Source: Candidatus Saccharimonadia bacterium (GTDB taxonomy: Bacteria > Patescibacteriota > Saccharimonadia > Saccharimonadales > JALRHH01). Taken from it: a stretch of DNA of 64,000 bases. Shown piece after piece: positions 1 through 64,000 of this stretch. Numbering within the stretch: the stretch's first letter is position 1; the number at the start of each line of letters is the position of its first letter. The stretch covers positions 256,199-320,198 of the forward strand of contig JALRHH010000002.1 of the NCBI GenBank assembly GCA_023253175.1, read 5' to 3'. A model generated the notes under the pieces. The model saw only the letters and a program-made list of their open reading frames with translations, searched no databases and had not been told where the DNA came from. Made by a program: the position numbers and the translations under genes.

Positions 1-867
1 TGAATCGACTATGACTCTACCGAGTTCGTTGTCTATATTTGTAGGTTGCGACCTGCCAGCTAGGAATAGTAGTAGAACAAGACCAATTATTACACCCGCG
101 GTCAGGACGATCTTTGATACAAAACGTATACCAGCGATACGATCACGCCTTGCAAATATAAGAAGTGCGACAAGGATGAGTGCGAATATAAGATTGACCC
201 ATTTTGACTGATGGAGATTTTGGTATGCCTTAGGCGCATCGGTGTACTCCTGGCTTGTTACGTCGGTTTCTTTCAGGGCCTCCTTTGACGTAATGACCGG
301 ATTCTTCAGGAATTCAACTTGTTCTTTGGTTTTTTGCGCGAATTGTTGTCCAATCTGGCTGCTTGTTACACCTGGAGGCAAGCATGGAATTGAGAGTAGA
401 TCTGACTGAAAGTCTACGGTTTGCAGCTGCTGGATCGTGCATGGGGGGAGGCTGCTGCTTCGCTCCTCTGCATAGTCAGATAATTTAGTAACTGCTTGCT
501 CTGCGGGTTTGCTAAGGTCAATCGTAAACTCTGGCTGCGTAGTTTTGCCCTCCAACCATGCATAGATTCCATCAATAACAGACTTGCTGCTACTCTGGAT
601 ATCACTTGGCTGAATCGATGACTTGACCGCGTCTTCTACCTTGGGATCAGCCAGTAATTTTTTCGTATTATCGTCACCCTGCTCTTTTGCGTTTTGTAGC
701 GCTATATCCACGAAGCCTTCGTAGACACCGCCATCTTCTAGTACCTGATCAATATTATTTGGGTTGCTAAAAACGTTACTGATTGCAAAAGCAAACGGCA
801 GCTGTAGTAGTACTGCCAGCGTTACAAAGCCCGTAAAGTAATATAAGATTTTTCGTAATGTTGTCAT
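1..867 (-). CDS. hypothetical membrane protein, C-terminus runs off the window (not in the supplied ORF track)
   Basis: Hand translation of the minus strand from ATG at 867..865 gives 289 codons with no stop down to position 1. N-terminal hydrophobic segment (YFTGFVTLAVLLQLPFAFAI) and a second TM segment near the window edge. Confidence 0.6.
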   Translation of the reverse strand, partial: MTTLRKILYYFTGFVTLAVLLQLPFAFAISNVFSNPNNIDQVLEDGGVYEGFVDIALQNAKEQGDDNTKKLLADPKVEDAVKSSIQPSDIQSSSKSVIDGIYAWLEGKTTQPEFTIDLSKPAEQAVTKLSDYAEERSSSLPPCTIQQLQTVDFQSDLLSIPCLPPGVTSSQIGQQFAQKTKEQVEFLKNPVITSKEALKETDVTSQEYTDAPKAYQNLHQSKWVNLIFALILVALLIFARRDRIAGIRFVSKIVLTAGVIIGLVLLLFLAGRSQPTNIDNELGRVIVDS

Positions 868-904
868 GGACTTAAGTATACAACTACTGCGCTACAATAG
901 ATGT

Positions 905-1297
905 ATGGCAGATTCTATTTTTACGAAGATCATAAGGGGTGAGATCCCTAGTCACAAGATATATGAGGATGACAAGACATTTGCCTTCTTGGATATTCAT
1001 CCTTTGCATGAAGGTCACGTCCTGGTAATTCCCAAGAAGCAGATTGAGTTTGTATGGGATTTGCCGGACGAAGATTATCAAGCGGTCATGGCAACGAGTA
1101 AAAAAGTGGCGCTCAGGCTACGAGAGGTGTTGCCGTACGCTTTTGTTGCTGAGCGCGTAATTGGCGTCGATGTGCCTCACGCACATGTGCACCTCATCCC
1201 ATTTGATACAACTGATCAATTAAATGAACCGCAGCGATTTGACTCAGAGGCCGATCATGCGGCCCTGGCAGAACTTGCTTCCAAGCTCGCTTTTTAG
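905..1297 (+). CDS. HIT-family (histidine triad) nucleotide hydrolase
   Basis: Histidine triad motif HAHVHLIP; N-terminus IFTKIIRGEIPSHKIYEDD is typical of HIT/Hint. Start moved to the in-frame ATG 905, which lies 6 nt after TACAAT (893-898). Confidence 0.85.
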   Translation: MADSIFTKIIRGEIPSHKIYEDDKTFAFLDIHPLHEGHVLVIPKKQIEFVWDLPDEDYQAVMATSKKVALRLREVLPYAFVAERVIGVDVPHAHVHLIPFDTTDQLNEPQRFDSEADHAALAELASKLAF

Positions 1298-1312
1298 TGG
1301 TATCATTAAGCC

Positions 1313-1483
1313 ATGTCATCATTTCTTATAGGATTATTTGTAGCAATTGGCGTAGGCGGCTGGGCGTATAGCCAGTTGCAGCGTCGTACTGGTGGTGCTG
1401 ACGCAAAGACGTCTCTGCTATTTTCAGCAATTGCTGGTGTAATCTCGTATCTCTTTATAATTATCGTCTGGAGTCTGTTTTAA
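1313..1483 (+). CDS. small membrane protein (56 aa, below the ORF-track cutoff)
   Basis: ATG 1313 to TAA 1481-1483. Two hydrophobic segments (FLIGLFVAIGVGGWAY, LLFSAIAGVISYLFIIIVWSLF). Confidence 0.4.
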   Translation: MSSFLIGLFVAIGVGGWAYSQLQRRTGGADAKTSLLFSAIAGVISYLFIIIVWSLF

Positions 1484-1533
1484 CTAGCCGTTTCATGCTA
1501 GTTTTATAGGCCGTAAACTGGTACCATAGGGCC

Positions 1534-2373
1534 ATGAATGAGGTGGATCTTGGCCGGCTTTTGCAAGCGGCCCGCAAGAAGGCTGGATTAACGCAGCAGG
1601 AGCTGTGCCAAAAGGCAGGCCTCAGTTACTCCACGCTGGCAAAGATCGAACGTGGTGCCATCAAGGCCCCATCTATTTTTACGATCCAGAGTATTGCTGG
1701 TGCCCTGAATACTTCCCTGACTGACCTTATGGGTGATGCGGTTGCTCAAGGTACCCCAAAGAAGCGTTCCAAGAACGGTGTTCGTTTTGTGTACTTTGAT
1801 ATCAACGGTTGTCTTGTCAGATTCTTCCACCCTGCTTTTAATCGATTATCGCAGGACACAGGTATTGCTGCAGATGTCATCGAAACCAATTTCTGGGATT
1901 TGAACGACGCTGCTTGCCGCGGCGAGATGACTATGTCGGAGTTTAACGACGCATTCGCAGCTCGCCTTGGTATCGAGCAGCTTGATTGGCAGAATTACTA
2001 TTTTGAGGCGCTGGATGTGGTTGAAGAGATGCAGTCACTTCTGACATGGGCCGCACAGCATTACCATGTCGGGTTATTGAGCAACATCATGCCTGGCTTT
2101 ATTACTCGAATGATCAAAGAAGGTGCCCTTCCCCGCGTAGCTTACGACCAAATCATTGATTCGTCTGTTGTTGGCGCAATCAAACCAGAAGACGCGATCT
2201 TTGAAATTGCCGAAGCAAAATCGGGCGTCCAGCCAGAAGAGATCCTATTTATTGATGACTCACGCTCTAACGTCATGGCCGCCCAAAAACGTGGTTGGAA
2301 GGTTATCTGGTTTGATGACTATCGATCTGCTGAAATTACGGATCGCATCAAAGCGAGCCTTGAACCAGAATAA
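1534..2373 (+). CDS. fusion of XRE-type HTH domain and HAD-superfamily hydrolase domain
   Basis: N-terminus GLTQQELCQKAGLSYSTLAKIERG matches HTH_3/XRE. C-terminus carries HAD motifs: VYFDINGCLV (motif I-like), LLSNI, IDDSRSNVMAAQKRGWKVIWF. Confidence 0.7.
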   Translation: MNEVDLGRLLQAARKKAGLTQQELCQKAGLSYSTLAKIERGAIKAPSIFTIQSIAGALNTSLTDLMGDAVAQGTPKKRSKNGVRFVYFDINGCLVRFFHPAFNRLSQDTGIAADVIETNFWDLNDAACRGEMTMSEFNDAFAARLGIEQLDWQNYYFEALDVVEEMQSLLTWAAQHYHVGLLSNIMPGFITRMIKEGALPRVAYDQIIDSSVVGAIKPEDAIFEIAEAKSGVQPEEILFIDDSRSNVMAAQKRGWKVIWFDDYRSAEITDRIKASLEPE

Positions 2374-2428
2374 TAGTCTGTAAACTAAACTACACAGGCC
2401 TAATAATATACGAGGTATACTGAACGGT

Positions 2429-3349
2429 ATGATTGAAGCACAGAATCTGACGAAGAAATACAAAAAGAAATTGGCCGTCGATGACATATCCTTCACCGTT
2501 GAGACTGGTAAGGTTACAGGTTTCCTTGGCCCAAACGGCGCTGGTAAATCAACGACCATGCGGCTCATGCTTGGACTTGATAATGGCGGCGGCAAGACCT
2601 TGTTCGATGGCAAGCGGCTGGCTGATTATGCCGAGCCATCCAAGGTAGTTGGCATACTCCTTGAGGCCAAGGCATTTCATCCTACCCGTTCGGCTCGTAA
2701 TCATCTGAAGGTTCTTGCGGCTGCAGGCGGTATCCCGGAGTCACGTGTTGATGAGGTGCTTGATGTTGTTGGCCTATCGGATGTAGCCAAGAAGGGTCCC
2801 GGTAAATTCAGCCTTGGTATGAGTCAGCGGCTCGGTATCGCGGCGGCGATTCTTGGTAAGCCAAAATATTTACTCCTTGATGAGCCGGCAAACGGCCTTG
2901 ATCCCGAGGGTATTCACTGGCTCCGTAAGTTCCTGAAGGACTATGCCGACGAGGGTAATGCGGTGTTTGTGTCGAGCCACCTTTTGAGTGAAATGTCTCT
3001 CATGGCCGATAACTTGGTGGTTATTGGTAAAGGCAAGCTCATAACCACAGGTACCGTTCAGAGTTTCATTGATGCCGCATCTGGCAAGAGCGTATTTGTG
3101 CGCTCCGGTAAGCTCGGCGCACTTCAGAAAACGCTTGGCGCGTCATTTACCGTTAGTAAGCACGATAATGGTCTGCTCGTTTCGGATGCAACCACCGATC
3201 AGGTTGGGCAGATTGCGTTTGATGCGGGATTGCCACTTCTTGAATTAACGAGTCAATCAATCACACTCGAGGATGCATTTCTCGAAATTACTGCTGATAG
3301 CCAGGAATACAAAACCCACAATCAGTCCAAGAAAGGAGGTGGCCAGTAA
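2429..3349 (+). CDS. ABC transporter ATP-binding protein (ABC-2 type)
   Basis: Walker A GPNGAGKST, signature FSLGMSQRL, Walker B LLLDEP. Confidence 0.9.
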   Translation: MIEAQNLTKKYKKKLAVDDISFTVETGKVTGFLGPNGAGKSTTMRLMLGLDNGGGKTLFDGKRLADYAEPSKVVGILLEAKAFHPTRSARNHLKVLAAAGGIPESRVDEVLDVVGLSDVAKKGPGKFSLGMSQRLGIAAAILGKPKYLLLDEPANGLDPEGIHWLRKFLKDYADEGNAVFVSSHLLSEMSLMADNLVVIGKGKLITTGTVQSFIDAASGKSVFVRSGKLGALQKTLGASFTVSKHDNGLLVSDATTDQVGQIAFDAGLPLLELTSQSITLEDAFLEITADSQEYKTHNQSKKGGGQ

Positions 3350-4245
3350 TGCTTAGCACACTCAAATCAGATTTCCGTAAAATCCTCACGGTACGATCAA
3401 CATATATTTTGGTTGTTATTGCGCTCTTCCTCACGACGTTCTTTACATATCTTGGCACCTCGGCGGTGAGCTACCAGGAGCAGGTCAGCGGTAAGGTCAC
3501 CGAACAAAAGCTGCCGGATGGCACGACTGAGTCACGTCCCGACCCGAACGATCCGCCTGTGTATGTCACGAAGACAGAGCGTAACTTGTCCAAGGAGAAG
3601 CTCATCAGTAACCTCCAAGAGGGTGTGCCGGTCGTCACGTTGTTCACGACGGTTGTAGTTGTGCTCTTTATGGCACACGAATTTCGGTATAACACGATTG
3701 CGTACACCTTAATTGCTGGTCGAAGACGCTACGTGGTCTTGCTGTCGAAGCTTGCCGTGAGTGCGACTTTTATTACGGTGGTAACGCTTCTGGCCATTGG
3801 CTTTACGACGGCTGCAACGTTTGCGGCTATTGGAATTAAGGATTTAACGCTGCCAGCGCAGGACTTCAATTGGCTCTATATCGGGGCACGTCTGCTTGGA
3901 TATTCGCTCGGCTTTGGCTTGTTGGGACTTGCGATCATTACATTGGTTCGTAACCTAACGGCTGGTGTTGCGGCAATCTTTGTACTGCCGACATTGGATG
4001 CCATCGCGGGTGCGCTTCTATCAAGTCGTAATATTGAGGCGACAAGGGTGCTTCCCTTCTCTGCGCTTGATCGAATTAGCGGACTAACCCGTGACTTTAC
4101 CCCGCAAAACATGCCAACCGATGGCATAACTGATGTGCAGCGATTACCTGCAACAGTACTTGGGGCAAGCTTTGTATTCCTGCTGTATCTGGTAGCCTTA
4201 TGGCTTATTACTTGGGTATCTTTTTTGCGCCGCGACGCTAACTAA
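3349..4245 (+). CDS. ABC-2 family transporter permease
   Basis: Start overlaps the stop of the ATPase gene (ATG 3349). Multiple hydrophobic TM segments; partner position after the ATPase. Confidence 0.7.
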   Translation: MLSTLKSDFRKILTVRSTYILVVIALFLTTFFTYLGTSAVSYQEQVSGKVTEQKLPDGTTESRPDPNDPPVYVTKTERNLSKEKLISNLQEGVPVVTLFTTVVVVLFMAHEFRYNTIAYTLIAGRRRYVVLLSKLAVSATFITVVTLLAIGFTTAATFAAIGIKDLTLPAQDFNWLYIGARLLGYSLGFGLLGLAIITLVRNLTAGVAAIFVLPTLDAIAGALLSSRNIEATRVLPFSALDRISGLTRDFTPQNMPTDGITDVQRLPATVLGASFVFLLYLVALWLITWVSFLRRDAN

Positions 4246-4261
4246 CAGCTACATTTCATAC

Positions 4262-4292
4262 AAAAAACTCCCAGAATAGTGGGAGTTTTTTT
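4262..4292. terminator. bidirectional intrinsic terminator between the permease gene and valS
   Basis: AAAAAACTCCCA-gaatag-TGGGAGTTTTTTT: perfect stem with an A-run upstream and a T-run downstream. Confidence 0.8.
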
Positions 4293-4305
4293 GTATACCA
4301 CGGGA

Positions 4306-6870
4306 TTACTTAGAGAAGCGGGCTTGTTCGTCTGACAGCTTCTGGAGCTGCTGCTTGGCGCTTTCCAGTTGATCGCGTGTTTCATCAACCAGGCGATTCG
4401 GTGCGTTCTTAACGTAGCTCTCATTGCTCAGGCGGCCTTCTAGCTGCGAGATTGCCTTTTGTTGCTGTTCGATTTGATTGCCGAGCTCACGAACAAAGCT
4501 TTCTGCCGTAGCCGCATCAATATCCAGCCAACAGTCAAATGCCGTAGTGGTGAGGTGTAGACCGTCGCCATCCTCAACCTCCACAACATCCTTAACGCGT
4601 GCAAGGTTAGCGATGAGCTGCCTTTGTTCGTTGAGAAGCTGCGCGCCGCGGTGATACAGAACATTTGTGTGGCCAAGTTTCATGCTGGCCTTGATATAGC
4701 GGATCTCGGTTACGAGTGACTTCACTTCTTCAAAAATAGCCGCTTCTTTATCGTTCGCCTTTGGCTCTGTTGGCCACTGCGCGGTAATCAGCAGACTTTC
4801 GTCTTCCCATTTGAGGGTCTGCCAGATCGTTTCGGTGACGAATGGTGCAAATGGATGGGCAAGCTTTAGAATCGTCTCAAGACCGTACGCAAGTACGCCC
4901 GGATTGAGGTTGCTCTTCGAGGCCTCGATGTACCAGTCGGCAAAATCATCCCACAGGAGGTGGTATACCTTTTCGGAGGCTTCAGCGAATCGGTAATTGT
5001 CTAAGCAGTCACTTATTTCCCTGATAGATTGTTGCAATTTATGCAACATCCAGTTATCGGCTGGTGTTTCAGCCTTCGGGTTGTGACGAAGCTCGAAATC
5101 ATCACCAATCTTGTCTTCGATAAACCGAGCCACGTTCCAAAGCTTGTTGCAGAAGTTACGAGCAGCAACTAGCCTGTTCTCGTCGTAAGACTGGTTATTG
5201 CCGGCCGACTGCCCTGCGATTACACCCATGCGGAAGGCGTCAGATCCATACTGATCAACCTTCTCCATTGGGTTAATCACATTACCCTTACTCTTGCTCA
5301 TCTTCGCGCCGTGTTGGTCCAGCACGAGTCCATGTAAGTACACGGTCTTAAAAGGTATTTCACCAGTGTTATATAGACCAAACATTAACATGCGGCTCAC
5401 CCACGGATAGAGGATGTCAGCGCCTGTTTCCATAACGCTGAGCGGGTAGAACTTTTTGTAATCGTCACTACCAAGGCCAAGCGTCGCATACGGCCAACTG
5501 GAACTGCTGAACCAGGTATCAAACACATCAGGATCGCGCCGGTAGGTTTTGCCGTCAACCGTAATCGTTTCTTCCTGTACGCGCTCATCAAAAATCCAAT
5601 CCTCTGGGTCATCGAGGTTCTGGAAGGCTGGAATTGGAATGCCCCAGGCGATCTGACGGCTAATGTTCCAATCGCGTAAGTTCTCAAGGTACGTTATCAG
5701 CTGCTGCTTTTTGACCTCTGGGTGGAATACGATTTTCCCTGATTTCAGGGCTTCAATAGCTGGCTTGGTCAGCGGCTGCATATCAATAAACCATTGGTCA
5801 CGAAGGAGCGGCTGGATAACGGTGCCACACTTGTAACAGTGACCGACATTGTGAGTGTAATCTTCTTCCTTTTCGAGGAACTTCTGCTCTTTTAGATCAC
5901 TGACAATCTTTTTGCGGGCTTCTAATACCTCAAGACCACGATAATCCTCTGGCATGTCATGCGTGATCTTGCCTTCGTGACTAATCACGGTGATAAATGG
6001 CAGATCGTGGCGCTTGCCTGCTTCGTAGTCATTCGGGTCGTGGGCTGGGGTAATTTTAACGGCGCCCGTACCAAATGCGGTGTCGACAAATTCATCAGCA
6101 ATGATCGGAATTTCGCGCTTCATCAGCGGTAATTTAACAGTTTTGCCAATGAATGACGCGTAGCGTTCATCGGTTGGATTAACAGCTACGGCGGTGTCAC
6201 CGAGCATCGTTTCGGGTCGGGTCGTCGCAACCGTGATAGAGCCAGATCCGTCGGTTAGTGGATAGGTAATGTGCCAGAGGTGACTCGCCTCTTCTTTGTA
6301 TTCCACCTCGATATCCGCAAAGCCGGTACCGTGGAATGTACAGAAGTTAACGAGCCGTTCACCTCTGTAGATAAGCCCTTCATCCCACATTTTCTTGAAA
6401 GAATTATAGGCTTGAGCAACAATCTTTGGGTCAAGCGTGTAGGTGTAGTGTTTCCAGCTCAGGCTGGCACCCAGACGGCGGAACTGAGACTCATAGTTGT
6501 CTTTGTTTTCTGCAACGAAGTCATACACTCTGTCGTAGAGTTCCTCACGGCTGAAATCAAAGCGGCTCTTCCCCTCTTTCTCTAGTTGTTTCTCGTAGAC
6601 GGACTGTGTCTCGAAGCCGGCGTGGTCCGCGCCCGGTACAAATAGGGTCGCCTTGCCGAGCATACGGTTATAGCGAATCGCGATATCTTCGATACCGAGG
6701 GTCAGGCCGTGTCCAATGTGGAGATTACCGTTGGCGTTTGGCGGCGGGATAACGATACTGAATGTATCATTATTTCCCCTGTTCTTTGGCGTAAATGCGT
6801 CACTCTTTTCCCAGAGTGCATAAATGTCAGATTCGTATTCTTTTGGCTCGTAAACTTTTGGTAGATTCAT
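4306..6870 (-). CDS. valS: valyl-tRNA synthetase
   Basis: 854 aa. Class I HIGH motif (PPPNANGNLHIGH), KMSKS motif, C-terminal coiled coil typical of ValRS. Confidence 0.95.
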   Translation of the reverse strand: MNLPKVYEPKEYESDIYALWEKSDAFTPKNRGNNDTFSIVIPPPNANGNLHIGHGLTLGIEDIAIRYNRMLGKATLFVPGADHAGFETQSVYEKQLEKEGKSRFDFSREELYDRVYDFVAENKDNYESQFRRLGASLSWKHYTYTLDPKIVAQAYNSFKKMWDEGLIYRGERLVNFCTFHGTGFADIEVEYKEEASHLWHITYPLTDGSGSITVATTRPETMLGDTAVAVNPTDERYASFIGKTVKLPLMKREIPIIADEFVDTAFGTGAVKITPAHDPNDYEAGKRHDLPFITVISHEGKITHDMPEDYRGLEVLEARKKIVSDLKEQKFLEKEEDYTHNVGHCYKCGTVIQPLLRDQWFIDMQPLTKPAIEALKSGKIVFHPEVKKQQLITYLENLRDWNISRQIAWGIPIPAFQNLDDPEDWIFDERVQEETITVDGKTYRRDPDVFDTWFSSSSWPYATLGLGSDDYKKFYPLSVMETGADILYPWVSRMLMFGLYNTGEIPFKTVYLHGLVLDQHGAKMSKSKGNVINPMEKVDQYGSDAFRMGVIAGQSAGNNQSYDENRLVAARNFCNKLWNVARFIEDKIGDDFELRHNPKAETPADNWMLHKLQQSIREISDCLDNYRFAEASEKVYHLLWDDFADWYIEASKSNLNPGVLAYGLETILKLAHPFAPFVTETIWQTLKWEDESLLITAQWPTEPKANDKEAAIFEEVKSLVTEIRYIKASMKLGHTNVLYHRGAQLLNEQRQLIANLARVKDVVEVEDGDGLHLTTTAFDCWLDIDAATAESFVRELGNQIEQQQKAISQLEGRLSNESYVKNAPNRLVDETRDQLESAKQQLQKLSDEQARFSK

Positions 6871-6940
6871 ATGCCTACCAGTATACCATCCCTGTTACGA
6901 ATAGACATAAGTATGTAATGATGGTATAGTATTCGCTCAA

Positions 6941-7879
6941 ATGAGCGAATCAGAACAGCAACCAGTACAGATTGATCGTGATATGAGCCGTGCTAATTGG
7001 CAGCGCGGTATTGGCGCTGTAGTTTTCCGTGAGCTCACAGAAGAAGCCTTTCTGACGGAGCCAGTGGTCGACCATTTGGATTATGCCTTATTTAGGCAGG
7101 AGGCAAGAAGTAGAGACCCTCGCTGGACTGGGATTAAGCCCCTCTGGAAGACTGCATACATCGTGTCGCATATTGCAGTACGCACCGCTATGCAGGATGT
7201 ACATAAGCGAGCAGCCTCTCTGGTTGATGACCAGAATGCGCCACTCTTTCGAGTTGGGTTAGACATTGGAAGATATGCCTACTGGGACAGTGCAAGTACC
7301 GTACTAGAAGAAGTCGGCGATACGGTAGCTCACTTCCCTATCTCGCTCGCTCGGTCAATATCCACCCATGCTCCTACGAAGGGTGGGTCCAAGCGATTTA
7401 CACCCGAGAGCTTACATGATGTGGCTGATTTGCTGGAAAGTCCTGATGTGGAGCTGATATTTAATCAGGCCCTTCTGGCGGCTAACGGATTTTGGGGTAC
7501 ATATTCTACGTCCGCAGGGAGTTCTATTTTAATTGCTCCTCCCTTTTGCTTCAACGGAGATCAGGTTAGTTTTAGCGACCTGGCGCTTCGGAAAATGCGC
7601 GATAGTCTCAAGGTGGCAAACACGACATCAAATGCTAGCGAAACAAGTTCGAGCGGCTGTCCCGCTCGCCACACAAGGGTTAATCCTCAATATATACCAG
7701 ATCAGAGTCGCCTTGCCGAGTTATCGCTGGCCTTCGGAAAGACCCCAGAAGAGCTACTGGCACCACATGAGCAAAACGTAGCACAGACAGGACTACGGTT
7801 TGTCATCTCTGCGCTACGTGCAGGAAATGATGCCGCCGAGAAGTATTTAGCTAAACTCCCTCAGATTGATATTCGGTAG
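6941..7879 (+). CDS. hypothetical protein
   Basis: 312-aa ORF with no recognisable motif. TATAGT at 6925-6930 lies upstream. Confidence 0.5.
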   Translation: MSESEQQPVQIDRDMSRANWQRGIGAVVFRELTEEAFLTEPVVDHLDYALFRQEARSRDPRWTGIKPLWKTAYIVSHIAVRTAMQDVHKRAASLVDDQNAPLFRVGLDIGRYAYWDSASTVLEEVGDTVAHFPISLARSISTHAPTKGGSKRFTPESLHDVADLLESPDVELIFNQALLAANGFWGTYSTSAGSSILIAPPFCFNGDQVSFSDLALRKMRDSLKVANTTSNASETSSSGCPARHTRVNPQYIPDQSRLAELSLAFGKTPEELLAPHEQNVAQTGLRFVISALRAGNDAAEKYLAKLPQIDIR

Positions 7880-7944
7880 TAACCCGATGGCTGAAATGAG
7901 CTTCCATTATTTATTGTTCGCCAAGAATGTCAATAACAAAAAGA

Positions 7945-7992
7945 GGCAATAAGCAAATAAGCTTTCACGTGAAAACTTTTATGCTTATTGCC
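7945..7992. other. 48-nt imperfect palindrome/hairpin centred on CACGTG
   Basis: GGCAATAAGCAAATAAGCTTTCAC|GTGAAAACTTTTATGCTTATTGCC. About 19 of 22 positions pair; the outer 11 bp are perfect. Confidence 0.5.
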
Positions 7993-8002
7993 CCAACTAA
8001 GT

Positions 8003-8054
8003 GATTTGTTTCAAAAGTACGAGCCAAAAGTGGCTAACAAATCTGTTTGTTTTC
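8003..8054 (+). terminator. probable intrinsic terminator of the 6941..7879 transcript
   Basis: GATTTGTT...AGCCA-aaag-TGGCT...AACAAATC nested stem, followed by TGTTTGTTTTC. Confidence 0.5.
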
Positions 8055-8139
8055 AAGGTCAGTATATCACAAGCATGAGCGTATTGACAAAATGCTAAAG
8101 TTTTGCTAGAGTATGTTTATCGTTTAGATAAAAACAAAC

Positions 8140-8865
8140 ATGAAAAACAATAAAACCTCACATCCATCACCCCTGTCACGGACGCAGCTTGTGGCTGATA
8201 TCGCCCAGAAAATGAATGCCCGTCTTGAAACTATCGAAGACGAATTTCAGCGTGGATTTGATCTTGTAAGCAAGTACCAAGGAACCGTAACAGTTTTTGG
8301 CTCTGCTAGATTTACGGAAGAAAATCCGTACTATATTCAAGCCCGGGAACTGGGCGGTAAGCTGGCTAAAAATGGCTTCACGGTTATTACGGGCGGCGGC
8401 GGCGGAATTATGGAGGCTGCCAACAGGGGTGCATTCGAGGCTGGCGGAAGCTCGGTCGGATTCAATATTGCACTACCGCACGAACAGCAACTCAATCCAT
8501 ATGTTACGGAGACCATGGATTTCCAGCACTTCTATGCCCGCAAGGTGATGCTTGTATTTTCATCAGAGGCGCTGGTGGTATTCCCCGGCGGCTTTGGAAC
8601 ACTGGATGAAATGTTTGAGGTTCTCACGCTAGTCCAGACCCATAAGACAGCCAAGGTACCCATTATCCTGGTTGGAACTGAGTTCTGGAAACCACTCGAT
8701 GAATTTATCAAGAATCAGCTCCGTGATCTGACGGCCACTATCACCCCTGGGGATGAAATGCTGTATCACATTACTGATAGTCTAGATGAAGTGGTGCAGC
8801 ACATCGAAGCCTACCGCGATCAAACAGTTGGCGAGGCCTTCCTCGGCGCAAGCCCCGAAGGGTAG
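8140..8865 (+). CDS. LOG-family protein (TIGR00730; cytokinin riboside 5'-monophosphate phosphoribohydrolase-like)
   Basis: Motifs GGGGGIMEAANRGA and PGGFGTLDE. Confidence 0.85.
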   Translation: MKNNKTSHPSPLSRTQLVADIAQKMNARLETIEDEFQRGFDLVSKYQGTVTVFGSARFTEENPYYIQARELGGKLAKNGFTVITGGGGGIMEAANRGAFEAGGSSVGFNIALPHEQQLNPYVTETMDFQHFYARKVMLVFSSEALVVFPGGFGTLDEMFEVLTLVQTHKTAKVPIILVGTEFWKPLDEFIKNQLRDLTATITPGDEMLYHITDSLDEVVQHIEAYRDQTVGEAFLGASPEG

Positions 8866-8952
8866 ATATATAAACTATTACCTCTCAAGGCTGTGATTGA
8901 CGTTACCTGTATTACATAGTATTGTATGTGTCTAATTGAATTGGAATAAGAT

Positions 8953-9699
8953 ATGGCACTCGAATCCGGTCGACTTACTAGTCAAGAAATTATTGAATGG
9001 GCATCTGCGTACGAACTGGTAGATGATGATTCCTATGCTCAGTTGGAACCTCAGGAGATAGATAGCATAGTCGCAGCTACTTCTTTGGATCGGGTTGATT
9101 TAGCGCGGCACCTATTTCTAGGGGAGCTTGCATGGCGAGCGGCTGCCGCGGTTGATTATGAGCAGAAGCTCCAACAAGAGCTCACAAAGACAAGGGAATA
9201 CATTACGGAGCTTACTGTAATTAAAAAAGCGGTGACAGGGGAAATAGATAAGCGAGAAGTGTCTTCTGAGTCAACAGTCTCGTTTAGCGGTCTTAGGCCC
9301 GCGGTTCTGCCTCTAAGTGGACTGAAATCACGTATTGATGCTGAGAGACGCGCCACTGCAGAAACATACAAAGAGCTGCGCACTGATTTAGCTCGTCGAG
9401 TATCTCCTGACGTAACGCCGTCAGTCGTAGGAAGAGCGTTGAATTTGATCATAGACGGCGATTTACCTAGAGAGTATTTCTTTAGGGTACCAGGGGAGTG
9501 GGTGGAATTTCGCGGTACTGCGCCAAGCTCTGTGGACCACCATGATGCACCTTCAGATGACAGACCACAAGCACCGAACTTTGAAGAGCTTGCCAGAGAC
9601 ATTCGCAAGGTAGGGGCCAGTACCCTTAGGGTTATGTTTAAGATGTTCGCATCACTTGGCGAAGAGCAGGCTGCTTCTGCTACTACATCGAGAGGTTAG
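8953..9699 (+). CDS. hypothetical protein
   Basis: 248-aa ORF with no recognisable motif. 3' end overlaps the convergent tsaD gene by 17 nt. Confidence 0.45.
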   Translation: MALESGRLTSQEIIEWASAYELVDDDSYAQLEPQEIDSIVAATSLDRVDLARHLFLGELAWRAAAAVDYEQKLQQELTKTREYITELTVIKKAVTGEIDKREVSSESTVSFSGLRPAVLPLSGLKSRIDAERRATAETYKELRTDLARRVSPDVTPSVVGRALNLIIDGDLPREYFFRVPGEWVEFRGTAPSSVDHHDAPSDDRPQAPNFEELARDIRKVGASTLRVMFKMFASLGEEQAASATTSRG

Positions 9700-10744
9700 G
9701 GGCGATTGTGAGCGAGTATGGATCAGCGGTTGGCTGGCTCAGATTTGCATGGAAGTAGCCTAGGGTAGCGATCATAGCGCCGTTATCAGTGCAGAGTTTA
9801 GGGTCGGTATATTGAATTTCTATTGGTAGGCGCTCGGCGAGCTGTTTGCGGAGTTCTGGGCTGGCAGCGACACCACCGCCAATGACAACTGACTTTGGTT
9901 GAAATTCTTCAAATGCCATGATCACTTTGTCAACCACTGTTTCAACGGCGATACGCTGGAAGCTGGCTGCGATGTCGGCTTTTTGGGCTTCTGTGAGCCG
10001 TTTTGGTAATTCTAATGATGAAAGAGTGTGATCTGCGCCTACAAGGCCCTGAGCGGTCCTGAGAACAGCTGTCTTGATGCCAGAGAAGCTGTAGTCGTAC
10101 TTGTTCTGCAGCCGTGATTTAGGAAATGGCAGGGCAAGGGCGTCACCTTCGAGCGCTTTCTTGCTGACAGACGGGCCACCAGGGTAGGGGAGACCGATAA
10201 GCTTCGCGACCTTATCGAAGGCTTCGCCAATTGCATCATCGTGCGTTTGGCCAAGCAGTTGATAGTCAAAATGATCTTTCCAAATAACGATCTGACTGTG
10301 TCCGCCAGAGACGATCAGGCCCAGTAGTGGGAACTGGGGCTGCGCAGTAGGTAAGGTGTAGCCGTCCAGAGAGGTCTCGGTAATGAAATTGACGTAGATG
10401 TGGCCTTCGACATGATTAACCGCGTAGAGAGGTTTATTCTTGGTGATTGCCAAGGTGCGCGCAGTCATAACACCGACCAGGAGCGATCCGCCAAGACCAG
10501 CACCATAGGTTACGGCGATGGCGTCGATGTCATCCCAGGTGCAGTTGGCGTCCGACAGCGCCTGCTCGATAACAGGGGTGATCGCCTCAATATGGCTGCG
10601 TGCTGCAATCTCCGGCACGACGCCGCCGTAGGCTGCATGCAGGTCCATGCTTGATAACACGGCGTTTGATAGCAATTTTTTGCCGTCTTCAACCACCGCC
10701 GCTGCGGTTTCATCACAACTTGTCTCAATTCCAAGTATTTTCAT
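9683..10744 (-). CDS. tsaD: tRNA N6-adenosine threonylcarbamoyltransferase TsaD
   Basis: MKILGIETSCDETAAAV N-terminus; HIEAH-type metal motif (SHIEA, HVEGH). Start set at ATG 10744, 7 nt after TATACT (10757..10752). Confidence 0.9.
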   Translation of the reverse strand: MKILGIETSCDETAAAVVEDGKKLLSNAVLSSMDLHAAYGGVVPEIAARSHIEAITPVIEQALSDANCTWDDIDAIAVTYGAGLGGSLLVGVMTARTLAITKNKPLYAVNHVEGHIYVNFITETSLDGYTLPTAQPQFPLLGLIVSGGHSQIVIWKDHFDYQLLGQTHDDAIGEAFDKVAKLIGLPYPGGPSVSKKALEGDALALPFPKSRLQNKYDYSFSGIKTAVLRTAQGLVGADHTLSSLELPKRLTEAQKADIAASFQRIAVETVVDKVIMAFEEFQPKSVVIGGGVAASPELRKQLAERLPIEIQYTDPKLCTDNGAMIATLGYFHANLSQPTADPYSLTIAPNLSM

Positions 10745-10801
10745 CACCTCAAGTATACCGAAGTTACGGACAAAGTGCGATTTCAAGCTATACTTGATGT
10801 C

Positions 10802-12100
10802 ATGACTATCCGAAAAATCGTAAAACTATTTATTCCAACGACATTATTTAAGAAGGTTGAGCCGTTTGGTCACCTGATCGAAGCAATTGTATACAACGTG
10901 ATCTACGGCTTTCCTGCCCGCAAGATGAAAGTGATTGGTATTACGGGTACCAATGGCAAGACCACAACAACATACATGGCTCACCGTATGTTAGTTGAAG
11001 CTGGCATCAAGACTGGCATGATGAGCACGGTTGCCTACGGCGTGGACAACGATATTCGTTTGCAGACGTATCACATGACCAACGTACCAATTCCGGCGCT
11101 CATGAAGCGGCTCAAGTGGATGAAGAAGCAGGGGATTGAGTGGCTCGTACTTGAAACGACCAGCCATGCTTTGGCCCAGAACCGCGTATGGGGCGTGCCA
11201 TTTAGTGTCGCGGTTATGACCAATGTGACCCATGAACACCTAGATTATCACGGCACTTTTGAATCGTACCGAGATGCCAAGCGAAGGTTATTTAAGATTG
11301 TGAACGCGAACAAAAAAGGTCTTCGCACCGGTATCGTGAACACTGATGACGAGAGTGCGCGCCTATTTTCGAGCGATGTCTTGAACGCCATTGGCTATGG
11401 TCTGAAGTCTGGACATATTCGGGCAGAAAGTGTCGAGCTGACCCCAGCGGGCAGTCACTACAAGGCAGTAACTGATGATGAGACGTATGACATTACGTGT
11501 AATATCCCCGGCAGCTTTAACGTGTCTAACTCTTTGGCGGTGGTGGCAATTGGCCGCACACTTGGGCTTACCAAGCAGCAAATCGAACAGGGAATTGTGG
11601 CACTTGAAAACGTAGAAGGCCGCATGACGCGTATCAGCGAGGGTCAGGATTTTGACGTGATTGTTGATTTTGCGCATACGCCAGATAGCTTTGAAAAGTT
11701 ATTCAAAGACCTGAAGCCAGTTGTAAAGGGCAGGCTGATTGCATTATTTGGCAGTGCAGGCCGCCGCGACGAGGCTAAGCGGGCAGTGCAGGGTGAAATT
11801 GCTGGCAAATACGCCGATGAAGTCATTGTGACCGAAGAGGACGACCGCGATATCGACGGCATGGAGATTATGAATCAGATTGCAGAGGGTGCTGAAAAGT
11901 CAGGTAAGGTCCGCGAAGAGAATCTGTTTCTTGTGCATGACCGAACCGATGCGATCGAGTTTGCGATTAACCGTGCGGGCAAGGGCGATACTGTGATTTT
12001 GCTCGGTAAGGGGCATGAAAAGACCATCGAGCGCGCCAACGGCGAAAACCCATGGGACGAGGTTGGGGCAGTCCGGGCTGCAATTAAGCACCGGGCGTAG
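10802..12100 (+). CDS. murE: Mur ligase family, UDP-N-acetylmuramoyl-tripeptide synthetase (MurE-like)
   Basis: P-loop ITGTNGKTTT; MTNVTHEHLDYHGT; VDFAHTPDS. Start at ATG 10802, 7 nt after TATACT (10789-10794). Confidence 0.75.
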   Translation: MTIRKIVKLFIPTTLFKKVEPFGHLIEAIVYNVIYGFPARKMKVIGITGTNGKTTTTYMAHRMLVEAGIKTGMMSTVAYGVDNDIRLQTYHMTNVPIPALMKRLKWMKKQGIEWLVLETTSHALAQNRVWGVPFSVAVMTNVTHEHLDYHGTFESYRDAKRRLFKIVNANKKGLRTGIVNTDDESARLFSSDVLNAIGYGLKSGHIRAESVELTPAGSHYKAVTDDETYDITCNIPGSFNVSNSLAVVAIGRTLGLTKQQIEQGIVALENVEGRMTRISEGQDFDVIVDFAHTPDSFEKLFKDLKPVVKGRLIALFGSAGRRDEAKRAVQGEIAGKYADEVIVTEEDDRDIDGMEIMNQIAEGAEKSGKVREENLFLVHDRTDAIEFAINRAGKGDTVILLGKGHEKTIERANGENPWDEVGAVRAAIKHRA

Positions 12101-12102
12101 CT

Positions 12103-12960
12103 CTATATATTGTCGAGCGTGAGGGTGGTACAGCGAATGTAGCCACCGCCCTTTACGAGTTCAATAATTTCAGGGGTGATCGTTTTGAGGCCTTTTGCCT
12201 CAATCGCGGCTTTGAGGAGCGGTGCGGTACCACTCATGATGACGGTTTCACCGGTAGAAACGAGGTTACAGGCAAATGCCTTTTTGGCCTCGTGTACTGA
12301 TACTTCAATCTTCTCAATTGGAAGTTCGCGGATGATCGTTTGGCTTTCTTTGGTGAACGCCGCAGGACACCAGGCTATGAGGTCATCCCTTAAGACCGAT
12401 AACGCGAGATCAATGTCGTAGAAAAAGCTATCTGGCCAACCAGAGTCTTTGTTGATAACCCTTTTGCCGTACCAATTACGCTGCGGGATGGTCTGCAGTT
12501 GCACTAATTTATAGCCGAGTGCTTCGGCTGCGAATGTTTGCGCTGCTGCATCACTTCGGTACCCATTGCCGGCCAGTAGGTATTTGCCGCAAGGCAGAGC
12601 ATCGCCTTGGCCGCTGAAATGGAGTCCTTCAGAAGCTTCTATAACTTCCTTGCCAAGATCGGTGAGTACCATTTTTGCATAAGGCTCCTCCCCCTTGCGC
12701 GCATCAGGTAGCCTTGAGACAATTGCCTTGTTACCCCGGACCAAGGCCCAGTTAGCGGTGTATACACCGTCCTGGCAGTCTCGGGGTGGCGTAACGGTAA
12801 TTACTTTCACACCGGCTGTCTCAAGGGCTTCACGAATCGCAGTATGCTCCTGACGAGCTCTTTCCAAATCAATGGTGTCGTTTTTTGACATGTAGGGGTT
12901 AATTGCCTGTTCGGCGTTAAAGTAATCAACTCCGGACATCAGTACAGTTCTATTAATCAT
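12103..12960 (-). CDS. amidinotransferase-superfamily enzyme (DDAH / arginine deiminase-like)
   Basis: C-terminal GGGYIRCTTLTL has the catalytic Cys context of the guanidino-modifying superfamily. Start chosen at MINRTVLMSG (ATG 12960). Confidence 0.6.
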   Translation of the reverse strand: MINRTVLMSGVDYFNAEQAINPYMSKNDTIDLERARQEHTAIREALETAGVKVITVTPPRDCQDGVYTANWALVRGNKAIVSRLPDARKGEEPYAKMVLTDLGKEVIEASEGLHFSGQGDALPCGKYLLAGNGYRSDAAAQTFAAEALGYKLVQLQTIPQRNWYGKRVINKDSGWPDSFFYDIDLALSVLRDDLIAWCPAAFTKESQTIIRELPIEKIEVSVHEAKKAFACNLVSTGETVIMSGTAPLLKAAIEAKGLKTITPEIIELVKGGGYIRCTTLTLDNI

Positions 12961-13024
12961 AAGCCTATTGTACGCGGCTACCGGGTTGTATGTAAAATAT
13001 TGACTAATAGTTTTAAAAGTGGTG

Positions 13025-13052
13025 TTGAAATATTTAATGACAGGAGTATACT
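13025..13052 (+). promoter_or_regulatory. candidate sigma-70 promoter driving the structured RNA / GC-rich small gene
   Basis: TTGAAA, 16 nt spacer, TATACT. Confidence 0.35.
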
Positions 13053-13155
13053 GGCAACATAATTTTGTATACAGCAAAGCTATTTTGCGGACAAAATGAC
13101 AGTGATTTCTTGAGATAAATACATTTCGGAATCATGCACATTGAGATGTAGGTAT

Positions 13156-13206
13156 CCAAAATGGAGACATTGGTGATCAGGCTGATCACTGGTGCTTCCA
13201 TTTTGG
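13156..13206 (+). other. 51-nt two-tier hairpin (H1) in the 5' region of the island
   Basis: CCAAAATGGA/TCCATTTTGG (10 bp) enclosing GTGATCAG/CTGATCAC (8 bp), separated by a symmetric 7x7 internal loop. Confidence 0.6.
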
Positions 13207-13268
13207 TGAAGATTACCATCCTGGAGGATGCAGTACCCCGAGAAAGAATGCCATTTTTCTGCGTTTAA
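13161..13268 (+). CDS. possible 35-aa hydrophobic peptide (METLVIRLITGASILVKITILEDAVPRERMPFFCV)
   Basis: ATG lies inside the 5' arm of H1. The TAA stop overlaps the AAGGAG SD of the next ORF; a weak AGGT SD sits 7 nt upstream. No homology evidence. Confidence 0.2.
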   Translation: METLVIRLITGASILVKITILEDAVPRERMPFFCV

Positions 13269-13281
13269 GGAGAAGATTAGC

Positions 13282-13548
13282 ATGAGCATCGAAGAGCAGC
13301 AGATCGAGTGCTGGCAGCTGCGTGACCAGGACGCCCGTCAGGCCCGCGACAGCGAGACTGAGATGTGCTGGGAGCAGCACAACAAGGCAGCCGCCATGAG
13401 CGACGGTCAGGAGAACATCCTGCAGGTGGTCTCCGGAGACATCGCCATCATGCCCTCGGGTGAGAAGCGGCCGCGCACGAAGCGCAGCTACAGGAAGGGG
13501 CAGCGTCGTCGCCGCCTCGAGGCCCAGTTGCCTCGGCCCGCTGCGTAG
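13282..13548 (+). CDS. GC-rich small protein (88 aa) with Arg/Lys-rich C-terminal tail; foreign composition
   Basis: AAGGAG lies 8 nt upstream of ATG 13282. Hand count 176/267 G+C; only 12 of 88 codons end in A/T. Tail is KRPRTKRSYRKGQRRRRLEAQ. Confidence 0.6.
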   Translation: MSIEEQQIECWQLRDQDARQARDSETEMCWEQHNKAAAMSDGQENILQVVSGDIAIMPSGEKRPRTKRSYRKGQRRRRLEAQLPRPAA

Positions 13549-13571
13549 GCGGCCCCCAGGGGAGGGAAAAA

Positions 13572-13626
13572 GGGCCGGGTCCAAGGTGGATTTATACAGC
13601 TGTCAGCTGCCACCTGGATCCGGCCC
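13572..13626 (+). terminator. GC-rich 17-bp hairpin (H2) downstream of the GC-rich ORF; tail-less terminator or protein/RNA binding site
   Basis: GGGCCGGGTCCAAGGTGG-(20 nt loop with 2x CAGCTG)-CCACCTGGATCCGGCCC. One bulged A and one G-T wobble; followed by a C-run, not a T-run. Confidence 0.5.
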
Positions 13627-13677
13627 GCCCCCCCCATCTTCAACACCGCCTACATCTCAATAACACACTCTATGATG

Positions 13678-13700
13678 CACCCCAGTTAGGGTGTTTTTTT
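13678..13700 (+). terminator. intrinsic terminator
   Basis: CACCC-cagtta-GGGTG followed by TTTTTTT. Confidence 0.7.
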
Positions 13701-13717
13701 ATTTGTGTACATGAATA

Positions 13718-13746
13718 TTGATAAAATACCATGTTTATGCTATAAT
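13718..13746 (+). promoter_or_regulatory. near-consensus sigma-70 promoter of the pseudokinase-kinase operon
   Basis: TTGATA (13718-13723), 17 nt spacer, TATAAT (13741-13746). ATG 13756 lies 9 nt downstream with no SD. Confidence 0.7.
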
Positions 13747-13755
13747 ATAGGTTAT

Positions 13756-14385
13756 ATGTCAGAGATTGTTAATCCAGAACACCGCGAGCCTGATCCACGC
13801 CATCTTCAAATAGAGCCGCATCGTCATCTTATTGACGATAAAGTGTGGAAGCAGACTGGAATTACAGAGTATTTTGATACCACCTCCCAGAAACGCATCA
13901 TGACGTTGCCTCGTGATTCTGAAAGCGCTGCTTTACATGGCCAGCTTGTTGATAAACGCATTTCGGTCTATCCAATGTTTGGCGCTGATAACCAGAGCAT
14001 TTTACTGGGAGTGCCCAATGATTCACGAACTGTACAATCAAGTCTTAGATTTATAGCCAGGGATGTAGTACGTTATAAAGAGATTTTTACTCAAGTAGGT
14101 AATGTGCTCGGCCGCTGCGCGCTATATGGACTTGGCTTGCCGGGTCGAACTATCGAACGCCCTGTATTGGCAAGCGTTGCATTTTCACTCAACACTACAG
14201 AGACTTTTGGTGGTAATGTTCATCTCTTGCCACCGTACTCGTTTGAGCACGCAAAATCAAAAACAGAAGAACTACAGGAATTGCGTCGTGAATTAGTGGC
14301 GTCATCGTATATTTCTTCAGCAGTCGCAAGCGAGTTGATAGCCGCAACGAGCTTAGGATGGGAACATGCCCGAGAACGCTCATGA
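13756..14385 (+). CDS. hypothetical protein; by-eye a degenerate C-lobe-only paralog of the downstream kinase-fold protein (pseudokinase)
   Basis: CALYGLGL...ASVAFSLN...NVHLLPPYSFEHAKSK aligns with NALFHGDLAFRNVAFDQTGKTVIIDPELMISAKES of the next ORF. The His/Asp/Asn/Asp catalytic residues are replaced. Confidence 0.45.
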   Translation: MSEIVNPEHREPDPRHLQIEPHRHLIDDKVWKQTGITEYFDTTSQKRIMTLPRDSESAALHGQLVDKRISVYPMFGADNQSILLGVPNDSRTVQSSLRFIARDVVRYKEIFTQVGNVLGRCALYGLGLPGRTIERPVLASVAFSLNTTETFGGNVHLLPPYSFEHAKSKTEELQELRRELVASSYISSAVASELIAATSLGWEHARERS

Positions 14386-15364
14386 GATTAGCCTTGAAGC
14401 AGTTATAGACCGATTTCAATACGATATTGGTCAATATGGCTCTGCTGAAACGTTTGCCCTCCCTGAAGTTGCTGGTCGTATCAACCACAACATGAAGTAT
14501 GTTCAGATAAATGATAGTTTAGATCAGGGAATGTACCTTGATGAGGGGCTATATCGCAGGGACATGCAGTACGGTTTTTTTGTACAGGCGGGAAATCGTC
14601 TAACCCGGGAAGACTCTCATAATAAAGTATTCTTTGGGAATATGTTACTTTTGCCCGAGGGCTCTGACGATGAAATTCATGAGCAAGTGGCGGTAAAAAG
14701 TAGAGTAAGCAGCGAGACGCACAAACTACTCGGTGAGATGGCGCTGTTCCAGCATCTTGAGAGCTTAGATATTAGAACATACCGGCCAGCGGCTTTACTT
14801 GTTGGGCAAAAGGCCACGCACCTGATGACATACTTCGAAGGTAATGTAGCTACAATGGATACCGTTGACTGGGAAAACATGGAGATTGAAGAAGCTTGGG
14901 TTGAGGTAGATAAGGTAATTGATACGATGATGCAGCTCTATACTAATGCATTATTTCATGGCGATCTTGCATTCAGGAATGTTGCCTTTGATCAGACTGG
15001 TAAAACGGTGATCATCGACCCTGAGCTTATGATCAGTGCCAAGGAAAGCTATGATGAATTACTCGATGCAGGCGTTTTATTTACTCCTAAACAACAGCGG
15101 ATATACGATGGTATTGTACAAAAAATGAGTGGCGAGATGGGTAGTGTCTTTCATTCAATCGATAGGCACATTCTGCCACTGTTCCCGAAGCAAGAACGGC
15201 CAAGAAGTGACGAGGCTCGCCTAAAAATATACAAGAAGCATTTATTCGAGCCATTTAAGTCCAGGGTACGCGATCTCGAAGATCCAATACGCAGCTTCCT
15301 TCTTCGTCTCACTGATGACGTGGTAGCACGTAAGAAGGCGCATGCCAAAGAACAGAAATTATAA
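14366..15364 (+). CDS. protein-kinase-like fold phosphotransferase (APH / choline-kinase / Kdo-RIO-like)
   Basis: Beta3 Lys context QVAVKS; catalytic loop HGDLAFRN; IIDPE metal-binding motif (matches the APH-family HGDLxxxN...IDxE pattern). Overlaps the upstream ORF by 20 nt. Confidence 0.65.
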   Translation: MPENAHEISLEAVIDRFQYDIGQYGSAETFALPEVAGRINHNMKYVQINDSLDQGMYLDEGLYRRDMQYGFFVQAGNRLTREDSHNKVFFGNMLLLPEGSDDEIHEQVAVKSRVSSETHKLLGEMALFQHLESLDIRTYRPAALLVGQKATHLMTYFEGNVATMDTVDWENMEIEEAWVEVDKVIDTMMQLYTNALFHGDLAFRNVAFDQTGKTVIIDPELMISAKESYDELLDAGVLFTPKQQRIYDGIVQKMSGEMGSVFHSIDRHILPLFPKQERPRSDEARLKIYKKHLFEPFKSRVRDLEDPIRSFLLRLTDDVVARKKAHAKEQKL

Positions 15365-15390
15365 AAGCCCGGTTATATACCGGGCTTTTT
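15363..15390 (+). terminator. intrinsic terminator of the kinase operon
   Basis: AAAGCCCGG-ttatata-CCGGGCTTTTT. Confidence 0.85.
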
Positions 15391-15406
15391 AATATGCGGT
15401 GGGGGA

Positions 15407-15485
15407 GGGCTTAGCTTGTGTTGTCTGATGAGTGTAAGGTGGAGGCAGGGTGCCTACGACAGGTTACATCATCCAAGCTAAGCCC
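15407..15485. other. 79-nt imperfect hairpin (H3) 3' of the minus-strand GC-rich ORF
   Basis: Perfect 12-bp outer stem GGGCTTAGCTTG/CAAGCTAAGCCC; inner GATGA(G)TGTAA/TTACATCATC; apical AGGCA-ggg-TGCCT. Confidence 0.55.
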
Positions 15486-15565
15486 AGACCGACCGACGAG
15501 GTGCATCTCCTTGGCACTATGCGCATGAGCGCCAATGGAGATGACCCCGCCGCCGGTTGTCCGTG

Positions 15566-15886
15566 TCAGCGCGCTTGGCGCCAACGGATGATCGTCGTGT
15601 CGAACTCCTGACGCAGCTCCTGGTGGAACAGCTTCATGAACTGGTGGCTCCAGTCGAAGCTGACGCACCCGTGAGACGGGATGAGGAACTCGACGATCTT
15701 GGTGGCGCTGGTGAAGCACACATGCCTTCCGTTGAGACCGTTGATGATGTTGGCGATCTTGCGGTGGACCTGCGGCTGTTCAGCGGCGGGAACCATGAGG
15801 AACACCCTCAGATGGTTCTTCTCGAGGAGGGATCGAGTAATTTCGACCCAACCCAGACCTTCGATGTGAATATTCGATGGGGTCAT
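15566..15886 (-). CDS. GC3-rich small protein (106 aa), tentatively receiver(REC)-like fold, apparently truncated; foreign composition
   Basis: GGAAGG SD 6 nt upstream of ATG 15886. Hand count 183/321 G+C; 21 of 106 codons end in A/T, and 10 of those fall in the first 20 codons. RVFLMV...CVSFDW...TTIIRW resembles REC beta1/beta3/beta4. Confidence 0.5.
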   Translation of the reverse strand: MTPSNIHIEGLGWVEITRSLLEKNHLRVFLMVPAAEQPQVHRKIANIINGLNGRHVCFTSATKIVEFLIPSHGCVSFDWSHQFMKLFHQELRQEFDTTIIRWRQAR

Positions 15887-15919
15887 GCTGTGCCTTCCAT
15901 GATGGATACGGACTAGCAA

Positions 15920-15971
15920 AGTCTATCACGTGCTCGGAATCATTGCAATATTTATAATAGGATTGTATAAT
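15920..15971. promoter_or_regulatory. divergent promoter pair sharing a palindromic -35 (TTGCAA)
   Basis: Plus strand: TTGCAA (15943-15948), 17 nt, TATAAT (15966-15971). Minus strand: TTGCAA, 17 nt, TAGACT (15925..15920). Confidence 0.45.
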
Positions 15972-15995
15972 ATCATTAAGTACTGGCGAAGACCC

Positions 15996-16469
15996 ATGAA
16001 TAGTATTGAAAGCGTACACAACCAAGAGCAAGAAGCTGAGCAGTTTGCATTCAGGCGCATATTTGGTGTGCTTCAGAAGCGATTTGATAGTGCGCTCGAT
16101 ATTCATAGGCGCAACCCTGACTATCGTATGTTCGTGATCATGACGCCAATAGCTGAGGGTGAACCCGCATTTGCACGTATACGACTTACATCCGTTCGTA
16201 ATGCGGAGTATGCGCTTATGCCTACTGATGAAACCAAGCATGACTTTTTTGATATTGGTTTGCCCCTTGAGGTTGCATCAACAGAAAATCCCGAGGCTGC
16301 ACATCTTGGGCGTGATGGCTACTTTATGTATTACAGTGGTTTTGCTTCTGATGAGGGCATGCTTATTAATGCTCAAAATTTTAGAAGTGAATTACCCGAG
16401 CCGTTTGTTTCACTAATGAACGACGACGTTGTTGCGATTCCACTTAGACAACGCCCCTTGACAGGGTAA
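15996..16469 (+). CDS. hypothetical protein (157 aa from ATG 15996)
   Basis: ORF-track frame 15930..16469. The GTG at 15930 lies upstream of the predicted promoter, so ATG 15996 is preferred. No recognisable motif. Confidence 0.4.
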   Translation: MNSIESVHNQEQEAEQFAFRRIFGVLQKRFDSALDIHRRNPDYRMFVIMTPIAEGEPAFARIRLTSVRNAEYALMPTDETKHDFFDIGLPLEVASTENPEAAHLGRDGYFMYYSGFASDEGMLINAQNFRSELPEPFVSLMNDDVVAIPLRQRPLTG

Positions 16470-16487
16470 TTAGCACTCGGGTACTAT
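16458..16487 (+). promoter_or_regulatory. groESL promoter
   Basis: TTGACA (16458-16463), 18 nt, TACTAT (16482-16487); overlaps CIRCE. Confidence 0.6.
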
Positions 16488-16496
16488 GAGTGCTAG
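16470..16496 (+). promoter_or_regulatory. CIRCE operator (HrcA binding site)
   Basis: TTAGCACTC-N9-GAGTGCTAG matches the CIRCE consensus TTAGCACTC-N9-GAGTGCTAA at 17 of 18 positions. Immediately upstream of groES. Confidence 0.9.
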
Positions 16497-16555
16497 AAGT
16501 TGATGATCATTTGCGAGTATCATCAACGAAAAAACAGGGTAAACAAGGAGCGAAT

Positions 16556-16819
16556 ATGTCTGTAAGTATTAAGCCGCTCGGCGATTATGTAGTAGTGCAG
16601 CAGGAAGCCGCAGAAGCCAAGACCGCAAGTGGTCTGTACCTGCCGACGCAGGCTCAGGAAAAGCCAAAGCTAGCTAAAGTATTGGCAGTCGGCAAGGATG
16701 TTAAAGAGGTGAAGGTTGGCGACCGCGTGGTATACGGTGGCTACAGTAACACCGACATCAAGCACGATGGCCAGGACTATATAGTTATCAAAGAAGAAAA
16801 CATTTACGCGACAGTTTAG
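16556..16819 (+). CDS. groES: co-chaperonin GroES
   Basis: MSVSIKPLGDYVVV...; AAGGAG SD at 16545-16550; directly upstream of groEL. Confidence 0.95.
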   Translation: MSVSIKPLGDYVVVQQEAAEAKTASGLYLPTQAQEKPKLAKVLAVGKDVKEVKVGDRVVYGGYSNTDIKHDGQDYIVIKEENIYATV

Positions 16820-16828
16820 GGGGAATAG

Positions 16829-18469
16829 ATGGCTAAGAAAGTATTTTACGATGATGACGCGCGCCGCAGAGTACTCGCGGGTGCAGAAATTCTCTACAGC
16901 GCAGTAAAGACAACCATGGGTCCAAAGGGCCGCAATGTTGTAATCAGCAAGAGTTTCGGTAGCCCAACAGTAACACACGATGGTGTGACGGTTGCTAAGG
17001 GTGTCGAGATCGCTGATGTTGACGACGAAACACTTGGATACAAAGTTGGCGCAGAGCTGATTAAGCAGGCCGCCAACAAGATGAATGATGTGGCTGGTGA
17101 TGGAACGACGACCGTTACTGTTTTGACCTACCACATCTTAAGCGAGGCTAATAAGTTGATTGCTGCTGGTCACAATCCAATGCTGCTCCGCAAGGGTCTC
17201 GAGGCTGCGGCGCACACGGTACTCCAAGAGCTGAGTGCATTCGCAGAAGATGTGACGGCTAAAAAGGGCCGTATCGCCGAAGTCGCGACTATCTCTGCTG
17301 GTGACAAGGAGATTGGGCAGCTGATCGCAGATATTATTGAAAAAGTAGGCAAGGACGGTGTCGTAACGGTTGAAGAAGGCCAGGGACTTGATCTTGAGTC
17401 AGAAGTTGTCGAAGGCTTTACTTTTGACCGTGGTTTCGTGAGTCCGTACATGGTGACTGACACCGCCCGCATGGAGGCCGTGTACAGTAAGCCTGCGATT
17501 GTGATTACCGACAAGAAGATCGCTTCTGTGCAGGAATTCTTGCCGCTTCTTGAAAAGCTTGCACAGGCAGGCAAGAAAGACCTCGTTTTAATCGCAGAAG
17601 ATGTTGAAGGCGAGGCCATGGGTACGCTTATCTTAAACCGTCTAAAGGGTGTATTTAATACTGTTGCCATCAAGGCTCCATCATTTGGTGACCGCCGCAA
17701 GGATGCACTGAGTGACATTGCAGTACTCACAGGTGCGACCGTGATCTCTGAAGAGCAGGGCTACACCTTTGAAAACGTTGATCTTGATGTTGTTGGTACG
17801 GCACGCAAGGTGATCGTAACCAAGGACGAGACCACGATTATTGAAGGTGCGGGTAATCCAGTTAATGTGGAAACTCGCATTGACCAAATTACTGCGCAGG
17901 CAAATGCTGCTACCAGCGAATATGACCGGGAACACCTGGAAAAGCGCCGCGCAGCACTATCTGGTAAGGTTGCAGTTATCAAAGTTGGTGGTGCGACCGA
18001 GACCGAAATCGAAGAGAAGAAGTACCGTGTTGATGACGCCGTGGCCGCCGTTAAGGCTGCGATGGCCGAAGGTATCGTGCCAGGTGGTGGTGTCACGTTG
18101 ATTAATTTAGCACAGGGTCTTAAGGCGACAGGTGATGATGCTTTTGTCGCAGGTCATCAGCTTCTTACCAGGGCACTGGAGCAACCATTCCGTATTATTT
18201 TGACGAATGCTGGACTCAACCCTGACGAGTGGCTTCCACAGGTTAAGGCAGCAAAACCAGGTCACGGCGTTGATGTGAACGATCCAAGCAAGCTTGTCGA
18301 GCTAAAGTCTGCCGGTGTGGTGGATCCTGCTCGTGTTACGAAGGAAGCAATCCAAAATGCGGTATCAATTGCTGGAACAAGTATGACAATGGGTGCACTC
18401 GTGGTTGAGGTACCTGAACCAAAGGTTGCTGCCCCTGATATGTCAGGCGCAATGGGTGGTATGATGTAA
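16829..18469 (+). CDS. groEL: chaperonin GroEL
   Basis: 546 aa; [11 protein letters not shown] motif; C-terminal GGMM tail. Confidence 0.98.
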
Positions 18470-18474
18470 GTTTC

Positions 18475-18546
18475 ATGAGGGAACCGGGATAGGTTCTCTC
18501 ATCGCGCAAGGAAATCAAAGATTTCTTTGGCTGCTCTTTCCTGAAT
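18475..18546 (+). repeat. double-hairpin element, copy A
   Basis: ATGAGGGAACC/GGTTCTCTCAT (11 bp), linker CATCGCGCA, AAGGAAATC/GATTTCTTT (9 bp), tail GGCTGCTCTTTCCTGAAT. Related copy at 19727-19802. Confidence 0.6.
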
Positions 18547-18552
18547 TTCGAT

Positions 18553-18586
18553 AAAATAGCCCGGAAGTAAATTCCTGGCTATTTTT
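18553..18586 (+). terminator. intrinsic terminator after groEL
   Basis: AAAATAGCC...GGAA-gtaaa-TTCC...GGCTATTTTT. Confidence 0.7.
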
Positions 18587-18666
18587 GATTTCATTGATGC
18601 GGTGGATTTATTGTTGCGGATTAGGCAATTATCTGGTAATATATAGTGAATTCAAGGAGTGAGCTT

Positions 18667-19110
18667 ATGGCGTTATTCAAACGAAAAAAGTCAGAATCAG
18701 TAATGCCCGAAGAGGTGCAGAATTTTTACGCGGCTGAACGACGCCAGCGCAAGGGTACCGCATGGCTTTTGGCTATCGTGACACTACTTGTAACATTCTT
18801 AATTGCATCTGCATTATTCTTTGGTGGCCGCTGGATTTACCGTGCTATTTTCGATAATGACGACAAAGCATCAACATCTCAGAACGAGTCTATTGACGAC
18901 CAAAAGTCACAGGAAAAGACTGATTCAGAGACTGCGCCGAGCAGCTCTACGACTTCACAAACACCATCCTCTGGCTCGTCATCAAACCAGAACAGTAGCA
19001 GCTCATCAAGTACTAATAATGCAGCTAATTCTGGTTCTACGGCGCAGAATGTGCCAGCGGCCGGCCCGAGCGAGCTCGTGAACACTGGTCCTGGCGACGA
19101 AAACTGGTAA
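18667..19110 (+). CDS. membrane-anchored Ser/Thr/Asn-rich protein
   Basis: AAGGAG at 18654-18659 precedes ATG 18667. One TM segment (WLLAIVTLLVTFLIASALFFG), then a low-complexity S/T/N-rich tail. Confidence 0.6.
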   Translation: MALFKRKKSESVMPEEVQNFYAAERRQRKGTAWLLAIVTLLVTFLIASALFFGGRWIYRAIFDNDDKASTSQNESIDDQKSQEKTDSETAPSSSTTSQTPSSGSSSNQNSSSSSSTNNAANSGSTAQNVPAAGPSELVNTGPGDENW

Positions 19111-19130
19111 GCGGTTGATATTTTCTATAG

Positions 19131-19160
19131 AAAACGGCAGTGAAAAATCTGCCGTTTTTT
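19131..19160 (+). terminator. intrinsic terminator
   Basis: AAAACGGCAG-tgaaaaat-CTGCCGTTTTTT. Confidence 0.8.
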
Positions 19161-19280
19161 GTGACGCAGCTCACAGCAATTGTCCAGATAAGCGCTGTAC
19201 AATAAGAGCAAACTGAGGGGGAGATTAGCTAAAGCAAGGACGATAGGTCGATATATAGGGATAAATCAAGGGGGTACTTC

Positions 19281-19646
19281 ATGAATCCAATCAGCCGACA
19301 AGATGTTCAGAACATCGTCGACATTTCACGAAACAGAATCATGGAGCGAATGGTTACAAAGCAAGATGTAGCAATGGTATCTGAGGCGCTTAAGAACTTA
19401 TTGACGCTCAGCCAACAGAATCAGCAGCTCCTGAGGCAGTCCGAACAGCAACGCATGTTGCTGGCAAGACGAGTGGCGACACTGGAAGGCAGGCTGGCTA
19501 ATTTTGAGAATGAGATGCGGGCTACCACGAACACAATTCTTAAGACGGCAGGTCAGCGACCGCAAATTGTAATGCCAGCGCCACAGCCAGAAGAGCTGCC
19601 GCAAAAGCCACAAGCGCAGTACGCATCATATTATCGACCTGCATAA
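19281..19646 (+). CDS. hypothetical coiled-coil protein
   Basis: 121-aa ORF, Q/L/E-rich heptad-like segment; SD-like AAGGGGG upstream. Confidence 0.5.
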   Translation: MNPISRQDVQNIVDISRNRIMERMVTKQDVAMVSEALKNLLTLSQQNQQLLRQSEQQRMLLARRVATLEGRLANFENEMRATTNTILKTAGQRPQIVMPAPQPEELPQKPQAQYASYYRPA

Positions 19647-19674
19647 AAAGAACCGGAATTACCCGGTTCTTTTT
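19645..19674. terminator. bidirectional intrinsic terminator
   Basis: AAAAAGAACCGG-aattac-CCGGTTCTTTTT. Confidence 0.8.
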
Positions 19675-19726
19675 CGAATATAACAGTATGTGTTAGTTGT
19701 GATGCTGCTGCGTGAAGTAGCTCTTT

Positions 19727-19802
19727 ATGAGAGGGGAGTATCCCCTCTCATCGCGCAGGGCGCGGAATAAATCCGCGCATCTGGCTGCTCTCCCCTATGA
19801 AT
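19727..19802 (+). repeat. double-hairpin element, copy B
   Basis: ATGAGAGGGGA/TCCCCTCTCAT (11 bp perfect), linker CATCGCGCA, GCGCGGA/TCCGCGC (7 bp), tail GGCTGCTCTCCCCTATGAAT. Confidence 0.6.
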
Positions 19803-20229
19803 GGTGCTGCTGCGTGAAGTAGTTTATTTCATTGATGATGTCGAGAAGCGCCTGTGCACGGTTCTTGTCATCTTCGATGGCCTTGGCTGCCTCGTAGGCT
19901 TCACGAAGTAAGCTCTGATCATCTGAGGCTTGGATCATCATCATCGTAGTGCGGAATTTTTCCTCTGGTGACTGTTCGAGGTGTCCAACGAGCGGGCTGA
20001 GCGCCTGTAGGGCTTCTTGCTTAATGTCGAGAAGTTCATCCGAACCATTAACAGGTACTGCGGTGGGTTCGGTTACCGGTGCCGAAGCAGCAGTGTCATC
20101 GGCTACTGGTGCTGTAGTCGGCTGAGCGCCGTCTTGATTAACTGGGCCTGCAGATCCAGGTGCTGGGCTGCCGAAACCGCCTTGTGAAAAGAAGTCACTT
20201 GCCGCATCATTAATGTCTTGTCCGAACAT
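19795..20229 (-). CDS. hypothetical acidic protein
   Basis: 144-aa ORF with an Ala/Pro/Gly-rich N-terminal half. The last 8 codons are duplicated downstream at 19693-19720. Confidence 0.5.
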   Translation of the reverse strand: MFGQDINDAASDFFSQGGFGSPAPGSAGPVNQDGAQPTTAPVADDTAASAPVTEPTAVPVNGSDELLDIKQEALQALSPLVGHLEQSPEEKFRTTMMMIQASDDQSLLREAYEAAKAIEDDKNRAQALLDIINEINYFTQQHHS

Positions 20230-20355
20230 CCCACCTCCTCGGATTTAGAGTTATCAAATTCTATGCATACAGCATAAGCGTTTTTTACAATTTGGGCAAG
20301 CCTGGTGGCCCGCTATAATAAGATGTAATGTTGATAAACGTAAGGATACTAATAA

Positions 20356-21390
20356 ATGCTCGATGATCTTAAAAACATTCATGAACGTGATGCCCAGGAT
20401 GCGCTTGGGATAGCCGAGAAGCAGGCAGCCCAGCTAACGCAGGAATTTACGTTGTCGGGTAATACGAGTTTCGGGGACATTCAGAATGTTGTGTACGCCG
20501 GCATGGGCGGCTCTGCACTCGCGGCGCTACTGATCCATACCTGGCCTAGGTTGTCCTTGCCGTTTGAAGTGGCTCGTGATTACGATCTTCCGCAGTATGT
20601 CGGTCCGCAGACATTGGTGATCGCGGCAAGTTACTCTGGCAACACAGAGGAGACATTGAGTGCGCTTGAGCAGGCAGAAGCAAAGGGCGCACAGATTGCG
20701 GTGATCGCCGGTGGTGGCAAGTTGCAGGAAAAGGCGGAACAAAAAGGGTACCTTTACGGCGTACTGCCAAAGGTAGTGCAGCCACGATATGCGGTTCTTT
20801 CTAACTACAAGCTGCTCCTTGATATTCTGAGAGCTACTGGTGTGCTTACTAATGAGGTACACCCTGAACTTGCACGTGCTTCTGCGGTTCTTGATACTGC
20901 CATTAAGTCATGGGTTCCGACTGTCCCCACAAAGGCCAATCAGGCTAAACAGCTCGCACTTGAGGCGCTTGGAAAATCGATTGTTGTGTATGGTGGTCCA
21001 AAATTGTATCCAGCTGCCTATAAATGGAAAATTAGCTTTAATGAGAATGCAAAACAGGTAGCATGGGCAGGACAGTACCCCGAGTTTAATCACAATGAAT
21101 TCATTGGCTGGAGCAAGCAACCCGTTGACAAGCCATATCTTGTGATTGATCTCCGAAGTAATTTAGAGCACGAGCGAGTACAGAAACGTTTTGAGGTGAG
21201 TGAGCGACTACTATCAGGTATGCGTCCGAGTCCAGAAATTATCGAAGCAAAGGGAGAGACGATCCTTGATCAGTTGCTTTGGACGATTGCGCTTGGGGAT
21301 TTTGTGTCACTGTATACCGGTATCGCAAACGGCCTCAACCCAGCACCGGTTGATCTCGTAGAGAAGTTTAAGAAAGAACTAAGTATATAA
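20356..21390 (+). CDS. bifunctional phosphoglucose/phosphomannose isomerase (SIS domain, archaeal/bacterial PGI-PMI type)
   Basis: SIS motifs GMGGSALAA and ASYSGNTEETL; length and C-terminal domain typical of the PGI/PMI family. Confidence 0.75.
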   Translation: MLDDLKNIHERDAQDALGIAEKQAAQLTQEFTLSGNTSFGDIQNVVYAGMGGSALAALLIHTWPRLSLPFEVARDYDLPQYVGPQTLVIAASYSGNTEETLSALEQAEAKGAQIAVIAGGGKLQEKAEQKGYLYGVLPKVVQPRYAVLSNYKLLLDILRATGVLTNEVHPELARASAVLDTAIKSWVPTVPTKANQAKQLALEALGKSIVVYGGPKLYPAAYKWKISFNENAKQVAWAGQYPEFNHNEFIGWSKQPVDKPYLVIDLRSNLEHERVQKRFEVSERLLSGMRPSPEIIEAKGETILDQLLWTIALGDFVSLYTGIANGLNPAPVDLVEKFKKELSI

Positions 21391-21825
21391 ATGACTTCTG
21401 CGCCGTATTTTGATCCGACTGGCTTTACAAACGAAGAGTATATCAAAAGAGTTGAAAAGCCATGGGGGTATGAGCTGCACTGGGTTCCGGAGGGGTTGCC
21501 GTACATGGGAAAGCTACTACACATATATGAAGGCAAACGTCTGAGTATGCAGGTTCACGATGAGAAGCAGGAAGCATACTTCCTAATAAAGGGCCGCGCT
21601 AAGATTATTTGGGATAACAATAATGGTGAGTTAATTGAGACAGAACTAAAACCATTTGTTGGATATCGAACCTTTATAGGGCAACGGCATCGTCTTTGTG
21701 CAATAACAGACTGTGATATCATCGAATCTTCTACGCCGGAAAGCGGTACTACATATCGTCTGGAGGATGATTTTGCCCGACCAGATGAAACACCTGAGCA
21801 GCGTATGAAAGAGAGGGCAATGTAG
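21391..21825 (+). CDS. cupin-domain protein (type II mannose-6-phosphate isomerase-like)
   Basis: KPWGYELHW...GKRLSMQVHDEKQEAYFLIKGRA matches the cupin PMI pattern. Abuts the PGI/PMI gene: its TAA stop ends at 21390 and this ATG starts at 21391. Confidence 0.7.
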   Translation: MTSAPYFDPTGFTNEEYIKRVEKPWGYELHWVPEGLPYMGKLLHIYEGKRLSMQVHDEKQEAYFLIKGRAKIIWDNNNGELIETELKPFVGYRTFIGQRHRLCAITDCDIIESSTPESGTTYRLEDDFARPDETPEQRMKERAM

Positions 21826-21827
21826 GT

Positions 21828-22565
21828 ATGGGCACGGATTCAAATATCGCGCAGCTTGGCTCTGTCTTGGGGGTCTGGGCGCATCCTGACGATGAAACAT
21901 TTATGGTTGGCGGCTTATTATCTATGGCAGCCGCAAATGGGCAGCGCGTAGCTTGCGTTACTGCAACAAAAGGTGAGGCGGGCGTGCAGGATGCGCTGCG
22001 TTGGCCAGCCGAAACCCTCGGTGAAACGCGCGCCAAAGAATTGACGAACGCGCTGGAGATACTCGGCGTCGGTACCCATCAGTGGCTTGGATATGCGGAT
22101 GGCGGCTGTGCGGCGGTCTCGGCCGATGAGGCAGTTTCTCGCCTTGTAGAAATTATTAATGCGTTTAAGCCTGATAGCATCATTACCTTTCCGCCGGATG
22201 GGCTGACGGGGCATGATGATCACCGGGCTGTATCTGCCTGGACTTTAGCTGCAGCGGCGCAATTGGAAGGTCAGCCAAAGGTTTGGTACGCTGTGCATAC
22301 TGAAGAGGTCTACGATGCTGCATTTAAGAGTATTCATGACAGCATGAACGTATACTTCAATATTGATGTGCCAAAGTTCGTGCCCGAGTCAATTTGTGAT
22401 ATAACCCTAGAATTACCAGATGAAGTGCTGGATAAAAAACTACGTGCACTCAAGGCTATGCCATCGCAGTACGAGGCATTCTTTAACGGAATTAGTCCGC
22501 AGGATGCAGAGCTAGCATTTCAGCTAGAGGGCCTTGTTCTGGTCTCTAGATGGGAAGCTCTTTAA
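21828..22565 (+). CDS. PIG-L/LmbE family deacetylase
   Basis: VLGVWAHPDDETF motif; HDDHR further downstream. Confidence 0.8.
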   Translation: MGTDSNIAQLGSVLGVWAHPDDETFMVGGLLSMAAANGQRVACVTATKGEAGVQDALRWPAETLGETRAKELTNALEILGVGTHQWLGYADGGCAAVSADEAVSRLVEIINAFKPDSIITFPPDGLTGHDDHRAVSAWTLAAAAQLEGQPKVWYAVHTEEVYDAAFKSIHDSMNVYFNIDVPKFVPESICDITLELPDEVLDKKLRALKAMPSQYEAFFNGISPQDAELAFQLEGLVLVSRWEAL

Positions 22566-23073
22566 GCCCTAACAGGTATCCGATATAGCTCGAAAGCAGA
22601 TGTAGCCCAAAATAGAGTGCAAGTACCCAAGCGGCCACCCAGAACGGCACGATCGTTACGGGAAGCGTAAAGAGTAGTCCGCCAATAATATAGTCAGTTT
22701 GATCGAAAGGGAACCATGGCTTTCCTGACGGGATGCCACGTTGCCGCTTGAAAAAGCTCTCAACCGCATCGCCGGCCAGGGCACCAAAGCTCATGCTTGC
22801 CGCAAGCAGTGTAAACAGAACCGTATCATAGTCAGTGAAGTATGTCTGGCTGAGGATATAACCCGTCAGTGTTCCAAGCACTACACCGCTCAGGAGGCCT
22901 CGCCAAGTTTTGTTTTTGCCAAAAACACGCTGACCACGATAGCTTTTACCGAAGTCTAGTGGTGTATTCCAGTTTTTAACATAGGGGATCTTGCTACTAA
23001 ATACTGGCGTCATGTTTGATATTCCAGCGGGCAGGAAGAAGAGCAGTGCGAAAATAATGTTATCTATATTCAT
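22546..23073 (-). CDS. CDP-archaeol synthase-like membrane protein (CarS/DUF46 family)
   Basis: LPAGISNMTPVF...PLDFGKSYRGQRVFGKNKTWRGLLSGVVLG resembles the CarS family signature; multi-TM. Confidence 0.6.
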   Translation of the reverse strand: MNIDNIIFALLFFLPAGISNMTPVFSSKIPYVKNWNTPLDFGKSYRGQRVFGKNKTWRGLLSGVVLGTLTGYILSQTYFTDYDTVLFTLLAASMSFGALAGDAVESFFKRQRGIPSGKPWFPFDQTDYIIGGLLFTLPVTIVPFWVAAWVLALYFGLHLLSSYIGYLLGLKELPI

Positions 23074-23720
23074 GATTTTCTCAATTTCTTACGGAGCTTG
23101 TGATACTTGGGGTAGAGCAGGGTGCGGGCACCGGGTCGTCCGGTGTGATGGGTCGCCCGTGACAAGAGTGCGACGAGGTTTTCTCTGGTTGGCATTTCAG
23201 GCAGCGAACTGTATGTCTTGCCGAGGCCAAGGCTCCCGTGTGCATCGCTGCTGGCTGCCCCGATAACGTTATTAAGCCGCGACCAAACCACGGTCTGGCT
23301 GCTGCGATTTTGTAGGAACGCGCGGCCATTACAGATTTCAATGATGTCGATTTTATCGGCAATTTCTTCAAGAACCTGCGGTGAGAGGCCGCTTCTAATT
23401 GTTTCAAATGGATGCGGTACATAGACGATGCCGTCCTGTGCCTTAATCTGTTCAATTGTTTCGGCTGGCGAGAGGCCGCTCGGAATTGTTTCGGTGAGGT
23501 ACAATCCAATGATTTCTCCACGCGTGGTCATAATCTCTTCGCCTACGATGATCTTATCGCCCAGCTGCTGCTGCATGTGCAGCGCAAATTCAGTTGTGTT
23601 GTGATCTGTGATGGCGATAGCGTCAAGCTTGCCGCTATTTAGTGCCTGTTCATATTGCAGGGCAGTGATACCTCCATCAGGGGAAGCTATAGAGTGCGTG
23701 TGAAAATCAACCTTAAACAT
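23070..23720 (-). CDS. PHP-domain metal-dependent phosphoesterase
   Basis: FKVDFHTHSIASPDG, ITDHNT, SDAHG motifs. Start/stop overlap with the downstream CarS-like gene. Confidence 0.8.
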   Translation of the reverse strand: MFKVDFHTHSIASPDGGITALQYEQALNSGKLDAIAITDHNTTEFALHMQQQLGDKIIVGEEIMTTRGEIIGLYLTETIPSGLSPAETIEQIKAQDGIVYVPHPFETIRSGLSPQVLEEIADKIDIIEICNGRAFLQNRSSQTVVWSRLNNVIGAASSDAHGSLGLGKTYSSLPEMPTRENLVALLSRATHHTGRPGARTLLYPKYHKLRKKLRKS

Positions 23721-23829
23721 AGTTTCTCGCGTGCCAAGTACGGATGTATTTGTATTGTTTCATTACGGACATTATATCAGGAGTGGACCGCGAGGGGATC
23801 TTGATGTCAGTTCATAGTACAATAAGAGT

Positions 23830-24591
23830 ATGAAAACCACCCATACAGCGCCCCGCGCCCGGGAAAACCGTCGGTGGTCAATGACTACCAGATATTCTCA
23901 GTCAAAAGAGGTGGTGAGTTTCTTTAAGACGAGTAGTTTCAACCGCATTTTTGCGCTACTACTTGTTACAAACACAGCGAGCGTGCTCCTGTTCCTGTTT
24001 CGCCTCCTGGAAGCAGACAATTTCAGATACTGGTTTATGCTATGGAACCTGATGCTTGCATGGGCCGCGCCGTTTATTGCGCTGTGGTTGGTTCGCCGCT
24101 TGCAGTACGTATCATGGAAACATTGGTCAAATATTGGGCTTACTCTGGCATGGCTACTCTTTTTACCGAATAGTTTTTATATGGTGAGTGATCTGATTCA
24201 TGTTCGGCAGACAGGCGAGGTGAGCATTATCTTTGATGCAGTATTGTTTAGCTCGTTTATTTTTAACGGCTTTATTGCCGGCTATATTGGCACGTATCTG
24301 ATCCACCGAGAACTAAACAGGCGACTAGCTGCCATCAAGGCTTATGCGCTTGTCGGCGCTGTGTTTGTGCTCTGTAGCTACGCAATCTATTTAGGTAGAA
24401 TACTGCGCTGGAATACCTGGGATGCACTGTTCCAGCCGGCGGCACTTTTGTTCGATATCTCAGACACGATTATTAGACCAGTAGAGCACGCCCAGGCTTA
24501 TGTGATTACGGGCTCATTTACGCTATTAATCAGTGTATTTTATCTACTCGCGTACGAGCTGCTGCATACTATTCGTTCCTCAAGCAAGTAA
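23830..24591 (+). CDS. DUF1361-family membrane protein
   Basis: LLFLPNSFYMVSDLIHV and LGRILRWNTWDALFQP resemble DUF1361 signatures. ATG lies 6 nt after TACAAT (23818-23823). Confidence 0.65.
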   Translation: MKTTHTAPRARENRRWSMTTRYSQSKEVVSFFKTSSFNRIFALLLVTNTASVLLFLFRLLEADNFRYWFMLWNLMLAWAAPFIALWLVRRLQYVSWKHWSNIGLTLAWLLFLPNSFYMVSDLIHVRQTGEVSIIFDAVLFSSFIFNGFIAGYIGTYLIHRELNRRLAAIKAYALVGAVFVLCSYAIYLGRILRWNTWDALFQPAALLFDISDTIIRPVEHAQAYVITGSFTLLISVFYLLAYELLHTIRSSSK

Positions 24592-24635
24592 ACGCTGATG
24601 TAATCTGTCGTCACCTCTGGTAGAATAGGGGTGAT

Positions 24636-26303
24636 ATGCAGGAAATTTCAAACCTAATCCAACATGCGGTAAAAGAGTTGTTCGATATTGACGTGGGCGT
24701 AGTTCTGACGCGTCCGGATGAACAATTTGGTGACTATGCATCAAACATTGCGCTACAACTATCAAAGCAGGTTGGCAAAAATCCGCGTGAAATAGCCGAT
24801 CAAATAGCTGTGAAAATTCGTGAAGACTCCGTGAAAACTGTGAAAAGTATTGATATCGCTGCCCCAGGTTTCCTGAACATCACACTGTCCGATGATGCGC
24901 TCATTTCTGGTCTAAACTACGACCTTAGGCAGATAAAGCAGTATGATGCAGTGCTGCTTGAATATTCTTGTCCAAATGCGTTCAAGGAATTGCACACGGG
25001 CCATCTGTACCAGACGATCGTTGGCGACGCTATGGGGCGCATTCTTGAGGCAACCGGATCTAAAGTATTCCGTGCAAACTTTGGCGGTGATGTCGGCCTG
25101 CACGTAGCGAAGTGCCTCTACGGTATTCTCCAGGAACTTGGTGGTGAATATCCAGAAAAACTGGACGAGGTAGACCAATCAAGCAGGGCACAGTGGATTA
25201 GTGCAAGATATGTTGCAGGTGCTAGTGCTTACGAGGAAGACGAATCTGCCAAATCGACGATTACAGACATAAACACGAAAATTTATGCGTTCCACACAGA
25301 GAATGATCATGACAGTCCACTCGCACAAATATATTGGACCTGCAGAGAATGGAGTTACGACTACTTCAAGAATTTCTACGAAAAGATAAAAGTAGCGCCA
25401 TTTGATAAGTACTACCCAGAAAGTAGTACGACGAACCCTGGGTTGGAGCTTGTACGTCAGAACATCGGCCCAGTATTTACCGAGAGTGATGGGGCCGTGG
25501 TATTCGATGGCGAAAAGTCAGGGCTGCATACACGCGTATTTATTACTTCAAAGGGCTTGCCGACATACGAAGCCAAAGACCTTGGCGTTATCGTTACTGA
25601 ATCAGCTGATTTTGCCTACGATAGGCGCGTTATTATGACTGGTAATGACCAGACGGAGTATATGAAAGTTGTATTTGCGGCACTTGGCGAGATTGACGCG
25701 GACCTAGCTGCCAAGCAGACGCATTTTGCTAACGGGACTATTAGGTTTGGCAGTGGTCAGAAGATGAGCTCAAGGCTCGGTAATGTAACCCGTGCGGTTG
25801 AGGTTATTGATGAGATCGACCGCGTTGTTGCAGAGCAGAATCCGGATGCCGATCACTACAATACGGCGCTTGCGGCAATTAAGTATTCGTTCCTGAAGCA
25901 CCGTTTGGGTGGTGATATCGCCTTTGATATCAATGAGTCAGTTAGCCTTGAAGGTAATAGTGGTCCTTACTTGCAGTATGCACATGCGCGTGCCCGAAGT
26001 ATCCTTGGTAAGACCGCCTCGACCGCAAGACAGCCCGAGACACTTGAAGAGGGCGAGAGAAGTCTGGCCAGGAAAGTTAATGAGTTCCAGGAAATTGTCG
26101 CTAAGGCGGCCCATGATTTTATGCCACACCATATCAGTGGATACTTGTATGAGCTATCTCAGAGCTTTAATAGATTTTATGAACACAACCGCGTCATCGG
26201 TGATCCACGTGAAGCGGAGCGTCTTTACCTCGTTCAACAGTACGCTGATACTCTGAAAGAGGGCCTCGGCCTCCTCGGTATCCACGCGCCAGATAGCATG
26301 TAG
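24636..26303 (+). CDS. argS: arginyl-tRNA synthetase
   Basis: 555 aa; HIGH-region variant ELHTGH; C-terminal anticodon-binding (DALR) domain ending ...GIHAPDSM. Confidence 0.95.
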   Translation: MQEISNLIQHAVKELFDIDVGVVLTRPDEQFGDYASNIALQLSKQVGKNPREIADQIAVKIREDSVKTVKSIDIAAPGFLNITLSDDALISGLNYDLRQIKQYDAVLLEYSCPNAFKELHTGHLYQTIVGDAMGRILEATGSKVFRANFGGDVGLHVAKCLYGILQELGGEYPEKLDEVDQSSRAQWISARYVAGASAYEEDESAKSTITDINTKIYAFHTENDHDSPLAQIYWTCREWSYDYFKNFYEKIKVAPFDKYYPESSTTNPGLELVRQNIGPVFTESDGAVVFDGEKSGLHTRVFITSKGLPTYEAKDLGVIVTESADFAYDRRVIMTGNDQTEYMKVVFAALGEIDADLAAKQTHFANGTIRFGSGQKMSSRLGNVTRAVEVIDEIDRVVAEQNPDADHYNTALAAIKYSFLKHRLGGDIAFDINESVSLEGNSGPYLQYAHARARSILGKTASTARQPETLEEGERSLARKVNEFQEIVAKAAHDFMPHHISGYLYELSQSFNRFYEHNRVIGDPREAERLYLVQQYADTLKEGLGLLGIHAPDSM

Positions 26304-26339
26304 TAGCTTTTTGCTGCGCAATCTGTAAGAATAAGCGTA

Positions 26340-27818
26340 ATGAAAAGCGCTTTAGTCCTCTATCCTCACCAACTATTCATGACCGAACATCTACCAGAAG
26401 TAGACACCGTGTTTATGGTCGAGGATCCATTATTATTTGGTCTTGATCAAGAGCACCGCATGCAGCTGCATAAGCAGAAGTTGATTCTGATGCGTGCCAG
26501 TATGCGCCGCTATGCTGAGGAAGTTTTGTGGGCAGCGGGATACAAGGTTGAATACATCGAGCTTGATGTATTTATGCAGATGCGGGATCTACTAGACAAG
26601 GTTCGTAAGTTTGACCGTACCTTTATGTTTGACCTCAGCCACGAGGCGCTCACGTCGCGGCTACTTGCGGCACGCCGTGATATGGGTGATGATGCGCCGG
26701 CTATTGAATTCTTGTCACATCCAAACTTTTACCTAAAAGAATATGAAGTGCGCCAGTATTTTGCGGAGCGGCACGTGCATCCATTTGATGAGTTTTATCA
26801 GTGGCAGCGCGAGCGCTTTAATGTGCTTCTCGAGGATTATAAGCCAGTAGGCGGCAGTTGGGTGATTGACGCTAAGCCCAAGGCGCTAGCGGGCCAGCTG
26901 CCGAGCTTTGCGGCATTTGGCGACAACAAGTGGGTGGATGAAGCGAGGGATTTTGTTGAGAAGCATTTCCCAGATAATCCAGGCAGTACTGATTTTATTT
27001 GGCCAACCAGCCACATGGAAGCGGTGAAGTGGCTGCATGATTTCGTATCGCACCGACTAGATTCGTACGGTCTCCATCAGGACCAGTTTATGAGCGATGC
27101 ACCGTGGCTGTATCACAGTGCATTGTCATCAAGCCTCAATATCGGATTACTGAGCCCCCAGCAAGTTGTGCAGGCAGCGCTGAAGCGGCATGCCGATAAG
27201 CCAGTACCCCTTGAAAGCCTCGAACCATTTATTAGAAATGTGCTTGGTCAGCGCGAATTTATGCGCGGTGTCGGTATCGTCGGAGGCAAGGCAATTCGTG
27301 AGTCAAACCCACTGAAATCTAATAGAAGGTTAACGAGTGCATGGTATGACGGCTCTACTGGAATACCGGTGTTTGATGACCTCGTGAAGAAGCTCTATGC
27401 GCGTGGATATGCTCACCACAGCGAGCGTCTACTGATTGCTGGAACGCTCATGACAATCTGTGAAATTGATCCAAGCGATATCCGTCAGTGGTTTAATGAA
27501 CTATGTATTGATACACATGACTGGGCACTTGCACCGCATGTCTACGCTCTGACACAATTTGCGGATAACGGTACGTTAGAGGGCGGTCCGTATATCTGTA
27601 CAAGCAAGACCTTGATCGATAAAAGTGACTATCAGCGTAGTGAGTGGGCGAATATTTGGGACGGCCTATACTGGCGCTTTATTGATAAACACCGTGCGGT
27701 ATTTGCGAAGAGCCCAAAGATGCGAAGTGTGGTGCAGCGACTTGATCGGCTCGATCCTAATCAAAAGCGAATTATGTACTACCGTGCCGAAGATTTCCTC
27801 CGTGCGCACACCCAATAA
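26340..27818 (+). CDS. cryptochrome/photolyase-family protein (DPRP / FeS-BCP-like)
   Basis: 492 aa. Architecture and motifs (YHSALSSSLNIGLLSP, LGQREFMRG, HHSERLLIAG) are typical of deoxyribodipyrimidine photolyase-related proteins. Confidence 0.75.
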   Translation: MKSALVLYPHQLFMTEHLPEVDTVFMVEDPLLFGLDQEHRMQLHKQKLILMRASMRRYAEEVLWAAGYKVEYIELDVFMQMRDLLDKVRKFDRTFMFDLSHEALTSRLLAARRDMGDDAPAIEFLSHPNFYLKEYEVRQYFAERHVHPFDEFYQWQRERFNVLLEDYKPVGGSWVIDAKPKALAGQLPSFAAFGDNKWVDEARDFVEKHFPDNPGSTDFIWPTSHMEAVKWLHDFVSHRLDSYGLHQDQFMSDAPWLYHSALSSSLNIGLLSPQQVVQAALKRHADKPVPLESLEPFIRNVLGQREFMRGVGIVGGKAIRESNPLKSNRRLTSAWYDGSTGIPVFDDLVKKLYARGYAHHSERLLIAGTLMTICEIDPSDIRQWFNELCIDTHDWALAPHVYALTQFADNGTLEGGPYICTSKTLIDKSDYQRSEWANIWDGLYWRFIDKHRAVFAKSPKMRSVVQRLDRLDPNQKRIMYYRAEDFLRAHTQ

Positions 27819-27892
27819 CTTCAGCTACTTGAGCAATTGCAATTCCGGTCGTATACTAGCCCATATAAAGGGTCGGGATTAAGCATAAAGGA

Positions 27893-28348
27893 GTGATTGT
27901 GGCAGAATCTAAGAAATCCCAGAGTACAACAAAAAAGCGTGTTCCAAAGACAAGAGTAGGCAAGGCAGCAGTGGCTAAGGCGGCAAAAGCTAAAGCAGTT
28001 GCCAAGAAGGTACCAGCTACTCGCGTAGCCTCAAAGGCACAGGGCTTTACGGAATTCATCCGTAAGCAAGGGGTAATCGGACTGGCCGTTGGTCTTGCAA
28101 TCGGTACTCAAGCATCTGACTTGGTTAAGAACATCGTTAGTAGTGTGATCACGCCAATGGTTGATCTATTAGTAGGCAAGGGTGGTCTCGACGGTCTCGA
28201 TCTATTTGTGAAGATTGGCGATCGAACTGCAACCTTTGACTTCGGACTGCTCATCGATTCAACGATTAAGTTTGTCGCGGTTGCGGTCGTGATTTACTTC
28301 GTAATTATGGGTCTCAAGCTTGATAAGTTAGATAAAAAGAAAGACTAG
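27893..28348 (+). CDS. mscL: large-conductance mechanosensitive channel MscL with Lys/Ala-rich N-terminal extension
   Basis: FTEFIRKQGVIGLAVGLAIGTQASDLVKNIVSSVITP is the MscL core. The AAGGAG at 27888-27893 favours GTG 27899 as the true start. Confidence 0.85.
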   Translation: MIVAESKKSQSTTKKRVPKTRVGKAAVAKAAKAKAVAKKVPATRVASKAQGFTEFIRKQGVIGLAVGLAIGTQASDLVKNIVSSVITPMVDLLVGKGGLDGLDLFVKIGDRTATFDFGLLIDSTIKFVAVAVVIYFVIMGLKLDKLDKKKD

Positions 28349-28358
28349 GGAATTAACA

Positions 28359-28634
28359 ATGACGGCTATTGAAAAGGTACTACTTCGAAAAGATATTGCA
28401 TCAATTATTGTCGCGATTGTCGTAGGAAGCGCTACTACGTTTTTCCTGGCCGGCCTTACTGGACCTATTGTGTCGCAGATTAGTTTTTCTGATCAGTTCC
28501 AGGGTCAAGGCGTTCCCATGGGAGATCTTACGGTACAATCTACGGTTTCTTTTCTCCTACAGGTTATCGCACTCGAGCTACTGCTTCGTATCGTAATTTT
28601 TGTCCGTCGTCTTGCATACAAAAGGATTAAATAG
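28359..28634 (+). CDS. small membrane protein
   Basis: 91 aa with two hydrophobic segments. Confidence 0.45.
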   Translation: MTAIEKVLLRKDIASIIVAIVVGSATTFFLAGLTGPIVSQISFSDQFQGQGVPMGDLTVQSTVSFLLQVIALELLLRIVIFVRRLAYKRIK

Positions 28635-28636
28635 TT

Positions 28637-28945
28637 ATGGTTGCAGGTGGTGAAAAGCAGTACTGGTTCAAAGCAAAAAAGTACGGTTGGGGCTGGGGAC
28701 TGCCCGCAAATCGCAAGGGCTGGATAGCGTTTGGTTTGTTTCTGGCGGTATGGCTCGCGGCGCTGCTGTGGCTCGTTTCTACTGGTAGCCCAACGGAGCA
28801 ACTAAGAACAAAAGATATCACTATATTTTTAGTGATATTATTTGCAGACATTCTAGGGCTTTTGTTCGTATCATTTAAATACGGTGAACCGCCAAAGTGG
28901 CGTTGGGGGAGTAAAGACCATGCAGCAAAATCCAAATCTGACTGA
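28637..28945 (+). CDS. small membrane protein
   Basis: 102 aa with two to three hydrophobic segments (WIAFGLFLAVWLAALLWLV, IFLVILFADILGLLFV). Confidence 0.45.
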   Translation: MVAGGEKQYWFKAKKYGWGWGLPANRKGWIAFGLFLAVWLAALLWLVSTGSPTEQLRTKDITIFLVILFADILGLLFVSFKYGEPPKWRWGSKDHAAKSKSD

Positions 28946-29306
28946 TGAGCAAAAACGTGTTCTATTTGATAAAGGCACGGAAACTCCTGGTACGGGCGAA
29001 TACTTAAATCACTCAGAACAGGGCGCTTATACTTGTGCCAACTGCGGTGCTGAACTTTTTAGAAGTACCGAAAAGTATGAATCAACTACGCCTGGTTTGG
29101 TTGGGTGGCCAAGCTTTGCCAATCCGGCTACAAACGATGCCGTAGAGCTTCGTCCTGACGATAGTTTAGGTATGGTTCGCACTGAAGTTGTTTGCAAGAA
29201 CTGCGGCGGACATCTTGGTCACGTGTTTGACGCCCCAGACGCTCCAGACGGCGGCAAGCACTACTGTATTAACTCGGTTTGCTTAGGCTTTTCACCGAAG
29301 GAATAG
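28920..29306 (+). CDS. msrB: peptide-methionine (R)-S-oxide reductase MsrB
   Basis: CxxC...CxxC zinc motif (CANCGAELF, CKNCGGHLGHVF) and GWPSF. Confidence 0.9.
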   Translation: MQQNPNLTDEQKRVLFDKGTETPGTGEYLNHSEQGAYTCANCGAELFRSTEKYESTTPGLVGWPSFANPATNDAVELRPDDSLGMVRTEVVCKNCGGHLGHVFDAPDAPDGGKHYCINSVCLGFSPKE

Positions 29307-29308
29307 TT

Positions 29309-29647
29309 TTATTGGTGGTATTTGTTGCCCCAGGCGGCCATAGCTTTGAGGACAGGGATAAGATCCTGTCCTTTTTTGGTGAGCGAGTACTCAATGCGTG
29401 GTGGTACTTCGTTGAATCGCTCTTTAGTTACAATACCGTGTGACTCCAGATCATCAAGACGCTGACTGAGTGTTCGCGGATTAATCTTAGGAATAGCTTG
29501 CTCAAATTCGCAGAAGCGCTTTGACCCAGAGCACAGCTCCTTGAGGATAAGGGAAGTCCACTTGGCTCCGATAATCTCCATAGCAGCGGCTACGCAGCCG
29601 ATGCGGGGTTCAATTTCTGTAGCTGATTGAGTTATTGTGACATTCAT
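29309..29647 (-). CDS. HxlR-family transcriptional regulator
   Basis: KWTSLILKELCSGSKRFCEFEQAIPKINPRTLSQRLDDLESHGIV matches the HxlR wHTH. Confidence 0.85.
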   Translation of the reverse strand: MNVTITQSATEIEPRIGCVAAAMEIIGAKWTSLILKELCSGSKRFCEFEQAIPKINPRTLSQRLDDLESHGIVTKERFNEVPPRIEYSLTKKGQDLIPVLKAMAAWGNKYHQ

Positions 29648-29720
29648 GACTTTACAAAATATAGTAATGCTCTATACTAGTTTCTGTTAACTATAAAAAA
29701 TATAGCATAAAGGAGTAAAA

Positions 29721-30254
29721 ATGTCCAATATCCTCGTCGTAATCGGTAGTGCGCGTAAGGGCCGTGTCGCAGATAAAGTGCTCGACTACATTAAGACTGA
29801 TCTTGATAAGCGCGAAGGCGTAACGTATACGGTCGCTGATCTCAAGGAAATTAACATGCCATTTTTTGACAATGAATTGTCACCAAATAATGAAGCATAC
29901 ACGATCACGGATCCACAGGTGAAGCAGTGGAGCGAGCTCGTTCAGGCCGCAGATGGTGTGCTATTTATCACCCCAGAGTATAACCACACATTGAGCGCAA
30001 TCCAGAAGAACGCGATTGACTCGCTTGGTATCGATTGGAATGAAAAGCCTGTTTCAGCGGTTGCATATGGCTGGAGCGGCGGCTCATTGGCAGTCGGTAC
30101 ATTCCGCGAGGCTATCGGCAACGTGAAAGCTGATGTTAAGCAGACAATTGCACAGCTTGGTTTCATGAAGGACCTAAACCCAGATGGTACGCTACTTGAT
30201 GCTGCCAATGTGGAAGCGCAGATTGCTGCAACAATTGACGAACTTGTAGCCTAG
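29721..30254 (+). CDS. NADPH-dependent FMN reductase
   Basis: ILVVIGSARKGR...FITPEYNHTLSAIQKNAID. Divergent from the HxlR regulator (classic pairing). Confidence 0.8.
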   Translation: MSNILVVIGSARKGRVADKVLDYIKTDLDKREGVTYTVADLKEINMPFFDNELSPNNEAYTITDPQVKQWSELVQAADGVLFITPEYNHTLSAIQKNAIDSLGIDWNEKPVSAVAYGWSGGSLAVGTFREAIGNVKADVKQTIAQLGFMKDLNPDGTLLDAANVEAQIAATIDELVA

Positions 30255-30256
30255 AG

Positions 30257-31006
30257 TTAGTAGCTCGGTGCAGCAGGGAGCCCGAAGAACTCTTCCAGAG
30301 TCAGGGCTCCTTTTTTGTGCATTTCGGCTGCGAGATCAGTTCCGATGTAACGAATATGCCATGGTTCGTAGCGGTATCCGGTCACATCTTGTTTACCTTC
30401 GGGATAACGAATGATAAATCCATATGCATGAGCGTTTGCAGCGAGCCATTTACCTGCAGCAGTGTCGCCAAAACAGTCTTCGATACCACACCCACCGCCG
30501 CCAACGTCGATTGCGAGTCCTGTCTGGTGTTCGCTGTATCCAGGACGGGCGCTTTGGCTGTCTGCGACGGCTTGTCCGTTTGCTTTCACCTCGTTACCGT
30601 AGACGGTGACCTGGGTATTGTATGATCGGTAACCGCTGAGCGGGCTCATGGTAAGGCCGGCTGTTTTTGCTCCTGCTAAAAGTTTGCTTAAATTATCTGC
30701 CGCCTCTTTGCGAAGCTGCTGGCCACCACCAACGCTTACAAGATCACTTGGTGCATAATTTTTAGGATTAAGCGGGCGCTGTTTATTTGATACAACCCAG
30801 ATGCTGGTCGGGTCATCATAAGAGTACTTCGTTTTATCAAAAGCGGGCTCTTTGGGCTGCTCTGTGATCACTTTTTTCTGTTCCGTTTTGGTATCTGTAG
30901 TTGTTTGCTGCTGCTTTGGCGGCTCTTTTACAAAGAGTACATAGGCTGGGCCACCCACGATGAGAGTGATAAAAGCGACGACCGCGAGGATGTGTTTGAT
31001 GTTCAT
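30257..31006 (-). CDS. D-alanyl-D-alanine carboxypeptidase (VanY / peptidase M15B)
   Basis: SGYRSY, SEHQTGLAIDV, EPWHIRY motifs; N-terminal TM anchor. Confidence 0.85.
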   Translation of the reverse strand: MNIKHILAVVAFITLIVGGPAYVLFVKEPPKQQQTTTDTKTEQKKVITEQPKEPAFDKTKYSYDDPTSIWVVSNKQRPLNPKNYAPSDLVSVGGGQQLRKEAADNLSKLLAGAKTAGLTMSPLSGYRSYNTQVTVYGNEVKANGQAVADSQSARPGYSEHQTGLAIDVGGGGCGIEDCFGDTAAGKWLAANAHAYGFIIRYPEGKQDVTGYRYEPWHIRYIGTDLAAEMHKKGALTLEEFFGLPAAPSY

Positions 31007-31056
31007 ATATCTATGGTACTACATGACTGGGGCTGTATAGGTGTTATACTTTGGTC

Positions 31057-31599
31057 ATGATTATTGATAAAAATGCTATTCCGACAAAACTACTCTGGGT
31101 GGATCTGGAGATGACAGGGCTTGATAGCCAAAATGACGTTATTATCGAAGTTGCGGCTGAAGTAACCGATTTTAACTTCAAAACTTTGGCAAGCTATGAA
31201 GCAGTAATTTACCACGATGATATGGTGCTCGATCGTGCGAATGAATGGGCCAAGGCTCAGCACGCCAAAAGCGGCCTGACGGAGCGCGTTCGTACCGAGG
31301 GAAGGGATGAACGCGACGTGGTGCACGAACTCGTTGGGTTTATTCAGGCGCAGTTTGGTGATGAGCCGGCTGTACTTGCGGGTAACTCAATCCATAATGA
31401 TCGTCAGTTCATCAAGCGTTGGTGGCCGGAAGTTGAAGACATACTCCATTACCGTATGCTCGACGTTTCTGCATGGAAAATACTTATGCAGGCCAAATAT
31501 GATGTCAGCTTTGAAAAGAAAGAAGTCCACCGTGCCTTTGATGATATTCAGGCAAGTATCGCGGAACTTCAGCATTATTTAGCGTATTTCGGAAAATAG
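31057..31599 (+). CDS. orn: oligoribonuclease
   Basis: DEDDh exonuclease motifs WVDLEMTGLD, GNSIHNDRQFI, HRAFDDI. ATG 31057 lies 6 nt after TATACT (31045-31050). Confidence 0.85.
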   Translation: MIIDKNAIPTKLLWVDLEMTGLDSQNDVIIEVAAEVTDFNFKTLASYEAVIYHDDMVLDRANEWAKAQHAKSGLTERVRTEGRDERDVVHELVGFIQAQFGDEPAVLAGNSIHNDRQFIKRWWPEVEDILHYRMLDVSAWKILMQAKYDVSFEKKEVHRAFDDIQASIAELQHYLAYFGK

Positions 31600-31616
31600 T
31601 AAAACGTAAGCAGGGA

Positions 31617-33638
31617 TTACTTGCTGCTTCGATAGTAATAACCGATGTAGGTGGCACCAGCGAGTGCGAGAATTAGTGGTAGCCACCACCATCCGAGCTT
31701 GAGAAAGTTTGATTGGCTCTGAGCGGGCTTATTATCTTCGCCTGGGGCGGTAGTAGATTGGCCAACGACTCCAGTTTGCTTATTACTGCCTAGCGCCGCT
31801 GCTTCGGCTGCAAGTCGATTGATAACATCATTGCTGGCATTTGTTGACCGTACTATGGTAATTGCTCCTCCATATACCGTGCTATTGCCGAGTGCATCTT
31901 TTGCGAATACCGTAATCGTGTGGGCACCCACACTCAGCGTTCGCTTAACCTCGGCTGACCAGTTATAGGTCCCATGGGCATTTGGAACGGTGCTCACGAC
32001 TGCTGCGTAGGTAATGCCACTTACTTTGATGGTAACGGTTGCGCCAGGGTCACTGACAGTTCCGTTTACCGTTGGGGTTGTGTCGGTGGTGTCTGATTCG
32101 TCCACGGTTATAATTGGTGCCGTGTCATCAATTGTGAATTGCCACGGCGCTGACCACTCGCCGCAGTTGCCAAGCGCGTCACACGCCTGTATGCGCCAAA
32201 AGTAAGTGCCGTCGTTATATGCACCGATGGGTAGGTTGGTGTTGCTCGTGGATGTGCTCGTTATGACATTTCCGAATCCGGCATCTGTAGCGATTTGTAC
32301 GCTATAAACTACTGGACTGCTGTCGGCAACCGCGAGCCATGATAAAAATGGAAGGGCTGCACTCGTGCCGATGGCACCATCTGCTGGACTTGTCCTTGTG
32401 GGCGGATTAGGAGCGGTGTTATCAATGGTAATGGAGATTGAATCACTTGCGTTATTCCCGGCCGTGTCAGTGCTGGTTAGGGTAATGAAGTAGGTACCAC
32501 TCGGTAGCTGGTTTGTATTCCATAGATAAGAAACATCGGTACCCAATCCGCTATATACAAGTGCGCCATCAATGGTCAGCCGGTATGCCGCTGGTTCGCT
32601 AATAGTTCCGTTAATCTGTACGGCTCCGCGTGTGACTAACCCGTTTGCTGGGCCTGTAATTGTTGGGATTGGCGCGGTAGTGTCCGTGGTAATTGAGCCC
32701 GTTGCCGGCGGAGTAGTTATGTTACCGGCTGCATCAGTCGCCACGGCAGAGATTGTGTATGAACCATCAGCAAGGGGGTCGGTCGTAATGCTCCATCTCC
32801 CATCACTTGGTAGGGTGGCATATGTTTTTCCACCAATTGTTACCTGCACAGTAGTATTGTTGTCGTCGACGGTTCCGCTGATCGTTGGGGTATTGTCACT
32901 GACAGGCGCAGGATACGGATCAATAGTAAGTCCAGGCATGGTATTGTCTACGGTGACGTCAATTATGACCGTTTCCGCATTATCGGCTTTATCGCGGGCG
33001 CTCAATTGTATCTTGTATGGGCCATCAGCTACTTTGGTGGTGTCCCATTCATATGAAAGCGTATTGGAGGTCACGGGATTTGCGTATGCCCCCAGGGCTT
33101 TCCCATTGACAACTACAGGATTGCCAGCCGCATTTAAGATGCGTATTGCATAGGCGAGCGGATTTGCATCAGTTACAGTCTCGGTAATCGTTACTGTTTT
33201 ACTGAGTGATGCATTTGCAGCTATGTTGCTTGATATAACAGGCTTTGTTATGTCGTAAGTAGCGTTACATGAGTCTGCCCAGTCGGAAGTAAGAGCTCCG
33301 TCGTACACGCTCTGGACACTAAAGCTTAGCGTACCCTCTGCATCGAATGAGCTGGTGATACTGGTGGCATCACCCACATTAACAGGGCCGTAAGTACTGC
33401 CATTTGGAAGGACGGCCTTGTAGTTGTAGCTGGTGGCGCCCGGTGTGGCATCCCATTTTTGGGTAAGGGAGGCTATATTTGTGTACAGCCCACATTCGTG
33501 CGTGCCGCTGCTATTCGTAAACCTGAGGTTTTTGGGTGTTATAACCGGTGCTGCTGAGACGCGAGGGGAATGGTAGAGCGGCGAGACAAGACTGACTGCG
33601 ATAACCGCGATCATAGCTACTGATTTTAGGATGCGCAT
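31617..33638 (-). CDS. large surface protein with repeated Ig-like domains, N-terminal signal peptide and C-terminal TM anchor
   Basis: Recurrent domain boundary motif (VDNTMPG, TTDTTAPIP, IDNTAPNP, IDDTAPII). Signal MRILKSVAMIAVIAVSLV; C-terminal WWWLPLILALAGATYIGYYY. GAGGTG SD before ATG 33638. Confidence 0.75.
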   Translation of the reverse strand: MRILKSVAMIAVIAVSLVSPLYHSPRVSAAPVITPKNLRFTNSSGTHECGLYTNIASLTQKWDATPGATSYNYKAVLPNGSTYGPVNVGDATSITSSFDAEGTLSFSVQSVYDGALTSDWADSCNATYDITKPVISSNIAANASLSKTVTITETVTDANPLAYAIRILNAAGNPVVVNGKALGAYANPVTSNTLSYEWDTTKVADGPYKIQLSARDKADNAETVIIDVTVDNTMPGLTIDPYPAPVSDNTPTISGTVDDNNTTVQVTIGGKTYATLPSDGRWSITTDPLADGSYTISAVATDAAGNITTPPATGSITTDTTAPIPTITGPANGLVTRGAVQINGTISEPAAYRLTIDGALVYSGLGTDVSYLWNTNQLPSGTYFITLTSTDTAGNNASDSISITIDNTAPNPPTRTSPADGAIGTSAALPFLSWLAVADSSPVVYSVQIATDAGFGNVITSTSTSNTNLPIGAYNDGTYFWRIQACDALGNCGEWSAPWQFTIDDTAPIITVDESDTTDTTPTVNGTVSDPGATVTIKVSGITYAAVVSTVPNAHGTYNWSAEVKRTLSVGAHTITVFAKDALGNSTVYGGAITIVRSTNASNDVINRLAAEAAALGSNKQTGVVGQSTTAPGEDNKPAQSQSNFLKLGWWWLPLILALAGATYIGYYYRSSK

Positions 33639-33855
33639 GTGCTGCGCACCTCTTGCTAGTGTTATCATGGAAGCCCCCGCCATACCTTAACGTATACATA
33701 TAAGTGTACAGGATTTTTACAAAATTACATATTTGTCAAAATCATTCTATTACGATCAAACAGCTGTTTTTATTAAGCTTACGGTAATATTTATCACCGT
33801 TTTCTCAGCGGTAATTTCCTATACTCGAGATTACTAAGGCGAGGAGGGCAGTATT

Positions 33856-34323
33856 GTGGCAATGCAAACAATAGAGAGAATTGAAGGTCCTTTGGATCAT
33901 GGCATTTTTCTTCCGATGGTGAATGTCGTCAACCAGTTGCCTGACGATGCAGAACTCAAGACCTTATCATATCCAGAGATCCATGACGGACTATAGTCAA
34001 GGGACATGCTCTACGGTGTAAAGCACCAGCTTGGAACAGTTGTGGCATTGGCTGGTGCGGTCATCGAACAAGACGGGAAGGTAGTGCGTTTGACTGAAAT
34101 CGCTGCCACGAGCCGAGCAGATGATGATGCAACACGTGAGATGATGCATAAATTTGTGCATGATGCACGAGATCAAGGTGCCGATCAGCTCGTACTTGAT
34201 GTCACTCCACAGCCTGGCACGACCGCAGCAGATTTTGCGGATCGATACCACCTGCAGCCAAATCGACACGGGGCGTATATTTTGCACCTGGCCGATGTTG
34301 ATAAGGAGGAAGTTCTCCCATAA
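33856..34323 (+). pseudogene. GNAT-like acetyltransferase interrupted by an in-frame TAG (33994-33996)
   Basis: The GTG 33856 ORF (GAGGAGG SD) and ORF 34006..34323 share one frame, separated only by ...HDGL*SRDM... The combined 155 codons is a typical GNAT length. Confidence 0.45.
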
Positions 34324-34342
34324 ATGAGGTATACTAGCCTCT

Positions 34343-34690
34343 ATGTTAGATCATAAAACAGTTGAAGAATACGTCCTCTCAATGCCAAATGCCGTACGGG
34401 ACTATCCATTTGGTGAAGAAGTGGCCGTGTACAAAGTGTCGGAAAAAATGTTTGCCTTGATTCCAGAAGGCAAGTCACCGGTGCGTATTAGTCTGAAGTG
34501 TGATCCGCAGCTCAGCGTGCTATTACGTGACAAGTACGAATCGGTTATGCCGGGCTATCACCTGAACAAAAAGCACTGGAATACCATTATTGTCAGCGGG
34601 CAACTGCCGTGGGAAGAGGTCCAGGCACTTATCCTGCACAGCTATAATCTTGTAGCTGGCATAGACACAAGTGTTCCGGCAGTTGAGTAG
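34343..34690 (+). CDS. MmcQ/YjbR-family DNA-binding protein
   Basis: YPFGEEVAVYKV..KMFALI...GYHLNKKHWNTI family pattern. Confidence 0.8.
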   Translation: MLDHKTVEEYVLSMPNAVRDYPFGEEVAVYKVSEKMFALIPEGKSPVRISLKCDPQLSVLLRDKYESVMPGYHLNKKHWNTIIVSGQLPWEEVQALILHSYNLVAGIDTSVPAVE

Positions 34691-35290
34691 TTACTGCTTG
34701 GCGGTTGCGAGCAGGCCAGCAGTTTGATACTGAGTCTGAAGTGCTGTTTTGACTTTCTTGCTATCAGATTTCTCGTACGCAGCCTTAAGAGTCTTTTGAT
34801 AGTCAACGAGCTGGGCTTGAATCGTTTGGATGAATACTTCGTCAAACTTATTGGATTGCTCGGCGCTCGTTAAAAGCGTGTCAGTTTTTTGATTTTTACC
34901 GAGAGCTAATTGCTTGTCAGATACCTTGATATCATTTGATTTCAGCGTCGCAAGCAGCGTAGTTTGGTCTGACTTGAGGCTGAGATTCACGCTTGTTGCC
35001 AGGTTCTTAGCACTGGATCCCTTGGCAAGCTTCAGCCCAATCTCGCTAATACGAATAATCTCGGTTTGCTTTTGCGTGGCCTTCAGAATTTCATCGCGGC
35101 CTGCGTTGGAGGCGCTTGAGAGTAAGGTGGCAACAATAATACCAATAATGAGTAGTACAATTACGCCGCCCAAAACAATAAAAAGACGACCTTGTTTTGA
35201 GGTGCCTAGATTGCCACCCAGGCGCGGCTTTGCGTGGTTGGCATCCACAATAAATTGGTACGGATTATGAGGTTGATTGTGTTCTGTCAT
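34691..35290 (-). CDS. hypothetical membrane-anchored protein
   Basis: 199 aa with a single N-terminal TM segment (LFIVLGGVIVLLIIGIIVATLL). Confidence 0.5.
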   Translation of the reverse strand: MTEHNQPHNPYQFIVDANHAKPRLGGNLGTSKQGRLFIVLGGVIVLLIIGIIVATLLSSASNAGRDEILKATQKQTEIIRISEIGLKLAKGSSAKNLATSVNLSLKSDQTTLLATLKSNDIKVSDKQLALGKNQKTDTLLTSAEQSNKFDEVFIQTIQAQLVDYQKTLKAAYEKSDSKKVKTALQTQYQTAGLLATAKQ

Positions 35291-35387
35291 GCTTATGCAT
35301 AATCATACCGCCGTAGGGGCAAAAACACTAGAGCTTACTGCTACTGCTTGTCTGTTTCGGGCAAGTAGCACATACTTACTAACAGAT

Positions 35388-37139
35388 ATGGACGCTGTCG
35401 AAGAAATCAAATCACGCCTAAACATTGAAGATGTAATTGGTGAATATGTCGAGCTAAAGCGTGCTGGCCGTAATTTTAAGGGCTTAAGTCCATTTACGAG
35501 CGAGAAATCCGCAAGCTTTATGGTCAGTCCAGAGAAGGGTATTTGGCATGATTTTTCATCTGGCAAGGGCGGCAACGTTTTTAGCTTTATCATGGAGCTT
35601 GAAGGCCTAGAGTTCAAAGAAGCGCTCGAGTTACTTGCACGCAAGGCTAACGTTGATCTTGAGCAGTTTCGGGGTTCACGCGGCGGTGGTAACGGCAAGC
35701 TCAAGGAACGTCTGTATGCGGCGAATGAGATGGCCTGCAAGTTTTATCAGGTGCAGTTTAGTAAGAATCAGGTAGCACTAGAGTACGTCTTTAAAAAGCG
35801 CCAGTTTACCAAAGAAACTGCCCTCGAATTCCGACTTGGCTACGCGCCGAATAATGGCTCTGCCTTAATTGACTACCTTAAAAAACAAGGCTTTACGGAA
35901 AAAGAATTAACCCAGGCTGGCCTGACAGCCAAGCGCTACCGTGGCGGTATTCAAGATATGTTCCGTGGCCGCTTGATGGTGGCACTGCAGGACCAGCAGG
36001 GGCGGGTAATTGGCTTTACGGCTCGGCTACTCGACGATGACCCTAACGCACCAAAATATCTTAATACCCCGCAGACACTGCTGTATGACAAGTCCCGTCA
36101 TGTGTACGGACTGCATCTCGCGAAAGACAGCTTGCGCCGTGATGGCTTCGCGGTACTCGTCGAAGGCAACCTCGATGTTATCGCCAGTCATCAAGTTGGA
36201 GTAAAAAATGTCGTCGCAACCGCTGGTACAGCGCTTACCGAAATGCATCTGAAGACAATAAGTAGGTTTACGGGCGACTTGCGTCTGGCATTTGACCAGG
36301 ACAAAGCTGGCATCGCCGCAACAGAACGCGCTATTCCGATCGCCAGTAAGGTCGGTGTGAAACTAAACATTATTTCTATCCCAGAGGGTAAAGACCCGGA
36401 CGAGCTTATTAAAAAAGACAAGTCATTATGGGACCAAGCGATTGAAAATCCGCAGTATGCGATTGATTGGGTGATTGATCAATACGCGCAGCGGCTCGAT
36501 CTAGAAAAAGCTCCAGACAAGCGTGAATTCAGTGATGTAACACTGGCAGTCGTACGGCAGCTCCCGGATAGCGTAGAGCAGGATCATTACACACAAAAAA
36601 TCGCCAAGATTCTAGGCGTCAGTCCTGATGCGATCGCAAGTAAGCTTAAAGAAGCCCCTAAAGCCCGCGTTTCTCGTAAACAACAGACCCGAAAAGAGGT
36701 CGTTGTTGACCAGCATCTTTTAGAGCGAAAGAAACTGCAGGACCAGGTGCTCGCAATTGGACTTATGCGGCCCGGAATTCGTGGTGAACTCAAAGATGTG
36801 AATGAAAAATCCTTACCAGAGGAGCCGGCTCGGCAATTGTTGGCATATCTTTTAGATCATCCAGACTTCGACGGAAAGCTCGCAGGACAGCAGGAGTTGA
36901 AGGATATCACCGAATATATTAAAATAGTGTCATTACAGTACGAAGCGTTGTACCAAGATTTAGACGATGTGCAGCTGCAGCAAGAGCTAAAGCGCCAACG
37001 AAACCGTCTCCAAGAACAATATATTAAGACCCGTAAAGCGGAAATTTCGCGGCTGCTGCATGATGCAGATGATGCCGAGATAGCTGTGCTGCTATCAGAG
37101 GTGAAAGACCTCGATGCACAGCTCAAAACACTGCTATAA
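35388..37139 (+). CDS. dnaG: DNA primase
   Basis: Zinc-finger region ([34 protein letters not shown]) and a TOPRIM domain ([10 protein letters not shown]). Start at [11 protein letters not shown] (ATG 35388). Confidence 0.92.
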
Positions 37140-37165
37140 ATGCGGTAACCCAAAGAGGAGTATGC

Positions 37166-38299
37166 ATGGCTAAAGACAAGGCACCCAAAGAAGTATCAAT
37201 CGATGATATTAAGAAAGTATTAGTAGAAAAAGCTAAAAAAGAAGGCAAGATTGCACAGCAAGACATTTTTGCGGTTATTCCAGATGTGCCAGAAAATGCT
37301 GAGGTATTGGACGGACTGTATACCGAACTTGCTGAAGTAAACGTTGAAATCACCGTAGATGCGGCTGCTGACCCAGTAGTAGATGGTCCTGCCGTTGAAA
37401 TGAGCGACGAGTGGACTGCCGAAGATGACGAAGAGATCGTCATTGATGAAAAAGCGTATCTTGACGACATCGCTGATGACTCAGTCCGTCTGTATCTTCG
37501 TGAAATCGGTAAAATTCCACTGCTTAACGCAGAAGAGGAACTGGAGCTTGCACAAAAAGTTGTTGCAGGTGACAAGCGCGCCAAGGACAAGATGGCAGAG
37601 GCAAACATGCGTCTTGTCGTGTCTATTGCGAAGCGCTACGTGGGCCGTGGCCTCGATCTTCTTGATCTTATCCAAGAAGGTAACACTGGTTTGTTGCGCG
37701 CCGTTGAGAAGTTCGATCCGGACAAGGGATTCAAATTCTCTACCTATGCAACATGGTGGATCCGCCAGGCTATTACGCGCGCGATTGCTGACCAGGCACG
37801 AACGATTCGTATTCCGGTGCACATGGTTGAAACAATTAACAAATTACTTCGTACACAGCGCCGCCTAACCCAGGAACTCAACCGCGAGCCTACCAACGAA
37901 GAAATCGCCAAAGAAATGGAGATCGAGGTAGAGAAGGTAGAGCACATCATGAAGATTAAGCAGGACATTAGTTCGCTTGATGCATCTGTACGTGATGATG
38001 AAGAAGATTCAGTACTCGCTGACTTCATTGAGGACGAAGACACTATCTCTCCTGAAGAATCAGCTACCAACCAGCTTCTTAAGGAGCACGTCAAAGACAT
38101 GCTTGGTGCACTGACAGAGCGCGAACAAAAGATCCTCAAGCTCCGCTTTGGACTAGAAGACGGCAAGAGTCACACCTTAGAGGAAGTAGGGCAGGAATTC
38201 AGCGTTACCCGTGAACGTATCCGTCAGATCGAAGCAAAAGCACTCGCCAAGCTCCGCAAGCACAAAGACAGCAAAAAACTCCACGACTATATTAAATAA
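37166..38299 (+). CDS. rpoD: RNA polymerase primary sigma factor
   Basis: Regions 2-4 conserved: [52 protein letters not shown]. The dnaG-rpoD arrangement is present. Confidence 0.95.
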
Positions 38300-38323
38300 A
38301 ATAAGTCGTCAGTGATATTCATG

Positions 38324-38348
38324 AAAACCCCGGCAGGTCCGGGGTTTT
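38324..38348 (+). terminator. intrinsic terminator after rpoD
   Basis: AAAACCCCGG-caggt-CCGGGGTTTT. Confidence 0.85.
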
Positions 38349-38528
38349 CTGGTAGAATAGACGGGATGTTTAAAGCTGATTTTAATTCCACAGTCTGTGA
38401 AGTGAAGTGCTTGCCATCGAGTGCAATCTGTTCAATTTTTGCGAGAAGCCATAGCCGTAGCTACGGCGACGAGCAAAATTGGCAGAGTGTGCCGACGGCA
38501 AGCGCTGAGGCTGGAGTGGGGAATTAAA

Positions 38529-39128
38529 ATGAGCTTTGTTCTTATTGGACTTTCGGGAACAAACGGCAGTGGCAAGGATACAATCGGCCATATGCTGGCA
38601 GAGCGTCACAATTTTCTTTTCATCTCGGCAAGTGATTTGCTCCGAGATGAGGCACGGGCTAGGGGTGAGGAGCCAACCCGTGAAATTCTCCGTACAATTA
38701 GCGCAGAGTGGCGCCGTGAATCTGGACATCTTGGTGTACTAGTGGACAAAGCTGTTGAGCAGTACAGCCAAGTTGCAGATATGTATCCCGGTGGACTTGT
38801 TGTCGTGAGTCTTCGCAACCCAGGTGAGGCCGATCGCATCCATGAAATGGATGGTGTGATGGTATGGGCAGATGCCGACCAGAAAGTCCGATACGACCGT
38901 ATTATGGCACACGCAGCGGCGCGTAACCGCGCAGGTGAAGATAACAGGACATTTGAGCAGTTTCAGCTTGAGGAGGCCGCGGAGATGACGAGTAGCGGCG
39001 ACACGGCAACCCTTAATATGTCTGCCGTAAAAGAGCGCTCCGATATTTTTATCACGAATGATGGTGATGATATTGATGCGTTTAAGGACGAGGCAGAGCT
39101 CGCGCTTAAGCTCGAAAATATTCTCTAG
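38529..39128 (+). CDS. P-loop nucleoside/nucleotide kinase-like protein
   Basis: N-terminal P-loop LIGLSGTNGSGKDT, about 200 aa. Start moved to ATG 38529. Confidence 0.55.
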   Translation: MSFVLIGLSGTNGSGKDTIGHMLAERHNFLFISASDLLRDEARARGEEPTREILRTISAEWRRESGHLGVLVDKAVEQYSQVADMYPGGLVVVSLRNPGEADRIHEMDGVMVWADADQKVRYDRIMAHAAARNRAGEDNRTFEQFQLEEAAEMTSSGDTATLNMSAVKERSDIFITNDGDDIDAFKDEAELALKLENIL

Positions 39129-39146
39129 CAGAGGTATACTTATAAG

Positions 39147-40253
39147 ATGTCCAAAACGACTTTTTCATCTGATACTTCAATCTTTACGGATAAATTAGCA
39201 AGCTACAAGCAGCTTATTGATAGCGACATTGATGCTTTTGTTCAGAAATTAGAGCGCGAAACACTGCAGCACTATGGTGCATATGCACGGCTCGCGATTG
39301 ATGCGTATGGCAGTATTTTGCAGCGCGGTGGCAAGCGGATCCGGGGTAGCCTCGCGATGGTTGCCTATGAAATGGCAGGGGGCAAGAACCGGGTACTTAG
39401 CCTACAGTTGGCACGTGTTCTTGAGATGCTCCACGCCTATATTTTGATTGTTGATGACTTTCAGGATCGATCACATGTCAGACGCGGCGGTCCAGCGGCG
39501 CACACATTATTGGCTCAGTATCACAGCCGCCATGAGCTTGCAGGGGATAGTGAACATTTCGGTGCGTCAATTGCCATGAACGCTGCGTTGGCGGGCAATC
39601 ACTTGGCACAGCAAGCTATCGCAGAAATGGATGTTTCTTCAGAGGTAAAACTAAAAATTAGTAGTATGATTAACGGCACAATGGTCACCACGGCTCATGG
39701 ACAGACAAGTGACATTATTAATGAAGTCGTTGCCGATGTCCCGATGCAGGATATTGAAAATGTACTTGAATGGAAGACTGCCCACTACACATTTTTGAAC
39801 CCATTGACTGCAGGCTTGGCACTGGCGGGCGCTGATCAGGAGGCTCCTGAAAAAATCCACGCATACGCAATGCATGCAGGTAAGGCATTCCAGATTACTG
39901 ACGATATTCTTGGCACCTTCGGCAGTGAATTCGAAAGCGGTAAGAGCCCGATGGACGATATCCGAGAAGGTAAACGAACCCTCATCATTGCCCATGCGTT
40001 AGAGCATACAGGTAACGGAAATAAGAACTTTCTTGTTCGCATGCTCGGTAACGAATCAATTACCCCAGTGGAATTCGAGCGCTGCAAGGACATATTAGTA
40101 GAATCGGGTGCGCTAGAGTATGCCCAGCAACAGTCAAAGACACATGTCGACGCTGCTCTCGAGGCACTCCTGAATCCGCCTACGTCATGGAATTCAGACG
40201 GTGTGGATTTCCTTCGTAGGCTTGCGCAGCAGCTCCTCGGTCGCACTAAATAA
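39147..40253 (+). CDS. polyprenyl diphosphate synthase (GGPP-synthase-like)
   Basis: First and second Asp-rich motifs: LIVDDFQDRSHVRRG and QITDDILG. Confidence 0.85.
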   Translation: MSKTTFSSDTSIFTDKLASYKQLIDSDIDAFVQKLERETLQHYGAYARLAIDAYGSILQRGGKRIRGSLAMVAYEMAGGKNRVLSLQLARVLEMLHAYILIVDDFQDRSHVRRGGPAAHTLLAQYHSRHELAGDSEHFGASIAMNAALAGNHLAQQAIAEMDVSSEVKLKISSMINGTMVTTAHGQTSDIINEVVADVPMQDIENVLEWKTAHYTFLNPLTAGLALAGADQEAPEKIHAYAMHAGKAFQITDDILGTFGSEFESGKSPMDDIREGKRTLIIAHALEHTGNGNKNFLVRMLGNESITPVEFERCKDILVESGALEYAQQQSKTHVDAALEALLNPPTSWNSDGVDFLRRLAQQLLGRTK

Positions 40254-40307
40254 TTGAATAACAGTAAGCATTTTTCCTGCTACCCATAACGGCGTATACT
40301 ATCTGTA

Positions 40308-42971
40308 ATGGCAGAAGGACGAAAAAAGCTCGCGGTTATTGACGGTAAGTCGGTTTTTTACCGTGGATACTACGCGATGCCTAATCTCGCGACCAGGGAA
40401 GGCGTGCCAACAGGCGGCGTATATGGCTTTGCGGTGATGGCTCTTGAGGTCATTAAGATGCTGAAACCTGATTACGTCTGTGTGGCGTGGGATAAGCCAA
40501 AGACCAATATTCGTAAGCGGCTCGAGATGTACCCTGAATACAAGGCTGGCCGTAAACCGCCACCACCAGATTTCTATACTCAAATTCCAATGCTGCATGA
40601 ACTGCTCGAAGCATTTGGTTGGCCGCTGTACGAACTTGATGACTACGAGGCCGACGATATCATGGGCACGCTTGCAACACAGGCTGCCAAAGAGGACATC
40701 GAATCTATGCTCATCACATCCGACATGGACATGCTGCAGCTGGTTGATCCTCATATTCACGTGTTTGCGCTGAAAAAGGGTCTCAGTAACATCGAGCTCT
40801 ACAGTCCAGCGAGCTTCACTGCAAAGTACGGCATCCGCCCAGATCAATTCCTGGATCTTAAGGCCTTAAAGGGCGATAGTTCAGACAATATTCCTGGCGT
40901 ACCTGGTATTGGCGAAAAGGGTGGTATTGACCTGCTTAAGGCGTATGAAACCTTAGACGGTGTGTACGAGAACCTACCACTCCTTAAAGATGGTGTTCGA
41001 AAGAAGCTAGAAGCAGGCAAGGACCTGGCGTACTTGAGCAAAAAAATTGCTGCAATCTGGACTGATGCGCCCATTGACCTGGATCTCGAAGCGCTCGATG
41101 TTAATAAATGTGAGCCAGAAAAGATTCTGGAACTACTGCGCCGATTTGAATTTAGGACGCTTGCGCGGCAGCTTCCCGAGATCATGGCCGTTAAGGACGA
41201 CGGAGGTGTGCCACAGACAGGTGACATTCAGCTTGGTGTTATGCCAAAGAATACGGTGATTGCTTCTGACGAAGATCTCCGGGCGACTGCCGCGCCAATT
41301 CTAGGTGCCGAGCGTCTGGTACTTGTCGGGAGATCGCAGGGTAAGCACGGTAACCGTCCTGAGGTGTTGCTCGTTAGTCCTGATACAAAAAATTTGTATA
41401 CACTTGATCTCAAGGAAATTTCAAAAGAAGTACTCGTTGAAGTACTTGGCCCAGTTTTAGCGAATAAAGCCATTCCAAAAATCGGCCACGATATTAAAAA
41501 TACGCTCCAAATTTGTTATGAACTGGGGCTTGAAGTCGATGGCATCGGCCATGACACACAGATTGGTGCGTTCCTGCTGAATGCACTCCGCAAAGACCTG
41601 TCCCTAAGTGAACTTGCGTTTGCGGAACTGGGATACGAGGCTTCAGATTTGAGTAGTCTTGACCCAGAAGAGTTTGTATCACGAAGCCCAGAGATCATTG
41701 CTATTATCCATGCGCTTGCCGACAAGCAGGCTAAGGACCTTGCGGCCATTCCAAAACTCAAAGACCTGGCAGAGAAGATAGAATGGCCGGTTATTGCAGT
41801 ACTTGCGCGCATGGAGCACGAAGGTATTAAACTCGACACCAGTTATCTCGATACGATGTCGAAACAGCTTACGGATTACATTAGTGATGTCGAGCAGCAG
41901 ATTTATGGCCATGCTGACCAAGAGTTCAATATTGGTTCGCCGTCGCAGCTGGCAGATATTTTGTTCAACAAGTTGCAGCTACCAACTCAAGGCGTGAAAA
42001 AGGGAAAGACCGGTTACTCAACAGCCGCTAATGAGCTGGATAAGCTCCGGGCCGCACACCCAATTATTAATCTCATTACGCAGTACCGCGAATACACAAA
42101 ACTCAAGAGTACCTACGTTGACACGCTGCCGCACATGGTCGATAGCCGTTCGCGTGTGCACACAACCTTTGCGCTGACCGTGGCCCAGACCGGTCGTCTC
42201 AGTAGCAATGACCCGAATCTACAGAATATCCCAGTTCGTACGGAACTCGGCAAGCATATTCGCACGGCGTTTGTGGCAGGAAAGGGCAATGTGCTTGTTA
42301 GTGCCGATTACTCGCAGTTTGAACTCCGCCTCGCCGCATATCTTGCCAATGATACGGAATTAATCGAAATGTTCAACAATGGTGCAGATATCCATACCGC
42401 AACAGCTGCACAGGTATATAATCGCCAGCCAGACGAGGTTAGCAAGCAAATGCGCCGCGATGCCAAGGTTATTAACTTTGGTGTGCTGTACGGCATGAGC
42501 CCGCACGGCTTGTCGATTGCGACGGGTATGACGTTATCTGCTGCCAAGACATTTATTGATAAGTATTTCGAGCTTAGAAAGCCGCTGCTTGATTACATGA
42601 ACCACCTCAAGGAGCTGGCACATCAGCAGGGCTATGTTGAAACACTGTTTGGTCGCCGCCGGCCAACACCAGATGTAAACTCGTCTAACTTTGTTGTGCG
42701 CCAAGCTGCAGAACGCGCTGCTATTAACATGCCGATCCAGGGAACAGAAGCAGATCTGATGAAACTAGCAATGGTTCAGGTGGATGAAAGGCTGAAGGGC
42801 ACCCAGGCTAAACAGCTGCTCCAGATCCATGACTCAATCCTGATTGAATGTCCCGAAGCGGACGGCGAAAAGATCGCACATATGCTAAAAGAAACCATGG
42901 AAAACGTCCACAAACTACCAGTTGCTCTTACGGTGGATACAACCATAGGCAAAAACTGGGGCGAACTATGA
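40308..42971 (+). CDS. polA: DNA polymerase I
   Basis: 887 aa. 5'-3' exonuclease N-terminus (GVPGIGEKG); pol motifs A/B/C (LVSADYSQFELRL, RRDAKVINFGVLYGMS, QIHDSIL). Confidence 0.97.
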   Translation: MAEGRKKLAVIDGKSVFYRGYYAMPNLATREGVPTGGVYGFAVMALEVIKMLKPDYVCVAWDKPKTNIRKRLEMYPEYKAGRKPPPPDFYTQIPMLHELLEAFGWPLYELDDYEADDIMGTLATQAAKEDIESMLITSDMDMLQLVDPHIHVFALKKGLSNIELYSPASFTAKYGIRPDQFLDLKALKGDSSDNIPGVPGIGEKGGIDLLKAYETLDGVYENLPLLKDGVRKKLEAGKDLAYLSKKIAAIWTDAPIDLDLEALDVNKCEPEKILELLRRFEFRTLARQLPEIMAVKDDGGVPQTGDIQLGVMPKNTVIASDEDLRATAAPILGAERLVLVGRSQGKHGNRPEVLLVSPDTKNLYTLDLKEISKEVLVEVLGPVLANKAIPKIGHDIKNTLQICYELGLEVDGIGHDTQIGAFLLNALRKDLSLSELAFAELGYEASDLSSLDPEEFVSRSPEIIAIIHALADKQAKDLAAIPKLKDLAEKIEWPVIAVLARMEHEGIKLDTSYLDTMSKQLTDYISDVEQQIYGHADQEFNIGSPSQLADILFNKLQLPTQGVKKGKTGYSTAANELDKLRAAHPIINLITQYREYTKLKSTYVDTLPHMVDSRSRVHTTFALTVAQTGRLSSNDPNLQNIPVRTELGKHIRTAFVAGKGNVLVSADYSQFELRLAAYLANDTELIEMFNNGADIHTATAAQVYNRQPDEVSKQMRRDAKVINFGVLYGMSPHGLSIATGMTLSAAKTFIDKYFELRKPLLDYMNHLKELAHQQGYVETLFGRRRPTPDVNSSNFVVRQAAERAAINMPIQGTEADLMKLAMVQVDERLKGTQAKQLLQIHDSILIECPEADGEKIAHMLKETMENVHKLPVALTVDTTIGKNWGEL

Positions 42972-43405
42972 CCGTTAAATTATTTCATGTTGGCATCAAG
43001 GCACTGGTTAAGAATGATGCAGGCAAGTATTTATTACTTCAGGTTAACCCCGCAAAACTGAGCGGAAAACAGGAAGCGTACTGGGATATTCCTGGCGGCC
43101 GTATAGAAGAAGATGGCTCGGTAGCAGAGACGCTCAGTAGGGAAGTCTTCGAAGAGCTCGGTGTCGGTATAAAAGGCGATCCGGAGTTTTTTACGGCAGT
43201 GGTTTCAAATATAGAAATACCGACTGACTCCGGCAAGGTCGGATTGGCTTTGATGGTTTATACGGTCAAGCTAGCAAGCACAGATATACTTATAAGCGAC
43301 GAGCACATAGGTTACGAATGGGTCGCACCGGAAGTAGCCGCAGAGCGATTAGGCCATAAATATCCAACCGAATTTACATATCGACTGAGTGAAGACATCT
43401 CCTGA
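42968..43405 (+). CDS. NUDIX hydrolase
   Basis: Nudix box PGGRIEEDGSVAETLSREVFEELGV. The ATG overlaps the polA stop (ATGA). Confidence 0.85.
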   Translation: MTVKLFHVGIKALVKNDAGKYLLLQVNPAKLSGKQEAYWDIPGGRIEEDGSVAETLSREVFEELGVGIKGDPEFFTAVVSNIEIPTDSGKVGLALMVYTVKLASTDILISDEHIGYEWVAPEVAAERLGHKYPTEFTYRLSEDIS

Positions 43406-43512
43406 GAAAAATCTTACAGCTTTTCGGGTTAATACGCGGAATACTGGAACTACTATTTGGGTAGGCGTTTCGGTTTGTGATTATTGTCTTGCCCATTCTT
43501 GAAGGAGGGGTT

Positions 43513-43779
43513 ATGTCAGCAGCGGTTATGGAGAGAGAAGGGGGTGACGATAGAAAACCCGAGATACTAATAGAGCGACTGCATGAGATGCTAAGCCAAC
43601 CGGATATTCCAGAGCCCGTATATGATTCTAGTGAACTACGCCCGGCGGTAGGAGAGTTTGCTGTGGTTCCTTTAGGTAGGGAGCGCCTACCTCACTACCC
43701 CAGGGTTCTTGGGCGAGTTGCAACACGTCGGGTGCACATGAGGCAATCGGCCCCGCCGCCTAATATATACAAAGGCTAA
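43513..43779 (+). CDS. hypothetical protein
   Basis: GAAGGAGG SD (43501-43508) precedes ATG 43513; 88 aa with no motif. Confidence 0.45.
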   Translation: MSAAVMEREGGDDRKPEILIERLHEMLSQPDIPEPVYDSSELRPAVGEFAVVPLGRERLPHYPRVLGRVATRRVHMRQSAPPPNIYKG

Positions 43780-43961
43780 TCGTCAGAGGTTTTCTTGCCA
43801 CCACGTAAACTAATGGCCAAAACTATACCGACAAGCAGTAGGCTGATGCCTAGGGTGATAATCAGAAGGGCGCTGTAGTTGAGTGTCTCTGCCTGGGTAG
43901 TAGCTGCCTGTACGGCTTCTTCGGTTTGATGATCATGACCTGCGTGTGCAATATTAAACAT
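43776..43961 (-). CDS. small membrane protein with His-rich N-terminus
   Basis: MFNIAHAGHDHQ... followed by one TM segment (LLIITLGISLLLVGIVLAI). Confidence 0.4.
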   Translation of the reverse strand: MFNIAHAGHDHQTEEAVQAATTQAETLNYSALLIITLGISLLLVGIVLAISLRGGKKTSDD

Positions 43962-44048
43962 AAGCTTATTCTAACACGTGTCTGTTGGTGAGCCGATACA
44001 ACCATAAACACTATTGCATAACTTGCATATCTGTGATATAATATAGTT

Positions 44049-44609
44049 ATGGTTAAGTATGTGATAGGTGCAATCAGCACGATTTTATTACTAGTTTTGG
44101 TATTTGTCTTTGTGGTAAACAGGGGTGATGACCAGAGTTCTACAAACACACCTAAGGTTCTAAAGCTCGTTGACTATGCCGAGAAGGACAGTCATGTGAC
44201 ATTTCAGACGGATGGTAGGCTCGTGGGCGAAGAAGAGCGCCGTTCAGTACGTATTACTGTATCTGCAAATGAGCGTCGTCTTGAGGTTCTCAGTGGCTAC
44301 AACAACGATGTAATTAACAGTCAATCATTCCCAAATACACAAGCTGCCTATGCCGCATTCCTCAGTGGTCTGAGTGGGCAAGGTTTCATGCAGTCAAAGA
44401 AGACTTCAGTGACTAATCCGCTGAGCGTCTGTGTTAACGGCAAGCACTATTACTACACCGTCACGGATGGTAACGACAAGAAGTCCGACCTGTGGTCAGT
44501 AAGCTGCGACAAAACTGGTACATTTGGTGGCCGCGCTAACGCAACCCGTGAGCTTTTCCAGCGCCAGATTCCTGAATACAATCAGCTGACTCAGGGCGTA
44601 AAGCTTTAG
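44049..44609 (+). CDS. hypothetical secreted/membrane-anchored protein
   Basis: N-terminal hydrophobic segment (VIGAISTILLLVLVFVFVV). ATG lies 6 nt after TATAAT (44037-44042), with TTGCAT 17 nt upstream of that. Confidence 0.55.
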   Translation: MVKYVIGAISTILLLVLVFVFVVNRGDDQSSTNTPKVLKLVDYAEKDSHVTFQTDGRLVGEEERRSVRITVSANERRLEVLSGYNNDVINSQSFPNTQAAYAAFLSGLSGQGFMQSKKTSVTNPLSVCVNGKHYYYTVTDGNDKKSDLWSVSCDKTGTFGGRANATRELFQRQIPEYNQLTQGVKL

Positions 44610-44629
44610 CATAATCGGTTCTATGAGAT

Positions 44630-44657
44630 AAAAACCAGGATTCATCTCCTGGTTTTT
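44630..44657 (+). terminator. intrinsic terminator
   Basis: AAAAACCAGGA-ttcatc-TCCTGGTTTTT. Confidence 0.85.
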
Positions 44658-44726
44658 ATTTTGCATTGCTTTTTGGCGCATGCGGGCGTATTACAAAAGT
44701 ACTATCTAATTTTGTAGGACAACACA

Positions 44727-45314
44727 ATGAACATAGTCGAATCGCACGCGGCTGTTACGCAGTTAGAGGCTAAAAAATCACCCGCCGAGACCTATCAAAC
44801 ATTTTATGATCTGTACGGGGAGGCGGCACTTCAACGGCGTGGCCCGAGCGGCTGGCATGTGGTTCTTGGGCGTGTTTTGCATTTTGATCTTAATGACAGC
44901 AGGGATGTACATGTCATGGTTGCACGGAGCAACGAAAGCATGAATCTGCCAATAAGGCGGCGCTATAGTTCTTTGGGTTTGCCCATGCACGAGGTGCCAT
45001 ATCGCGCCAGTGATTTCATGGTAGCGTCCACGGATGGCCAGGGTATTGCCGTATACGGAGTCAGGTCAGTCATGGGAATATATCGCAATCACATCAACGG
45101 TGTTGATAAACCGTACAACCCACAGTACGAGAAGCTACAGCTTCGCCTGGAATCGGAGCAGGGCGCTAGCCGAGCTGAATTTCAATATGCATCTGGTGAT
45201 GGAATATTCGAGCTTCATGGGTACCCTGCAGGCTGGATTCTAAGTGAGCTTGAGTCATCTCGCATCCAGGCGGGTATTCTGCAAGGTATCGGTCATGCGG
45301 CTATAGCCTCATAG
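44727..45314 (+). CDS. hypothetical protein
   Basis: 195-aa ORF with no recognisable motif. Confidence 0.45.
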   Translation: MNIVESHAAVTQLEAKKSPAETYQTFYDLYGEAALQRRGPSGWHVVLGRVLHFDLNDSRDVHVMVARSNESMNLPIRRRYSSLGLPMHEVPYRASDFMVASTDGQGIAVYGVRSVMGIYRNHINGVDKPYNPQYEKLQLRLESEQGASRAEFQYASGDGIFELHGYPAGWILSELESSRIQAGILQGIGHAAIAS

Positions 45315-45340
45315 CCACCGGTACCTGTACAATAGGGCGG

Positions 45341-45913
45341 ATGGTGAAGGTGATAATTTTTGATTGTTTTGGTGTGCTGGCGACCGACATTTGGCTTGCA
45401 TTTTGCGAAAGCCTGCCGGCCACTGCAGACTTAGAACGTGCCCGTGACCTCAATAAAGCATTTGATCGAGGCATGATAACCCATCAAGAGTTTCTTGATG
45501 GAGTTTTCGAGGCGACTGGTCAGTATCCGCCAGATATAGAGCAACTTTCAGTCGGCCAGCTCGGCAAGAATACGCTACTTTTGGATGTTATTAGGACGCT
45601 GAAACCGCAGTATAAAATCGGGCTACTCAGTAACATATCGTCTGACTGGATTACTGAAGAGTTACTTTCAGCGGATGATCAGCGGCTATTTGATGACATG
45701 GTATTTTCGCACAAGGTTGGCCTGACGAAGCCAGACCCTCGTATCTATCAACTGGCCTGCGACAGGCTCGGTGTACTACCGGAAGAAGCCGTTATGGTTG
45801 ATGATCGGGCGGGGTATATCGATGCAGCCCGCGAGTTTGGTATGCAGGGGATTGTATATACAAGTCTTCCTGATTTCCAGGCAGACCTCGCCAATCTACT
45901 TAATACGAATTAA
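45341..45913 (+). CDS. HAD-superfamily hydrolase
   Basis: IIFDCFGVL (motif I), LLSNIS (motif II), VDDRAGYIDAAREFGMQG (motif IV region). Confidence 0.8.
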   Translation: MVKVIIFDCFGVLATDIWLAFCESLPATADLERARDLNKAFDRGMITHQEFLDGVFEATGQYPPDIEQLSVGQLGKNTLLLDVIRTLKPQYKIGLLSNISSDWITEELLSADDQRLFDDMVFSHKVGLTKPDPRIYQLACDRLGVLPEEAVMVDDRAGYIDAAREFGMQGIVYTSLPDFQADLANLLNTN

Positions 45914-46135
45914 GAGCCTCTTATCGGTTTCGCAGCGGTCCTGAAGCTGCGGCAATAGCGGCCTCAGCGCTCCGGCCAAGGCAGCGCCCTTGACGCCAAT
46001 GATGATCTGTTTTTCCTGAATTGTGATCTCGGCAGGTTGGCCAAATTTTTCATCAATAAAGGCCTTGATGGCCGCTATTTCTGGCGGTTCTTCGCGCTTT
46101 CTGCTAGCCAGTAAATCCCCGAGTGAATTAGACAT
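45896..46135 (-). CDS. hypothetical small protein, possibly DUF721/DciA-like
   Basis: 79 aa. The pattern ...IIIGVKGAALAGALRPLLPQLQDR...LLIRI is reminiscent of DUF721; weak by-eye call. Confidence 0.3.
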   Translation of the reverse strand: MSNSLGDLLASRKREEPPEIAAIKAFIDEKFGQPAEITIQEKQIIIGVKGAALAGALRPLLPQLQDRCETDKRLLIRIK

Positions 46136-46300
46136 ATATACCCAGTATAGTCGGTTGTTGTGTGCTGCTCAACCTGGCTTTTTATACCGCTTATGATATG
46201 AATACAAATATAATGCTGTGAAAATATTCACAAACCTTGACGTGCCTACAGTACACAGGACTATACTGGAACTATTGTTAGATAAAACAAATAAGTAACT

Positions 46301-46771
46301 ATGTCATTTACACTCCCAAACCCATTCAAACCATCAGCCCCAGAAGCCTCGCCTCAGCCTGCAAGGCCACACGAATTTTCGGTGCCAGCCTTCGATAAGC
46401 GGGACGGGCTAAGCGTACTTCCGTATGACAATGGTATCGGCAAAGTTGCACGTGCGGCATTACAGCACTCTGGCGCGGCTATTTTACGCGAGGATTTCGG
46501 TATCAAAGATGAAATCGAAGCCAGGCACCGCGCTAATAATATCGGTGAACGATTAACGGATGCTGGTTATTATGCTTCGCGTGAACTGTACGAAACGGAT
46601 GATATCGATGCGGTATGGCGTGAACGTGCCGTGACGGGTGACGACGCGATGGTGACGCTACTTAGCCTGAAGCATTATGCTGAATCCAACCGGCACGACT
46701 TTTATGCGAATAGGGCAGCCGATGTACTCCAGGCAGTTGATCCAACATCTACCCGTATAGAGCTGAAATAG
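46301..46771 (+). CDS. hypothetical protein
   Basis: 156-aa ORF with no recognisable motif. Confidence 0.45.
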   Translation: MSFTLPNPFKPSAPEASPQPARPHEFSVPAFDKRDGLSVLPYDNGIGKVARAALQHSGAAILREDFGIKDEIEARHRANNIGERLTDAGYYASRELYETDDIDAVWRERAVTGDDAMVTLLSLKHYAESNRHDFYANRAADVLQAVDPTSTRIELK

Positions 46772-46786
46772 ATATAATACTCTGGT

Positions 46787-47653
46787 ATGCCGGAGTTGCC
46801 CGAAGTAGAGACCGTTCGAAGCGGACTCAGTAAACTGATCCCTGGAAAGAAAATCCAGGCTGTTTCTCATGATTGGCCAAAATCATTTCCTAATAGTGCG
46901 GCTGATGTAGAGAACTTCTTGATTGGCGCTACTATTTCTGATGTTCGCCGTCGTGCCAAAGTACTGATGATTGACTTGGATTCACAGTACAGTTTGGTTA
47001 TTCACCTAAAAATGACGGGGCAGATGGTATTTGTGGGTGAGCAAAGATTTGGGGCGGGCCACCCGAACGATAGTCTCGTGCAAGATCTTCCGGACAAATC
47101 CACAAGGGTCACTCTGGAGTTTACCGATGGTTCAAAATTATTCTTCAATGATCAGCGCAAATTTGGTTGGGTCAAGTTGATGCCTACCATAGAGATTCCA
47201 AATATCGATTTCATGAAGAAGGTTGGACCTGAACCGTTGTCAGTTGAATTTACATGGCAGACACTTCGTGACCGTATGCAGCGACGTAAAAACAGCAATA
47301 TAAAGGCCGTATTACTCGACCAGACCGTACTTGCGGGTATCGGTAATATCTATGCCGACGAGGGACTCTGGGGCGCGAAAATTCACCCAACGACGCTTGT
47401 GCGTGACCTTAAAGACGCTCAGATTAAACTCCTCCACCAGGAACTACAATATGTGTTGGCACTCGCGATAGAGAAGGGCGGTTCTAGCAATCATACTTAT
47501 GTAAATGCAGAGGGTAAAAAGGGCAGCTATATGGATTTCGCGCGAGTATTTCGGCGCGAAAAGCTACCGTGTCCTCGCTGCGGCACAACCATTGAAAAAT
47601 CAAAAGTTGCCGGCCGTGGCACCCATACCTGCCCAATCTGTCAGGCGCATTGA
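46787..47653 (+). CDS. mutM: formamidopyrimidine-DNA glycosylase
   Basis: MPELPEVETV N-terminus, H2TH region, C-terminal zinc finger CPRCGTTIEKSKVAGRGTHTCPICQ. Confidence 0.93.
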   Translation: MPELPEVETVRSGLSKLIPGKKIQAVSHDWPKSFPNSAADVENFLIGATISDVRRRAKVLMIDLDSQYSLVIHLKMTGQMVFVGEQRFGAGHPNDSLVQDLPDKSTRVTLEFTDGSKLFFNDQRKFGWVKLMPTIEIPNIDFMKKVGPEPLSVEFTWQTLRDRMQRRKNSNIKAVLLDQTVLAGIGNIYADEGLWGAKIHPTTLVRDLKDAQIKLLHQELQYVLALAIEKGGSSNHTYVNAEGKKGSYMDFARVFRREKLPCPRCGTTIEKSKVAGRGTHTCPICQAH

Positions 47654-47686
47654 TTTAAATTACATTATATTGTATAATTATACGAT

Positions 47687-48340
47687 ATGAGTGAACAAAT
47701 TGGAGTGATTCTCGAATCAGATCCAGTAATAGTTATCGATATTAGACTTGGCAAGGAGCTACATCCTGGCCAGGCTGTACGCGTCGATTATCGCAATTTG
47801 CGTGACACGCTGGATGCTGTCGGCGCTCCTGGTGACAGTAGCGAGCTTACTATTACATTTGCCTCAGATAACGACAACGATATGGATGGCAATAGGGGCG
47901 AATACAATATTGGCCGCAAAGAAATTACGGTTGCTGTTGAACCGGACGCCCTTGATGCAACCCAGGACACGCTGGAGCATGAAATCCAGCATTATGTAGA
48001 TGATCTCAGTGGCTATTTTGATAATGAGACCTGGCTTCACCGAAAGCTTTACCATACTTCTCGGGCTGCGCATCGGCACGAAAAAAAGCTTAATGCAGTT
48101 ATGGTGGCTCCCCCTGTTCCGGCGGCGCTCATCTCTGTCTACGAGATGGCTAAAAACCAGTCCCATGATTCCTTTAGTCTTGAGTGCCTCGTTCCTGCGG
48201 CCGTTGGTATTGGTACCGCAATGACAATTGAGCTTGGCCGTTCGGTACTTCAAAGTATTTACCACAGGGATCCTAGTGAAGTGCGGGCACGTCGGGCCGA
48301 AGAATCGATTATCTTGCCACCGACCGTCACGATTGCCTAA
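47687..48340 (+). CDS. hypothetical protein with HExxH motif and C-terminal hydrophobic segments
   Basis: HEIQH at about residue 100. Hydrophobic stretches AVMVAPPVPAALISV and LVPAAVGIGTAMTI. Confidence 0.4.
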   Translation: MSEQIGVILESDPVIVIDIRLGKELHPGQAVRVDYRNLRDTLDAVGAPGDSSELTITFASDNDNDMDGNRGEYNIGRKEITVAVEPDALDATQDTLEHEIQHYVDDLSGYFDNETWLHRKLYHTSRAAHRHEKKLNAVMVAPPVPAALISVYEMAKNQSHDSFSLECLVPAAVGIGTAMTIELGRSVLQSIYHRDPSEVRARRAEESIILPPTVTIA

Positions 48341-48352
48341 AGTAGCGTATAA

Positions 48353-49276
48353 TTGGCATACGTGATTACGGTGCTAACAGGCGAAAATAGTTTTATGCTT
48401 CAGGCTGAGCTGCGGCGTATTGTTGACGGCTTTGTGAGTGAGCATGGCGACATGGTCTTGGAGCAATTTGACGGGGAAGAGGCGGACTTTGACCGCATGC
48501 GGGAATCCCTACAGGCGATGCCATTTCTAGCGAGTAATAAGCTCGTTGTTCTACGTAAGCCAAGTAGCAATAAGCAGTTCGTAGAAGCGGCCGAGTCGCT
48601 GCTTACGGATATTCCGGAATCAACGGAAGTTATATTGGTGGAACCAAAACTTGATAAACGCCTTGGCTATTACAAATTCCTAAAAAAACACGCAGATATG
48701 AAGACGTTTGATGAGCTGGACGGCCCAAAGCTCGCGGCTTGGTTGTCTGATGAAGCCAAACGGCTGGGTGGTGGCCTGGGCCGCTCTGATGCGTCGTACC
48801 TGGTAAACAGAGTCGGGATCAATCAACAGTTATTATCAGGCGAGATTCAAAAACTTCTTAGCTACGACAAAGCTATTACCAAAGAAACAATTGATCTCCT
48901 GACAGAACGAACGCCGCAAAGCACGACGTTTGATCTACTGGATGCGGCTCTGGCGGGCAGGCACAAGCAGGCGCTTGAACTGTATGCCGAGCAGCGGTCT
49001 ATGAAGGTAGAACCGCAGCAGATCATAGCGCTGCTTGGGTGGCAGCTCCATGCTTTGGCGCTGGTTAAGTCAGCAGGGAATATGGACGCAAATACAATTG
49101 CCAGCAAGGCAAAGCTGAATCCTTACGTGGTGCGCAAAACACAGGGCGTTGCCAGTCGATTATCAATGGCAGAAGTCAAAGAATTAGTACACACTGTGCG
49201 AGTGCTTGATCAGCGGATGAAGTCAGAGGCGATAGATGCCGATGAGGCCCTCCAGAATTTGATAATAGCCCTCTAG
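48353..49276 (+). CDS. holA: DNA polymerase III delta subunit
   Basis: Length and pattern (LTGENSFMLQAELRRI..., LVVLRKPS) are typical of HolA. TATAAT at 48348-48353 suggests the real start is GTG 48362. Confidence 0.7.
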   Translation: MAYVITVLTGENSFMLQAELRRIVDGFVSEHGDMVLEQFDGEEADFDRMRESLQAMPFLASNKLVVLRKPSSNKQFVEAAESLLTDIPESTEVILVEPKLDKRLGYYKFLKKHADMKTFDELDGPKLAAWLSDEAKRLGGGLGRSDASYLVNRVGINQQLLSGEIQKLLSYDKAITKETIDLLTERTPQSTTFDLLDAALAGRHKQALELYAEQRSMKVEPQQIIALLGWQLHALALVKSAGNMDANTIASKAKLNPYVVRKTQGVASRLSMAEVKELVHTVRVLDQRMKSEAIDADEALQNLIIAL

Positions 49277-49321
49277 GCTATGACATTGACTAATAATAGT
49301 ATATATAGTATAATCATATTT

Positions 49322-49666
49322 ATGATTGAAAATCTAAAAAATATTGGCGAAGCGGCGGCTGCAGATTATGAAGATCACTGGCAGAGAGCTTTTGAGCTTG
49401 CTTCTTCTCGAGAGAATGTTGAGCATCCAGAGCGTTCAAAAGCCCGTGGCATTACTCTTAGCGAAGAGGCAGCGCGGATATTACTTGGCCGCGTAGAAGG
49501 CTACTACGAAGATCAGTTTTTGGATTCTCGTCAGTTTCTGGATACTTACAGGCAGGAACTTTATGATCTTGCACTAATTGAGGCACACCTTGATGGCGTG
49601 ACGATCAATGTTAGGCAGCCACTAGAGATTGGTCAAAAAGTTGACGCTTCAAGCTCAACTAAGTAG
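49322..49666 (+). CDS. hypothetical protein
   Basis: 114 aa from ATG 49322 (ORF-track frame 49280..49666). Confidence 0.4.
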   Translation: MIENLKNIGEAAAADYEDHWQRAFELASSRENVEHPERSKARGITLSEEAARILLGRVEGYYEDQFLDSRQFLDTYRQELYDLALIEAHLDGVTINVRQPLEIGQKVDASSSTK

Positions 49667-49682
49667 TAATTTCAATGTTATT

Positions 49683-49710
49683 AAAAAGGACCGGTGATCC
49701 GGTCCTTTTT
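49683..49710. terminator. bidirectional intrinsic terminator
   Basis: AAAAAGGACCGG-tgat-CCGGTCCTTTTT. Confidence 0.85.
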
Positions 49711-49727
49711 AGTTTAATCAGAAATGA

Positions 49728-50117
49728 TTATTTCTTAGCTGCTGGCTTTTTTGCCGGTGCTTTTTTAGCAGCAGGCTTCTTAGCGGGAGCTTTCTTTACT
49801 GCAGGCTTAGCAGCTGCGGTAGTCTTCTTAGCTGCTGGCTTTGCTGCGGCTTTCTTGGTACCGGTAGCTGGCTTAACGCCTGCCTTTTTAGCTGTGCTTG
49901 CGAGCTGACTCTTCTTGCGTGCAGCCTTTTTCTTGCTGATTACACCCTTCTTAACAGCCTTGTCGAGGTTGCTCTGAGCTGCTGACTGAGTCTTTGCTGC
50001 TGGCTTTGCGACAAAAGCCTTAAGAGCGGTCTTTAGTGAACGCTTGGTCTTTACGTTACGAACAGTTGCTTTACGTGCAACCTTTACGCGCTTTTTTGCT
50101 GACTTGATAATTGGCAT
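49728..50117 (-). CDS. rpsT: 30S ribosomal protein S20 with Lys/Ala/Pro-rich C-terminal extension
   Basis: MPIIKSAKKRVKVARKATVRNVKTKRSLKTALKAF is the S20 core. The C-terminal ~50 aa consist of AKKPAAKK-type repeats. Confidence 0.85.
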   Translation of the reverse strand: MPIIKSAKKRVKVARKATVRNVKTKRSLKTALKAFVAKPAAKTQSAAQSNLDKAVKKGVISKKKAARKKSQLASTAKKAGVKPATGTKKAAAKPAAKKTTAAAKPAVKKAPAKKPAAKKAPAKKPAAKK

Positions 50118-50256
50118 GTGATTCCTTTTTGCTTATGCTTTTATTAATCGTCGAGATTGATCGTATCATTTGGGGTTAGAAAAGTAAAGGGAAGTGCTTG
50201 CATGACCATAAAGGTTATGTTACGATTCGCTACAGAGGTTATAAAAAACAAAAAAC

Positions 50257-52122
50257 ATGGAAAATACCAGAGCACAGCTTCTCGAGCGGCTCCAATCCGC
50301 TAGTAATATTCTTGTAACAGTCAGCAGCAGCCCAAGTGTTGACCAGCTTTCTGCTGCAATTGGTTTGACATTGATGCTCAACCGCGTCGGCAAGCAGGCG
50401 ACTGCGGTGTTTAGCGGTAAAGTTCCATCTACGATTGAGTTCCTACAGCCGGAAAAAACCATCGAAAAGAACACGGACTCTCTCCGTGATTTCATCATTG
50501 CACTTGATAAGTCAAAGGCCGATAAGCTGCGTTACAAGGTAGAGGACGACCACGTCAGGATCTTTATTACTCCGTATCGAACGGCCTTGTCAGAAAAGGA
50601 TCTCAAGTTTAGTCAGGGTGACTTCAATATAGAAGTTATTGTTGCGCTCGGGGTAAAGGACCAAAAGGATCTCGACCGTGCGATTACTGCTCACGGCCGT
50701 ATCCTGCATGATGCCACGACAATTTCTGTGACTAATGGCGAGCCAAGTAGTCTCGGATCGATTGACTGGGATGATGCGCAGGCCAGTGGTCTCAGTGAAA
50801 TGGTCGCTGGACTCGCGAGTGAGCTTGGTCCAAACAGTCTCGATGGACAGGTATCAACGGCACTCTTAACCGGTATTGTCGCTCAGACAGAGCGGTTCAG
50901 GAATGCACGAACACTGCCAGCTACGATGAGCATTAGTTCTGCGCTTATGGCCGCGGGTGCAAACCAGCAACTTATTGCATCCAAGCTAGAACAGGCTGCT
51001 CCTGAAAAAGCTGTCCCTAAATCTTTAACAAAGAAACAAGAGCGCAGTGAAGCACCAGAACCTGAAGCACCGCAGGAAGATCCAAGCGCACTTCGGATTG
51101 CTCATGAAGAAGAGGCGCTGCCAGACACTGTGACATTTGATGAGCCAGCAGAGCCACAGGCGGACGCAGGCCCACAAATAAAGAGTGTGAAAGCATTACC
51201 TGACGATGCTAAGGAGCCAACGCCCTCGGCAGTAAAGGCTGGCCGCGGTTTGGTGCTCGAGCCACCTACGATGGGTAGCAAGCTGACCGCTAATACCGAG
51301 CCAGAACACCTTGATCCTGCGACCGATCCACTTGGTGTTAAGCAAGAAGCGTCGCCGCTACTGTCTCGTAGTTCTGCAGAAGAGCCTGCTCCGACCGAAC
51401 TGCCTCCGCTACAACCTCCAGAAGAAGAGGCTGCCAAGCCAGAACCTGTTGTTCTTCCAGAAGAGACCCCTGAACCAGCACCAATAGTTGCTCCAGAAGA
51501 ACCAGAACTGCCAATTGCAGAACAGAATGACACTGAGGTACAGACGTTGACTGACCTAGAGGCCGCTGTCCGTGATAGCTACGCTGAACCTGTTAATGTA
51601 CAGTCATTTGCGGCGCCTGAACCAGCACCACTTGCTGATATTCAGGAGAGTCCAGCTAACGACGGTATTGATAATGCCCGTGATGCGGTATCTGATGCGC
51701 TTGCATCAATAAGGGCAAGTGAACAGCCGCTGCCTCCGATTGCTGCCCTCAATGCGCAGCCGTTTGATATTAATGATCAGCTTGGTGATCAGGCCTCGCA
51801 GCCGGAATTTACGCTGCCAGCAGCTGATCCGGTGCAACCGTTGGATATTCCAGAGTTTATTCCTCCTGCCGATGAGCCAACCCCAGCAGGCGCGCTTCCT
51901 GATTTCGTGCTGCCAGATGCTCCAGCTCCCGCAGGACAAGATGTTCCATCGCCAGTTGTTGATCCAAATGCACCTCCTGCAGTTCCACCGCCATTTATGC
52001 CGGGTGTAACTGATTTTGGTGGGCAATTGCCACCGATTCCACCGGCCCCGGATGCAGCAAATCCTCAGCAGCCACCGGCAGCGGGCAACATTGGTAACCC
52101 GTTTAATCTTCCTCCTGCCTAG
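50257..52122 (+). CDS. DHH-fold-like protein with degenerate catalytic motifs and a ~370-aa Pro/Ala/Glu-rich C-terminal region
   Basis: N-terminal ~250 aa follow the NrnA/DHH layout (ILVTVSSSPSVDQLSAAIGLTLML) but lack the DHH/DxD residues. The tail is low-complexity and P-rich. Confidence 0.4.
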   Translation: MENTRAQLLERLQSASNILVTVSSSPSVDQLSAAIGLTLMLNRVGKQATAVFSGKVPSTIEFLQPEKTIEKNTDSLRDFIIALDKSKADKLRYKVEDDHVRIFITPYRTALSEKDLKFSQGDFNIEVIVALGVKDQKDLDRAITAHGRILHDATTISVTNGEPSSLGSIDWDDAQASGLSEMVAGLASELGPNSLDGQVSTALLTGIVAQTERFRNARTLPATMSISSALMAAGANQQLIASKLEQAAPEKAVPKSLTKKQERSEAPEPEAPQEDPSALRIAHEEEALPDTVTFDEPAEPQADAGPQIKSVKALPDDAKEPTPSAVKAGRGLVLEPPTMGSKLTANTEPEHLDPATDPLGVKQEASPLLSRSSAEEPAPTELPPLQPPEEEAAKPEPVVLPEETPEPAPIVAPEEPELPIAEQNDTEVQTLTDLEAAVRDSYAEPVNVQSFAAPEPAPLADIQESPANDGIDNARDAVSDALASIRASEQPLPPIAALNAQPFDINDQLGDQASQPEFTLPAADPVQPLDIPEFIPPADEPTPAGALPDFVLPDAPAPAGQDVPSPVVDPNAPPAVPPPFMPGVTDFGGQLPPIPPAPDAANPQQPPAAGNIGNPFNLPPA

Positions 52123-52163
52123 AACCGAAGTTAGCTATCTATAGCTACCTCTGTTAAGATAAG

Positions 52164-52862
52164 GTGATGCAACTTCAGGGAATACTACTTGTTGATAAGC
52201 CAAAGACATGGACATCGTTCGATGTGGTTAATTATGTGCGCAGAATTGTAGCAAACGTGAATGGTACAAAGCCGCGGAACACAAAAGTTGGTCACTGCGG
52301 CACACTCGATCCACTCGCGACAGGCCTTTTGGTGCTCGTTGTTGGTAAGGAATACACGCGCCGCGCTGGGGAATTCACTAAGAGAGACAAGATTTACGAA
52401 GTTGAGTTAAAGCTTGGCGAAGTCAGTACGACCGGTGACGCGGAAGGTGAGAAAACAATAGTGTCTGACACCATTCCAGCGGAAAACGCAGTTACAGAGG
52501 CCCTAAGCACGTTTCAGGGCGAAATTATGCAGACGCCGCCGATCTATTCGGCCATGAAGGTGAACGGACAGCGCGCCTACAAGCTTGCTCGCGCGGGTAA
52601 GGAAGTTGAGCTGGAGGCTCGTCTGGTAACGATTCATCAAAATCTACTTACTGGCTACGAGTATCCTAATATCAAATTCACGAGCCATGTCAGCAGCGGC
52701 ACGTATATTCGGAGCCTCGTTGAAGACATCGGGAAAGCACTTGAAACGGGTGCATACATGACGGAGCTGCGCCGTACAAGTATCGGTGATTTCAGCATTA
52801 ATGATGCTGTTTCAGTTGAGAATCTAGATGCCGAAATAATACAAAATAATCTGATTGCATAG
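52164..52862 (+). CDS. truB: tRNA pseudouridine-55 synthase
   Basis: GHCGTLDPLATGLLVL catalytic motif; PPIYSAMKVNGQRAY. Confidence 0.93.
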   Translation: MMQLQGILLVDKPKTWTSFDVVNYVRRIVANVNGTKPRNTKVGHCGTLDPLATGLLVLVVGKEYTRRAGEFTKRDKIYEVELKLGEVSTTGDAEGEKTIVSDTIPAENAVTEALSTFQGEIMQTPPIYSAMKVNGQRAYKLARAGKEVELEARLVTIHQNLLTGYEYPNIKFTSHVSSGTYIRSLVEDIGKALETGAYMTELRRTSIGDFSINDAVSVENLDAEIIQNNLIA

Positions 52863-54528
52863 AGAAAATATAGTGATTGCAGATATCCAAATTTACGATA
52901 AATCCTACGGTGACAAGACACTCTATAGTGGTCTTGAACTAAAGCTCAATGCTAATGAAAAGGTTGGCCTCGTTGGCCGTAATGGGACAGGCAAAACGAC
53001 CTTGTTCAATATCCTAACAGGCAGCGATACCGACTTCGCGGGCGATGTAAATTTCCGTAAGAATTTGGTTGTGATTGATTCCCGCCAGGAACACCACGGC
53101 TTTGAAGATACGCCAATTTTGGAATACATTCTAGACGATCTACCGGAGTACAGCAGCCTTAAGCACATCCTTGATACCTACCCAGAAACCATGGGCAGCA
53201 GTATGAAAAAAATGGAAGAATATTCTGACGCGCTGGAGCGTTTTACAGTACTGGGTTATTTCGATGTTGAGGAAGAGATCAAGCGCAGCCTCACAGCCTA
53301 TCAGATTAGTGAAGAAAAGCAGCTTGGTACCATTGGACAGTTATCTGGCGGCCAAAAACGGTTTATTGAATTGGTAAAAGTGCAGCACGCAAGAGCTGAC
53401 TTGGCACTGATTGACGAGCCGACCAACCACATGGACTATGTCGCTAAAGAGCTATTTCTTGATTGGTTCAAACCTGTAAAGGAAACAGTCGTAGTTATTA
53501 CGCACGACCGTGATGTCCTGCACCATGTGGATCGTATTGTGGAGATTCGTGATGGCAGGGCATTCGATTTCAAGGGTAACTACGATGATTACCTCCGCAC
53601 CAATGCCACCAAGATTACGGGGCAGGTAAATGAGTACAATGTGACCCAGCGCCGTATCGCTAACCTTAAAGAAAACGTTGTCAGATTCCGGAGGCTTAAG
53701 GAGCGTTCACGTGATCCCGGTACCATCCACCGATTTAAGTCTCTTGAGGAAAAAGCCAAGAAAGAACTGACAGAACTGGAAAAGATGGACAAGCCATCCT
53801 TCTGGATTGACCGCGAATCAGCCAGTAATTTGAACACCAAGATGAGCGAAGCCTACGAAGAGCACAAGGCGCGCAACATTATTATTCGTGCCCGCAAGGC
53901 AGCGACTAAATCGAGCAATCTACTGGTTGATGTTAGCAAGCTCGGCCTCGGCTACGCTGAACCGTTGTTCGAAGATCTTTCATTCCAATTACGGGAAGGA
54001 GAGAAGCTTCGTCTCCATGGTCGTAACGGCGCTGGTAAGACCACGCTGATCAAGGCAATCCTGGCTGCATCAGAGGATACAAAGCCAGAAGCAACCATCT
54101 ACGGCGGTGTTATCGATACACTTCGTGAGCTACGAATCGGTGTCTATGAACAAGAAATCAGTCCAAAATACCTGGACATGAAACTGGGCGCGGCGATTGA
54201 ACACGCACTTATGGCTAAAAATGTGCAGGTGAATGATACCAAGATCAAGCAACTGCTAGGCGACTACTTGTTTAACCCTATGACCGACGGTGATGTGCCA
54301 ATTAGCCGGCTCAGCGGGGGACAGAAAGCTCGCTTCCAATTGATGAACATGCTGGCTAATGACCCGCAGCTTTTGATTCTTGACGAGCCGACCAATCACC
54401 TCGACCTCCCGAGCATCGAGGAGCTAGAAGATGCCCTAAAGCAGTACCACGGCGCCATCATCTACGTTTCTCACGACAGCTACTTCGTCAAAAACCTCGG
54501 CGGCGAAACCATCCAAATCGGAAGTTAA
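52855..54528 (+). CDS. ABC-F family ATPase (tandem ABC domains, no TM domain)
   Basis: Two Walker A motifs (GRNGTGKTT, GRNGAGKTT), two signatures (LSGGQKR, LSGGQKAR) and an inter-domain linker. True start may be GTG 52873. Confidence 0.88.
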   Translation: MHRENIVIADIQIYDKSYGDKTLYSGLELKLNANEKVGLVGRNGTGKTTLFNILTGSDTDFAGDVNFRKNLVVIDSRQEHHGFEDTPILEYILDDLPEYSSLKHILDTYPETMGSSMKKMEEYSDALERFTVLGYFDVEEEIKRSLTAYQISEEKQLGTIGQLSGGQKRFIELVKVQHARADLALIDEPTNHMDYVAKELFLDWFKPVKETVVVITHDRDVLHHVDRIVEIRDGRAFDFKGNYDDYLRTNATKITGQVNEYNVTQRRIANLKENVVRFRRLKERSRDPGTIHRFKSLEEKAKKELTELEKMDKPSFWIDRESASNLNTKMSEAYEEHKARNIIIRARKAATKSSNLLVDVSKLGLGYAEPLFEDLSFQLREGEKLRLHGRNGAGKTTLIKAILAASEDTKPEATIYGGVIDTLRELRIGVYEQEISPKYLDMKLGAAIEHALMAKNVQVNDTKIKQLLGDYLFNPMTDGDVPISRLSGGQKARFQLMNMLANDPQLLILDEPTNHLDLPSIEELEDALKQYHGAIIYVSHDSYFVKNLGGETIQIGS

Positions 54529-55319
54529 GCGTATTGATTGTAGAAAGCTTCATCAGCCTGCGCTACTTGTTGCCAGGTGGTGATGCGCCCCTGTTCGATG
54601 TCCTGTAGCAGCGATAGATGAAACAAGTACGCATGTCTCCGTAAGCCACCAAAGAGTAGTTCTGCGCCAGGGTAGGGGTAGCTGTATGTATCAAGAAGTT
54701 GTACCTGTTCCTCTTGAAATGCAGCGAGATCATCTAAAGATGGTGGGAGTTCCTGTGCTTTGTATCCAAGGCGTTCACGGAACAAGTCATGGCCGACACG
54801 TGGTCCATGAGCTGACGCAAGCGCTTCCATGTCAGCGCTTGCGACGCAGGCTGCAATCTGTGCGGATCGCTCATTTGGAAACATAATCTGGCCGTAATAT
54901 TGCAGTAGTCGTCCTTGATCATCCAGCGTACAAACAGTGCTCATAATTGCAAGTTCAGCAATTTCAATATCTTCTGCCGGGAGGTGCATTTCTTGCATAC
55001 GAGTAGTAAGCCATGCGGCGCTTGCAGACTCCGGTAAAATATCATCGATTCTATCGTGGATGACATCGTGTGCGCTCGCAATGGTAGCTGCTAGCGCTTG
55101 ATCGTATGGTGATAACTGCATATCACGAGCAAGGGTGCGAGCTGCGTTTTGTACACGGGTCGTGTGATTCAGATTATGGTACGCCAGATCTCTGACTTCA
55201 GGGCGGATAGAGCCGCTGCCATCACCATAAGCGTGTGCTACTTCTGCAAGCGCTTCATATCCAATAGATTCAATAGCCGAAAGGTGTTCTTGTGATTCCG
55301 GGGGTATCATGTTTTCCAT
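54525..55319 (-). CDS. HD-domain-like metal-dependent phosphohydrolase
   Basis: YHNLNHTTRV ... SAHDVIHD fits the H...HD...D pattern. Confidence 0.5.
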   Translation of the reverse strand: MENMIPPESQEHLSAIESIGYEALAEVAHAYGDGSGSIRPEVRDLAYHNLNHTTRVQNAARTLARDMQLSPYDQALAATIASAHDVIHDRIDDILPESASAAWLTTRMQEMHLPAEDIEIAELAIMSTVCTLDDQGRLLQYYGQIMFPNERSAQIAACVASADMEALASAHGPRVGHDLFRERLGYKAQELPPSLDDLAAFQEEQVQLLDTYSYPYPGAELLFGGLRRHAYLFHLSLLQDIEQGRITTWQQVAQADEAFYNQYA

Positions 55320-55412
55320 ATATGCTCCTTATTACGGGTCTATAGTAATGCGTTGTGGTTTCAGCGCATAGTTGTTGTGCAAAAAATGCACAACTTGTAC
55401 TACACTAAAGAC

Positions 55413-56195
55413 ATGAGCCATATTGAAAACATGATAACTCGTTACTTTCAGCAACTGGGATTTACGCCAGAGCATGCACGGTTTTATGCTGCACTTATCG
55501 AACACGGCCCCCAGACACTCTCTGAATTGTCGCGTTCAGCGGAAATAGAGCGAACAAAGCTATATCGTCTATTACCGGAGCTTCAGGCAGCTCATTTGGT
55601 TGTTGTTGACAGCGAATATAAACACGGTATCTTAGAGGCAGCTCCGCTAGATAACCTTGAACTACTTCTCGCGGAGAGAGATAGTGAGCTGCAACTTCTC
55701 AAACAAGAACTCCCACTTCTGAAACAATCATTGCAACCGAGCGTGCAGCAAGATCCCAAAACTAAAATTCAGTTTTACAGAGGAACTTCAGGAATAAAGC
55801 AGATGCTTTGGAACGAAACTGCCGCCACAACTGAAATTATTGGATTACTTCACCAGGGTTTACAGCAGTATACGGGCGCGGTATTTTTTGATCGTTGGGT
55901 AGCAAAATGCAATAGTCGTAGTGTCACAAGCAGAAGTATTGTGAACGAACAATTCTTTGACCAGCAGACCCAGTGGCATCAAACGCACACCAGCACTAAA
56001 CTGCAACATTGGCAGGGAAGACTCATTCCTGTCGACACGTTTGCGATTACTCATAGCATGGTCGTATACGACAATGTCCTAGCTTACTTTAATTGGCAAT
56101 CCGGCGGCGAGGTGTTTGGAGTGGAGCTTCACAACCAGCAGCTCGCTGATACGCAGCGTCAATTCTTTGAGTTACTGTGGGAGCAGGCACGGTAA
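55413..56195 (+). CDS. TrmB-family transcriptional regulator
   Basis: N-terminal wHTH LGFTPEHARFYAALIEHGPQTLSELSRSAEIERTKLYRLLPEL. Start at ATG 55413. Confidence 0.6.
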   Translation: MSHIENMITRYFQQLGFTPEHARFYAALIEHGPQTLSELSRSAEIERTKLYRLLPELQAAHLVVVDSEYKHGILEAAPLDNLELLLAERDSELQLLKQELPLLKQSLQPSVQQDPKTKIQFYRGTSGIKQMLWNETAATTEIIGLLHQGLQQYTGAVFFDRWVAKCNSRSVTSRSIVNEQFFDQQTQWHQTHTSTKLQHWQGRLIPVDTFAITHSMVVYDNVLAYFNWQSGGEVFGVELHNQQLADTQRQFFELLWEQAR

Positions 56196-56265
56196 CGATC
56201 CCTAACTGAAATATTGACATTTTAGCGAAAAAATGCTAATGTTTTAGAAGGAAACTAAAACAAAC

Positions 56266-56871
56266 ATGTCAGAAACCTTAGTACCCGAACTGGTCGAAAT
56301 CTCTCGCGAAGCTCAAGACTCACAGGAGCCTGGCGCTGAACGTATTTCAACCGAGACTGCACGCATGGTTGGTGAAAGGGCTACAGAGGCATACTTCCAC
56401 GGCACGACCGCGCAGCTTGAAGTGGGAGACACGATACACCCAGGCGATTATGCAATTATTGATAAGGTTGGTAAGCGCAATGCTTCCGCCACGACCGTGG
56501 AGGCTGTAGCGTGGTCTTATGCAGAATCCAAAGAAACCGTTGGTGGGCCAAGGCCAAGAGTATACGAAGTTGTGCCCGCTGACGGCATGCCCGTGAAAAG
56601 GCTTGGGCCTCAGATGGGCGAGGTGAATAGTCCGGGGTTCAAGGTTGTGGATGTTGTGAATACGCAGCCTGGTCTGCAAGGAACTTTTCCTGAGGTCAAC
56701 TGGAGCCAGTATTCGCCGTATATTAGCGAAAACCACCCGAGGGACCCTCTATGGAAGCCGGAAGCGGAGGTGCTCCGCGAGCCGGAATCACCTGGCCAGC
56801 TAGCACTCGAAGGTCTCGAGGATAAACGACAATTCATGTCCGAGTCCGATAGAAATATTCCGCCAATGTAG
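56266..56871 (+). CDS. Arr-family (rifampin ADP-ribosyltransferase-like) protein
   Basis: YFHGTTAQLEVGDTIHPG, ATTVEAVAWSYAES, PRVYEVVP and FKVVDVV run collinear with the Arr blocks FYHGTKANLAIGD, AVWGAELA, YIYIVEP and LRIVGVV. Confidence 0.55.
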   Translation: MSETLVPELVEISREAQDSQEPGAERISTETARMVGERATEAYFHGTTAQLEVGDTIHPGDYAIIDKVGKRNASATTVEAVAWSYAESKETVGGPRPRVYEVVPADGMPVKRLGPQMGEVNSPGFKVVDVVNTQPGLQGTFPEVNWSQYSPYISENHPRDPLWKPEAEVLREPESPGQLALEGLEDKRQFMSESDRNIPPM

Positions 56872-56982
56872 GTGTAGTCTATTTTGTTTGCTTAACAGGG
56901 GCGAGTGTGGTAGAATCGTTGTAACGCCATCGCTGTTATTAGTATCTAGATAGCAGCAAACAATCTAAATTTAAGGAAATAC

Positions 56983-57246
56983 ATGATTTCAACAGACAAG
57001 AAAGCTAAGATCGTCGCTGATCTTCAGAAGGACAAGAAAGACACTGGTTCTCCAGAGGTACAGGTTGGTATTTTGACCGCTCGTATCCAGGAAATTACTG
57101 GTCACCTGCAGACTAACAAGCACGACCACATGGCTCGCCGTGGACTACTGCAAATGGTTGGTCAGCGTAAGCGCCTCCTCAAGTACATCGCTTCTAAGGA
57201 CGGTAAGGGTTACCTCGACCTTAAGAAGAAGCTCGGCATTCGCTAA
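56983..57246 (+). CDS. rpsO: 30S ribosomal protein S15
   Basis: 87 aa; GSPEVQVGILTARIQEITGHLQTNKHDHMARRGLLQMVGQRKRLLKY. Confidence 0.95.
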   Translation: MISTDKKAKIVADLQKDKKDTGSPEVQVGILTARIQEITGHLQTNKHDHMARRGLLQMVGQRKRLLKYIASKDGKGYLDLKKKLGIR

Positions 57247-57416
57247 TTTGCCCAGACTACTCCCGGATACGCTCCGGGACAAGCTTGTGCACATTTAACC
57301 AAAAAGTTTCGCTCCAGAGCCATAGATATACCCCTGCATGCACTTGCAGCACAAGGGCAGCCGTATATCCAACACCCTGTAGCGAAATCATTTGAAGAAA
57401 GGGTAAGGGATAATAC
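57247..57416 (+). promoter_or_regulatory. structured rpsO-pnp intergenic leader
   Basis: Hairpin TCCCGGA-tacgc-TCCGGGA (57261-57279). A long composite stem follows at 57306-57388: GTTTCGCT/AGCGAAAT, GATATAC/GTATATC, CTGCA/TGCAG. Confidence 0.5.
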
Positions 57417-59549
57417 ATGGGTTCAACCATTAATCCTTACGGAAAAGATATCATCAAAGTAGAGACCGAGTGGTGCGGACGCACGCTGTCACTCGAGGTA
57501 AACCGCGTTGGGTTCCGAACATCAGCATCTGTTATTGTGCGCTATGGTGACACCGTGGTACTTGGTACGGCTATGGTCGGCAAGACACCTGTTAGCATGG
57601 ATTATTTCCCATTGTCGATTGACTATGAAGAGAAGTTCTACGCAGCTGGCAAGATCAGCGGCAGCCGCTTTATTAAGCGCGAAGGTCGTCCATCTGACGA
57701 CGCAATCCTGATCGGCCGTCTCATTGATCGCCCAATTCGTCCGCTCTGGCCAAAAGGCTACCGCTACGAAGTACAGGGCGTCGCATCAGTGCTTTCAATG
57801 GATCCAGCCTTCCGCCCAGATATGGTTGCCATGGTTGCGACATCAGCAGCCTTGATGCTCACTGGCGCACCATACGAAGGTCCAGTTGCTGGTCTTCGCG
57901 TTGGCATCACTGAAACGGGTGAATACAAGGCATTTATGTCTGCCGAAGAACTCGATAAGAATGTGCTAGACCTTGTCGTTGCGGGTAACGCAAATGGCGT
58001 GATGATGGTAGAAGCAGGTGCAAATGAAGCGACCGAAGAACAGGTTGTGGGTGCACTTGAATGGGCTCAGGCAGCCATCCAGCCAGCAATCAAATTGCAG
58101 CAGCAGCTCGTAGAAAAAGTTGGTGTTACACCTCAAGAATATGAATTGGTGCTACCAAATGCCGATATTCAAACAGAAGTTGATGCATGGGTTGATGGCA
58201 AACTTGGCGCGCCGCTCCGTAAGGCATATCCAGAGCGAAACGAGCTCGTGAACGCAATGCGTGATGAGTTTGACGCTGCAATGGCAGAAAAGCTTGGTGA
58301 CGATTACCCAGATGTTAAAAATGATTACCACGAAGCCTTTACGATGGCGCTTCACAAGGATGTCCGGAAGGGCATTATCGCTGATGGTGTGCGTCCTGAT
58401 GGTCGTAAGCTTGACGAGATTCGTCCACTTTCAAGTGAAGTCGGTCTATTACCTCGTGCGCATGGTTCAAGCCTCTTTACCCGTGGTATGACCCAGGGCC
58501 TAAACATTGTGACGCTTGCGCCGCTGAGCTATGCACAGCTTGTCGACACTATGGAAAAGAATGTTGAACGCCGTTACATGCACCACTACAACGCACCTGG
58601 CTACACCGTCGGTGAGGTTCGTCGTCTTGGTTCACCTGGTCGCCGAGAAATCGGTCACGGTTACCTCGCAGAGCGCGCAATTACTGCCGTGCTTCCAACA
58701 GAAGCAGAGTTCCCATATACCATCCGTTCCGTAACTGAAATCATGAGCCAGAACGGATCGACCTCTATGGCTGCGACTTGTTCAAGTGTGCTTGCACTGA
58801 TGGACGCTGGTGTGCCGCTGAAGGCACCAGTTTCTGGTATCGCCATGGGTCTGATGATCGACGGTGATAAGCCATACGTACTCAGCGACATTGCCGATGC
58901 AGAAGACTTTGCGGGTGATATGGACTTTAAGGTAACCGGAACCAGCAAGGGTATTACTGCACTGCAAATGGATATGAAAGTTCACGGTCTGCCTGTTTCT
59001 GTGCTCAAGGTCGCGCTTGATCAGGGCAAGGAAGGCCGCGCGTACATTCTTGAACACATGCTTAGTACAATCGCCGAGCCTCGCACAGAGCTGAGCCCGT
59101 ACGCACCACGCGTTGAATCGATCACCATTAACCCAGACAAGATCCGTGAAGTGATCGGTAAGGGCGGTGAAACAATTCAAAAGATCGTGGCTGAGACTGG
59201 CGCTGAAATCGACATCAAGGATGACGGTACCGTGATGATCGCGTCACCCGATGGCAAGTCGATCGAGGCCGCCAAGCAGTGGATTCAATCTATCGTTGAA
59301 GAACCAGAAGTCGGCCGTATCTACGAGGACCGCCTAGTGGTCAGTGTTATGGACTTTGGTGCCTTCGTGCAGATCCTGCCAGGCAAGGACGGACTCGTAC
59401 ATGTCTCAGAGATGAGCGAAGAGCGCGTTGAAAAGCCGTCAGATATCGTGAAAGAAGGCGACAAAGTTACCGTAAAACTAGTAGCAATTGATGACCGCGG
59501 TCGGCTACAATTAAGTATGAAGGCAGCTCAACGAGAGCTAAACAAATAG
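57417..59549 (+). CDS. pnp: polyribonucleotide nucleotidyltransferase (PNPase)
   Basis: 710 aa; two RNase PH domains, a KH domain (GKGGETIQKI) and an S1 domain (GAFVQILPGKDGLVHVSE). Confidence 0.97.
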   Translation: MGSTINPYGKDIIKVETEWCGRTLSLEVNRVGFRTSASVIVRYGDTVVLGTAMVGKTPVSMDYFPLSIDYEEKFYAAGKISGSRFIKREGRPSDDAILIGRLIDRPIRPLWPKGYRYEVQGVASVLSMDPAFRPDMVAMVATSAALMLTGAPYEGPVAGLRVGITETGEYKAFMSAEELDKNVLDLVVAGNANGVMMVEAGANEATEEQVVGALEWAQAAIQPAIKLQQQLVEKVGVTPQEYELVLPNADIQTEVDAWVDGKLGAPLRKAYPERNELVNAMRDEFDAAMAEKLGDDYPDVKNDYHEAFTMALHKDVRKGIIADGVRPDGRKLDEIRPLSSEVGLLPRAHGSSLFTRGMTQGLNIVTLAPLSYAQLVDTMEKNVERRYMHHYNAPGYTVGEVRRLGSPGRREIGHGYLAERAITAVLPTEAEFPYTIRSVTEIMSQNGSTSMAATCSSVLALMDAGVPLKAPVSGIAMGLMIDGDKPYVLSDIADAEDFAGDMDFKVTGTSKGITALQMDMKVHGLPVSVLKVALDQGKEGRAYILEHMLSTIAEPRTELSPYAPRVESITINPDKIREVIGKGGETIQKIVAETGAEIDIKDDGTVMIASPDGKSIEAAKQWIQSIVEEPEVGRIYEDRLVVSVMDFGAFVQILPGKDGLVHVSEMSEERVEKPSDIVKEGDKVTVKLVAIDDRGRLQLSMKAAQRELNK

Positions 59550-59557
59550 TTAGCATC

Positions 59558-59761
59558 ATGGCAGTACAAAAACTCAAGTGGTATCGGACAAAACAAGGCT
59601 ACGCCGGACTTGCGCTACTTGAGTTTGTACTTGTGTACCTTTTCGCAAGCCTCGCGATTAACTCCGGCAGTTTACTGCAGTGGTTTTTAACCTTCGTATT
59701 ATTAATCGCAGGAGTTCAGAATATCGGTAAGCTCGCATTCGCACTTTGGAAGCATGAATAA
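59558..59761 (+). CDS. small membrane protein
   Basis: 67 aa with two TM segments; overlaps the next gene by 8 nt. Confidence 0.4.
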   Translation: MAVQKLKWYRTKQGYAGLALLEFVLVYLFASLAINSGSLLQWFLTFVLLIAGVQNIGKLAFALWKHE

Positions 59762-60347
59762 ACAGCAACTTCTTGATCAGATTAGGGCAGATATTATCTC
59801 AGACAATGTCTGTCCAGATTTGGCTAAGACAGCCAAGAACCTTGTAATCGGTGATGGTAACCCTGATGCTAACATCGTATTTATTGGTGAAGCACCAGGT
59901 AAAAACGAGGACGAGCAAGGTCTCCCATTCGTGGGAGCATCCGGTAAATTTCTCAATGAAATGCTTGCCAGTGTAGGTCTAGAGCGAAAAGACATTTTTA
60001 TTACGAATATCGTAAAGTATCGTCCGCCAAATAACCGCGATCCATTACCACAAGAAAAAAAGGACTTTCTGCCATATTTGCAGCGCCAGCTTGAAGTGAT
60101 TGCGCCCAAGGTTGTGATAACCCTTGGTCGTCATAGTACCAATTGCTTTTTGCCGGATCTGCAAATCAGTAAAGCCCACGGTGAACCGAAGCGCATAAAG
60201 CTCCAGTTCAAGGAAAATGATGATGTGCTCGAAGTCGTGATCCTGCCACTCTACCACCCAGCAGCAGCGCTGTATAACGGTGGTATGCGTCAGACATTAC
60301 TTGATGACTTCAGCGCCATTCCAGCAATCCTCAAGAAAATTAATTAA
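59754..60347 (+). CDS. uracil-DNA glycosylase, family 4
   Basis: FIGEAPGKNEDEQGLPFVGASGKFL and ITNIVKYRPPNNRDP; HPAAALY at the C-terminus. Confidence 0.85.
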   Translation: MNKQQLLDQIRADIISDNVCPDLAKTAKNLVIGDGNPDANIVFIGEAPGKNEDEQGLPFVGASGKFLNEMLASVGLERKDIFITNIVKYRPPNNRDPLPQEKKDFLPYLQRQLEVIAPKVVITLGRHSTNCFLPDLQISKAHGEPKRIKLQFKENDDVLEVVILPLYHPAAALYNGGMRQTLLDDFSAIPAILKKIN

Positions 60348-60374
60348 TATCAAATCTCACATAGAGAGGAATAT

Positions 60375-62441
60375 ATGAACCCAGAAAAAAAGAATAACCC
60401 AAAGGGAAATAGACCCCAAAAGGACAACAACCAGAATCAAAACGGCAACGCAGGCGGTAGCTCACGTGTTTCACGCGGTGCAGCAATTCGCGCACAGCGT
60501 CGAACCCAAGAAGACGCGCACCGTATCGCTAATCAGTACCTTGATGCGGCAAGTATGCAGAATGCAGAAGGCAAGCCTCGTGCTAACTTCATCGATGACA
60601 GCCCACGCCTCAAGGTCATTGGCCTCGGCGGTATGGACGGTGGTGGTTCAAAGAACACTATGCTTGTCGAATATATGAACGATGCAGTTATTATCGACTG
60701 CGGTAACGATCTTGGTGTTGATTTGCCGGGTATTAATTACGGTATCGCCGACATGACGTACCTTGAAAGCATCCGCCACAAGCTCCGCGGCTATGTGATT
60801 ACCCACGGACACCTTGATCACATTGGCGGCTTGCCGCACATCGTACCAAAATTCCCAGCGCCGATTTACGGATCACGCTTTACCATTGGCCGTGTTGAAG
60901 AAATCTTTGAAAACTTTGGCCTACCAATGCCAGAAGGCTTTGAGCTTCAGACTGTCATCATGAATGAAGATACCCACGAACGACTTAAGGTTGGCCAGTT
61001 CTTCGTCGAGCTCGTGCGCGTAACGCACTCGATCCCAGGATCTACCGTTGTCGTGCTCGATACGCCTGTCGGACGTATCATTAACACCGGTGACTTCCGT
61101 CTTGACCCGAACCCACTTGACCACGAACGTACCGATGTTGATCGCCTCAAGGAACTCGGGGACGAAGGTGTGCTCGCACTCTTTTCAGAAAGTACTACGA
61201 CAGAACGTATGGGAAGAACCCCATCAGAAAGCACAATCGAGCAGAGCTTTATTGATATCTTAGATCAAGCTCCTGGCCGTGTATTTGCCGGTCTCTTTAG
61301 TACCAACATGAACCGCGTGCAGATGATCGTAAACGCAGCCGTGCACCACAACCGTAAGGTTGCAATGGACGGACGAAGTATGGTTAGTACGCTTGAAATG
61401 GCTGTGCGTAACGGCTTCTTTAAGGTACCAAAGGGTACGTTTGTGCCAATTGCTAACGTGCCAAATATGAAGGACAACGAAGTTGTTGTTGTCTGTACGG
61501 GTAGTCAGGGTGAGCCTTCATCTGCGCTGCAGCGTATGTCATCGGGTGATCACCGCCACATCAAGCTCAAGGAGCAGGACACGGTTATCCTCAGCTCTTC
61601 ACCAATTCCAGAATCTGGTAACGATGCACTCATCGGTACGATGGTTGATGGTCTGATCCGAAAGGGTGTGCACGTATTCGAGCACCGAAACCACGAACTA
61701 GATGGTGTTGGTCCGCTGCACGTATCCGGTCACGCATCTCGTGATGAATATGCAGATATGATTAACTTCACGCGTCCACAGTTCTTTGTGCCGATTTACG
61801 GTGCGTACCGTTCAAAACAGCGTCACATTGATATCGCAATCGAGCAGGGAATTCCACGCAAGAATACCCTCAACGCTGATAATGGCCAGGTGATTGCCTT
61901 TACGCCAGAATCTATGGAAGTTGTTGGTGAAGTGCCGCATGGTACCGTGCTCGTTGATCAGACTGGCGCGATCGTCAGTAACGTCGTTATCAAGGACCGT
62001 TTGATGCTGGCGGAGGAAGGACTGGTTGCAGTTGTTCTGACCGTTGACAAGAAGTCAGGAAACCTCATGACAAGCCCAGACATTATTACCCGCGGCTTTA
62101 TCTACATCCGTGACTCAGAGGAGCTGATGAACTCCTTCCGTATTGAGCTGAAGCGGGCAGTGCAGCAGCGCTTCAAGCGCATTGATCTTGATCGCTTCAA
62201 GGCAGAGCTTAAGGATCACATTACGCACTTCCTATTCGAAAAGACTGGTCGCTCACCGATTGTTATCCCAGTTGTAAACGTCATTGGTGGCGGCGGAAAC
62301 GGCGGCAAGCAGGGCGATAAGAAGCAGCAGGGCGGCAAGCAGCAGCCAGAAAAGACCCCAGAACAGATTGCGGTTGATCAGCAGCAGCGCTTTGAGCAAA
62401 TGCGCGCCAAATTACTCGGCCAAGACGCCAGGACTGACTAA
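60375..62441 (+). CDS. rnj: ribonuclease J with low-complexity N- and C-terminal extensions
   Basis: Metallo-beta-lactamase HGHLDHIGG and a beta-CASP domain. The N-terminal ~75 aa are N/Q/K/R-rich; the C-terminus is GGGGNGGKQGDKKQQGGKQQ. Confidence 0.88.
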   Translation: MNPEKKNNPKGNRPQKDNNQNQNGNAGGSSRVSRGAAIRAQRRTQEDAHRIANQYLDAASMQNAEGKPRANFIDDSPRLKVIGLGGMDGGGSKNTMLVEYMNDAVIIDCGNDLGVDLPGINYGIADMTYLESIRHKLRGYVITHGHLDHIGGLPHIVPKFPAPIYGSRFTIGRVEEIFENFGLPMPEGFELQTVIMNEDTHERLKVGQFFVELVRVTHSIPGSTVVVLDTPVGRIINTGDFRLDPNPLDHERTDVDRLKELGDEGVLALFSESTTTERMGRTPSESTIEQSFIDILDQAPGRVFAGLFSTNMNRVQMIVNAAVHHNRKVAMDGRSMVSTLEMAVRNGFFKVPKGTFVPIANVPNMKDNEVVVVCTGSQGEPSSALQRMSSGDHRHIKLKEQDTVILSSSPIPESGNDALIGTMVDGLIRKGVHVFEHRNHELDGVGPLHVSGHASRDEYADMINFTRPQFFVPIYGAYRSKQRHIDIAIEQGIPRKNTLNADNGQVIAFTPESMEVVGEVPHGTVLVDQTGAIVSNVVIKDRLMLAEEGLVAVVLTVDKKSGNLMTSPDIITRGFIYIRDSEELMNSFRIELKRAVQQRFKRIDLDRFKAELKDHITHFLFEKTGRSPIVIPVVNVIGGGGNGGKQGDKKQQGGKQQPEKTPEQIAVDQQQRFEQMRAKLLGQDARTD

Positions 62442-62605
62442 CACAACAGGGCACGGCGTATCGCTGCGGCAGAAATTCCAGTACTCGTGCACCGTATTAT
62501 AAATACGGCTTACTCTGTGCTTCGTTTCTTTCTTGCACTACATCCATGACCTGTCGGTTTAGTTCATTCCTGATCCGCGCCGACTAGTTTGCTACAATAG
62601 TGACC

Positions 62606-63082
62606 ATGGATAAACTGACTTCAGACGTGATTCGTGCTCATAAAGGCATAAGTTTCGTCGGGGTTACTACTAGTTTCTTGTGTTACGACAGTGATGGTTA
62701 TTTCGTAATGGCAAAACGAGGCAAGCAGGCACGTGACGAGCAGGGGACCTGGGACCAAGGTGGTGGCGGCCTAAAGTGGGGGGTTACCGCAGAGGATAAT
62801 GTACGCAGAGAAGTCTTGGAAGAGTATGGTGCAACTGCCCGGCAGATAGATTTTATCGGCTACCGAGATGTGTTTCGAACATTGCCGGATGGAACAAAAA
62901 CACACTGGCTTTTACTTTCTTTTGCTGTGTTGGTAAACAGGGAAGAGGTGCGCAATAACGAGCCAGAGGTGTTGGATGAAATCGGTTGGTTTACTTTGGA
63001 CACATTGCCAACTCCGTTACATTCCCAGCAACTACCGCTATTCAAGCAGTATCCGGACGAACTTGCCCAGTTTATACGCTAG
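62606..63082 (+). CDS. NUDIX hydrolase
   Basis: Nudix box GGGLKWGVTAEDNVRREVLEEYGA. ATG 62606 lies 7 nt after TACAAT (62593-62598). Confidence 0.85.
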   Translation: MDKLTSDVIRAHKGISFVGVTTSFLCYDSDGYFVMAKRGKQARDEQGTWDQGGGGLKWGVTAEDNVRREVLEEYGATARQIDFIGYRDVFRTLPDGTKTHWLLLSFAVLVNREEVRNNEPEVLDEIGWFTLDTLPTPLHSQQLPLFKQYPDELAQFIR

Positions 63083-63160
63083 TCTTTGGAGCACGGTTTG
63101 TTTATATTTTGTTCGGCCTTAGCATTGACGCTCATGCTTATTTGTGCTAAAATATACAAC

Positions 63161-63439
63161 ATGGAACAGCAGCAGCCAGACGAACGATCACATCTTGATT
63201 ACCCAGAGCCACTTCGTGCTTCTATTGATACGCTTGTTGAACAGCTTGCGGACCGCGAAAGCCTGGATTCAGCCATGAGATGGGCTATGCTTAGGCAGAA
63301 AGAATTGTATGAAGAGAATCGCTGGAAGCGAGCAATGAATAAAGCGATTACCCCTCATGAAGAAGAAGAGCTCGAAGAAATTACCTCGACATTACTTAGT
63401 CTTCAACGCTTAAATGAAAAGTACAATCCGGATCAATAA
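63161..63439 (+). CDS. hypothetical acidic protein
   Basis: TTGACG (63125-63130), 17 nt, TAAAAT (63148-63153), then ATG 63161 seven nt later. The longer TTG-initiated track ORF would begin upstream of the promoter. Confidence 0.45.
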   Translation: MEQQQPDERSHLDYPEPLRASIDTLVEQLADRESLDSAMRWAMLRQKELYEENRWKRAMNKAITPHEEEELEEITSTLLSLQRLNEKYNPDQ

Positions 63440-63459
63440 CTGATATAATCGATAGCGAA

Positions 63460-64000
63460 ATGGCAAAGAAAAAACAAACCAGAAAAAAGAAACCAGCAAA
63501 GCAGGAGGTTCAAGAGCCTTCACTGTTTTGGGCAGTAACGTGGGGCGTTGTCCTTATCGTTTTATCTATTCTTTTACTGCTTGGCGGTTTTAACGATGGT
63601 GGTACTTTACCAAAAGCGCTCTATGATGGTGTCGCGAGTGCCTTTGGTTGGGTAGCATTTGTTGCCGCAATTGCGCTGCTGCACCTTGCGATCCGTAAGT
63701 TTATGGACGAAGAGAAGCGGCTTCCTAAACTAAAGACGCTGTTCTCGTTTCTATTTTTGGCATTTCTATCAGGACTGAGCTTTGTGCTCAGCGCCAAGAA
63801 AGATGAGTTAACGCAAGAATATACTACGGGCGGTGGTGGAAGTATTGGCGCGGCAGTCGGCGGCGCATCACTTGGTATGCTCGACGTCGTGCTCTCTACG
63901 ATTACACTTATTATCTTACTGTCTGTCACATTCTGTCTTGCAACGGGCGTGCCGCTGAAGTCACTACTGACCCCATTCAAGGCACTCTTTAAGAAGCGCG
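63460..64000 (+). CDS. ftsK: DNA translocase FtsK/SpoIIIE, N-terminal membrane domain (runs off the window; not in the ORF track)
   Basis: MAKKKQTRKKKPAKQ... followed by four hydrophobic segments. This is the typical FtsK N-terminus layout. The identification is positional and architectural only, because the motor domain lies outside the window. Confidence 0.5.
   Translation, partial: MAKKKQTRKKKPAKQEVQEPSLFWAVTWGVVLIVLSILLLLGGFNDGGTLPKALYDGVASAFGWVAFVAAIALLHLAIRKFMDEEKRLPKLKTLFSFLFLAFLSGLSFVLSAKKDELTQEYTTGGGGSIGAAVGGASLGMLDVVLSTITLIILLSVTFCLATGVPLKSLLTPFKALFKKR

Follow-up and report, generated by a model that had tools for sequence, protein, structure and literature searches.

Promoter-like hexamers close to start codons suggest widespread leaderless initiation in Saccharibacteria

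Hexamers and Shine-Dalgarno sites in the window

The window, i.e., the whole 64,000-nucleotide stretch analyzed here, belongs to a metagenome contig of 644 kb that derives from an uncultured member of the Saccharibacteria (TM7, Patescibacteria/CPR). The closest relatives of its PolA all come from Saccharibacteria MAGs, at 63 to 74% identity. Many of its genes carry a hexamer resembling a -10 box a few nucleotides before the start codon, while others are preceded by a Shine-Dalgarno (SD) sequence (Table 1). The sequence-only reading had listed 20 hexamer/start pairs, 18 on the plus strand and two on the minus strand, and all 20 lie exactly where it placed them, with gaps between hexamer and start of 6 nt (seven pairs), 7 nt (eight), 8 nt (three), and 9 nt (two). 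One of these hexamers, AAGAAT at 26327, does not fit TANNNT and is the weakest case.

Table 1. Candidate leaderless-type starts and contrasting SD-led starts. "Added" marks starts absent from the list of the sequence-only reading; ortholog fractions refer to the same type of start unless specified.
Gene or product	Signal	Gap (nt)	Start	Span (strand)	Remarks
HIT-family protein	TACAAT	6	ATG 905	893..907 (+)	independent caller, same start
Gene running off left window end	TATACT 880..875	7	ATG 867	865..880 (-)	added
HTH + HAD protein	TACCAT	6	ATG 1534	1522..1536 (+)	
ABC transporter ATPase	TATACT	7	ATG 2429	2416..2431 (+)	GAGG ahead of box
valS	TATACT 6885..6880	9	ATG 6870	6868..6885 (-)	ValS model position 2 at residue 5
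Near-leaderless	TGG-TATAGT	10	ATG 6941	6925..6943 (+)	added; overlapping TAGTAT, 8-nt gap
tsaD	TATACT 10757..10752	7	ATG 10744	10742..10757 (-)	
Mur ligase	TATACT	7	ATG 10802	10789..10804 (+)	
DDAH-like protein	TACAAT 12972..12967	6	ATG 12960	12958..12972 (-)	added; caller, TTG 13077
	TATAAT	9	ATG 13756	13741..13758 (+)	overlapping TAATAT, 7-nt gap
DUF1361	TACAAT	6	ATG 23830	23818..23832 (+)	no signal upstream of caller's start
argS	TGG-TAGAAT	9	ATG 24636	24621..24638 (+)	added; spacer GGGG could serve as SD (SD-led alternative)
Photolyase-related	TGT-AAGAAT	7	ATG 26340	26327..26342 (+)	
VanY peptidase	TACCAT 31018..31013	6	ATG 31006	31004..31018 (-)	added; orthologs 5/5
RNase T-like exonuclease	TGT-TATACT	6	ATG 31057	31045..31059 (+)	box in 20/21 orthologs
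	TATAGT	8	ATG 34006	33992..34008 (+)	added
YjbR	TATACT	7	ATG 34343	34330..34345 (+)	19 nt past upstream gene; orthologs 13/29
Near-leaderless candidate	TATGAT 35307..35302	11	ATG 35290	35288..35307 (-)	box at 6-9 nt in 7/10 orthologs
AAA_18, in-frame alternative start	TACAAT	7	ATG 38592	38579..38594 (+)	called start 38529
Polyprenyl synthase	TATACT	6	ATG 39147	39135..39149 (+)	18 nt past upstream gene; orthologs 9/15
polA	TATACT	7	ATG 40308	40295..40310 (+)	
	TGA-TATAAT	6	ATG 44049	44037..44051 (+)	orthologs 15/25
HAD hydrolase	TACAAT	7	ATG 45341	45328..45343 (+)	callers split, 45341 vs GTG 45350
79-aa ORF	TATACT 46149..46144	8	ATG 46135	46133..46149 (-)	added
fpg/mutM	TATAAT	8	ATG 46787	46773..46789 (+)	box 2 nt past upstream stop codon
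	TTGATT, 17-nt spacer, TATAAT	8	ATG 47687	47650..47689 (+)	
holA	TATAAT	8	GTG 48362	48348..48364 (+)	orthologs 33/56
114-aa protein	TATAAT	7	ATG 49322	49309..49324 (+)	added
truB	TGT-TAAGAT	6	ATG 52167	52155..52169 (+)	added
TrmB-family, in-frame alternative start	TACACT	6	ATG 55413	55401..55415 (+)	called start 55386
NUDIX	TGC-TACAAT	7	ATG 62606	62593..62608 (+)	
	TTGACG, 17-nt spacer, TGC-TAAAAT	7	ATG 63161	63125..63163 (+)	
rpoD (SD contrast)	AGGAG	5	ATG 37166	37156..38299 (+)	
groES (SD contrast)	AGGAG	5	ATG 16556	16546..16558 (+)	
FMN reductase (SD contrast)	AGGAG	5	ATG 29721	29711..29723 (+)	orthologs 5/5 SD
(SD contrast)	GGAGG	4	ATG 43513	43504..43515 (+)	
rpsT, ribosomal protein S20 (SD contrast)	AGGA	5	ATG 50117	50115..50126 (-)	

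The boxes occur in two kinds of tight surroundings. Some precede genes that start 15 to 60 nt past a co-directional neighbor, with the putative promoter lying within the upstream gene's 3' end, and others belong to back-to-back divergent pairs 37 to 70 nt apart, such as the genes at ATG 867 and ATG 905 (ATGs 37 nt apart) or tsaD and the Mur ligase gene (57 nt). Both arrangements suggest that many of the promoters would serve single genes.

The second class has a conventional SD 4 to 9 nt before the start and is enriched both for genes overlapping their upstream neighbor and for highly expressed ones such as rpoD, rpsT, groES, pnp, and rpsO; the six SD-led examples named earlier are all real. 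The sigma factor specified by rpoD in the window is of the primary type, having regions 1.2, 2, 3, and 4. Leaderless-type starts account for roughly 35 to 45% of genes, about 40% in the window, and SD-type starts, under a lenient 4-mer definition, for roughly 30 to 35%, while about 30% of genes carry neither signal. The claimed "dominance" of leaderless starts is overstated: they form the largest class but do not reach a majority. About 92 of 94 TM7-probe-linked 16S 3' ends retain an intact anti-SD. A survey of CPR reports anti-SD loss only for a Parcubacteria subgroup (PMC9297842).

Positional enrichment and choice of start codons

When starts are chosen without regard to the motif, as the longest ORF or the first ATG, a TANNNT ends 6 to 9 nt before the start in 22 or 25 of 67 window genes, depending on the rule. 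Among 295 internal in-frame ATGs the figure is 4.1%, and among all 2,122 ATGs in the window it is 6.8%. In 200 shuffles of the upstream 50 nt that preserve dinucleotides, 8.4 ± 2.6 genes carry the motif, with a maximum of 16 (z = 6.4). The composite motif TA[CT]A[AC]T-N6-8-ATG has 22 matches on both strands, against 6.4 ± 2.4 expected from second-order Markov simulations; 18 are at called gene starts, two at in-frame alternative starts of called genes, and the remaining two are intergenic, just upstream of genes. A generic two-hexamer promoter scan gave barely more hits than its shuffles (31 versus 23.8 ± 4.2). The same spacing stands out in 80 other Saccharibacteria species (1,324 genes from 80 loci with rough gene calls), where TANNNT reaches 15.6%, 10.9%, 7.2%, and 5.8% at gaps of 6, 7, 8, and 9 nt, against a local background of about 3% and an internal-ATG level of about 1%. 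Counts of TA[CT]NNT fall likewise from 143 through 122 and 76 to 53 over a background of about 20. By gap, the clade peak follows the order 6>7>8>9, and the motif exceeds shuffles there with z≈35. What the sequence-only reading had observed is confirmed.

Could this peak be an artifact of AT-rich intergenic DNA, of TAA/TAG stop codons, or of examples picked by eye? Upstream regions are indeed rich in A and T, their TANNNT frequency per position being about 3% versus 1.4% genome-wide, and TA[AG]NNT hexamers rise slightly, in frame, at gaps 0, 6, and 11-12, which would fit stop codons. However, the peak outlasts dinucleotide shuffling, is unchanged when TAA/TAG-type hexamers are left out, and is absent in Escherichia coli run through the same pipeline (motif at 1 to 4%; a D. 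deserti plasmid gave 15%). Moreover, the motif fraction in the clade stays at 28 to 30% in all GC bins from 36 to 56%, and the box is kept gene by gene in orthologs. An artifact, tested in these ways and rejected, is barely credible.

A different objection is that the promoters are real but the start codons wrong, with translation beginning further downstream behind ordinary leaders. The start rules of the analysis are crude, and an independent gene caller, which agrees on 16 of the 20 starts, moves 23830, 26340, 48362, and 63161 to 24052, 26415, 48395, and 63134. Yet the caller's alternatives lack an SD or other upstream signal, apart from TAGCAT 8 nt upstream of 63134, and several N termini are fixed by the proteins themselves. 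Fpg has to begin MPELPEVETV, and its Met-Pro is encoded at 46787; the conserved N terminus of HolA is obtained only from GTG 48362 (Pfam model position 2 at residue 4), and its motif ITVLTGENSF is lost from ATG 48395. Family models for PolA, ValS, HAD, HolA, and ArgRS align from model position 1 or 2 at the proposed N termini, and the ATG at a fixed distance from the box is kept across species. Systematic misassignment therefore seems very unlikely. The starts 48362 and 63161 are better supported than those of the caller, and the box pattern does settle ambiguous starts, as the sequence-only reading had held.

Promoter-like flanks and conservation among orthologs

The consensus of the hexamer is TA[T/C]A[A/C]T. 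A2 and T6 are fixed by the search definition, so only the other positions are informative, and these (T/C, A, A/C) match the sigma-70 -10 consensus. An extended -10 TGn precedes 26% of boxes versus 7% of controls, G occurs at -13/-14 in 76% versus 46%, and TTG is enriched exclusively at the 17-nt spacer (9% versus 1 to 3% at other spacers). Boxes within tight co-directional arrays show all three as well, although their TTG peak is weaker (5%). Behind strong hexamers, 93% of starts are ATG, versus 47% in the candidate pool. The peak is sharp at a gap of 6 nt, the canonical distance from a -10 box to the transcription start.

These flanks bear on the possibility that the hexamer works in the mRNA, as an AU-rich ribosome-binding or standby element of non-SD type (e.g., bound by bS1) on leadered or polycistronic transcripts, comparable to the group B motifs that GeneMarkS-2 describes for Bacteroidota. 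In its favor, the hexamer occupies the same position range as an SD, the -35 signal is weak, and 43 to 62% of genes lying 0 to 60 nt downstream of a co-directional neighbor, where cotranscription is expected, carry the motif. But an mRNA signal would not need the upstream TGn, G, or TTG at exactly 17-nt spacing, and all of these occur in the tight arrays as well. The free positions follow TATAAT as read by sigma-70, and the modal gap equals the canonical promoter distance. Furthermore, a group B motif should also precede genes internal to operons (PMC6028130), whereas overlapping, translationally coupled genes have the hexamer in 2% of cases and an SD in 40%. We therefore regard an element acting in the mRNA as unlikely.

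Across about 80 species, the box and its spacing are kept gene by gene, while the flanking sequence is not. For polA, a box lies 6 to 8 nt before the ATG in 71 of 78 species (TATACT in 63 of these; control, 2/80). Leaderless-type orthologs number 57 of 67 for fpg (control, 0/65), 33 of 38 for truB (control, 0/31), 39 of 41 for the HAD hydrolase, and 19 of 36 for AAA_18, most often with TACAAT. While polA, fpg, truB, holA, and the HAD hydrolase gene keep the box, rpoD (35 of 51 orthologs with an SD, one leaderless-type), rpsT (37 of 48 and three), and pnp keep the SD.

Leaderless initiation as the preferred reading

Reading the hexamers as -10 boxes placed for a start at the AUG is backed by each sequence-level test run. 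The most probable explanation, to which we assign a probability of about 0.85, is that they are -10 elements from which transcription would begin at the AUG or up to about 3 nt upstream, yielding leaderless mRNAs. A sigma-70-type element, mostly with G or TGn ahead and a weak -35 TTG at 17-nt spacing, lies so close to the start codon (6 to 9 nt, mode 6) that RNA polymerase would be expected to start at the A of the AUG or within those 3 nt. The resulting mRNA would have neither a 5' leader nor an SD, and its 5'-terminal AUG would be recognized directly by the ribosome and initiator tRNA. The motif, its spacing and enrichment, the promoter-like flanks, the conservation, and the intact anti-SD are direct observations; the position of the transcription start, deduced from the spacing, and leaderless initiation as the mode of translation are inferred. 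The layout resembles the group C architecture of GeneMarkS-2, in which a Pribnow box lies 6 to 8 nt from the start and the SD of other genes sits at the same distance (PMC6028130).

Within this leaderless reading, gaps of 8 to 11 nt may leave leaders of 2 to 5 nt instead of none. In tight co-directional arrays, read-through transcripts must also exist, so that some array boxes could duplicate the role of polycistronic mRNA or work on it.

Leaderless initiation is known from Actinobacteria and Deinococcus, and our literature search found no report of leaderless starts in the Saccharibacteria phylum. Judging from the genomes compared, this architecture is a class-wide, gene-specific, and conserved trait of the Saccharibacteria.

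Spacing between the -10-like hexamer and the start codon

The sequence-only reading had taken 20 pairs of a -10-like hexamer and a start codon, 18 on the plus strand and two on the minus strand, as a sign of pervasive leaderless initiation. All 20 hexamers and start codons are in place, with gaps of 6 to 9 nt between the end of the hexamer and the start codon; this includes the ATG at 26340, although its AAGAAT box leaves that start doubtful. As a guard against circularity, the starts of 67 window genes retained by a crude codon-usage filter were set by two rules that ignore the motif. A TANNNT hexamer ended 6 to 9 nt before the start in 22 of the 67 genes under the “longest ORF” rule and in 25 under the “first ATG” rule (33 to 37%); the proportion was 4.1% among 295 internal in-frame ATGs and 6.8% among the 2122 ATGs of the whole window. 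The enrichment expected over shuffled controls was found (z = 6.4), as dinucleotide-preserving shuffles of the upstream 50 nt gave only 8.4±2.6 genes (maximum 16 in 200 shuffles); the remaining 4-nt gap windows of the same upstream regions gave 6 to 12. These two comparisons rule out an artefact of AT-richness. An artefact of stop codons, in which an in-frame TAA or TAG at the ORF boundary mimics TANNNT at gaps 0, 3, 6, and 9, was rejected as well, because the narrower motif TA[CT]NNT keeps the peak and alone accounts for 20 of the 67 genes.

A strict composite, TA[CT]A[AC]T-N6-8-ATG, occurs 22 times on the two strands of the window, against 6.4±2.4 in second-order Markov simulations. Eighteen of these occurrences are called gene starts, two (38592 and 55413) are in-frame alternative starts of called genes, and the last two are intergenic, just upstream of genes. 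Since gene starts make up only about 3% of the ATGs of the window, the composite has a very high predictive value.

How pervasive the arrangement is depends somewhat on how starts are assigned. With the starts of an independent gene caller (83 genes over 75 kb), 27 genes have a box at 6 to 9 nt, 29 have a Shine-Dalgarno (SD) sequence by a lenient 4-mer definition, and 27 have neither. Once the mis-called starts at 45341, 48362, 23830, 38592, and 55413 and near-leaderless cases with gaps of 10 to 11 nt are added, genes of the leaderless type, that is, with the box immediately before the start, amount to about 35 to 45% and SD genes to 30 to 35%. When we sorted the 67 window genes ourselves, 24 were of the leaderless type only, 16 had an SD only, nine had both, and 18 had neither; about 40% of the window genes bear a box after curation, and 12 further leaderless candidates joined the 20 original ones. 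The claim that leaderless starts dominate therefore stands in the sense that they form the largest class (~35 to 45%), but they are not a majority. By one and the same metric, an SD core precedes about 20% of genes in related genomes, about 24 to 35% of window genes, and 53% of genes in an Escherichia coli control. An SD-dominated organization (group A in the scheme discussed below) is thus not what is seen: genes preceded by an SD do not form a large majority, and leaderless signals are strong.

To look beyond the window, we used its PolA, which is identified as DNA polymerase I by NCBIfam, and took the 80 best relatives among species-representative genomes (63 to 74% identity), nearly all of which are labelled Candidatus Saccharibacteria or Saccharimonadales. 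One locus, DASRLG010000077.1, is labelled Candidatus Dormiibacterota, yet its PolA is 64% identical to that of the window, like those of Saccharibacteria MAGs, and it is probably a mis-binned Saccharibacteria contig. The identical motif-blind pipeline was run on the 80 loci of this clade sample (1.5 Mb, 1324 genes). The motif was found in 501 clade genes (38%) against 156.5±9.8 after shuffling (z≈35), so that the gap enrichment extends well beyond the window. TANNNT ended at gaps 6, 7, 8, and 9 in 15.6%, 10.9%, 7.2%, and 5.8% of genes, compared with a local background of ~3% and with ~1% at internal ATGs, and TA[CT]NNT was counted 143, 122, 76, and 53 times at these gaps against a background of ~20 (29% of genes). 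Across GC bins spanning 36 to 56%, the box fraction stays at 28 to 30% throughout. A weaker replicate, consisting of rRNA-linked TM7 contigs, peaks at gaps 6 and 7 (8.5% and 5.6%, background ~2%). The same pipeline gave 1 to 4% on 100 kb of E. coli K-12 (2% with RefSeq starts). With RefSeq starts, 100 kb from a plasmid of Deinococcus deserti gave 15%, below the 33 to 37% of the window by the same metric, although a plasmid may not represent the chromosome and is a weak positive control; for D. deserti plasmid 3 the crude ORF caller yielded only 7 to 8%, since taking the longest ORF gives wrong starts when GC is high.

By exact protein matches, the window lies at record positions 255794-319793 of a 644-kb contig, k141_834652, in ENA metagenome assembly ERZ27267699, and so belongs to an uncultured member of Saccharibacteria (TM7; Patescibacteria/CPR). 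The window itself has a GC content of 48.4%, a positive GC skew in every 4-kb bin (1-64000), and about 80% of its genes on the plus strand, consistent with its lying as a whole on one leading-strand replichore. Scans for tRNA genes and Rfam families returned no match in the window.

Probable promoter identity of the box and its gene context

When sequences were aligned on the hexamer, in which A2 and T6 are imposed by the search, the free positions favored T or C (49 and 26%), A (76%), and A or C (53 and 37%), and the commonest hexamers were TATACT (124), TACAAT (84), and TATAAT (74). TGn stands just upstream in 26% of cases versus 7% for hexamers inside genes, and G at -13/-14 in 76% versus 46%. 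A TTG reaches 9% at a 17-nt spacer only, compared with 1 to 3% at all other spacers from 12 to 23. Because these -35 elements are weak, a generic two-hexamer -35/-10 consensus scan of the window found 31 sites, barely above the 23.8±4.2 of shuffled sequence. The window also encodes the primary sigma factor, RpoD, with matches to Sigma70_r1_2, r2, r3, and r4. A TATAAT-like -10, TTG at 17 nt together with TGn, and an encoded primary sigma factor are the features of a sigma-70 promoter. Promoters dominated by the -10, with a weak -35 and G or TG just upstream, are typical of Actinobacteria too. Likewise, sigma-70 promoters of the extended -10 (TGn) type share the TGn or G upstream of the hexamer and a weak or dispensable -35; this is a promoter class, however, and silent on leader length, and what is unusual here is the fixed distance of 6 to 9 nt to the start codon. 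Since the modal gap is 6 nt, the A of the ATG falls at the canonical +1, and position -1 is mostly a pyrimidine. Start codons behind strong hexamers are 93% ATG, 6% GTG, and 1% TTG, versus 47, 27, and 26% in the candidate pool.

We also considered GAGG before the box as part of the arrangement. It occurs just upstream of the box in four of the 27 box genes of the caller-start tally, and an exact 10-mer recurs before three genes of the leaderless type, all in tight co-directional arrays (see the table). As a feature it was dropped, being present at 1 to 3% in the clade and not enriched, and the recurring 10-mer looks like a quirk of the window's genome.

The motif could instead belong to the mRNA, as in Bacteroidota (group B), where an AT-rich non-SD motif likewise lies at a short fixed distance upstream of many starts. 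That motif also precedes internal genes of operons and is hence no promoter, according to the GeneMarkS-2 paper (PMC6028130). In the clade, motif and SD are nearly mutually exclusive, and their frequencies vary with gene context. Overlapping co-directional genes have the motif in only 2% and an SD in 40%; genes 0 to 25 nt after a co-directional neighbor have the motif in 43% and an SD in 26%, and those 26 to 60 nt after one in 62% and 8%; for divergent genes the values are 41% and 18%. Unlike the group B motif, the box is thus nearly absent before overlapping genes, and sigma-70 features lie upstream of it. Upstream TGn and G are equally frequent in tight arrays, which argues that the boxes there are also promoters rather than mRNA signals. 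Accordingly, promoters lie within the 3' end of the preceding gene, as with the hexamers that begin at 46773, 39135, and 34330. Four divergent pairs in the window have start codons so close together (37 to 70 nt) that each -35 region lies over the -10 box or start codon of the partner; in the clade, 88 divergent pairs have both genes of the leaderless type, and these cluster at 20 to 100 nt.

Features of the window discussed in the text, in window coordinates
Feature	Coordinates	Remark
Divergent pair 867/905	865-907	start codons 37 nt apart
Divergent pair 6870/6941	6868-6943	start codons 70 nt apart
Divergent pair 10744/10802	10742-10804	start codons 57 nt apart
Divergent pair 31006/31057	31004-31059	start codons 50 nt apart
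10-mer GAGGTATACT	2412-2421, 34326-34335, 39131-39140	exact repeats
A-rich tracts	8123-8142, 46284-46303, 50240-50259, 56249-56268	end in AAAACAAAC or AAAAAAC just before ATG
Mur ligase	10802-12100	432 aa
RpoD	37166-38299	
PolA	40308-42971	
NUDIX gene	42968-43405	145 aa
Terminator-like hairpin	44624-44663	17-bp stem, then T run
Conserved ORF	50257-52122	621 aa
RNase J	60375-62441	688 aa

Several other features of these genes were observed. The NUDIX gene, missed by our own ORF filter and found by the independent caller, begins in a 4-nt overlap (ATGA) with the polA stop codon, is preceded by neither box nor SD, and is likely translationally coupled. A single strong hairpin resembling an intrinsic terminator directly follows the gene that ends at 44609, and few other convincing ones separate the tightly packed genes of 44 to 50 kb. 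An A-rich tract stands just before the ATG of several genes that lack both a box and a strong SD, and these may represent a third, A-rich leader class; in the clade, genes without either signal are only slightly enriched in A, with no clear motif. MurE models align with the Mur ligase only from position 72; it matches Mur_ligase_M and Mur_ligase_C only, lacks the usual N-terminal domain, and has no room for one upstream in its ORF. RNase J has about 78 N-terminal residues before its model match begins, either because the protein is truly extended or because its start was placed too far upstream. The 621-aa ORF has good coding statistics, no NCBIfam match, and no Pfam family on record, and is conserved beside rpsT and truB in 46 related loci.

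Conservation gene by gene, start codons, and the anti-SD

Upstream of polA, a box lies 6 to 8 nt before the ATG in 71 of 78 species and is TATACT in 63 of those, while the sequence flanking it cannot be aligned across species; a control 100 codons inside the gene gave 2 of 80. The box is similarly kept before the genes for an RNase T-like exonuclease (20/21) and a HAD hydrolase (39/41) and before fpg (57/67), truB (33/38), and holA (33/56). Other genes keep an SD instead, namely, rpoD (35/51, with one of the leaderless type), rpsT (37/48), the FMN reductase gene (5/5), and pnp (7/12). The mode of initiation is therefore a conserved property of each gene, and highly expressed functions are overrepresented in the SD class.

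The independent caller agrees with 16 of the 20 starts initially listed, and protein models support several of them: the alignments of PolA, ValS, HAD, HolA, and ArgRS begin at model position 1 or 2. Fpg requires an N-terminal proline after removal of methionine, and fpg read from 46787 encodes MPELPEVETV, with Pfam position 1 at residue 1; between its TATAAT and the start lie 8 nt, and the hexamer begins 2 nt past the preceding stop codon. The idea that the box resolves ambiguous starts is borne out by holA, where the caller's ATG at 48395 would delete the conserved ITVLTGENSF and the GTG at 48362 is the better start. Of the other three starts on which the caller differs, that at 23830 is more plausible than the caller's 24052, which has no signal upstream and leaves a 331-nt gap, that at 63161 follows a near-consensus promoter, TTGACG-17-TGC-TAAAAT, and that at 26340 is the doubtful one with the AAGAAT box.

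None of the 80 polA loci contains a 16S gene. For the anti-SD, metagenome contigs were scanned for a sequence that we take to be the TM7-905 probe target, yielding 94 16S 3' ends that are TM7 by probe linkage only. About 92 of these 94 ends finish GGAT(T/C)ACCTCCTTTCT with CCTCC kept, and the core is retained in all probe-linked 16S genes except one, on contig Ga0308414_1039438, which ends GGATCACTCCCTTTTT instead of ...CCTCCTTTCT and thus has an altered anti-SD core. With the anti-SD intact, SD pairing is available, and a subset of genes uses it; the SD core of clade genes peaks at gaps 5 to 8. A published survey reports loss of the anti-SD in CPR only for a subgroup of Parcubacteria, and describes CPR bS1 as short, with three to four S1 domains (PMC9297842).

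Comparison with known systems and meaning for Saccharibacteria

In all, a sigma-70-type -10 element stands at a fixed 6 to 9 nt from the start codon in about 40% of genes, class-wide, leaving no room for an SD. RNA polymerase would start transcription on the A of the AUG or no more than ~3 nt before it, and the 5'-terminal AUG would then be recognized directly by the ribosome and initiator tRNA. Actinobacteria and Deinococcus translate leaderless mRNAs by this established route.

The closest known counterpart is group C of GeneMarkS-2, described as having a Pribnow box 6 to 8 nt from the start and, in the other genes, an SD equally far from it, and as comprising 90% of Actinobacteria and 97% of Deinococcus-Thermus, with Mycobacterium tuberculosis, Streptomyces, Corynebacterium, and Deinococcus deserti as examples (Lomsadze et al. 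2018, PMC6028130). Group C shares with the lineage of the window a -10 box 6 to 8 nt from the start in 25 to 50% of transcription units, SDs before the other genes, a retained anti-SD, and ATG (some GTG) starts; in our data the localized -10 precedes 33 to 40% of window genes and 38% of clade genes, above a mark of ~25%, SDs precede part of the remaining genes, overlapping ones above all, the anti-SD is kept, and ATG is strongly preferred. The lineage differs from group C, whose genomes have high GC, in its moderate to low GC (36 to 56%) and in the high frequency of boxes before packed co-directional genes and within closely spaced divergent pairs. In archaea of group D (Haloferax, Sulfolobus), many mRNAs start with the initiation codon itself, as would be the case in the window, and SDs are likewise limited to a subset of genes. 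Their TATA box lies ~26 nt upstream according to the same paper (PMC6028130), whereas the window has a bacterial -10 box ~10 nt upstream and encodes sigma-70; in the clade upstream regions there is no peak near gaps 20 to 26, and the peak is at 6 to 9. The sequence-only reading's statement that leaderless initiation is known in Actinobacteria, Deinococcus-Thermus, and archaea matches groups C and D of that scheme.

Saccharibacteria and CPR are not named in the main text of PMC6028130, although its supplementary genome tables may contain an unremarked assignment of a TM7 genome to group C, and none of the papers that we found connects Saccharibacteria, TM7, CPR, or Patescibacteria with leaderless initiation. 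The only TSS set that we found cited for the phylum comprises 188 N. lyticus sites that were inferred from RNA-seq coverage and are noted for a variable distance between -10 box and TSS (PMC12641261); the preprint on the TM7x transcriptome does not discuss TSS or UTRs. The feature thus is real, robust, and mechanistically ordinary, and apparently undocumented for the phylum.

It is tempting to combine these observations in a single reading, to which as a whole we give a probability of only about 0.35. Saccharibacteria, and possibly Patescibacteria more widely, would have “one gene, one leaderless promoter” genomes, in which nearly every non-overlapping gene has its own AUG-abutting -10 box, even 15 to 60 nt behind a co-directional neighbor, with promoters embedded in upstream coding sequence. 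Leaders with an SD would remain confined to a conserved group of highly expressed genes, a division that each gene would have kept since the class radiated. The arrangement may be linked to the reduction of the ribosomes (short bS1; no bL9 or uL30) or, alternatively, may have been inherited from a leaderless-rich Terrabacteria ancestor shared with the actinobacterial hosts.

For annotation, callers tuned to SDs misplace starts in genomes of candidate phyla (here, four of 20 differ, with holA clearly mis-called), and a leaderless rule would improve protein N termini across thousands of Saccharibacteria MAGs. Saccharibacteria have become genetically tractable only recently, and expression cassettes should probably carry a -10 box 6 to 7 nt from the ATG rather than a leader with an RBS. 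The finding also predicts transcripts that are mostly short and gene-sized, with SD use as a mark of the highly expressed genes. More broadly, the finding extends heavy leaderless use from Actinobacteria, Deinococcus-Thermus, and archaea to an ultrasmall epibiont lineage with reduced genomes, and it bears on two possible origins of the trait, ancestry in Terrabacteria/CPR or a link to ribosome reduction.

Follow-up and report, generated by a model that had tools for sequence, protein, structure and literature searches.

The locus and its GC-rich small gene

The analysed window is a 64,000-nt stretch of a contig assigned to a Candidatus Saccharimonadia bacterium. A small ORF at positions 13282-13548 of its plus strand, with a predicted product of 88 amino acids (aa), is located between a DDAH-like gene and groES, and the same location was found for its six diverged orthologues. 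The coordinates of the ORF and the count of 12 out of 88 codons with A or T at the third position (GC3 of 0.864), given in an earlier note on this DNA, were reproduced. The GC content of the window is 48.4%, that of the genome is 0.484, and the 51 long ORFs of the window have a GC3 of 0.48±0.04 with a maximum of 0.56, so that the small ORF is a compositional outlier relative to the window genes by about 8.7 SD. Together with a hairpin downstream, it makes up the most pronounced GC island of the window (13277-13686, up to 72% GC). The earlier note had read this composition as the mark of a gene evolved in a high-GC genome; this does not hold for a host with 48% GC, in which even GroEL has a GC3 of only 0.48. 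The GroEL value also means that codon adaptation fails to explain the GC3 of the ORF.

The ATG is preceded by a Shine-Dalgarno (SD) sequence, AAGGAG, at 13267-13272, with a spacer of 9 nt rather than the 8 nt first noted. The product contains both previously described CW repeats, IECWQL and EMCWEQ, and the peptides SIEEQQIECWQLR and AAAMSDGQENILQVVSGDIAIMPSGEK, and it carries the basic tail KRPRTKRSYRKGQRRRRL at its C-terminal end. This arginine-rich tail is present as had been described, but it is not a defining feature of the family, since RRRR was found in only four of the eight protein variants; a fifth variant reaches RRR, and the three most distant ones have only single arginines. An antisense ORF of 123 aa (13213-13584), which is open in six of seven homologues and interrupted in L020, was rejected as a gene, being the shadow expected from a GC3-rich sense frame, as had been proposed. 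Several familiar restriction sites were likewise located where they had been listed: SbfI (13419-13426), NotI (13467-13474), XhoI (13516-13521), PvuII (13597-13602 and 13604-13609), and BamHI (13616-13621). Compared with shuffled sequences, eight-base palindromes are mildly enriched (6 observed versus 1.8±1.35, P=0.013), while six-base palindromes are not (8 observed versus 6.9±2.6 in dinucleotide shuffles).

The earlier view of a real small gene without a recognised family agrees with our searches and with the conservation and probable translation described below. Neither the protein nor its family profile had a match in Pfam, NCBIfam, PHROGs, or the PDB sequences. A search of the 64-kb window against Rfam 15, including tmRNA, RNase P, SRP, 6S, OLE, GOLLD, ROOL, raiA, and riboswitches, gave no matches at the gathering threshold; in permissive mode, positions 12900-13900 yielded only sub-threshold noise, almost all of it miRNA-type hairpins, and both GC islands yielded only miRNA-like noise and a terminator. 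No tRNA or tmRNA was detected by ARAGORN. A tmRNA-like organisation, considered on account of the internal ORF ending in AA and the closing helix, was rejected, given the presence of an SD and an AUG, the lack of a tRNA-like domain, and the empty ARAGORN and Rfam results. An integron cassette was rejected as well: no GTT/AAC attC core sites (RYYYAAC, GTTRRRY) occur in or beside the hairpin (13549-13661), and the unit comes with a promoter and leader of its own.

Among GTDB species representatives, searches with peptide patterns produced 149 pattern matches, none of which was confirmed, and a 20-nt leader motif was not found. The 20-mer of the hairpin loop had three matches in JGI metagenomes (L015-L017), all in unrelated AAA-ATPase (rarA-like) genes, which were discarded. 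IMG/VR contained no match to the leader pattern or to the stem of a second GC-rich element, and blastn and tblastn searches against plasmids and phages gave no match. Searching the literature for non-coding RNAs and small proteins of Saccharibacteria, or for work on GC content and horizontal transfer, brought up nothing relevant; documentation of regulatory RNAs in CPR/Patescibacteria seems to be scarce.

Predicted transcript and its base-pairing

The ORF is probably the coding core of one transcription unit of about 640 nt, extending from about 13059 to 13701 on the plus strand, to which all features described in this section belong; its promoter, terminator, and translation we infer from sequence and conservation. 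A consensus scan detected a sigma-70-type promoter, TTGAAA-16 nt-TATACT, at 13025-13052 (10/12 matches), and the predicted transcription start is near 13059. In four of the five scanned homologues, the same promoter precedes the ATG by about 255 nt, and in L018 it is at -240. A putative intrinsic terminator at 13677-13701, consisting of GCACCCC...GGGTGT followed by a T-run, is conserved in all homologues. Neither the larger conserved structured transcript around the ORF nor the base-pairing of its leader with the 3' UTR was reported in the earlier note.

The leader of about 225 nt has a normal GC content and contains three hairpins. The first two, P1 (13062-13097, helices 1-2) and P2 (13102-13135, helix 3), were recovered in both MFE and consensus folds. 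P1 displays little covariation, and P2 has 13 pairs, five of them changed on both sides, with 95.6% of cells paired. P3 (13156-13206, helix 6) consists of 21 pairs, of which five are changed on both sides, with 96.6% paired; its lower stem is invariant, and its apical stem is hypervariable yet compensated.

The leader is predicted to pair with the 3' UTR in a panhandle of two tiers, an outer one of 13 bp and an inner one of 7 bp. The 5' strand of the outer helix, ATTGAGATGTAGG (13140-13152), is a perfect 13-nt complement of the 3' strand, CCTACATCTCAAT (13649-13661), in an inverted repeat that spans 496 nt. When the versions from the window and L019 were folded independently, both MFE structures (z-scores of -6.65 and -7.29) contained this helix. 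Its support also includes a T/A insertion that is compensatory, the change of a G-C pair to A-U, and a covarying extension (TA <-> CG). In the inner helix, found by duplex prediction and in the folds of the window and L019, UGAAGAU (13207-13213) pairs with AUCUUCA (13636-13642). The duplex was predicted in all seven homologues; the L019/L021 type has GGAUACAGAG and CUCUUAUCC as the paired strands in its place.

Downstream of the 5' strand of the inner helix, the alignment revealed the leader motif UGGAGGAUG(U/C)AGUACCCC (13222-13239), which is invariant but for a single base each in the window and in L019, and in which helix 7 never varies. For GGAGG (13223-13227) we infer two candidate partners in the modelled RNA, a local CCCC or the 3' C-run at 13628-13635. 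The next hairpin (13248-13283, helix 8), present in the MFE folds of the window and L019 and in the consensus fold, would bury the translation start: a U-rich UUUUCU lies opposite AGGAGAA, and the hairpin encloses AAGGAG and the AU of the start codon. It comprises 12 pairs, 94% paired, with one compensatory C-G to U-A change.

The long 3' hairpin (13559-13635, helices 18-20) was delineated in the consensus fold. Its outer part is formed by a G-run (13559-13566) and the C-run (13628-13635), its main stem by 13572-13589 and 13610-13626, and its apical mini-stem by CAGCU (13597-13601) and AGCUG (13605-13609). The 17 bp of the main stem, with one bulged A and one G.U, correspond to the hairpin reported earlier, which starts 23 nt past the stop codon, not 24 nt, and which was borne out as a genuine conserved structure. 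Eight pairs of helices 18-20 are changed on both sides, including the replacement of CAGCU/AGCUG by UGGCU/AGCCA in L019, and the fold of the 3' region has a z-score of -6.1.

Across the whole element, 28 pairs are changed on both sides, compared with 14.6±2.5 in shuffles (0 of 500 reach 28) and only 1-7 in slid controls; these covariation statistics are thin, as there are only seven distinct DNA variants, which are mutually related. The ratio of G.U to A.C in the leader is 53:6, indicating an RNA of the plus strand, and that in the 3' hairpin is 7:6, without asymmetry.

Distribution, divergence and coding capacity

The protein (P0001) was found on 12 contigs. In eight contigs fetched, which come from eight different samples and independent assemblies, the element is identical save for one SNP in total. 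Samples in which the element occurs include the ERZ272675xx-ERZ272678xx series and SRR14560397. The SNP is in the loop of the 3' hairpin, a loop that is invariant in the four closest variants. The element was found only in a small Saccharimonadales clade (Saccharibacteria/TM7, CPR), and no homologue outside this clade was present among 1.84 billion representative proteins. Within the clade it is dispensable, being absent from L022, L023, and L024, although the DDAH of L022 is 92.6% identical to that of the window; it is present in L019 and L018, with DDAH identities of 90.3% and 86%, respectively. L019 and L002 are equally distant from the window in their DDAH, but the element of L019 has diverged far more. 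A search with nhmmer revealed no second copy in the window and no copy in L022-L025. Gene content between the DDAH-like gene and groES varies. At a distance of 2 kb there is a second locus, where different lineages have unrelated small ORFs that are rich in GC; in a blastn comparison, the element showed no similarity to the second GC-rich element.

Compared with L001 and L002, the element is 84-92% identical in the leader and ORF and 76-84% in the 3' UTR, and identities to the distant homologues are 61-74%. For the flanking gene, dS is saturated (2.3-2.7), and third-position identity is 42-50%. The divergence of the element is heterogeneous, with saturated apical stems beside invariant blocks; no extended recombination tract into the flank was found, and conservation ends at functional boundaries. 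Since low dS partly follows from the codon bias (GC3 of 0.86), the site-specific excess was measured separately: among sites with the same amino acid, 75-93% also share the codon, whereas 56-66% would be expected from the codon usage of the family. Low dS as a proof of structure was accordingly tempered, much of it being given by the bias. Such sequence-level constraint inside the ORF suggests that the RNA may also have a role of its own. Shuffling of synonymous codons, however, showed the ORF interior to have no extra stability, whether it was folded by itself (z from -1.1 to +1.2) or as part of the complete transcript (z from -0.13 to +0.81), and thus a specific structure leaves both the synonymous constraint and the GC richness unexplained. 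Neither codon adaptation nor, in view of these negative shuffle tests, extra folding stability accounts for a GC3 near 0.86. The GC3 of the orthologous ORFs is 0.73-0.89 in every lineage, despite the saturated synonymous sites of a neighbour with a GC3 of about 0.5, which makes this composition an evolutionary puzzle.

The ORF, for which there are eight protein variants, is probably translated, as indicated by its conserved start signals, indel phase, and conservative replacements. The SD and ATG are conserved in all variants, and conservation of the frame in homologues, proposed in the earlier note as a check, was found: frame 1 has zero stops and is open in all seven. In the ORF body, all nine indels are multiples of 3, as against 6 of 34 outside (Fisher P = 9e-6), which points to preservation of the reading frame by selection; a lineage-specific insertion of 57 nt at about 13300-13356 is in frame. 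The mean BLOSUM62 score of replacements is +0.08 in frame 1 versus -1.1 and -1.0 in the other frames. On the other hand, the chance of an open frame this long, given the composition, is 0.10-0.20, synonymous changes are not enriched in frame 1 (a fraction of 0.18 in all three frames), and variation is nearly equal across codon positions, which is atypical for a protein under purifying selection.

Protein identity among the variants, which are 64-88 aa long, is 47-86%, with a dN/dS of 0.44-0.70. The protein appears to keep an acidic N-terminal and a basic C-terminal part and otherwise to evolve fast; the net charge of the basic part is +4 to +10 in all eight variants. Hydropathy analysis of the eight variants revealed no transmembrane segment (GRAVY from -0.7 to -1.6, maximum 19-aa Kyte-Doolittle mean of 0.43). 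The AlphaFold model has a helix-disorder-helix arrangement, with a helix predicted at residues 67-82; with a pLDDT of 69 and two helices, it was judged too poor for a fold search. The tail of L018 contains KGKQGR, and those of L019 and L021 are unrelated and not alignable, with indels that are not multiples of 3; the hairpin is kept in all. The possibility that the L019/L021 tail represents the same nucleotides in another frame was rejected as too weak, with only 11 of 17 bases identical.

Possible nature of the element and known systems

The best explanation of these observations, and one on which our belief and doubt are about evenly balanced, is a compact, translationally gated or dual-function RNA with a coding core in the unit of about 640 nt. 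The full-length RNA would fold into a closed, nuclease-resistant, and poorly translatable form, and translation of the small charge-dipolar protein would require opening of the SD hairpin, the panhandle, or both; processing, temperature, or a trans-acting factor could be the trigger. If the RNA also carried its own role, it would be a dual-function RNA.

A first alternative places the RNA foremost: it could be a trans-acting regulator in the manner of RNAIII or SgrS, with mRNAs or proteins binding to the conserved blocks of leader, ORF, and 3' UTR, and with the peptide being secondary. Nucleotide conservation that extends throughout the unit, to unpaired blocks and synonymous sites as well, fits such a role, as do the fast evolution of the protein and long-range closing helices like those generally known from RNAIII; we nevertheless consider it rather unlikely, as frame, SD, and AUG are strictly kept and replacements are conservative in frame 1 only. 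It is compatible with the best explanation. Another proposal, that the ORF is an untranslated chance frame in a GC-rich non-coding RNA, could draw on the probability of its length, the even variation over codon positions without synonymous enrichment, and the mostly open antisense frame, but the in-frame indels, the SD and AUG present in all variants, the conserved charge dipole, and the frame-1 bias of replacements render it improbable. The opposite emphasis, on the peptide, leads to autoregulation by an arginine-rich motif (ARM) that would bind the hairpin in its own 3' UTR, as in lambda N/boxB or Tat/TAR. The basic part with its predicted helix, the covariation of the hairpin, which implies that it is functional, and its loop, invariant in the closest variants and holding the sole SNP of the eight contigs, are all in line with this idea; an arginine run confined to half of the variants, the KGKQGR of L018, the retention of the hairpin beside unrelated tails in L019 and L021, and the lack of an excess of G.U over A.C in the hairpin make it quite doubtful.

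The origin of the element could be seen differently, as a small-gene cassette, rich in GC, that was acquired horizontally from a high-GC donor or a mobile gene pool and inserted in a variable hot spot. Its GC content and low divergence would then reflect its source and exchange between lineages rather than function, and its structures would be incidental or regulatory remnants. The patchy presence of the element (absent from L022, present in L019 and L018), the variable gene content up to groES, the unrelated GC-rich ORFs 2 kb away, and the discordant divergence of L019 and L002 could all be expected of such a cassette. That no homologue turned up outside the clade among the 1.84 billion representative proteins or in the plasmids, phages, and IMG/VR searched, that a leader of normal GC is conserved along with the GC-rich core and pairs across it, that heterogeneous divergence and 28 compensated pairs signify selection rather than recency, and that conservation stops at functional boundaries make this origin unlikely. 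A type I toxin-antitoxin system, that is, a structured mRNA for a toxin silenced by folding and an antisense RNA, is very improbable: long-distance pairing, SD sequestration, a small ORF, dispensability, and a variable region are typical of these systems, but the product is hydrophilic and lacks a transmembrane helix, the transcript exceeds the length of known examples by a factor of two to three, and the scan of five homologues found no conserved antisense promoter within the element. Cloning-vector or synthetic contamination, against which the earlier note had cautioned, or an assembly chimera has only the cluster of restriction sites in its favour and is excluded by identical sequences in eight samples assembled independently, six diverged syntenic orthologues, several sites that fall in conserved codons or in the covarying hairpin, six-base palindromes at the expected frequency, and no match to plasmids or phages.

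Members of CPR/Patescibacteria have tiny genomes with few recognisable regulators, and the element, being well delimited and supported by covariation, is a concrete candidate for post-transcriptional control in Saccharibacteria. Known Saccharibacteria live on high-GC Actinobacteria, and the composition of the coding core resembles that of these hosts. One could speculate, while giving the idea little probability, that the element belongs to a hitherto undescribed class of large dual-function RNAs confined to episymbiotic Saccharimonadales, with a core held at about 65-70% GC by selection and with the RNA or the protein tuned to act in or on the host. In that case, the element and the neighbouring hot spot, with its unrelated GC-rich small genes, would together be the sign of a pool of small effectors directed at the host. 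A host-related function of the GC-rich small genes in the variable region would bear on the interaction of episymbionts with high-GC hosts; if they are not host-related, the element is still a new family for catalogues of RNAs and small proteins.

Among known systems, hok of plasmid R1 and aapA1 of Helicobacter pylori are likewise stand-alone small-ORF transcripts with long-distance pairing between the 5' UTR and the 3' end and a sequestered SD. In the AapA1 mRNA, the 5'-3' long-distance interaction and SD sequestration result in a stable, translationally inert molecule, and full-length hok and aapA1 mRNAs remain inert until activated by processing (PMC5416894). Both properties have predicted counterparts in the element, in the 13-bp and 7-bp helices, both of which show compensatory changes, and in the SD/AUG hairpin, but, unlike in hok and aapA1, the SD is not part of the long-range helix. 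The element also differs from them in length (about 640 nt versus 250-400 nt), in the GC3 of its coding region, in the lack of sequence homology, and in its hydrophilic product of 64-88 aa, whereas type I toxins are small hydrophobic proteins, usually of <60 aa, with a transmembrane helix. No conserved sigma-70-like promoter was found on the minus strand within the element in five homologues, by a consensus scan that may miss weak or non-canonical promoters or a trans-encoded RNA.

The lambda N/boxB, HIV Tat/TAR, and Rev/RRE pairs resemble the element in having a basic, probably helical segment beside a conserved hairpin in the same transcript. Here the motif is C-terminal, the arginine run is not family-wide although the hairpin is, and an antitermination context is lacking, because a terminator and a new promoter follow. 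The C-rich 3' UTR of the icaR mRNA of S. aureus pairs with a GGAGG-type sequence, and in fourU thermometers a U-rich strand pairs with the SD. The element has a C-rich 3' UTR able to form the former pairing and a U-rich strand opposite its SD; unlike in icaR, its C-run has three possible G-rich partners.

RNAIII is several hundred nucleotides long and combines many hairpins and long-range helices joining its ends with a translated ORF (hld). With Staphylococcus aureus RNAIII, SgrS/SgrT, and SR1/SR1P the element shares a many-hairpin RNA of several hundred nucleotides, ends joined by long-range helices, a translated small ORF, and sequence constraint beyond coding need. Of the traits of dual-function RNAs, the element has a small ORF within a structured RNA, for which the evidence is evolutionary, consisting of frame-preserving indels, conservative replacements in frame 1, and covarying helices; a separate activity of the RNA in base-pairing or protein binding is hinted at by the conservation of synonymous sites beyond codon bias. 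The element differs from these RNAs in matching no Rfam family, in its restriction to few Saccharimonadales lineages, and in the ORF, which takes up about 40% of the RNA. The element belongs to neither the hok/AapA1 nor the RNAIII family, although its architecture resembles theirs.

Architecture of the predicted transcription unit and long-range pairing of its ends

Alignment of orthologous loci revealed that conservation covers the whole intergenic unit between the DDAH-like gene and groES, beyond the small ORF alone. All elements described here lie on the plus strand. A predicted promoter, TTGAAA-16-TATACT (13025-13052), precedes the ATG by about 255 nt in four of five scanned homologues; in the related locus L018 it stands at -240. 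A conserved intrinsic terminator is found at 13677-13701, after which the next gene has its own near-consensus promoter; promoter and terminator define a predicted transcript of about 13059-13701. The leader carries three hairpins, P1 (13062-13097), P2 (13102-13135) and P3 (13156-13206), followed by the motif UGGAGGAUG(U/C)AGUACCCC (13222-13239), which is invariant except for a single-base difference in each of the window and L019, and by a hairpin at 13248-13283, where the Shine-Dalgarno (SD) sequence is paired to a U-rich strand and the GCAU of the start region to AUGC. Downstream of the ORF, a long hairpin (13559-13635) is capped by a CAGCU/AGCUG mini-stem that contains both PvuII sites, and a C/A-rich stretch separates it from the terminator. 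Its main stem (arms 13572-13589 and 13610-13626; 17 bp with one bulge and one G.U) is the 17-bp hairpin noticed earlier and begins 23 nt after the stop codon.

Our central finding is that the leader and the 3' UTR are predicted to form a two-tier panhandle. The outer helix joins ATTGAGATGTAGG (13140-13152) to its perfect reverse complement, CCTACATCTCAAT (13649-13661), 496 nt away, and it formed in MFE folding of the window and, independently, of L019 (z-scores -6.65 and -7.29). An extra T in the 5' strand of L018, L019 and L021 (GAGATTGTAGG) is matched by an extra A in the 3' strand (CCTACAATCTC); L018 exchanges a G-C pair for A-U, and TA/TA in L002 and CG/CG in L004 lengthen the helix. The inner helix, directly inside the outer one, pairs UGAAGAU (13207-13213) with AUCUUCA (13636-13642) and is replaced in the L019 type by GGAUACAGAG pairing with CUCUUAUCC.

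Across the consensus structure, 28 of 144 pairs are changed on both sides, against 14.6±2.5 in shuffled alignments, none of 500 of which reached 28, and 1-7 in controls with partners slid by 1-3 columns. The best-supported helices are P2 and P3, with five covarying pairs each, and the 3' hairpin with eight. The ratio of G.U to A.C in the leader is 53:6, as expected for plus-strand RNA, while no such asymmetry was seen in the 3' hairpin (7:6). The C-run at 13628-13635 could pair with either the G-run at 13559-13566 or the leader GGAGG (13223-13227), and this alternative may act as a switch.

Coding status and composition of the small ORF

The 88-aa frame at 13282-13548 was borne out by both sequence reading and computation, as were its 12 codons ending in A or T. 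The SD sequence AAGGAG is present at 13267-13272, with a spacer of 9 nt instead of the 8 nt noted previously. Both SD and ATG are kept in all seven DNA variants, and frame +1 is open in each of them. In a nucleotide-only alignment, each of the nine gap runs within the ORF body has a length divisible by three (3, 3, 57, 39, 12, 9, 21, 3, 6), compared with only 6 of 34 outside it (Fisher P = 9e-6), and replacements are conservative in frame +1 only (mean BLOSUM62 +0.08 versus -1.12 and -0.96 in the other frames). The kept SD and ATG, the frame-keeping indels and these replacements support a real gene rather than a chance ORF. Every variant is also a charge dipole: the N-terminal part is acidic, with a net charge of -1 to -8, and the C-terminal part is basic, at +4 to +10. 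Unlike in a normal protein gene, the three codon positions vary almost equally (34, 36 and 41 variable of 64 columns); the equal synonymous fraction in all three frames and a dN/dS of 0.44-0.70 also count against a normal protein gene. Translation of the small ORF is quite likely, and its product appears to be a fast-evolving protein.

The two CW motifs of the product are present; their doubling results from a 57-nt in-frame insertion (13300-13356) found only in the window's lineage, a partial duplication of the GAG..TGCTGG (E-x-C-W) segment. The arginine-rich tail KRPRTKRSYRKGQRRRRL likewise exists in the window, but the arginine run stressed in the earlier note is lineage-specific, RRRR occurring in four of eight variants and RRR in one more. 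L018 has KGKQGR, and the different tails of L019 and L021 (…AAVSMAG and …SAVSLAG) were arrived at via 5- and 8-nt indels. No family was recognised in Pfam, NCBIfam, PHROGs or PDB sequences, nor was a homologue from outside the clade found among 1.84 billion representative proteins. The AlphaFold model (pLDDT 69) consists of a helix at residues 3-39, a disordered stretch and a helix at 67-82. The conserved protein start is MSIEEQ; in L020 (248-502) and the protein variant P0010, gene callers chose a GTG inside the conserved GTGGAGGATGTAG motif, upstream in the leader, so that the annotated 84- and 87-aa products are too long. As expected opposite a GC3-rich frame, the antisense 123-aa ORF is a shadow; it is broken in L020.

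The small gene is real, but was wrongly framed as the product of a high-GC genome: the GC content of the window is 48.4%, GC3 is 0.48 in GroEL and 0.48±0.04 (maximum 0.56) in the 51 long ORFs, whereas the small ORF has a GC3 of 0.86, about 8.7 SD above their mean. The organism belongs to Saccharimonadales (Saccharibacteria/TM7), and its GroEL shares 83-85% identity with proteins listed under Candidatus Saccharimonadales at NCBI. Positions 13277-13686 form the strongest GC island of the 64 kb (peak 72%), and only one other plausible GC3-rich small ORF was found in the window, 2 kb downstream of the first. All the listed restriction sites are in place; six-base palindromes are not enriched relative to dinucleotide shuffles (8 versus 6.9±2.6), and eight-base ones are mildly enriched (6 versus 1.8±1.35).

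Occurrence, constraint and neighbourhood

A protein identical to that of the window was found on 12 contigs, and the eight of these that were fetched, from eight samples, share an element of 580-680 nt that is identical but for a single SNP (13593, T to C, in L008), which falls in the apical loop of the 3' hairpin, a loop that is invariant otherwise. Seven further protein variants were detected, of which the six with DNA available all lie at the same location; where flanks were assembled, the element follows the divergently transcribed DDAH-like gene, and in L001 it also precedes groES. No similar sequence was found in plasmids, phages, IMG/VR, JGI metagenomes or GTDB species representatives. 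The recurrence in eight samples, the syntenic diverged variants and the lack of plasmid or phage matches exclude the suspected vector contamination, as well as chimerism. The family is very narrow, and the element is single-copy in the window. It is missing from L022, despite a DDAH protein that matches the window's at 92.6% identity, but present in L019 (90.3%) and L018 (86%); L023 and L024 lack it too. The element is dispensable. Genes downstream of it occur in two unrelated versions among lineages, which, with the patchy presence of the element, marks the region from the DDAH-like gene to groES as a variable hot spot.

Every comparison of the flanking DDAH-like gene gave a dS of 2.3-2.7 and a third-position identity of only 42-50%, which means that neutral sites are saturated. 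Against L001 and L002, the element keeps 84-92% identity in the leader and ORF and 76-84% in the 3' UTR; against L018, L019 and L021, its identity is 61-74%. Conservation stops at the functional boundaries of the element: the first 40 codons of the neighbouring gene show 58-68% third-position identity, and the codons beyond them about 45%. Divergence within it is very uneven, with apical stems scrambled yet compensated and other blocks invariant, which argues for selection and not recent spread. The low dS of the small ORF (0.12-0.46) is largely due to its extreme bias towards G/C-ending codons. Even so, at sites with the same amino acid, codons are identical in 75-93% of pairs, where the codon usage of the family itself predicts 56-66%; native ORFs were no more stable than synonymous-codon shuffles, whether taken alone (z -1.1 to +1.2) or within the full transcript (-0.13 to +0.81), so this extra constraint is not due to folding stability. 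GC3 is 0.73-0.89 across all lineages, although neutral sites next door are saturated, and consequently it is either actively maintained or the copies diverged elsewhere.

Several observations concern the surroundings. Around 12958-12996 on the minus strand, the start of the DDAH-like gene, which is listed as 324 aa from a TTG, is most likely the conserved ATG at 12960 (MINRTV..., 285 aa in orthologues). A predicted promoter, TTTACA-18-TACAAT, ends 6 nt before this ATG, so the mRNA may be leaderless. The 332-aa protein encoded at 14366-15364, a few kb from tsaD (a Kae1 homologue), is weakly similar to RIO/Bud32-type and other small kinases (E ~1e-4, below cut-offs); in place of its gene and the preceding 226-aa gene, other lineages have an unrelated gene encoding about 320 aa. 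A second GC-rich island (15397-15920) holds a conserved two-hairpin element, about 170-200 nt long, which is also present in L001 (5686-5790), L004 (1675-1771), L019 (2572-2666), L022 (8173-8290), L023 (8300-8400) and L025 (1049-1155); one hairpin is of the form GGGCTTAGCTTG...GGTGGAGGC..GCCTACGACA...CAAGCTAAGCCC and the other is centred on CACTATGCGCATGAG. Unrelated GC-rich ORFs of 85-116 aa, differing by lineage, follow on the opposite strand and converge on this element; in L022 it occupies the place where the panhandle element would be. Matched by nothing in Rfam or Pfam, it resembles either a hot spot where cassettes insert or a 3' element that variable small genes have in common. No tRNA, tmRNA or Rfam family at the gathering threshold was found in the whole 64-kb window.

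Proposed mechanism and relation to known systems

At the level of sequence comparison, the data establish a stand-alone, strongly structured unit with paired ends, a predicted burial of the ribosome-binding site and a frame held open by selection. The full-length RNA would adopt a compact, nuclease-resistant and poorly translated form, the small charge-dipolar protein would be made only once the SD hairpin or the panhandle opened, and the RNA itself would probably also have a sequence-specific role. We consider the chances of this whole mechanism to be about even.

One could also propose that, in the RRRR lineages, an arginine-rich motif peptide binds its own 3' hairpin for autoregulation. This is possible, but it is weakened by conservation of the hairpin where the arginine run is absent. 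The GC-rich core may have been horizontally acquired as a cassette. The neighbouring hot spot encourages this idea, but such an origin does not account for the leader, which is of normal GC, is co-conserved with the core and pairs across it. Membership of type I toxin-antitoxin systems was rejected, since the product has no hydrophobic segment; no conserved antisense promoter was seen in the promoter scan of homologues.

Altogether, the element appears to be a structured panhandle RNA of Saccharimonadales that has not been described before, is narrow in distribution and contains a translated, GC-rich ORF; it belongs with structured mRNAs and dual-function RNAs. In hok and aapA1 mRNAs, a long-distance 5'-3' interaction together with SD sequestration keeps the transcript stable and inert until processing activates it (PMC5416894). 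With their paired ends and buried SD, they are the closest working analogues of the element, the other being dual-function RNAs of the RNAIII type.

Follow-up and report, generated by a model that had tools for sequence, protein, structure and literature searches.

Saccharibacteria genomes are among the smallest and most compact of bacteria. Among the short structured repeats of bacteria, REP/REPIN sequences are imperfect palindromes of ~20-40 nt with a GTAG head that often occur as inverted doublets, are associated with a RAYT gene and produce no target duplication. REPs form strand-specific hairpins in operon junctions and at 3' ends, and roles in mRNA stability have been proposed. The prokaryotic miniature inverted-repeat elements known as MITEs (Correia/NEMIS, ERIC, RUP, Chunjie and QMITE) are <500 bp, non-coding and dispersed, are bounded by terminal inverted repeats of ~4-30 bp, carry direct repeats when young and, frequently located in 3' UTRs or operons, are transcribed to stable stem-loops (PMC10969869). 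MIRUs insert at gene junctions within operons and contain an internal ORF whose translation is coupled to that of the gene downstream, so that the harm of insertion is kept to a minimum (PMC12548453). With respect to structure, RNA triplexes of the MALAT1/ENE type are reported to protect RNA 3' ends (PMC6379651, PMC10159000).

The window, which is the whole 64-kb stretch of DNA that we analysed, contains two elements, copies A and B. They are members of a family of small DNA repeats with tight folds that lie beside gene ends and have not been described before. The features of the two loci, all on the + strand, are as follows.

18475-18542, +: copy A, two hairpins and tail; the model match spans 18473-18549
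18475..18502, +: copy A hairpin P1, ATGAGGGAACC / loop GGGATA / GGTTCTCTCAT, 11 pairs including one G.T
18504..18531, +: copy A hairpin P2, GC.CAAGGAAATC / AAA / GATTTCTTTG GC on the conserved base GCGCA...UGGC
18534..18542, +: copy A pyrimidine tail CTCTTTCCT, which mirrors the P1 3' arm
18553..18589, +: groEL terminator hairpin with loop GAAGTAAATTC, and T-run (inverted repeat I5)
19700..19720, +: left target-site duplication of copy B, TGATGCTGCTGCGTGAAGTAG (direct repeat D1, spacing 102)
19721..19801, +: copy B insert, 81 nt (alignment of filled with empty orthologous sites, model match and fold)
19727-19796, +: copy B, two hairpins and tail; the model match spans 19725-19803
Parts of copy B, +: 5' extension CTCTTT; P1 19727-19751; P2 19753-19785; tail 19788-19796; 3' extension ending CTATGAA
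19802..19822, +: right target-site duplication of copy B, TGGTGCTGCTGCGTGAAGTAG (direct repeat; comparison of filled and empty sites)

The positions given in a first-pass annotation of this DNA hold. Copy A starts 5 nt past the groEL stop (the ORF ends at 18469 and ATGAG begins at 18475), and copy B overlaps the stop codon of 19795-20229, the minus-strand gene whose 3' end it adjoins. The blocks ATGAG, CTCTCATCGCGCA, TGGCTGCTCT and CCT are indeed common to the two copies. TGAAT, also listed as shared, is coincidental: in copy B it is made up of the 3' extension of the insert and the first bases of the target duplication. Each copy folds into two hairpins, as had been described (MFE fold, -29.4 and -39.2 kcal/mol, z -3.9 and -4.1). 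About five covarying pairs had been proposed for hairpin 1; read from the sequence, four are compensatory double changes between A and B and the fifth is a single change. A covariance model trained on other genomes only detected copy A with 64.3 bits (E 4.5e-17) and copy B with 55.9 bits (E 1.3e-14). Because a model built without them recovers both, the similarity of A and B is beyond chance. Two covariance models run with filters off detected no further copies in the 64-kb window. No two copies in the window are near-identical, so nothing points to a recent burst of the element here, which counts against a currently spreading family. A weak 22-nt similarity between 18585-18606 and 19823-19844 was judged to be chance.

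As the first-pass annotation had supposed, the element falls outside the known families, here those of RNA: copies A and B had no match in Rfam 15, using gathering thresholds on the whole window and E up to 10 on 18400-19900. Type-1 copies from five loci gave no match at E up to 0.1, and we found no description of the family in the literature. A 21-base pattern derived from A and B occurs at at least 119 genome loci, ~97 of them from Saccharibacteria. The suggested covariance-model scan of relatives yielded >120 additional copies; 720 kb of sequence from ~75 species contained 123 copies, cross-species counts that are not phylogenetically independent. All hosts were assigned to the Saccharibacteria (TM7), to which the family is restricted. 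Two scans of viral contigs returned pattern matches and zero model matches; we consider those to be chance or coding matches and rejected a phage origin. The elements are 75-135 nt long, non-coding and present in many dispersed copies, and the earlier preference for a DNA-level dispersed repeat with conserved structure over a simple 3' UTR motif is borne out. P2 is ≥90% similar in 22% of same-genome pairs compared with 1% of between-genome pairs.

Copy B is a recent gain, flanked by a 21-nt target-site duplication, and took the place of the final codon and stop in a conserved gene. Its site is filled in the window and in L130 and empty in six orthologous loci (L129, L204, L205, L206, L131 and L207), two of them from relatives that are ~93% identical. 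The empty site of L204 reads TTAGTTGTGGTGCTGCTGCGTGAAGTAG followed directly by TTTATTTC. The right duplication still encodes the C-terminal YFTQQHH of the minus-strand gene, and its last codon and stop (TCA TAG, minus strand) are now supplied by the 3' extension of the element. Positions 19693-19699 together with the left duplication are a relic of the original gene end (...YFTQQHHN, stop).

The empty sites also bear on the idea that a mobile cassette of two genes (18667-19110 and 19281-19646) is bounded by, or recombines at, copies A and B, as their shared orientation and the genes between them might suggest. The first-pass annotation had tied the copies to this module and had proposed comparing genomes for its presence or absence. 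The six orthologous loci retain the neighbours without copy B, and both genes are kept in four of them (L129, L205, L206 and L207). Nor do the copies form a linked pair, since copy A is an independent and much older resident of the groEL 3' UTR. A and B belong to different subfamilies and have independent histories. The empty-site loci refute the cassette, which we regard as extremely improbable.

The whole family is mobile, as seen from gains at new sites with target duplications of 14-50 bp. Direct repeats of 11-50 nt flank 27 copies, including a perfect 49-mer in L104, and junctions between ribosomal-protein genes are occupied in some species and empty in others. The duplications are long and variable (14, 17, 21, 23, 28, 29, 49 and 50 nt), with no common target motif. 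Filled and empty sites define the ends as CTC(T/A)TTATGAG... and ...GCTGCTCTCCCC, which are not inverted complements of each other. The ends are ragged, with heterogeneous 5' and 3' extensions and filler nucleotides, and in young insertions the 3' boundary lies just past the tail. Among ~125 matches there were no truncated copies; partial matches were the reverse strand of P1. We consider it likely that the family consists of Saccharibacteria-specific interspersed elements, ~75-95 nt long, gained at new sites by non-autonomous copy-and-paste.

Dispersed copies, target duplications and filled/empty polymorphism are also what a transposase-driven DNA element would leave, either a MITE-like derivative of a long-stagger insertion sequence or a single-strand hairpin transposon. 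Transposases of the IS1634 type cut with a long, variable stagger, and a hairpin near either end recalls single-strand transposons. However, no terminal inverted repeats are present at the boundaries set by the filled/empty comparison, where the ends are heterogeneous, and IS200/IS605-type elements make no target duplication. ORF clustering in ~100 loci detected no transposase beside the copies, and the recurrent neighbours were ribosomal proteins. We regard a transposase-driven element as improbable. We also searched for a mobilising gene of any kind: 30 large ORFs from the parts of the window outside the locus annotation had only housekeeping matches in Pfam, and the window and 20-kb regions of relatives contained only housekeeping genes, which counts against the copy-and-paste reading.

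All copies share one architecture on one strand, comprising a hairpin with a purine arm (P1), a 1-base linker, a second hairpin (P2), a UG linker and a pyrimidine tail. Both hairpins covary strongly across the family. Paired cells amount to 96.3% compared to 84.8% in shuffles, and the covariation score is 0.293 versus 0.083 for shuffles (0/500 reach the observed value), with slid controls at 0.03-0.125. The base of P2 contains a conserved G.U pair, and compensatory changes at this base also occur in copies without the search pattern. The strand asymmetry of wobble pairs is weak, with the top strand 0.86 kcal/mol more stable (p = 0.01). P1 of copy A is backed by the MFE fold, by the family covariation in P1 and by the model match.

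The sequence of the pyrimidine tail mirrors the pyrimidine arm of P1 across the family and follows the purine arm in parallel, with U for A and C for G. The run-length rule nA = nU holds for 81% of 75 unique arm/tail combinations, compared to 33% after permutation. The first-pass annotation had offered an alternative fold in which tail and 5' arm of hairpin 1 pair with each other; such antiparallel pairing extends over at most 6 bp in non-homologous registers, and the rule across the family is parallel. This parallel covariation could be the signature of an intramolecular triple helix, since at the level of sequence rules the tail behaves as a pyrimidine-motif third strand (parallel, with U(T) on A-U and C on G-C). 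C facing C-G pairs at the top of P1 is a non-canonical triple. In copy A, the tail could be the third strand of a Y*R-Y triplex on GAGGGAACC, and copy B has nine potential canonical triples.

The subfamilies differ in how they are oriented to transcription. The main subfamily, type 1, is antisense in a ratio of 48:3 and occupies junctions of ribosomal-protein, rpoBC and tRNA genes. We rejected the replication direction as the determinant of orientation, as A and B are sense to the dominant coding strand and type-1 copies are antisense. Each junction holds a single unit, and there are no tandem arrays or doublets. By-eye inspection of both strands for a promoter gave only poor -35/-10 matches. 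Of 23 copies at stop/start junctions, 22 have a duplication spacing of 2 mod 3. Some 50 junction copies include an in-frame ORF of 28-53 aa with a ribosome-binding site and start codon, which terminates on the start codon of the following gene; copies A and B have no such mini-ORF. This ORF could be taken to mean that the family is a small protein gene on the opposite strand (an M..REKSSQ..LRDEKN.. peptide). Element lengths that change by non-multiples of 3 and hairpin substitutions that preserve base pairs, not amino acids, speak against a protein-coding opposite strand, a reading that we rejected. Moreover, A, B and many other copies have stops in that frame, and the conserved nucleotides remain conserved outside any ORF. 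A peptide gene is thus very improbable.

Sense copies lie 2-7 nt past a stop codon and ahead of a terminator. Copy A is one of these and is an old, long-resident orthologous element of the groEL 3' UTR, where no target duplication is detectable around it. The groEL 3' UTR copy is orthologous in six species, with the fold maintained through many compensatory changes. The tail rule is kept as well: a G.T pair with a tail T in the window corresponds to a G-C pair with a tail C in L207, and an additional G is paralleled by an additional C. A scan flagged P2 of copy A followed by GCTGCTCTTT as terminator-like, but its U-run is interrupted. The canonical terminator lies downstream at 18553-18589, and most copies of the family are antisense within operons. 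A comparable terminator hairpin is found 3' of sense-oriented copies in L129, L206, L093 and L115.

Retention at groEL in six species could mean selection for a function in cis instead of selfish spread, and so could a near-invariant P2 variant that adjoins tRNA genes in many species. The elements would then be primarily cis-acting motifs that stabilise mRNA 3' ends, act as processing signals, or serve highly expressed operons as sites for DNA topology or protein binding, and the duplication would be incidental. The compensatory changes at the groEL orthologues, the enrichment of copies at ribosomal-protein, rpoBC and tRNA loci, and the almost unchanging tRNA-adjacent P2 across species are in line with this possibility. 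The window also encodes PNPase and RNase J, so that a block to 3' decay has a target. Against it, the orientation to transcription is not constant between subfamilies, and at operon junctions ribosomes must traverse the complementary strand, so that RNA structure cannot persist at these sites. Further, the same junction is dispensable in sister species, and copy B was recently gained and damaged a gene end. As a general explanation, selection in cis is possible but doubtful. It is compatible with mobility and may apply to some exapted copies such as copy A.

Returning to non-autonomous copy-and-paste, we propose that the folded single strand (P1, P2 and the putative intramolecular Y*R-Y triplex) would be recognised by a trans-acting enzyme of the host or a partner, and that the same fold would shield the 3' end of the intermediate. 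If integration took place at a pair of staggered nicks with loose spacing that were then filled in, this would account for the long variable duplications and the filler nucleotides. Only harmless copies would persist. Sense copies would do so between a stop codon and a terminator, and antisense copies would survive in intercistronic junctions where the duplication restores both gene ends and the in-frame mini-ORF would maintain translational coupling. Copy A and other resident sense copies would be transcribed as part of the mRNA, where the compact fold is plausibly a decay block.

A more specific possibility is a SINE-like retroelement, in which an RNA of ~80 nt with a triplex-locked 3' tail, transcribed for example from sense 3' UTR copies of highly expressed genes, would be copied by a host reverse transcriptase at a nicked target beside gene ends, with the second nick 14-50 bp away. 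The variable duplications, ragged extensions, filler nucleotides and lack of terminal inverted repeats fit this account, as do the strand-specific fold with its conserved G.U at the P2 base and the 3' boundary of young insertions directly after the tail. However, bacteria are not known to carry out target-primed reverse transcription of non-intron RNA, which weighs against it. The tail is a structured pyrimidine tract and not A-rich or a simple repeat, none of the ~125 matches is 5'-truncated, and neither the window nor the other loci retrieved showed a reverse transcriptase. On balance we consider a SINE-like origin unlikely, even counting in its favour the one DGR reverse transcriptase per genome reported for environmental Saccharibacteria (bioRxiv 10.1101/258137).

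Compact as they are, Saccharibacteria genomes tolerate dozens of copies of a structured repeat, even in ribosomal-protein and RNA-polymerase operons. Because no standard bacterial transposition chemistry fits long variable duplications, ragged ends and a lack of inverted repeats, the family makes the mechanism by which such elements move directly testable. If the SINE-like account were true, a retroposon would populate even the ribosomal-protein operons of a ~1-Mb genome, with some copies exapted in the groEL 3' UTR and in tRNA leaders. The covariation of purine arm, pyrimidine arm and tail is a rare candidate for a natural triple helix recognisable from nothing more than the sequence. For annotation, the elements give rise to spurious small ORFs, change the ends of genes (in this window, the C-terminus of a conserved protein) and flag Saccharibacteria contigs mis-binned to other phyla.

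We compared the family to the described systems. Like MITEs, it is smaller than ~500 bp, non-coding and dispersed in multiple copies, whereas it lacks terminal inverted repeats, its duplications are much longer and variable instead of short and of fixed length, its ends are ragged, and no parent insertion sequence was found in the window or in ~100 loci. It resembles REP/REPIN sequences as a short structured extragenic repeat at operon junctions and 3' ends. It differs in having two distinct hairpins and a tail in one orientation instead of a GTAG-headed palindrome or doublets, in its target duplications, and in that no RAYT-like gene is present in the window. Elements derived from IS200/IS605 (PATE) insert 3' of a fixed tetra- or pentanucleotide without duplication, and neither applies here. 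Rickettsia palindromic elements (RPEs) are likewise structured, translation-compatible repeats in essential genes of a reduced genome, but they are in-frame fusions inside ORFs; our elements lie at or after gene ends and their duplication restores both neighbours. With MIRUs, the type-1 subfamily shares a coupled junction ORF (~50 copies, with the 2 mod 3 spacing in 22/23). However, MIRUs are tandem-array units of Mycobacterium for which no conserved two-hairpin fold is described, whereas this family is single-copy per site, strongly structured and flanked by 14-50-bp target duplications. It also has sense 3' UTR and tRNA-flanking copies, and A and B have no mini-ORF. With SINEs and non-LTR elements the family has in common that its duplications vary in length, that inverted repeats are lacking, and that the body is structured like an RNA and has a defined 3' end; SINEs are eukaryotic, and here there is no A-rich tail, no internal promoter was identified and 5' truncation is absent. 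Finally, the putative triplex would be built like the ENE and the R-loop-Y-loop-Y DNA foldback: a purine strand is joined by one pyrimidine strand through Watson-Crick pairs and by another that runs parallel to the purines, the triples are U.A-U and C+.G-C, and the helix is interrupted midway. In the ENE an A-rich tract, which a U-rich loop clamps, forms the third element, whereas here, judging from covariation, the tail is the candidate Hoogsteen pyrimidine strand and hairpin P2 would serve as the connecting loop.

Copies A and B, two similar double-hairpin elements, lie on the plus strand of the window among the following features:

16829-18469, plus strand: groEL
about 18475-18546, plus strand: copy A, beginning 5 nt 3' of groEL
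18553-18585: terminator hairpin with loop GAAGUAAAUUC, after copy A
18667-19110 and 19281-19646: two genes between copies A and B
about 19727-19802, plus strand: copy B, overlapping the stop codon of the next gene
19795-20229, minus strand: gene for a 144-aa protein

The first-pass annotation described this arrangement accurately, including the groEL spacing, the overlap, the shared blocks (ATGAG, CTCTCATCGCGCA, TGGCTGCTCT and CCT) and the two hairpins of each copy. Folding z-scores are near -4, and between A and B hairpin 1 (P1; purine 5' arm, pyrimidine 3' arm) shows four double changes and one single change, with pairing kept. An exact motif search and a covariance model with filters off found no third copy in the window. 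Coding in the window is strongly on the plus strand (~46 kb vs 12 kb), ORFs with a Pfam match are housekeeping (ValRS, DnaG, RpoD, PolA, Fpg, HolA, TruB, PNPase, RNase J, UDG), and the whole 64 kb (1-64000) has no tRNA, rRNA or other Rfam matches. A 22-nt direct similarity (82%) between 18585-18606, 3' of the copy A terminator, and 19823-19844, 3' of the copy B duplication and coding (DIINEIN), is probably due to chance.

We scanned one genome per species with a 21-base pattern from two shared blocks (CTCATCGCGCA, 10-40 nt, TGGCTGCTCT) and obtained at least 119 loci. Among the 119 matches listed, 22, in G+C-rich genomes from other phyla, were due to chance and ~97 were in Saccharibacteria/Saccharimonadales MAGs or MAGs named only 'bacterium'; these species counts do not equal independent events. 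Scanning relatives with a covariance model, as had been proposed from the sequence alone, recovered 123 copies in 720 kb of pattern-matched loci (first model, 82 sequences), about 20 of which lack the search pattern. A second model, built without window sequences, gave 64.3 bits (E 4.5e-17) for copy A and 55.9 bits (E 1.3e-14) for copy B, so their membership of the family is independent of circular training. Seeding the set from an exact pattern leaves divergent members under-sampled; the groEL copy of L129, a locus from a close relative, scores only 21.8 bits. Copy density, roughly estimated from the window and fetched loci, is one per 30-35 kb. Rfam 15 holds no family matching the window copies or the commonest subtype (type 1), two scans of viral contigs gave only non-homologous pattern matches, and we found no description of the family in the literature searched. 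Contigs of species-representative genomes labelled Nevskiaceae (L071; DATLCF010000002.1, 557 kb), Acidobacteriota (L059), Gemmatimonadaceae (L037) and Binatia (L098) carry genuine elements within ribosomal-protein or tRNA loci of Saccharibacteria type and are probably mis-binned or mislabelled. The element could mark Saccharibacteria contigs.

The fold is conserved across the family. The type 1 consensus is AUGAGACAAACC-loop-GGUUUUUCUCAU-C-GCGCAGGG-[variable hairpin]-CUCUGGC-UG-CUCUUUUCCC. In the 82-sequence alignment, in which the search-pattern positions are necessarily invariant, standard pairs fill 96.3% of cells (84.8% when shuffled), double changes occur at 10 of 19 pairs, and the covariation score is 0.293, compared with 0.083 for shuffled alignments (0 of 500 reach 0.293) and 0.03-0.125 with partners slid. 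Compensatory changes at the pattern positions occur in copies found only by the model, e.g., CGCGC-A...U-GGC to C...G or G...C. The strand bearing the tail (the pyrimidine tract 3' of hairpin 2, P2) folds better than its complement by a mean of 0.86 kcal/mol (50 copies vs 28, p = 0.01), largely because of a conserved G.U at the P2 base; this is only modest evidence for strand specificity. Six copies carry a structured insertion of ~35-45 nt inside P1 (L073:3361-3493, L074:1051-1186, L084:515-649, L094:981-1116, L082:554-677, L095:5134-5260) and P2 is much longer in L051, L064 and L088; these are possibly nested or modular versions. One P2 variant, GGCAAAAUGG-NNN-ACAUUUUGUC, is nearly the same in many species (L043, L066, L075, L083, L089, L090, L098, L103, L105, L110, L112) and directly adjoins a tRNA gene (Asn, Tyr/Thr, Ser, Arg, Asp) in L043, L089, L090, L098 and L105; other P2 variants are genome-specific.

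The tail had initially been read as pairing antiparallel with the P1 5' arm; family-wide, the two run parallel instead. Conserved GAGA in the arm stands opposite conserved CUCU in the tail and, beyond a single skipped position, either a C x U mismatch or an additional pair, the A run in the arm equals the U run in the tail. Of 75 unique arm/tail combinations, which are not phylogenetically independent, 81% follow this rule, vs 33% when permuted (maximum 53% in 5000 permutations). C-rich tails accompany G-rich arms, and in copy B GAGAGGGGA opposite CUCUCCCCU gives nine potential canonical triples. Among groEL orthologues, a G.U pair goes with tail U in the window and a G-C pair with tail C in L207, and the L129 copy has an extra G-C pair (AUGGAG/CUCCAU) together with an extra tail C (GCCUCU); by these three-way changes the tail base is the Watson-Crick pyrimidine at the same level. 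The rule is exactly that of an intramolecular pyrimidine-motif triple helix, and the covariation points to a candidate triplex in which a purine strand is followed by two pyrimidine strands, all joined by loops, the second of which is P2. At the top of P1, C opposite C-G pairs makes a non-canonical triple.

Copy A is a groEL 3' UTR copy, and the same position is occupied in five fetched loci (L129, L206, L207, L093, L115), each time between the GGMM stop and the terminator. These copies differ greatly in P1 interiors, P2 and linkers. Between the window (18475-18546) and L129 (2474-2536), close relatives with a 93% identical neighbouring protein, about half of the element positions differ while the flanks are ~85-90% identical, which suggests replacement or conversion at a fixed site, or rapid fold-preserving change. 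No target duplication is recognisable around copy A.

Eight orthologous loci, reached through homologues of the 144-aa protein, show copy B to be a lineage-restricted insertion. Its site is empty in six (L129 and L204, ~93% protein identity; L205, 83%; L206, 79%; L131, 75%; L207, 71%) and filled only in the window and L130 (81%). At the empty site of L204, TTAGTTGTGGTGCTGCTGCGTGAAGTAG is followed directly by TTTATTTC; the window has the same sequence plus an 81-base insert (19721-19801) and a repeat of the last 21 bases (19802-19822). The 3' extension of the insert, CTATGAA, provides the present last codon and stop of 19795-20229, changing ...HHN-stop to ...HHS-stop. L130 shares the subtype and left junction and has a 28-nt duplication and shorter 3' extension, so the two insertions were probably separate events. 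The first-pass annotation noted that A and B bracket two genes; both intervening genes occur in relatives without copy B, so the copies are not the limits of a cassette. The 144-aa protein belongs to a widespread uncharacterised family (>4400 homologues at E ≤ 1e-3, 'hypothetical protein' where named at all); it carries no Pfam domain, and its C-terminal half (SPEEKFRTTMMMIQASDD...NEINYFTQQHH) is very conserved.

In the family as a whole, direct repeats of 11-50 nt flank 27 copies; among these repeats are a perfect 49-mer (L104), a 50-mer with three mismatches (L113) and others of 29, 28, 23, 22 and 21 nt. Variable bases (3-12 on the 5' side, 3-25 on the 3' side) separate the conserved core from the duplication. 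P2 is ≥90% similar in 22% of same-genome pairs vs 1% of between-species pairs. The aligned loci demonstrate insertion with long variable duplications and filled/empty polymorphism.

Clustering of mechanically called ORFs from ~100 loci gave ribosomal proteins as recurrent neighbours. Occupied junctions include L29-S17, S3-L16, L3-L4, L23-L2, L22-S3, L5-S14, L13-S9, L36-S13, S5-L15 and rpoB-rpoC; several (e.g., S3-L16, L22-S3, L5-S14, L36-S13) carry a copy in some species, and other species have the empty form, with the usual overlapping stop/start, e.g., AAGGAGAACAAGTAATG. In junction copies the duplicated segment comprises the ribosome-binding site, stop and start. Since the duplication spacing is 2 mod 3 in 22 of 23, the complement forms a mini-ORF of 28-53 aa (M-x-(R/K)EKSSQ-x-LRDEKN-...), and the mini-ORF stop overlaps the start codon that follows. 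Type 1 copies are antisense to flanking genes (48:3) and other subtypes are mixed. Across the loci compared, orientation depends on context and frame is kept in operon junctions. Sense copies lie 2-7 nt 3' of a stop codon and precede a terminator hairpin, often with loop GAAGUAAAUUC. This loop (variants GGAAUGAAUCC, GAAAUAAAUUC) also occurs in P2 of many elements (e.g., L008, L014, L071) and is absent from other window terminators (19645-19674, ~19132-19160). Where copies adjoin tRNA genes, 5-13 nt separate them from the 5' end of a divergent gene, or 4 nt from a 3' end that they follow. At L066:5346-5435 and L078:4516-4606 the flanks resemble tRNA ends where ARAGORN calls no tRNA; these may be intron-containing tRNA genes, as described for Patescibacteria (PMC13011429).

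We propose a non-autonomous copy-and-paste element whose folded single strand would be recognised by a trans-acting enzyme and integrated at staggered, loosely spaced nicks that are then filled in. A selection filter would decide survival: the long duplication would regenerate both neighbours, the mini-ORF would preserve translational coupling at operon junctions, and sense copies would be tolerated only between stop codon and terminator, where their compact fold may block decay (genes for PNPase and RNase J are in the window). The window encodes no transposase, integrase or reverse transcriptase. Ragged ends, variable duplications and the lack of terminal inverted repeats across the family are nearer to retroposition than to DDE or HUH transposition. 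SINE-like retroposition through an RNA intermediate is nonetheless unlikely: no reverse transcriptase was found in the material examined, the element has no A-rich tail, and no truncated copies were seen across the family. The intermediate of the proposed copy-and-paste element may be RNA or single-stranded DNA, and only a demonstrated RNA-mediated mechanism would make the family categorically new.

We compared the family to known repeat systems. A mini-ORF coupling arrangement like that of the junction copies is reported for mycobacterial MIRUs (PMC12548453), but MIRUs form tandem arrays. MITEs share dispersion and duplications but are defined by inverted repeats, and REPs, likewise structured extragenic repeats, by a GTAG palindrome. 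Rickettsia palindromic elements also invade essential genes of a reduced genome, but as in-frame fusions. With no tandem arrays, inverted repeats, GTAG palindrome or in-frame fusions, the family bears the defining feature of none of these systems.
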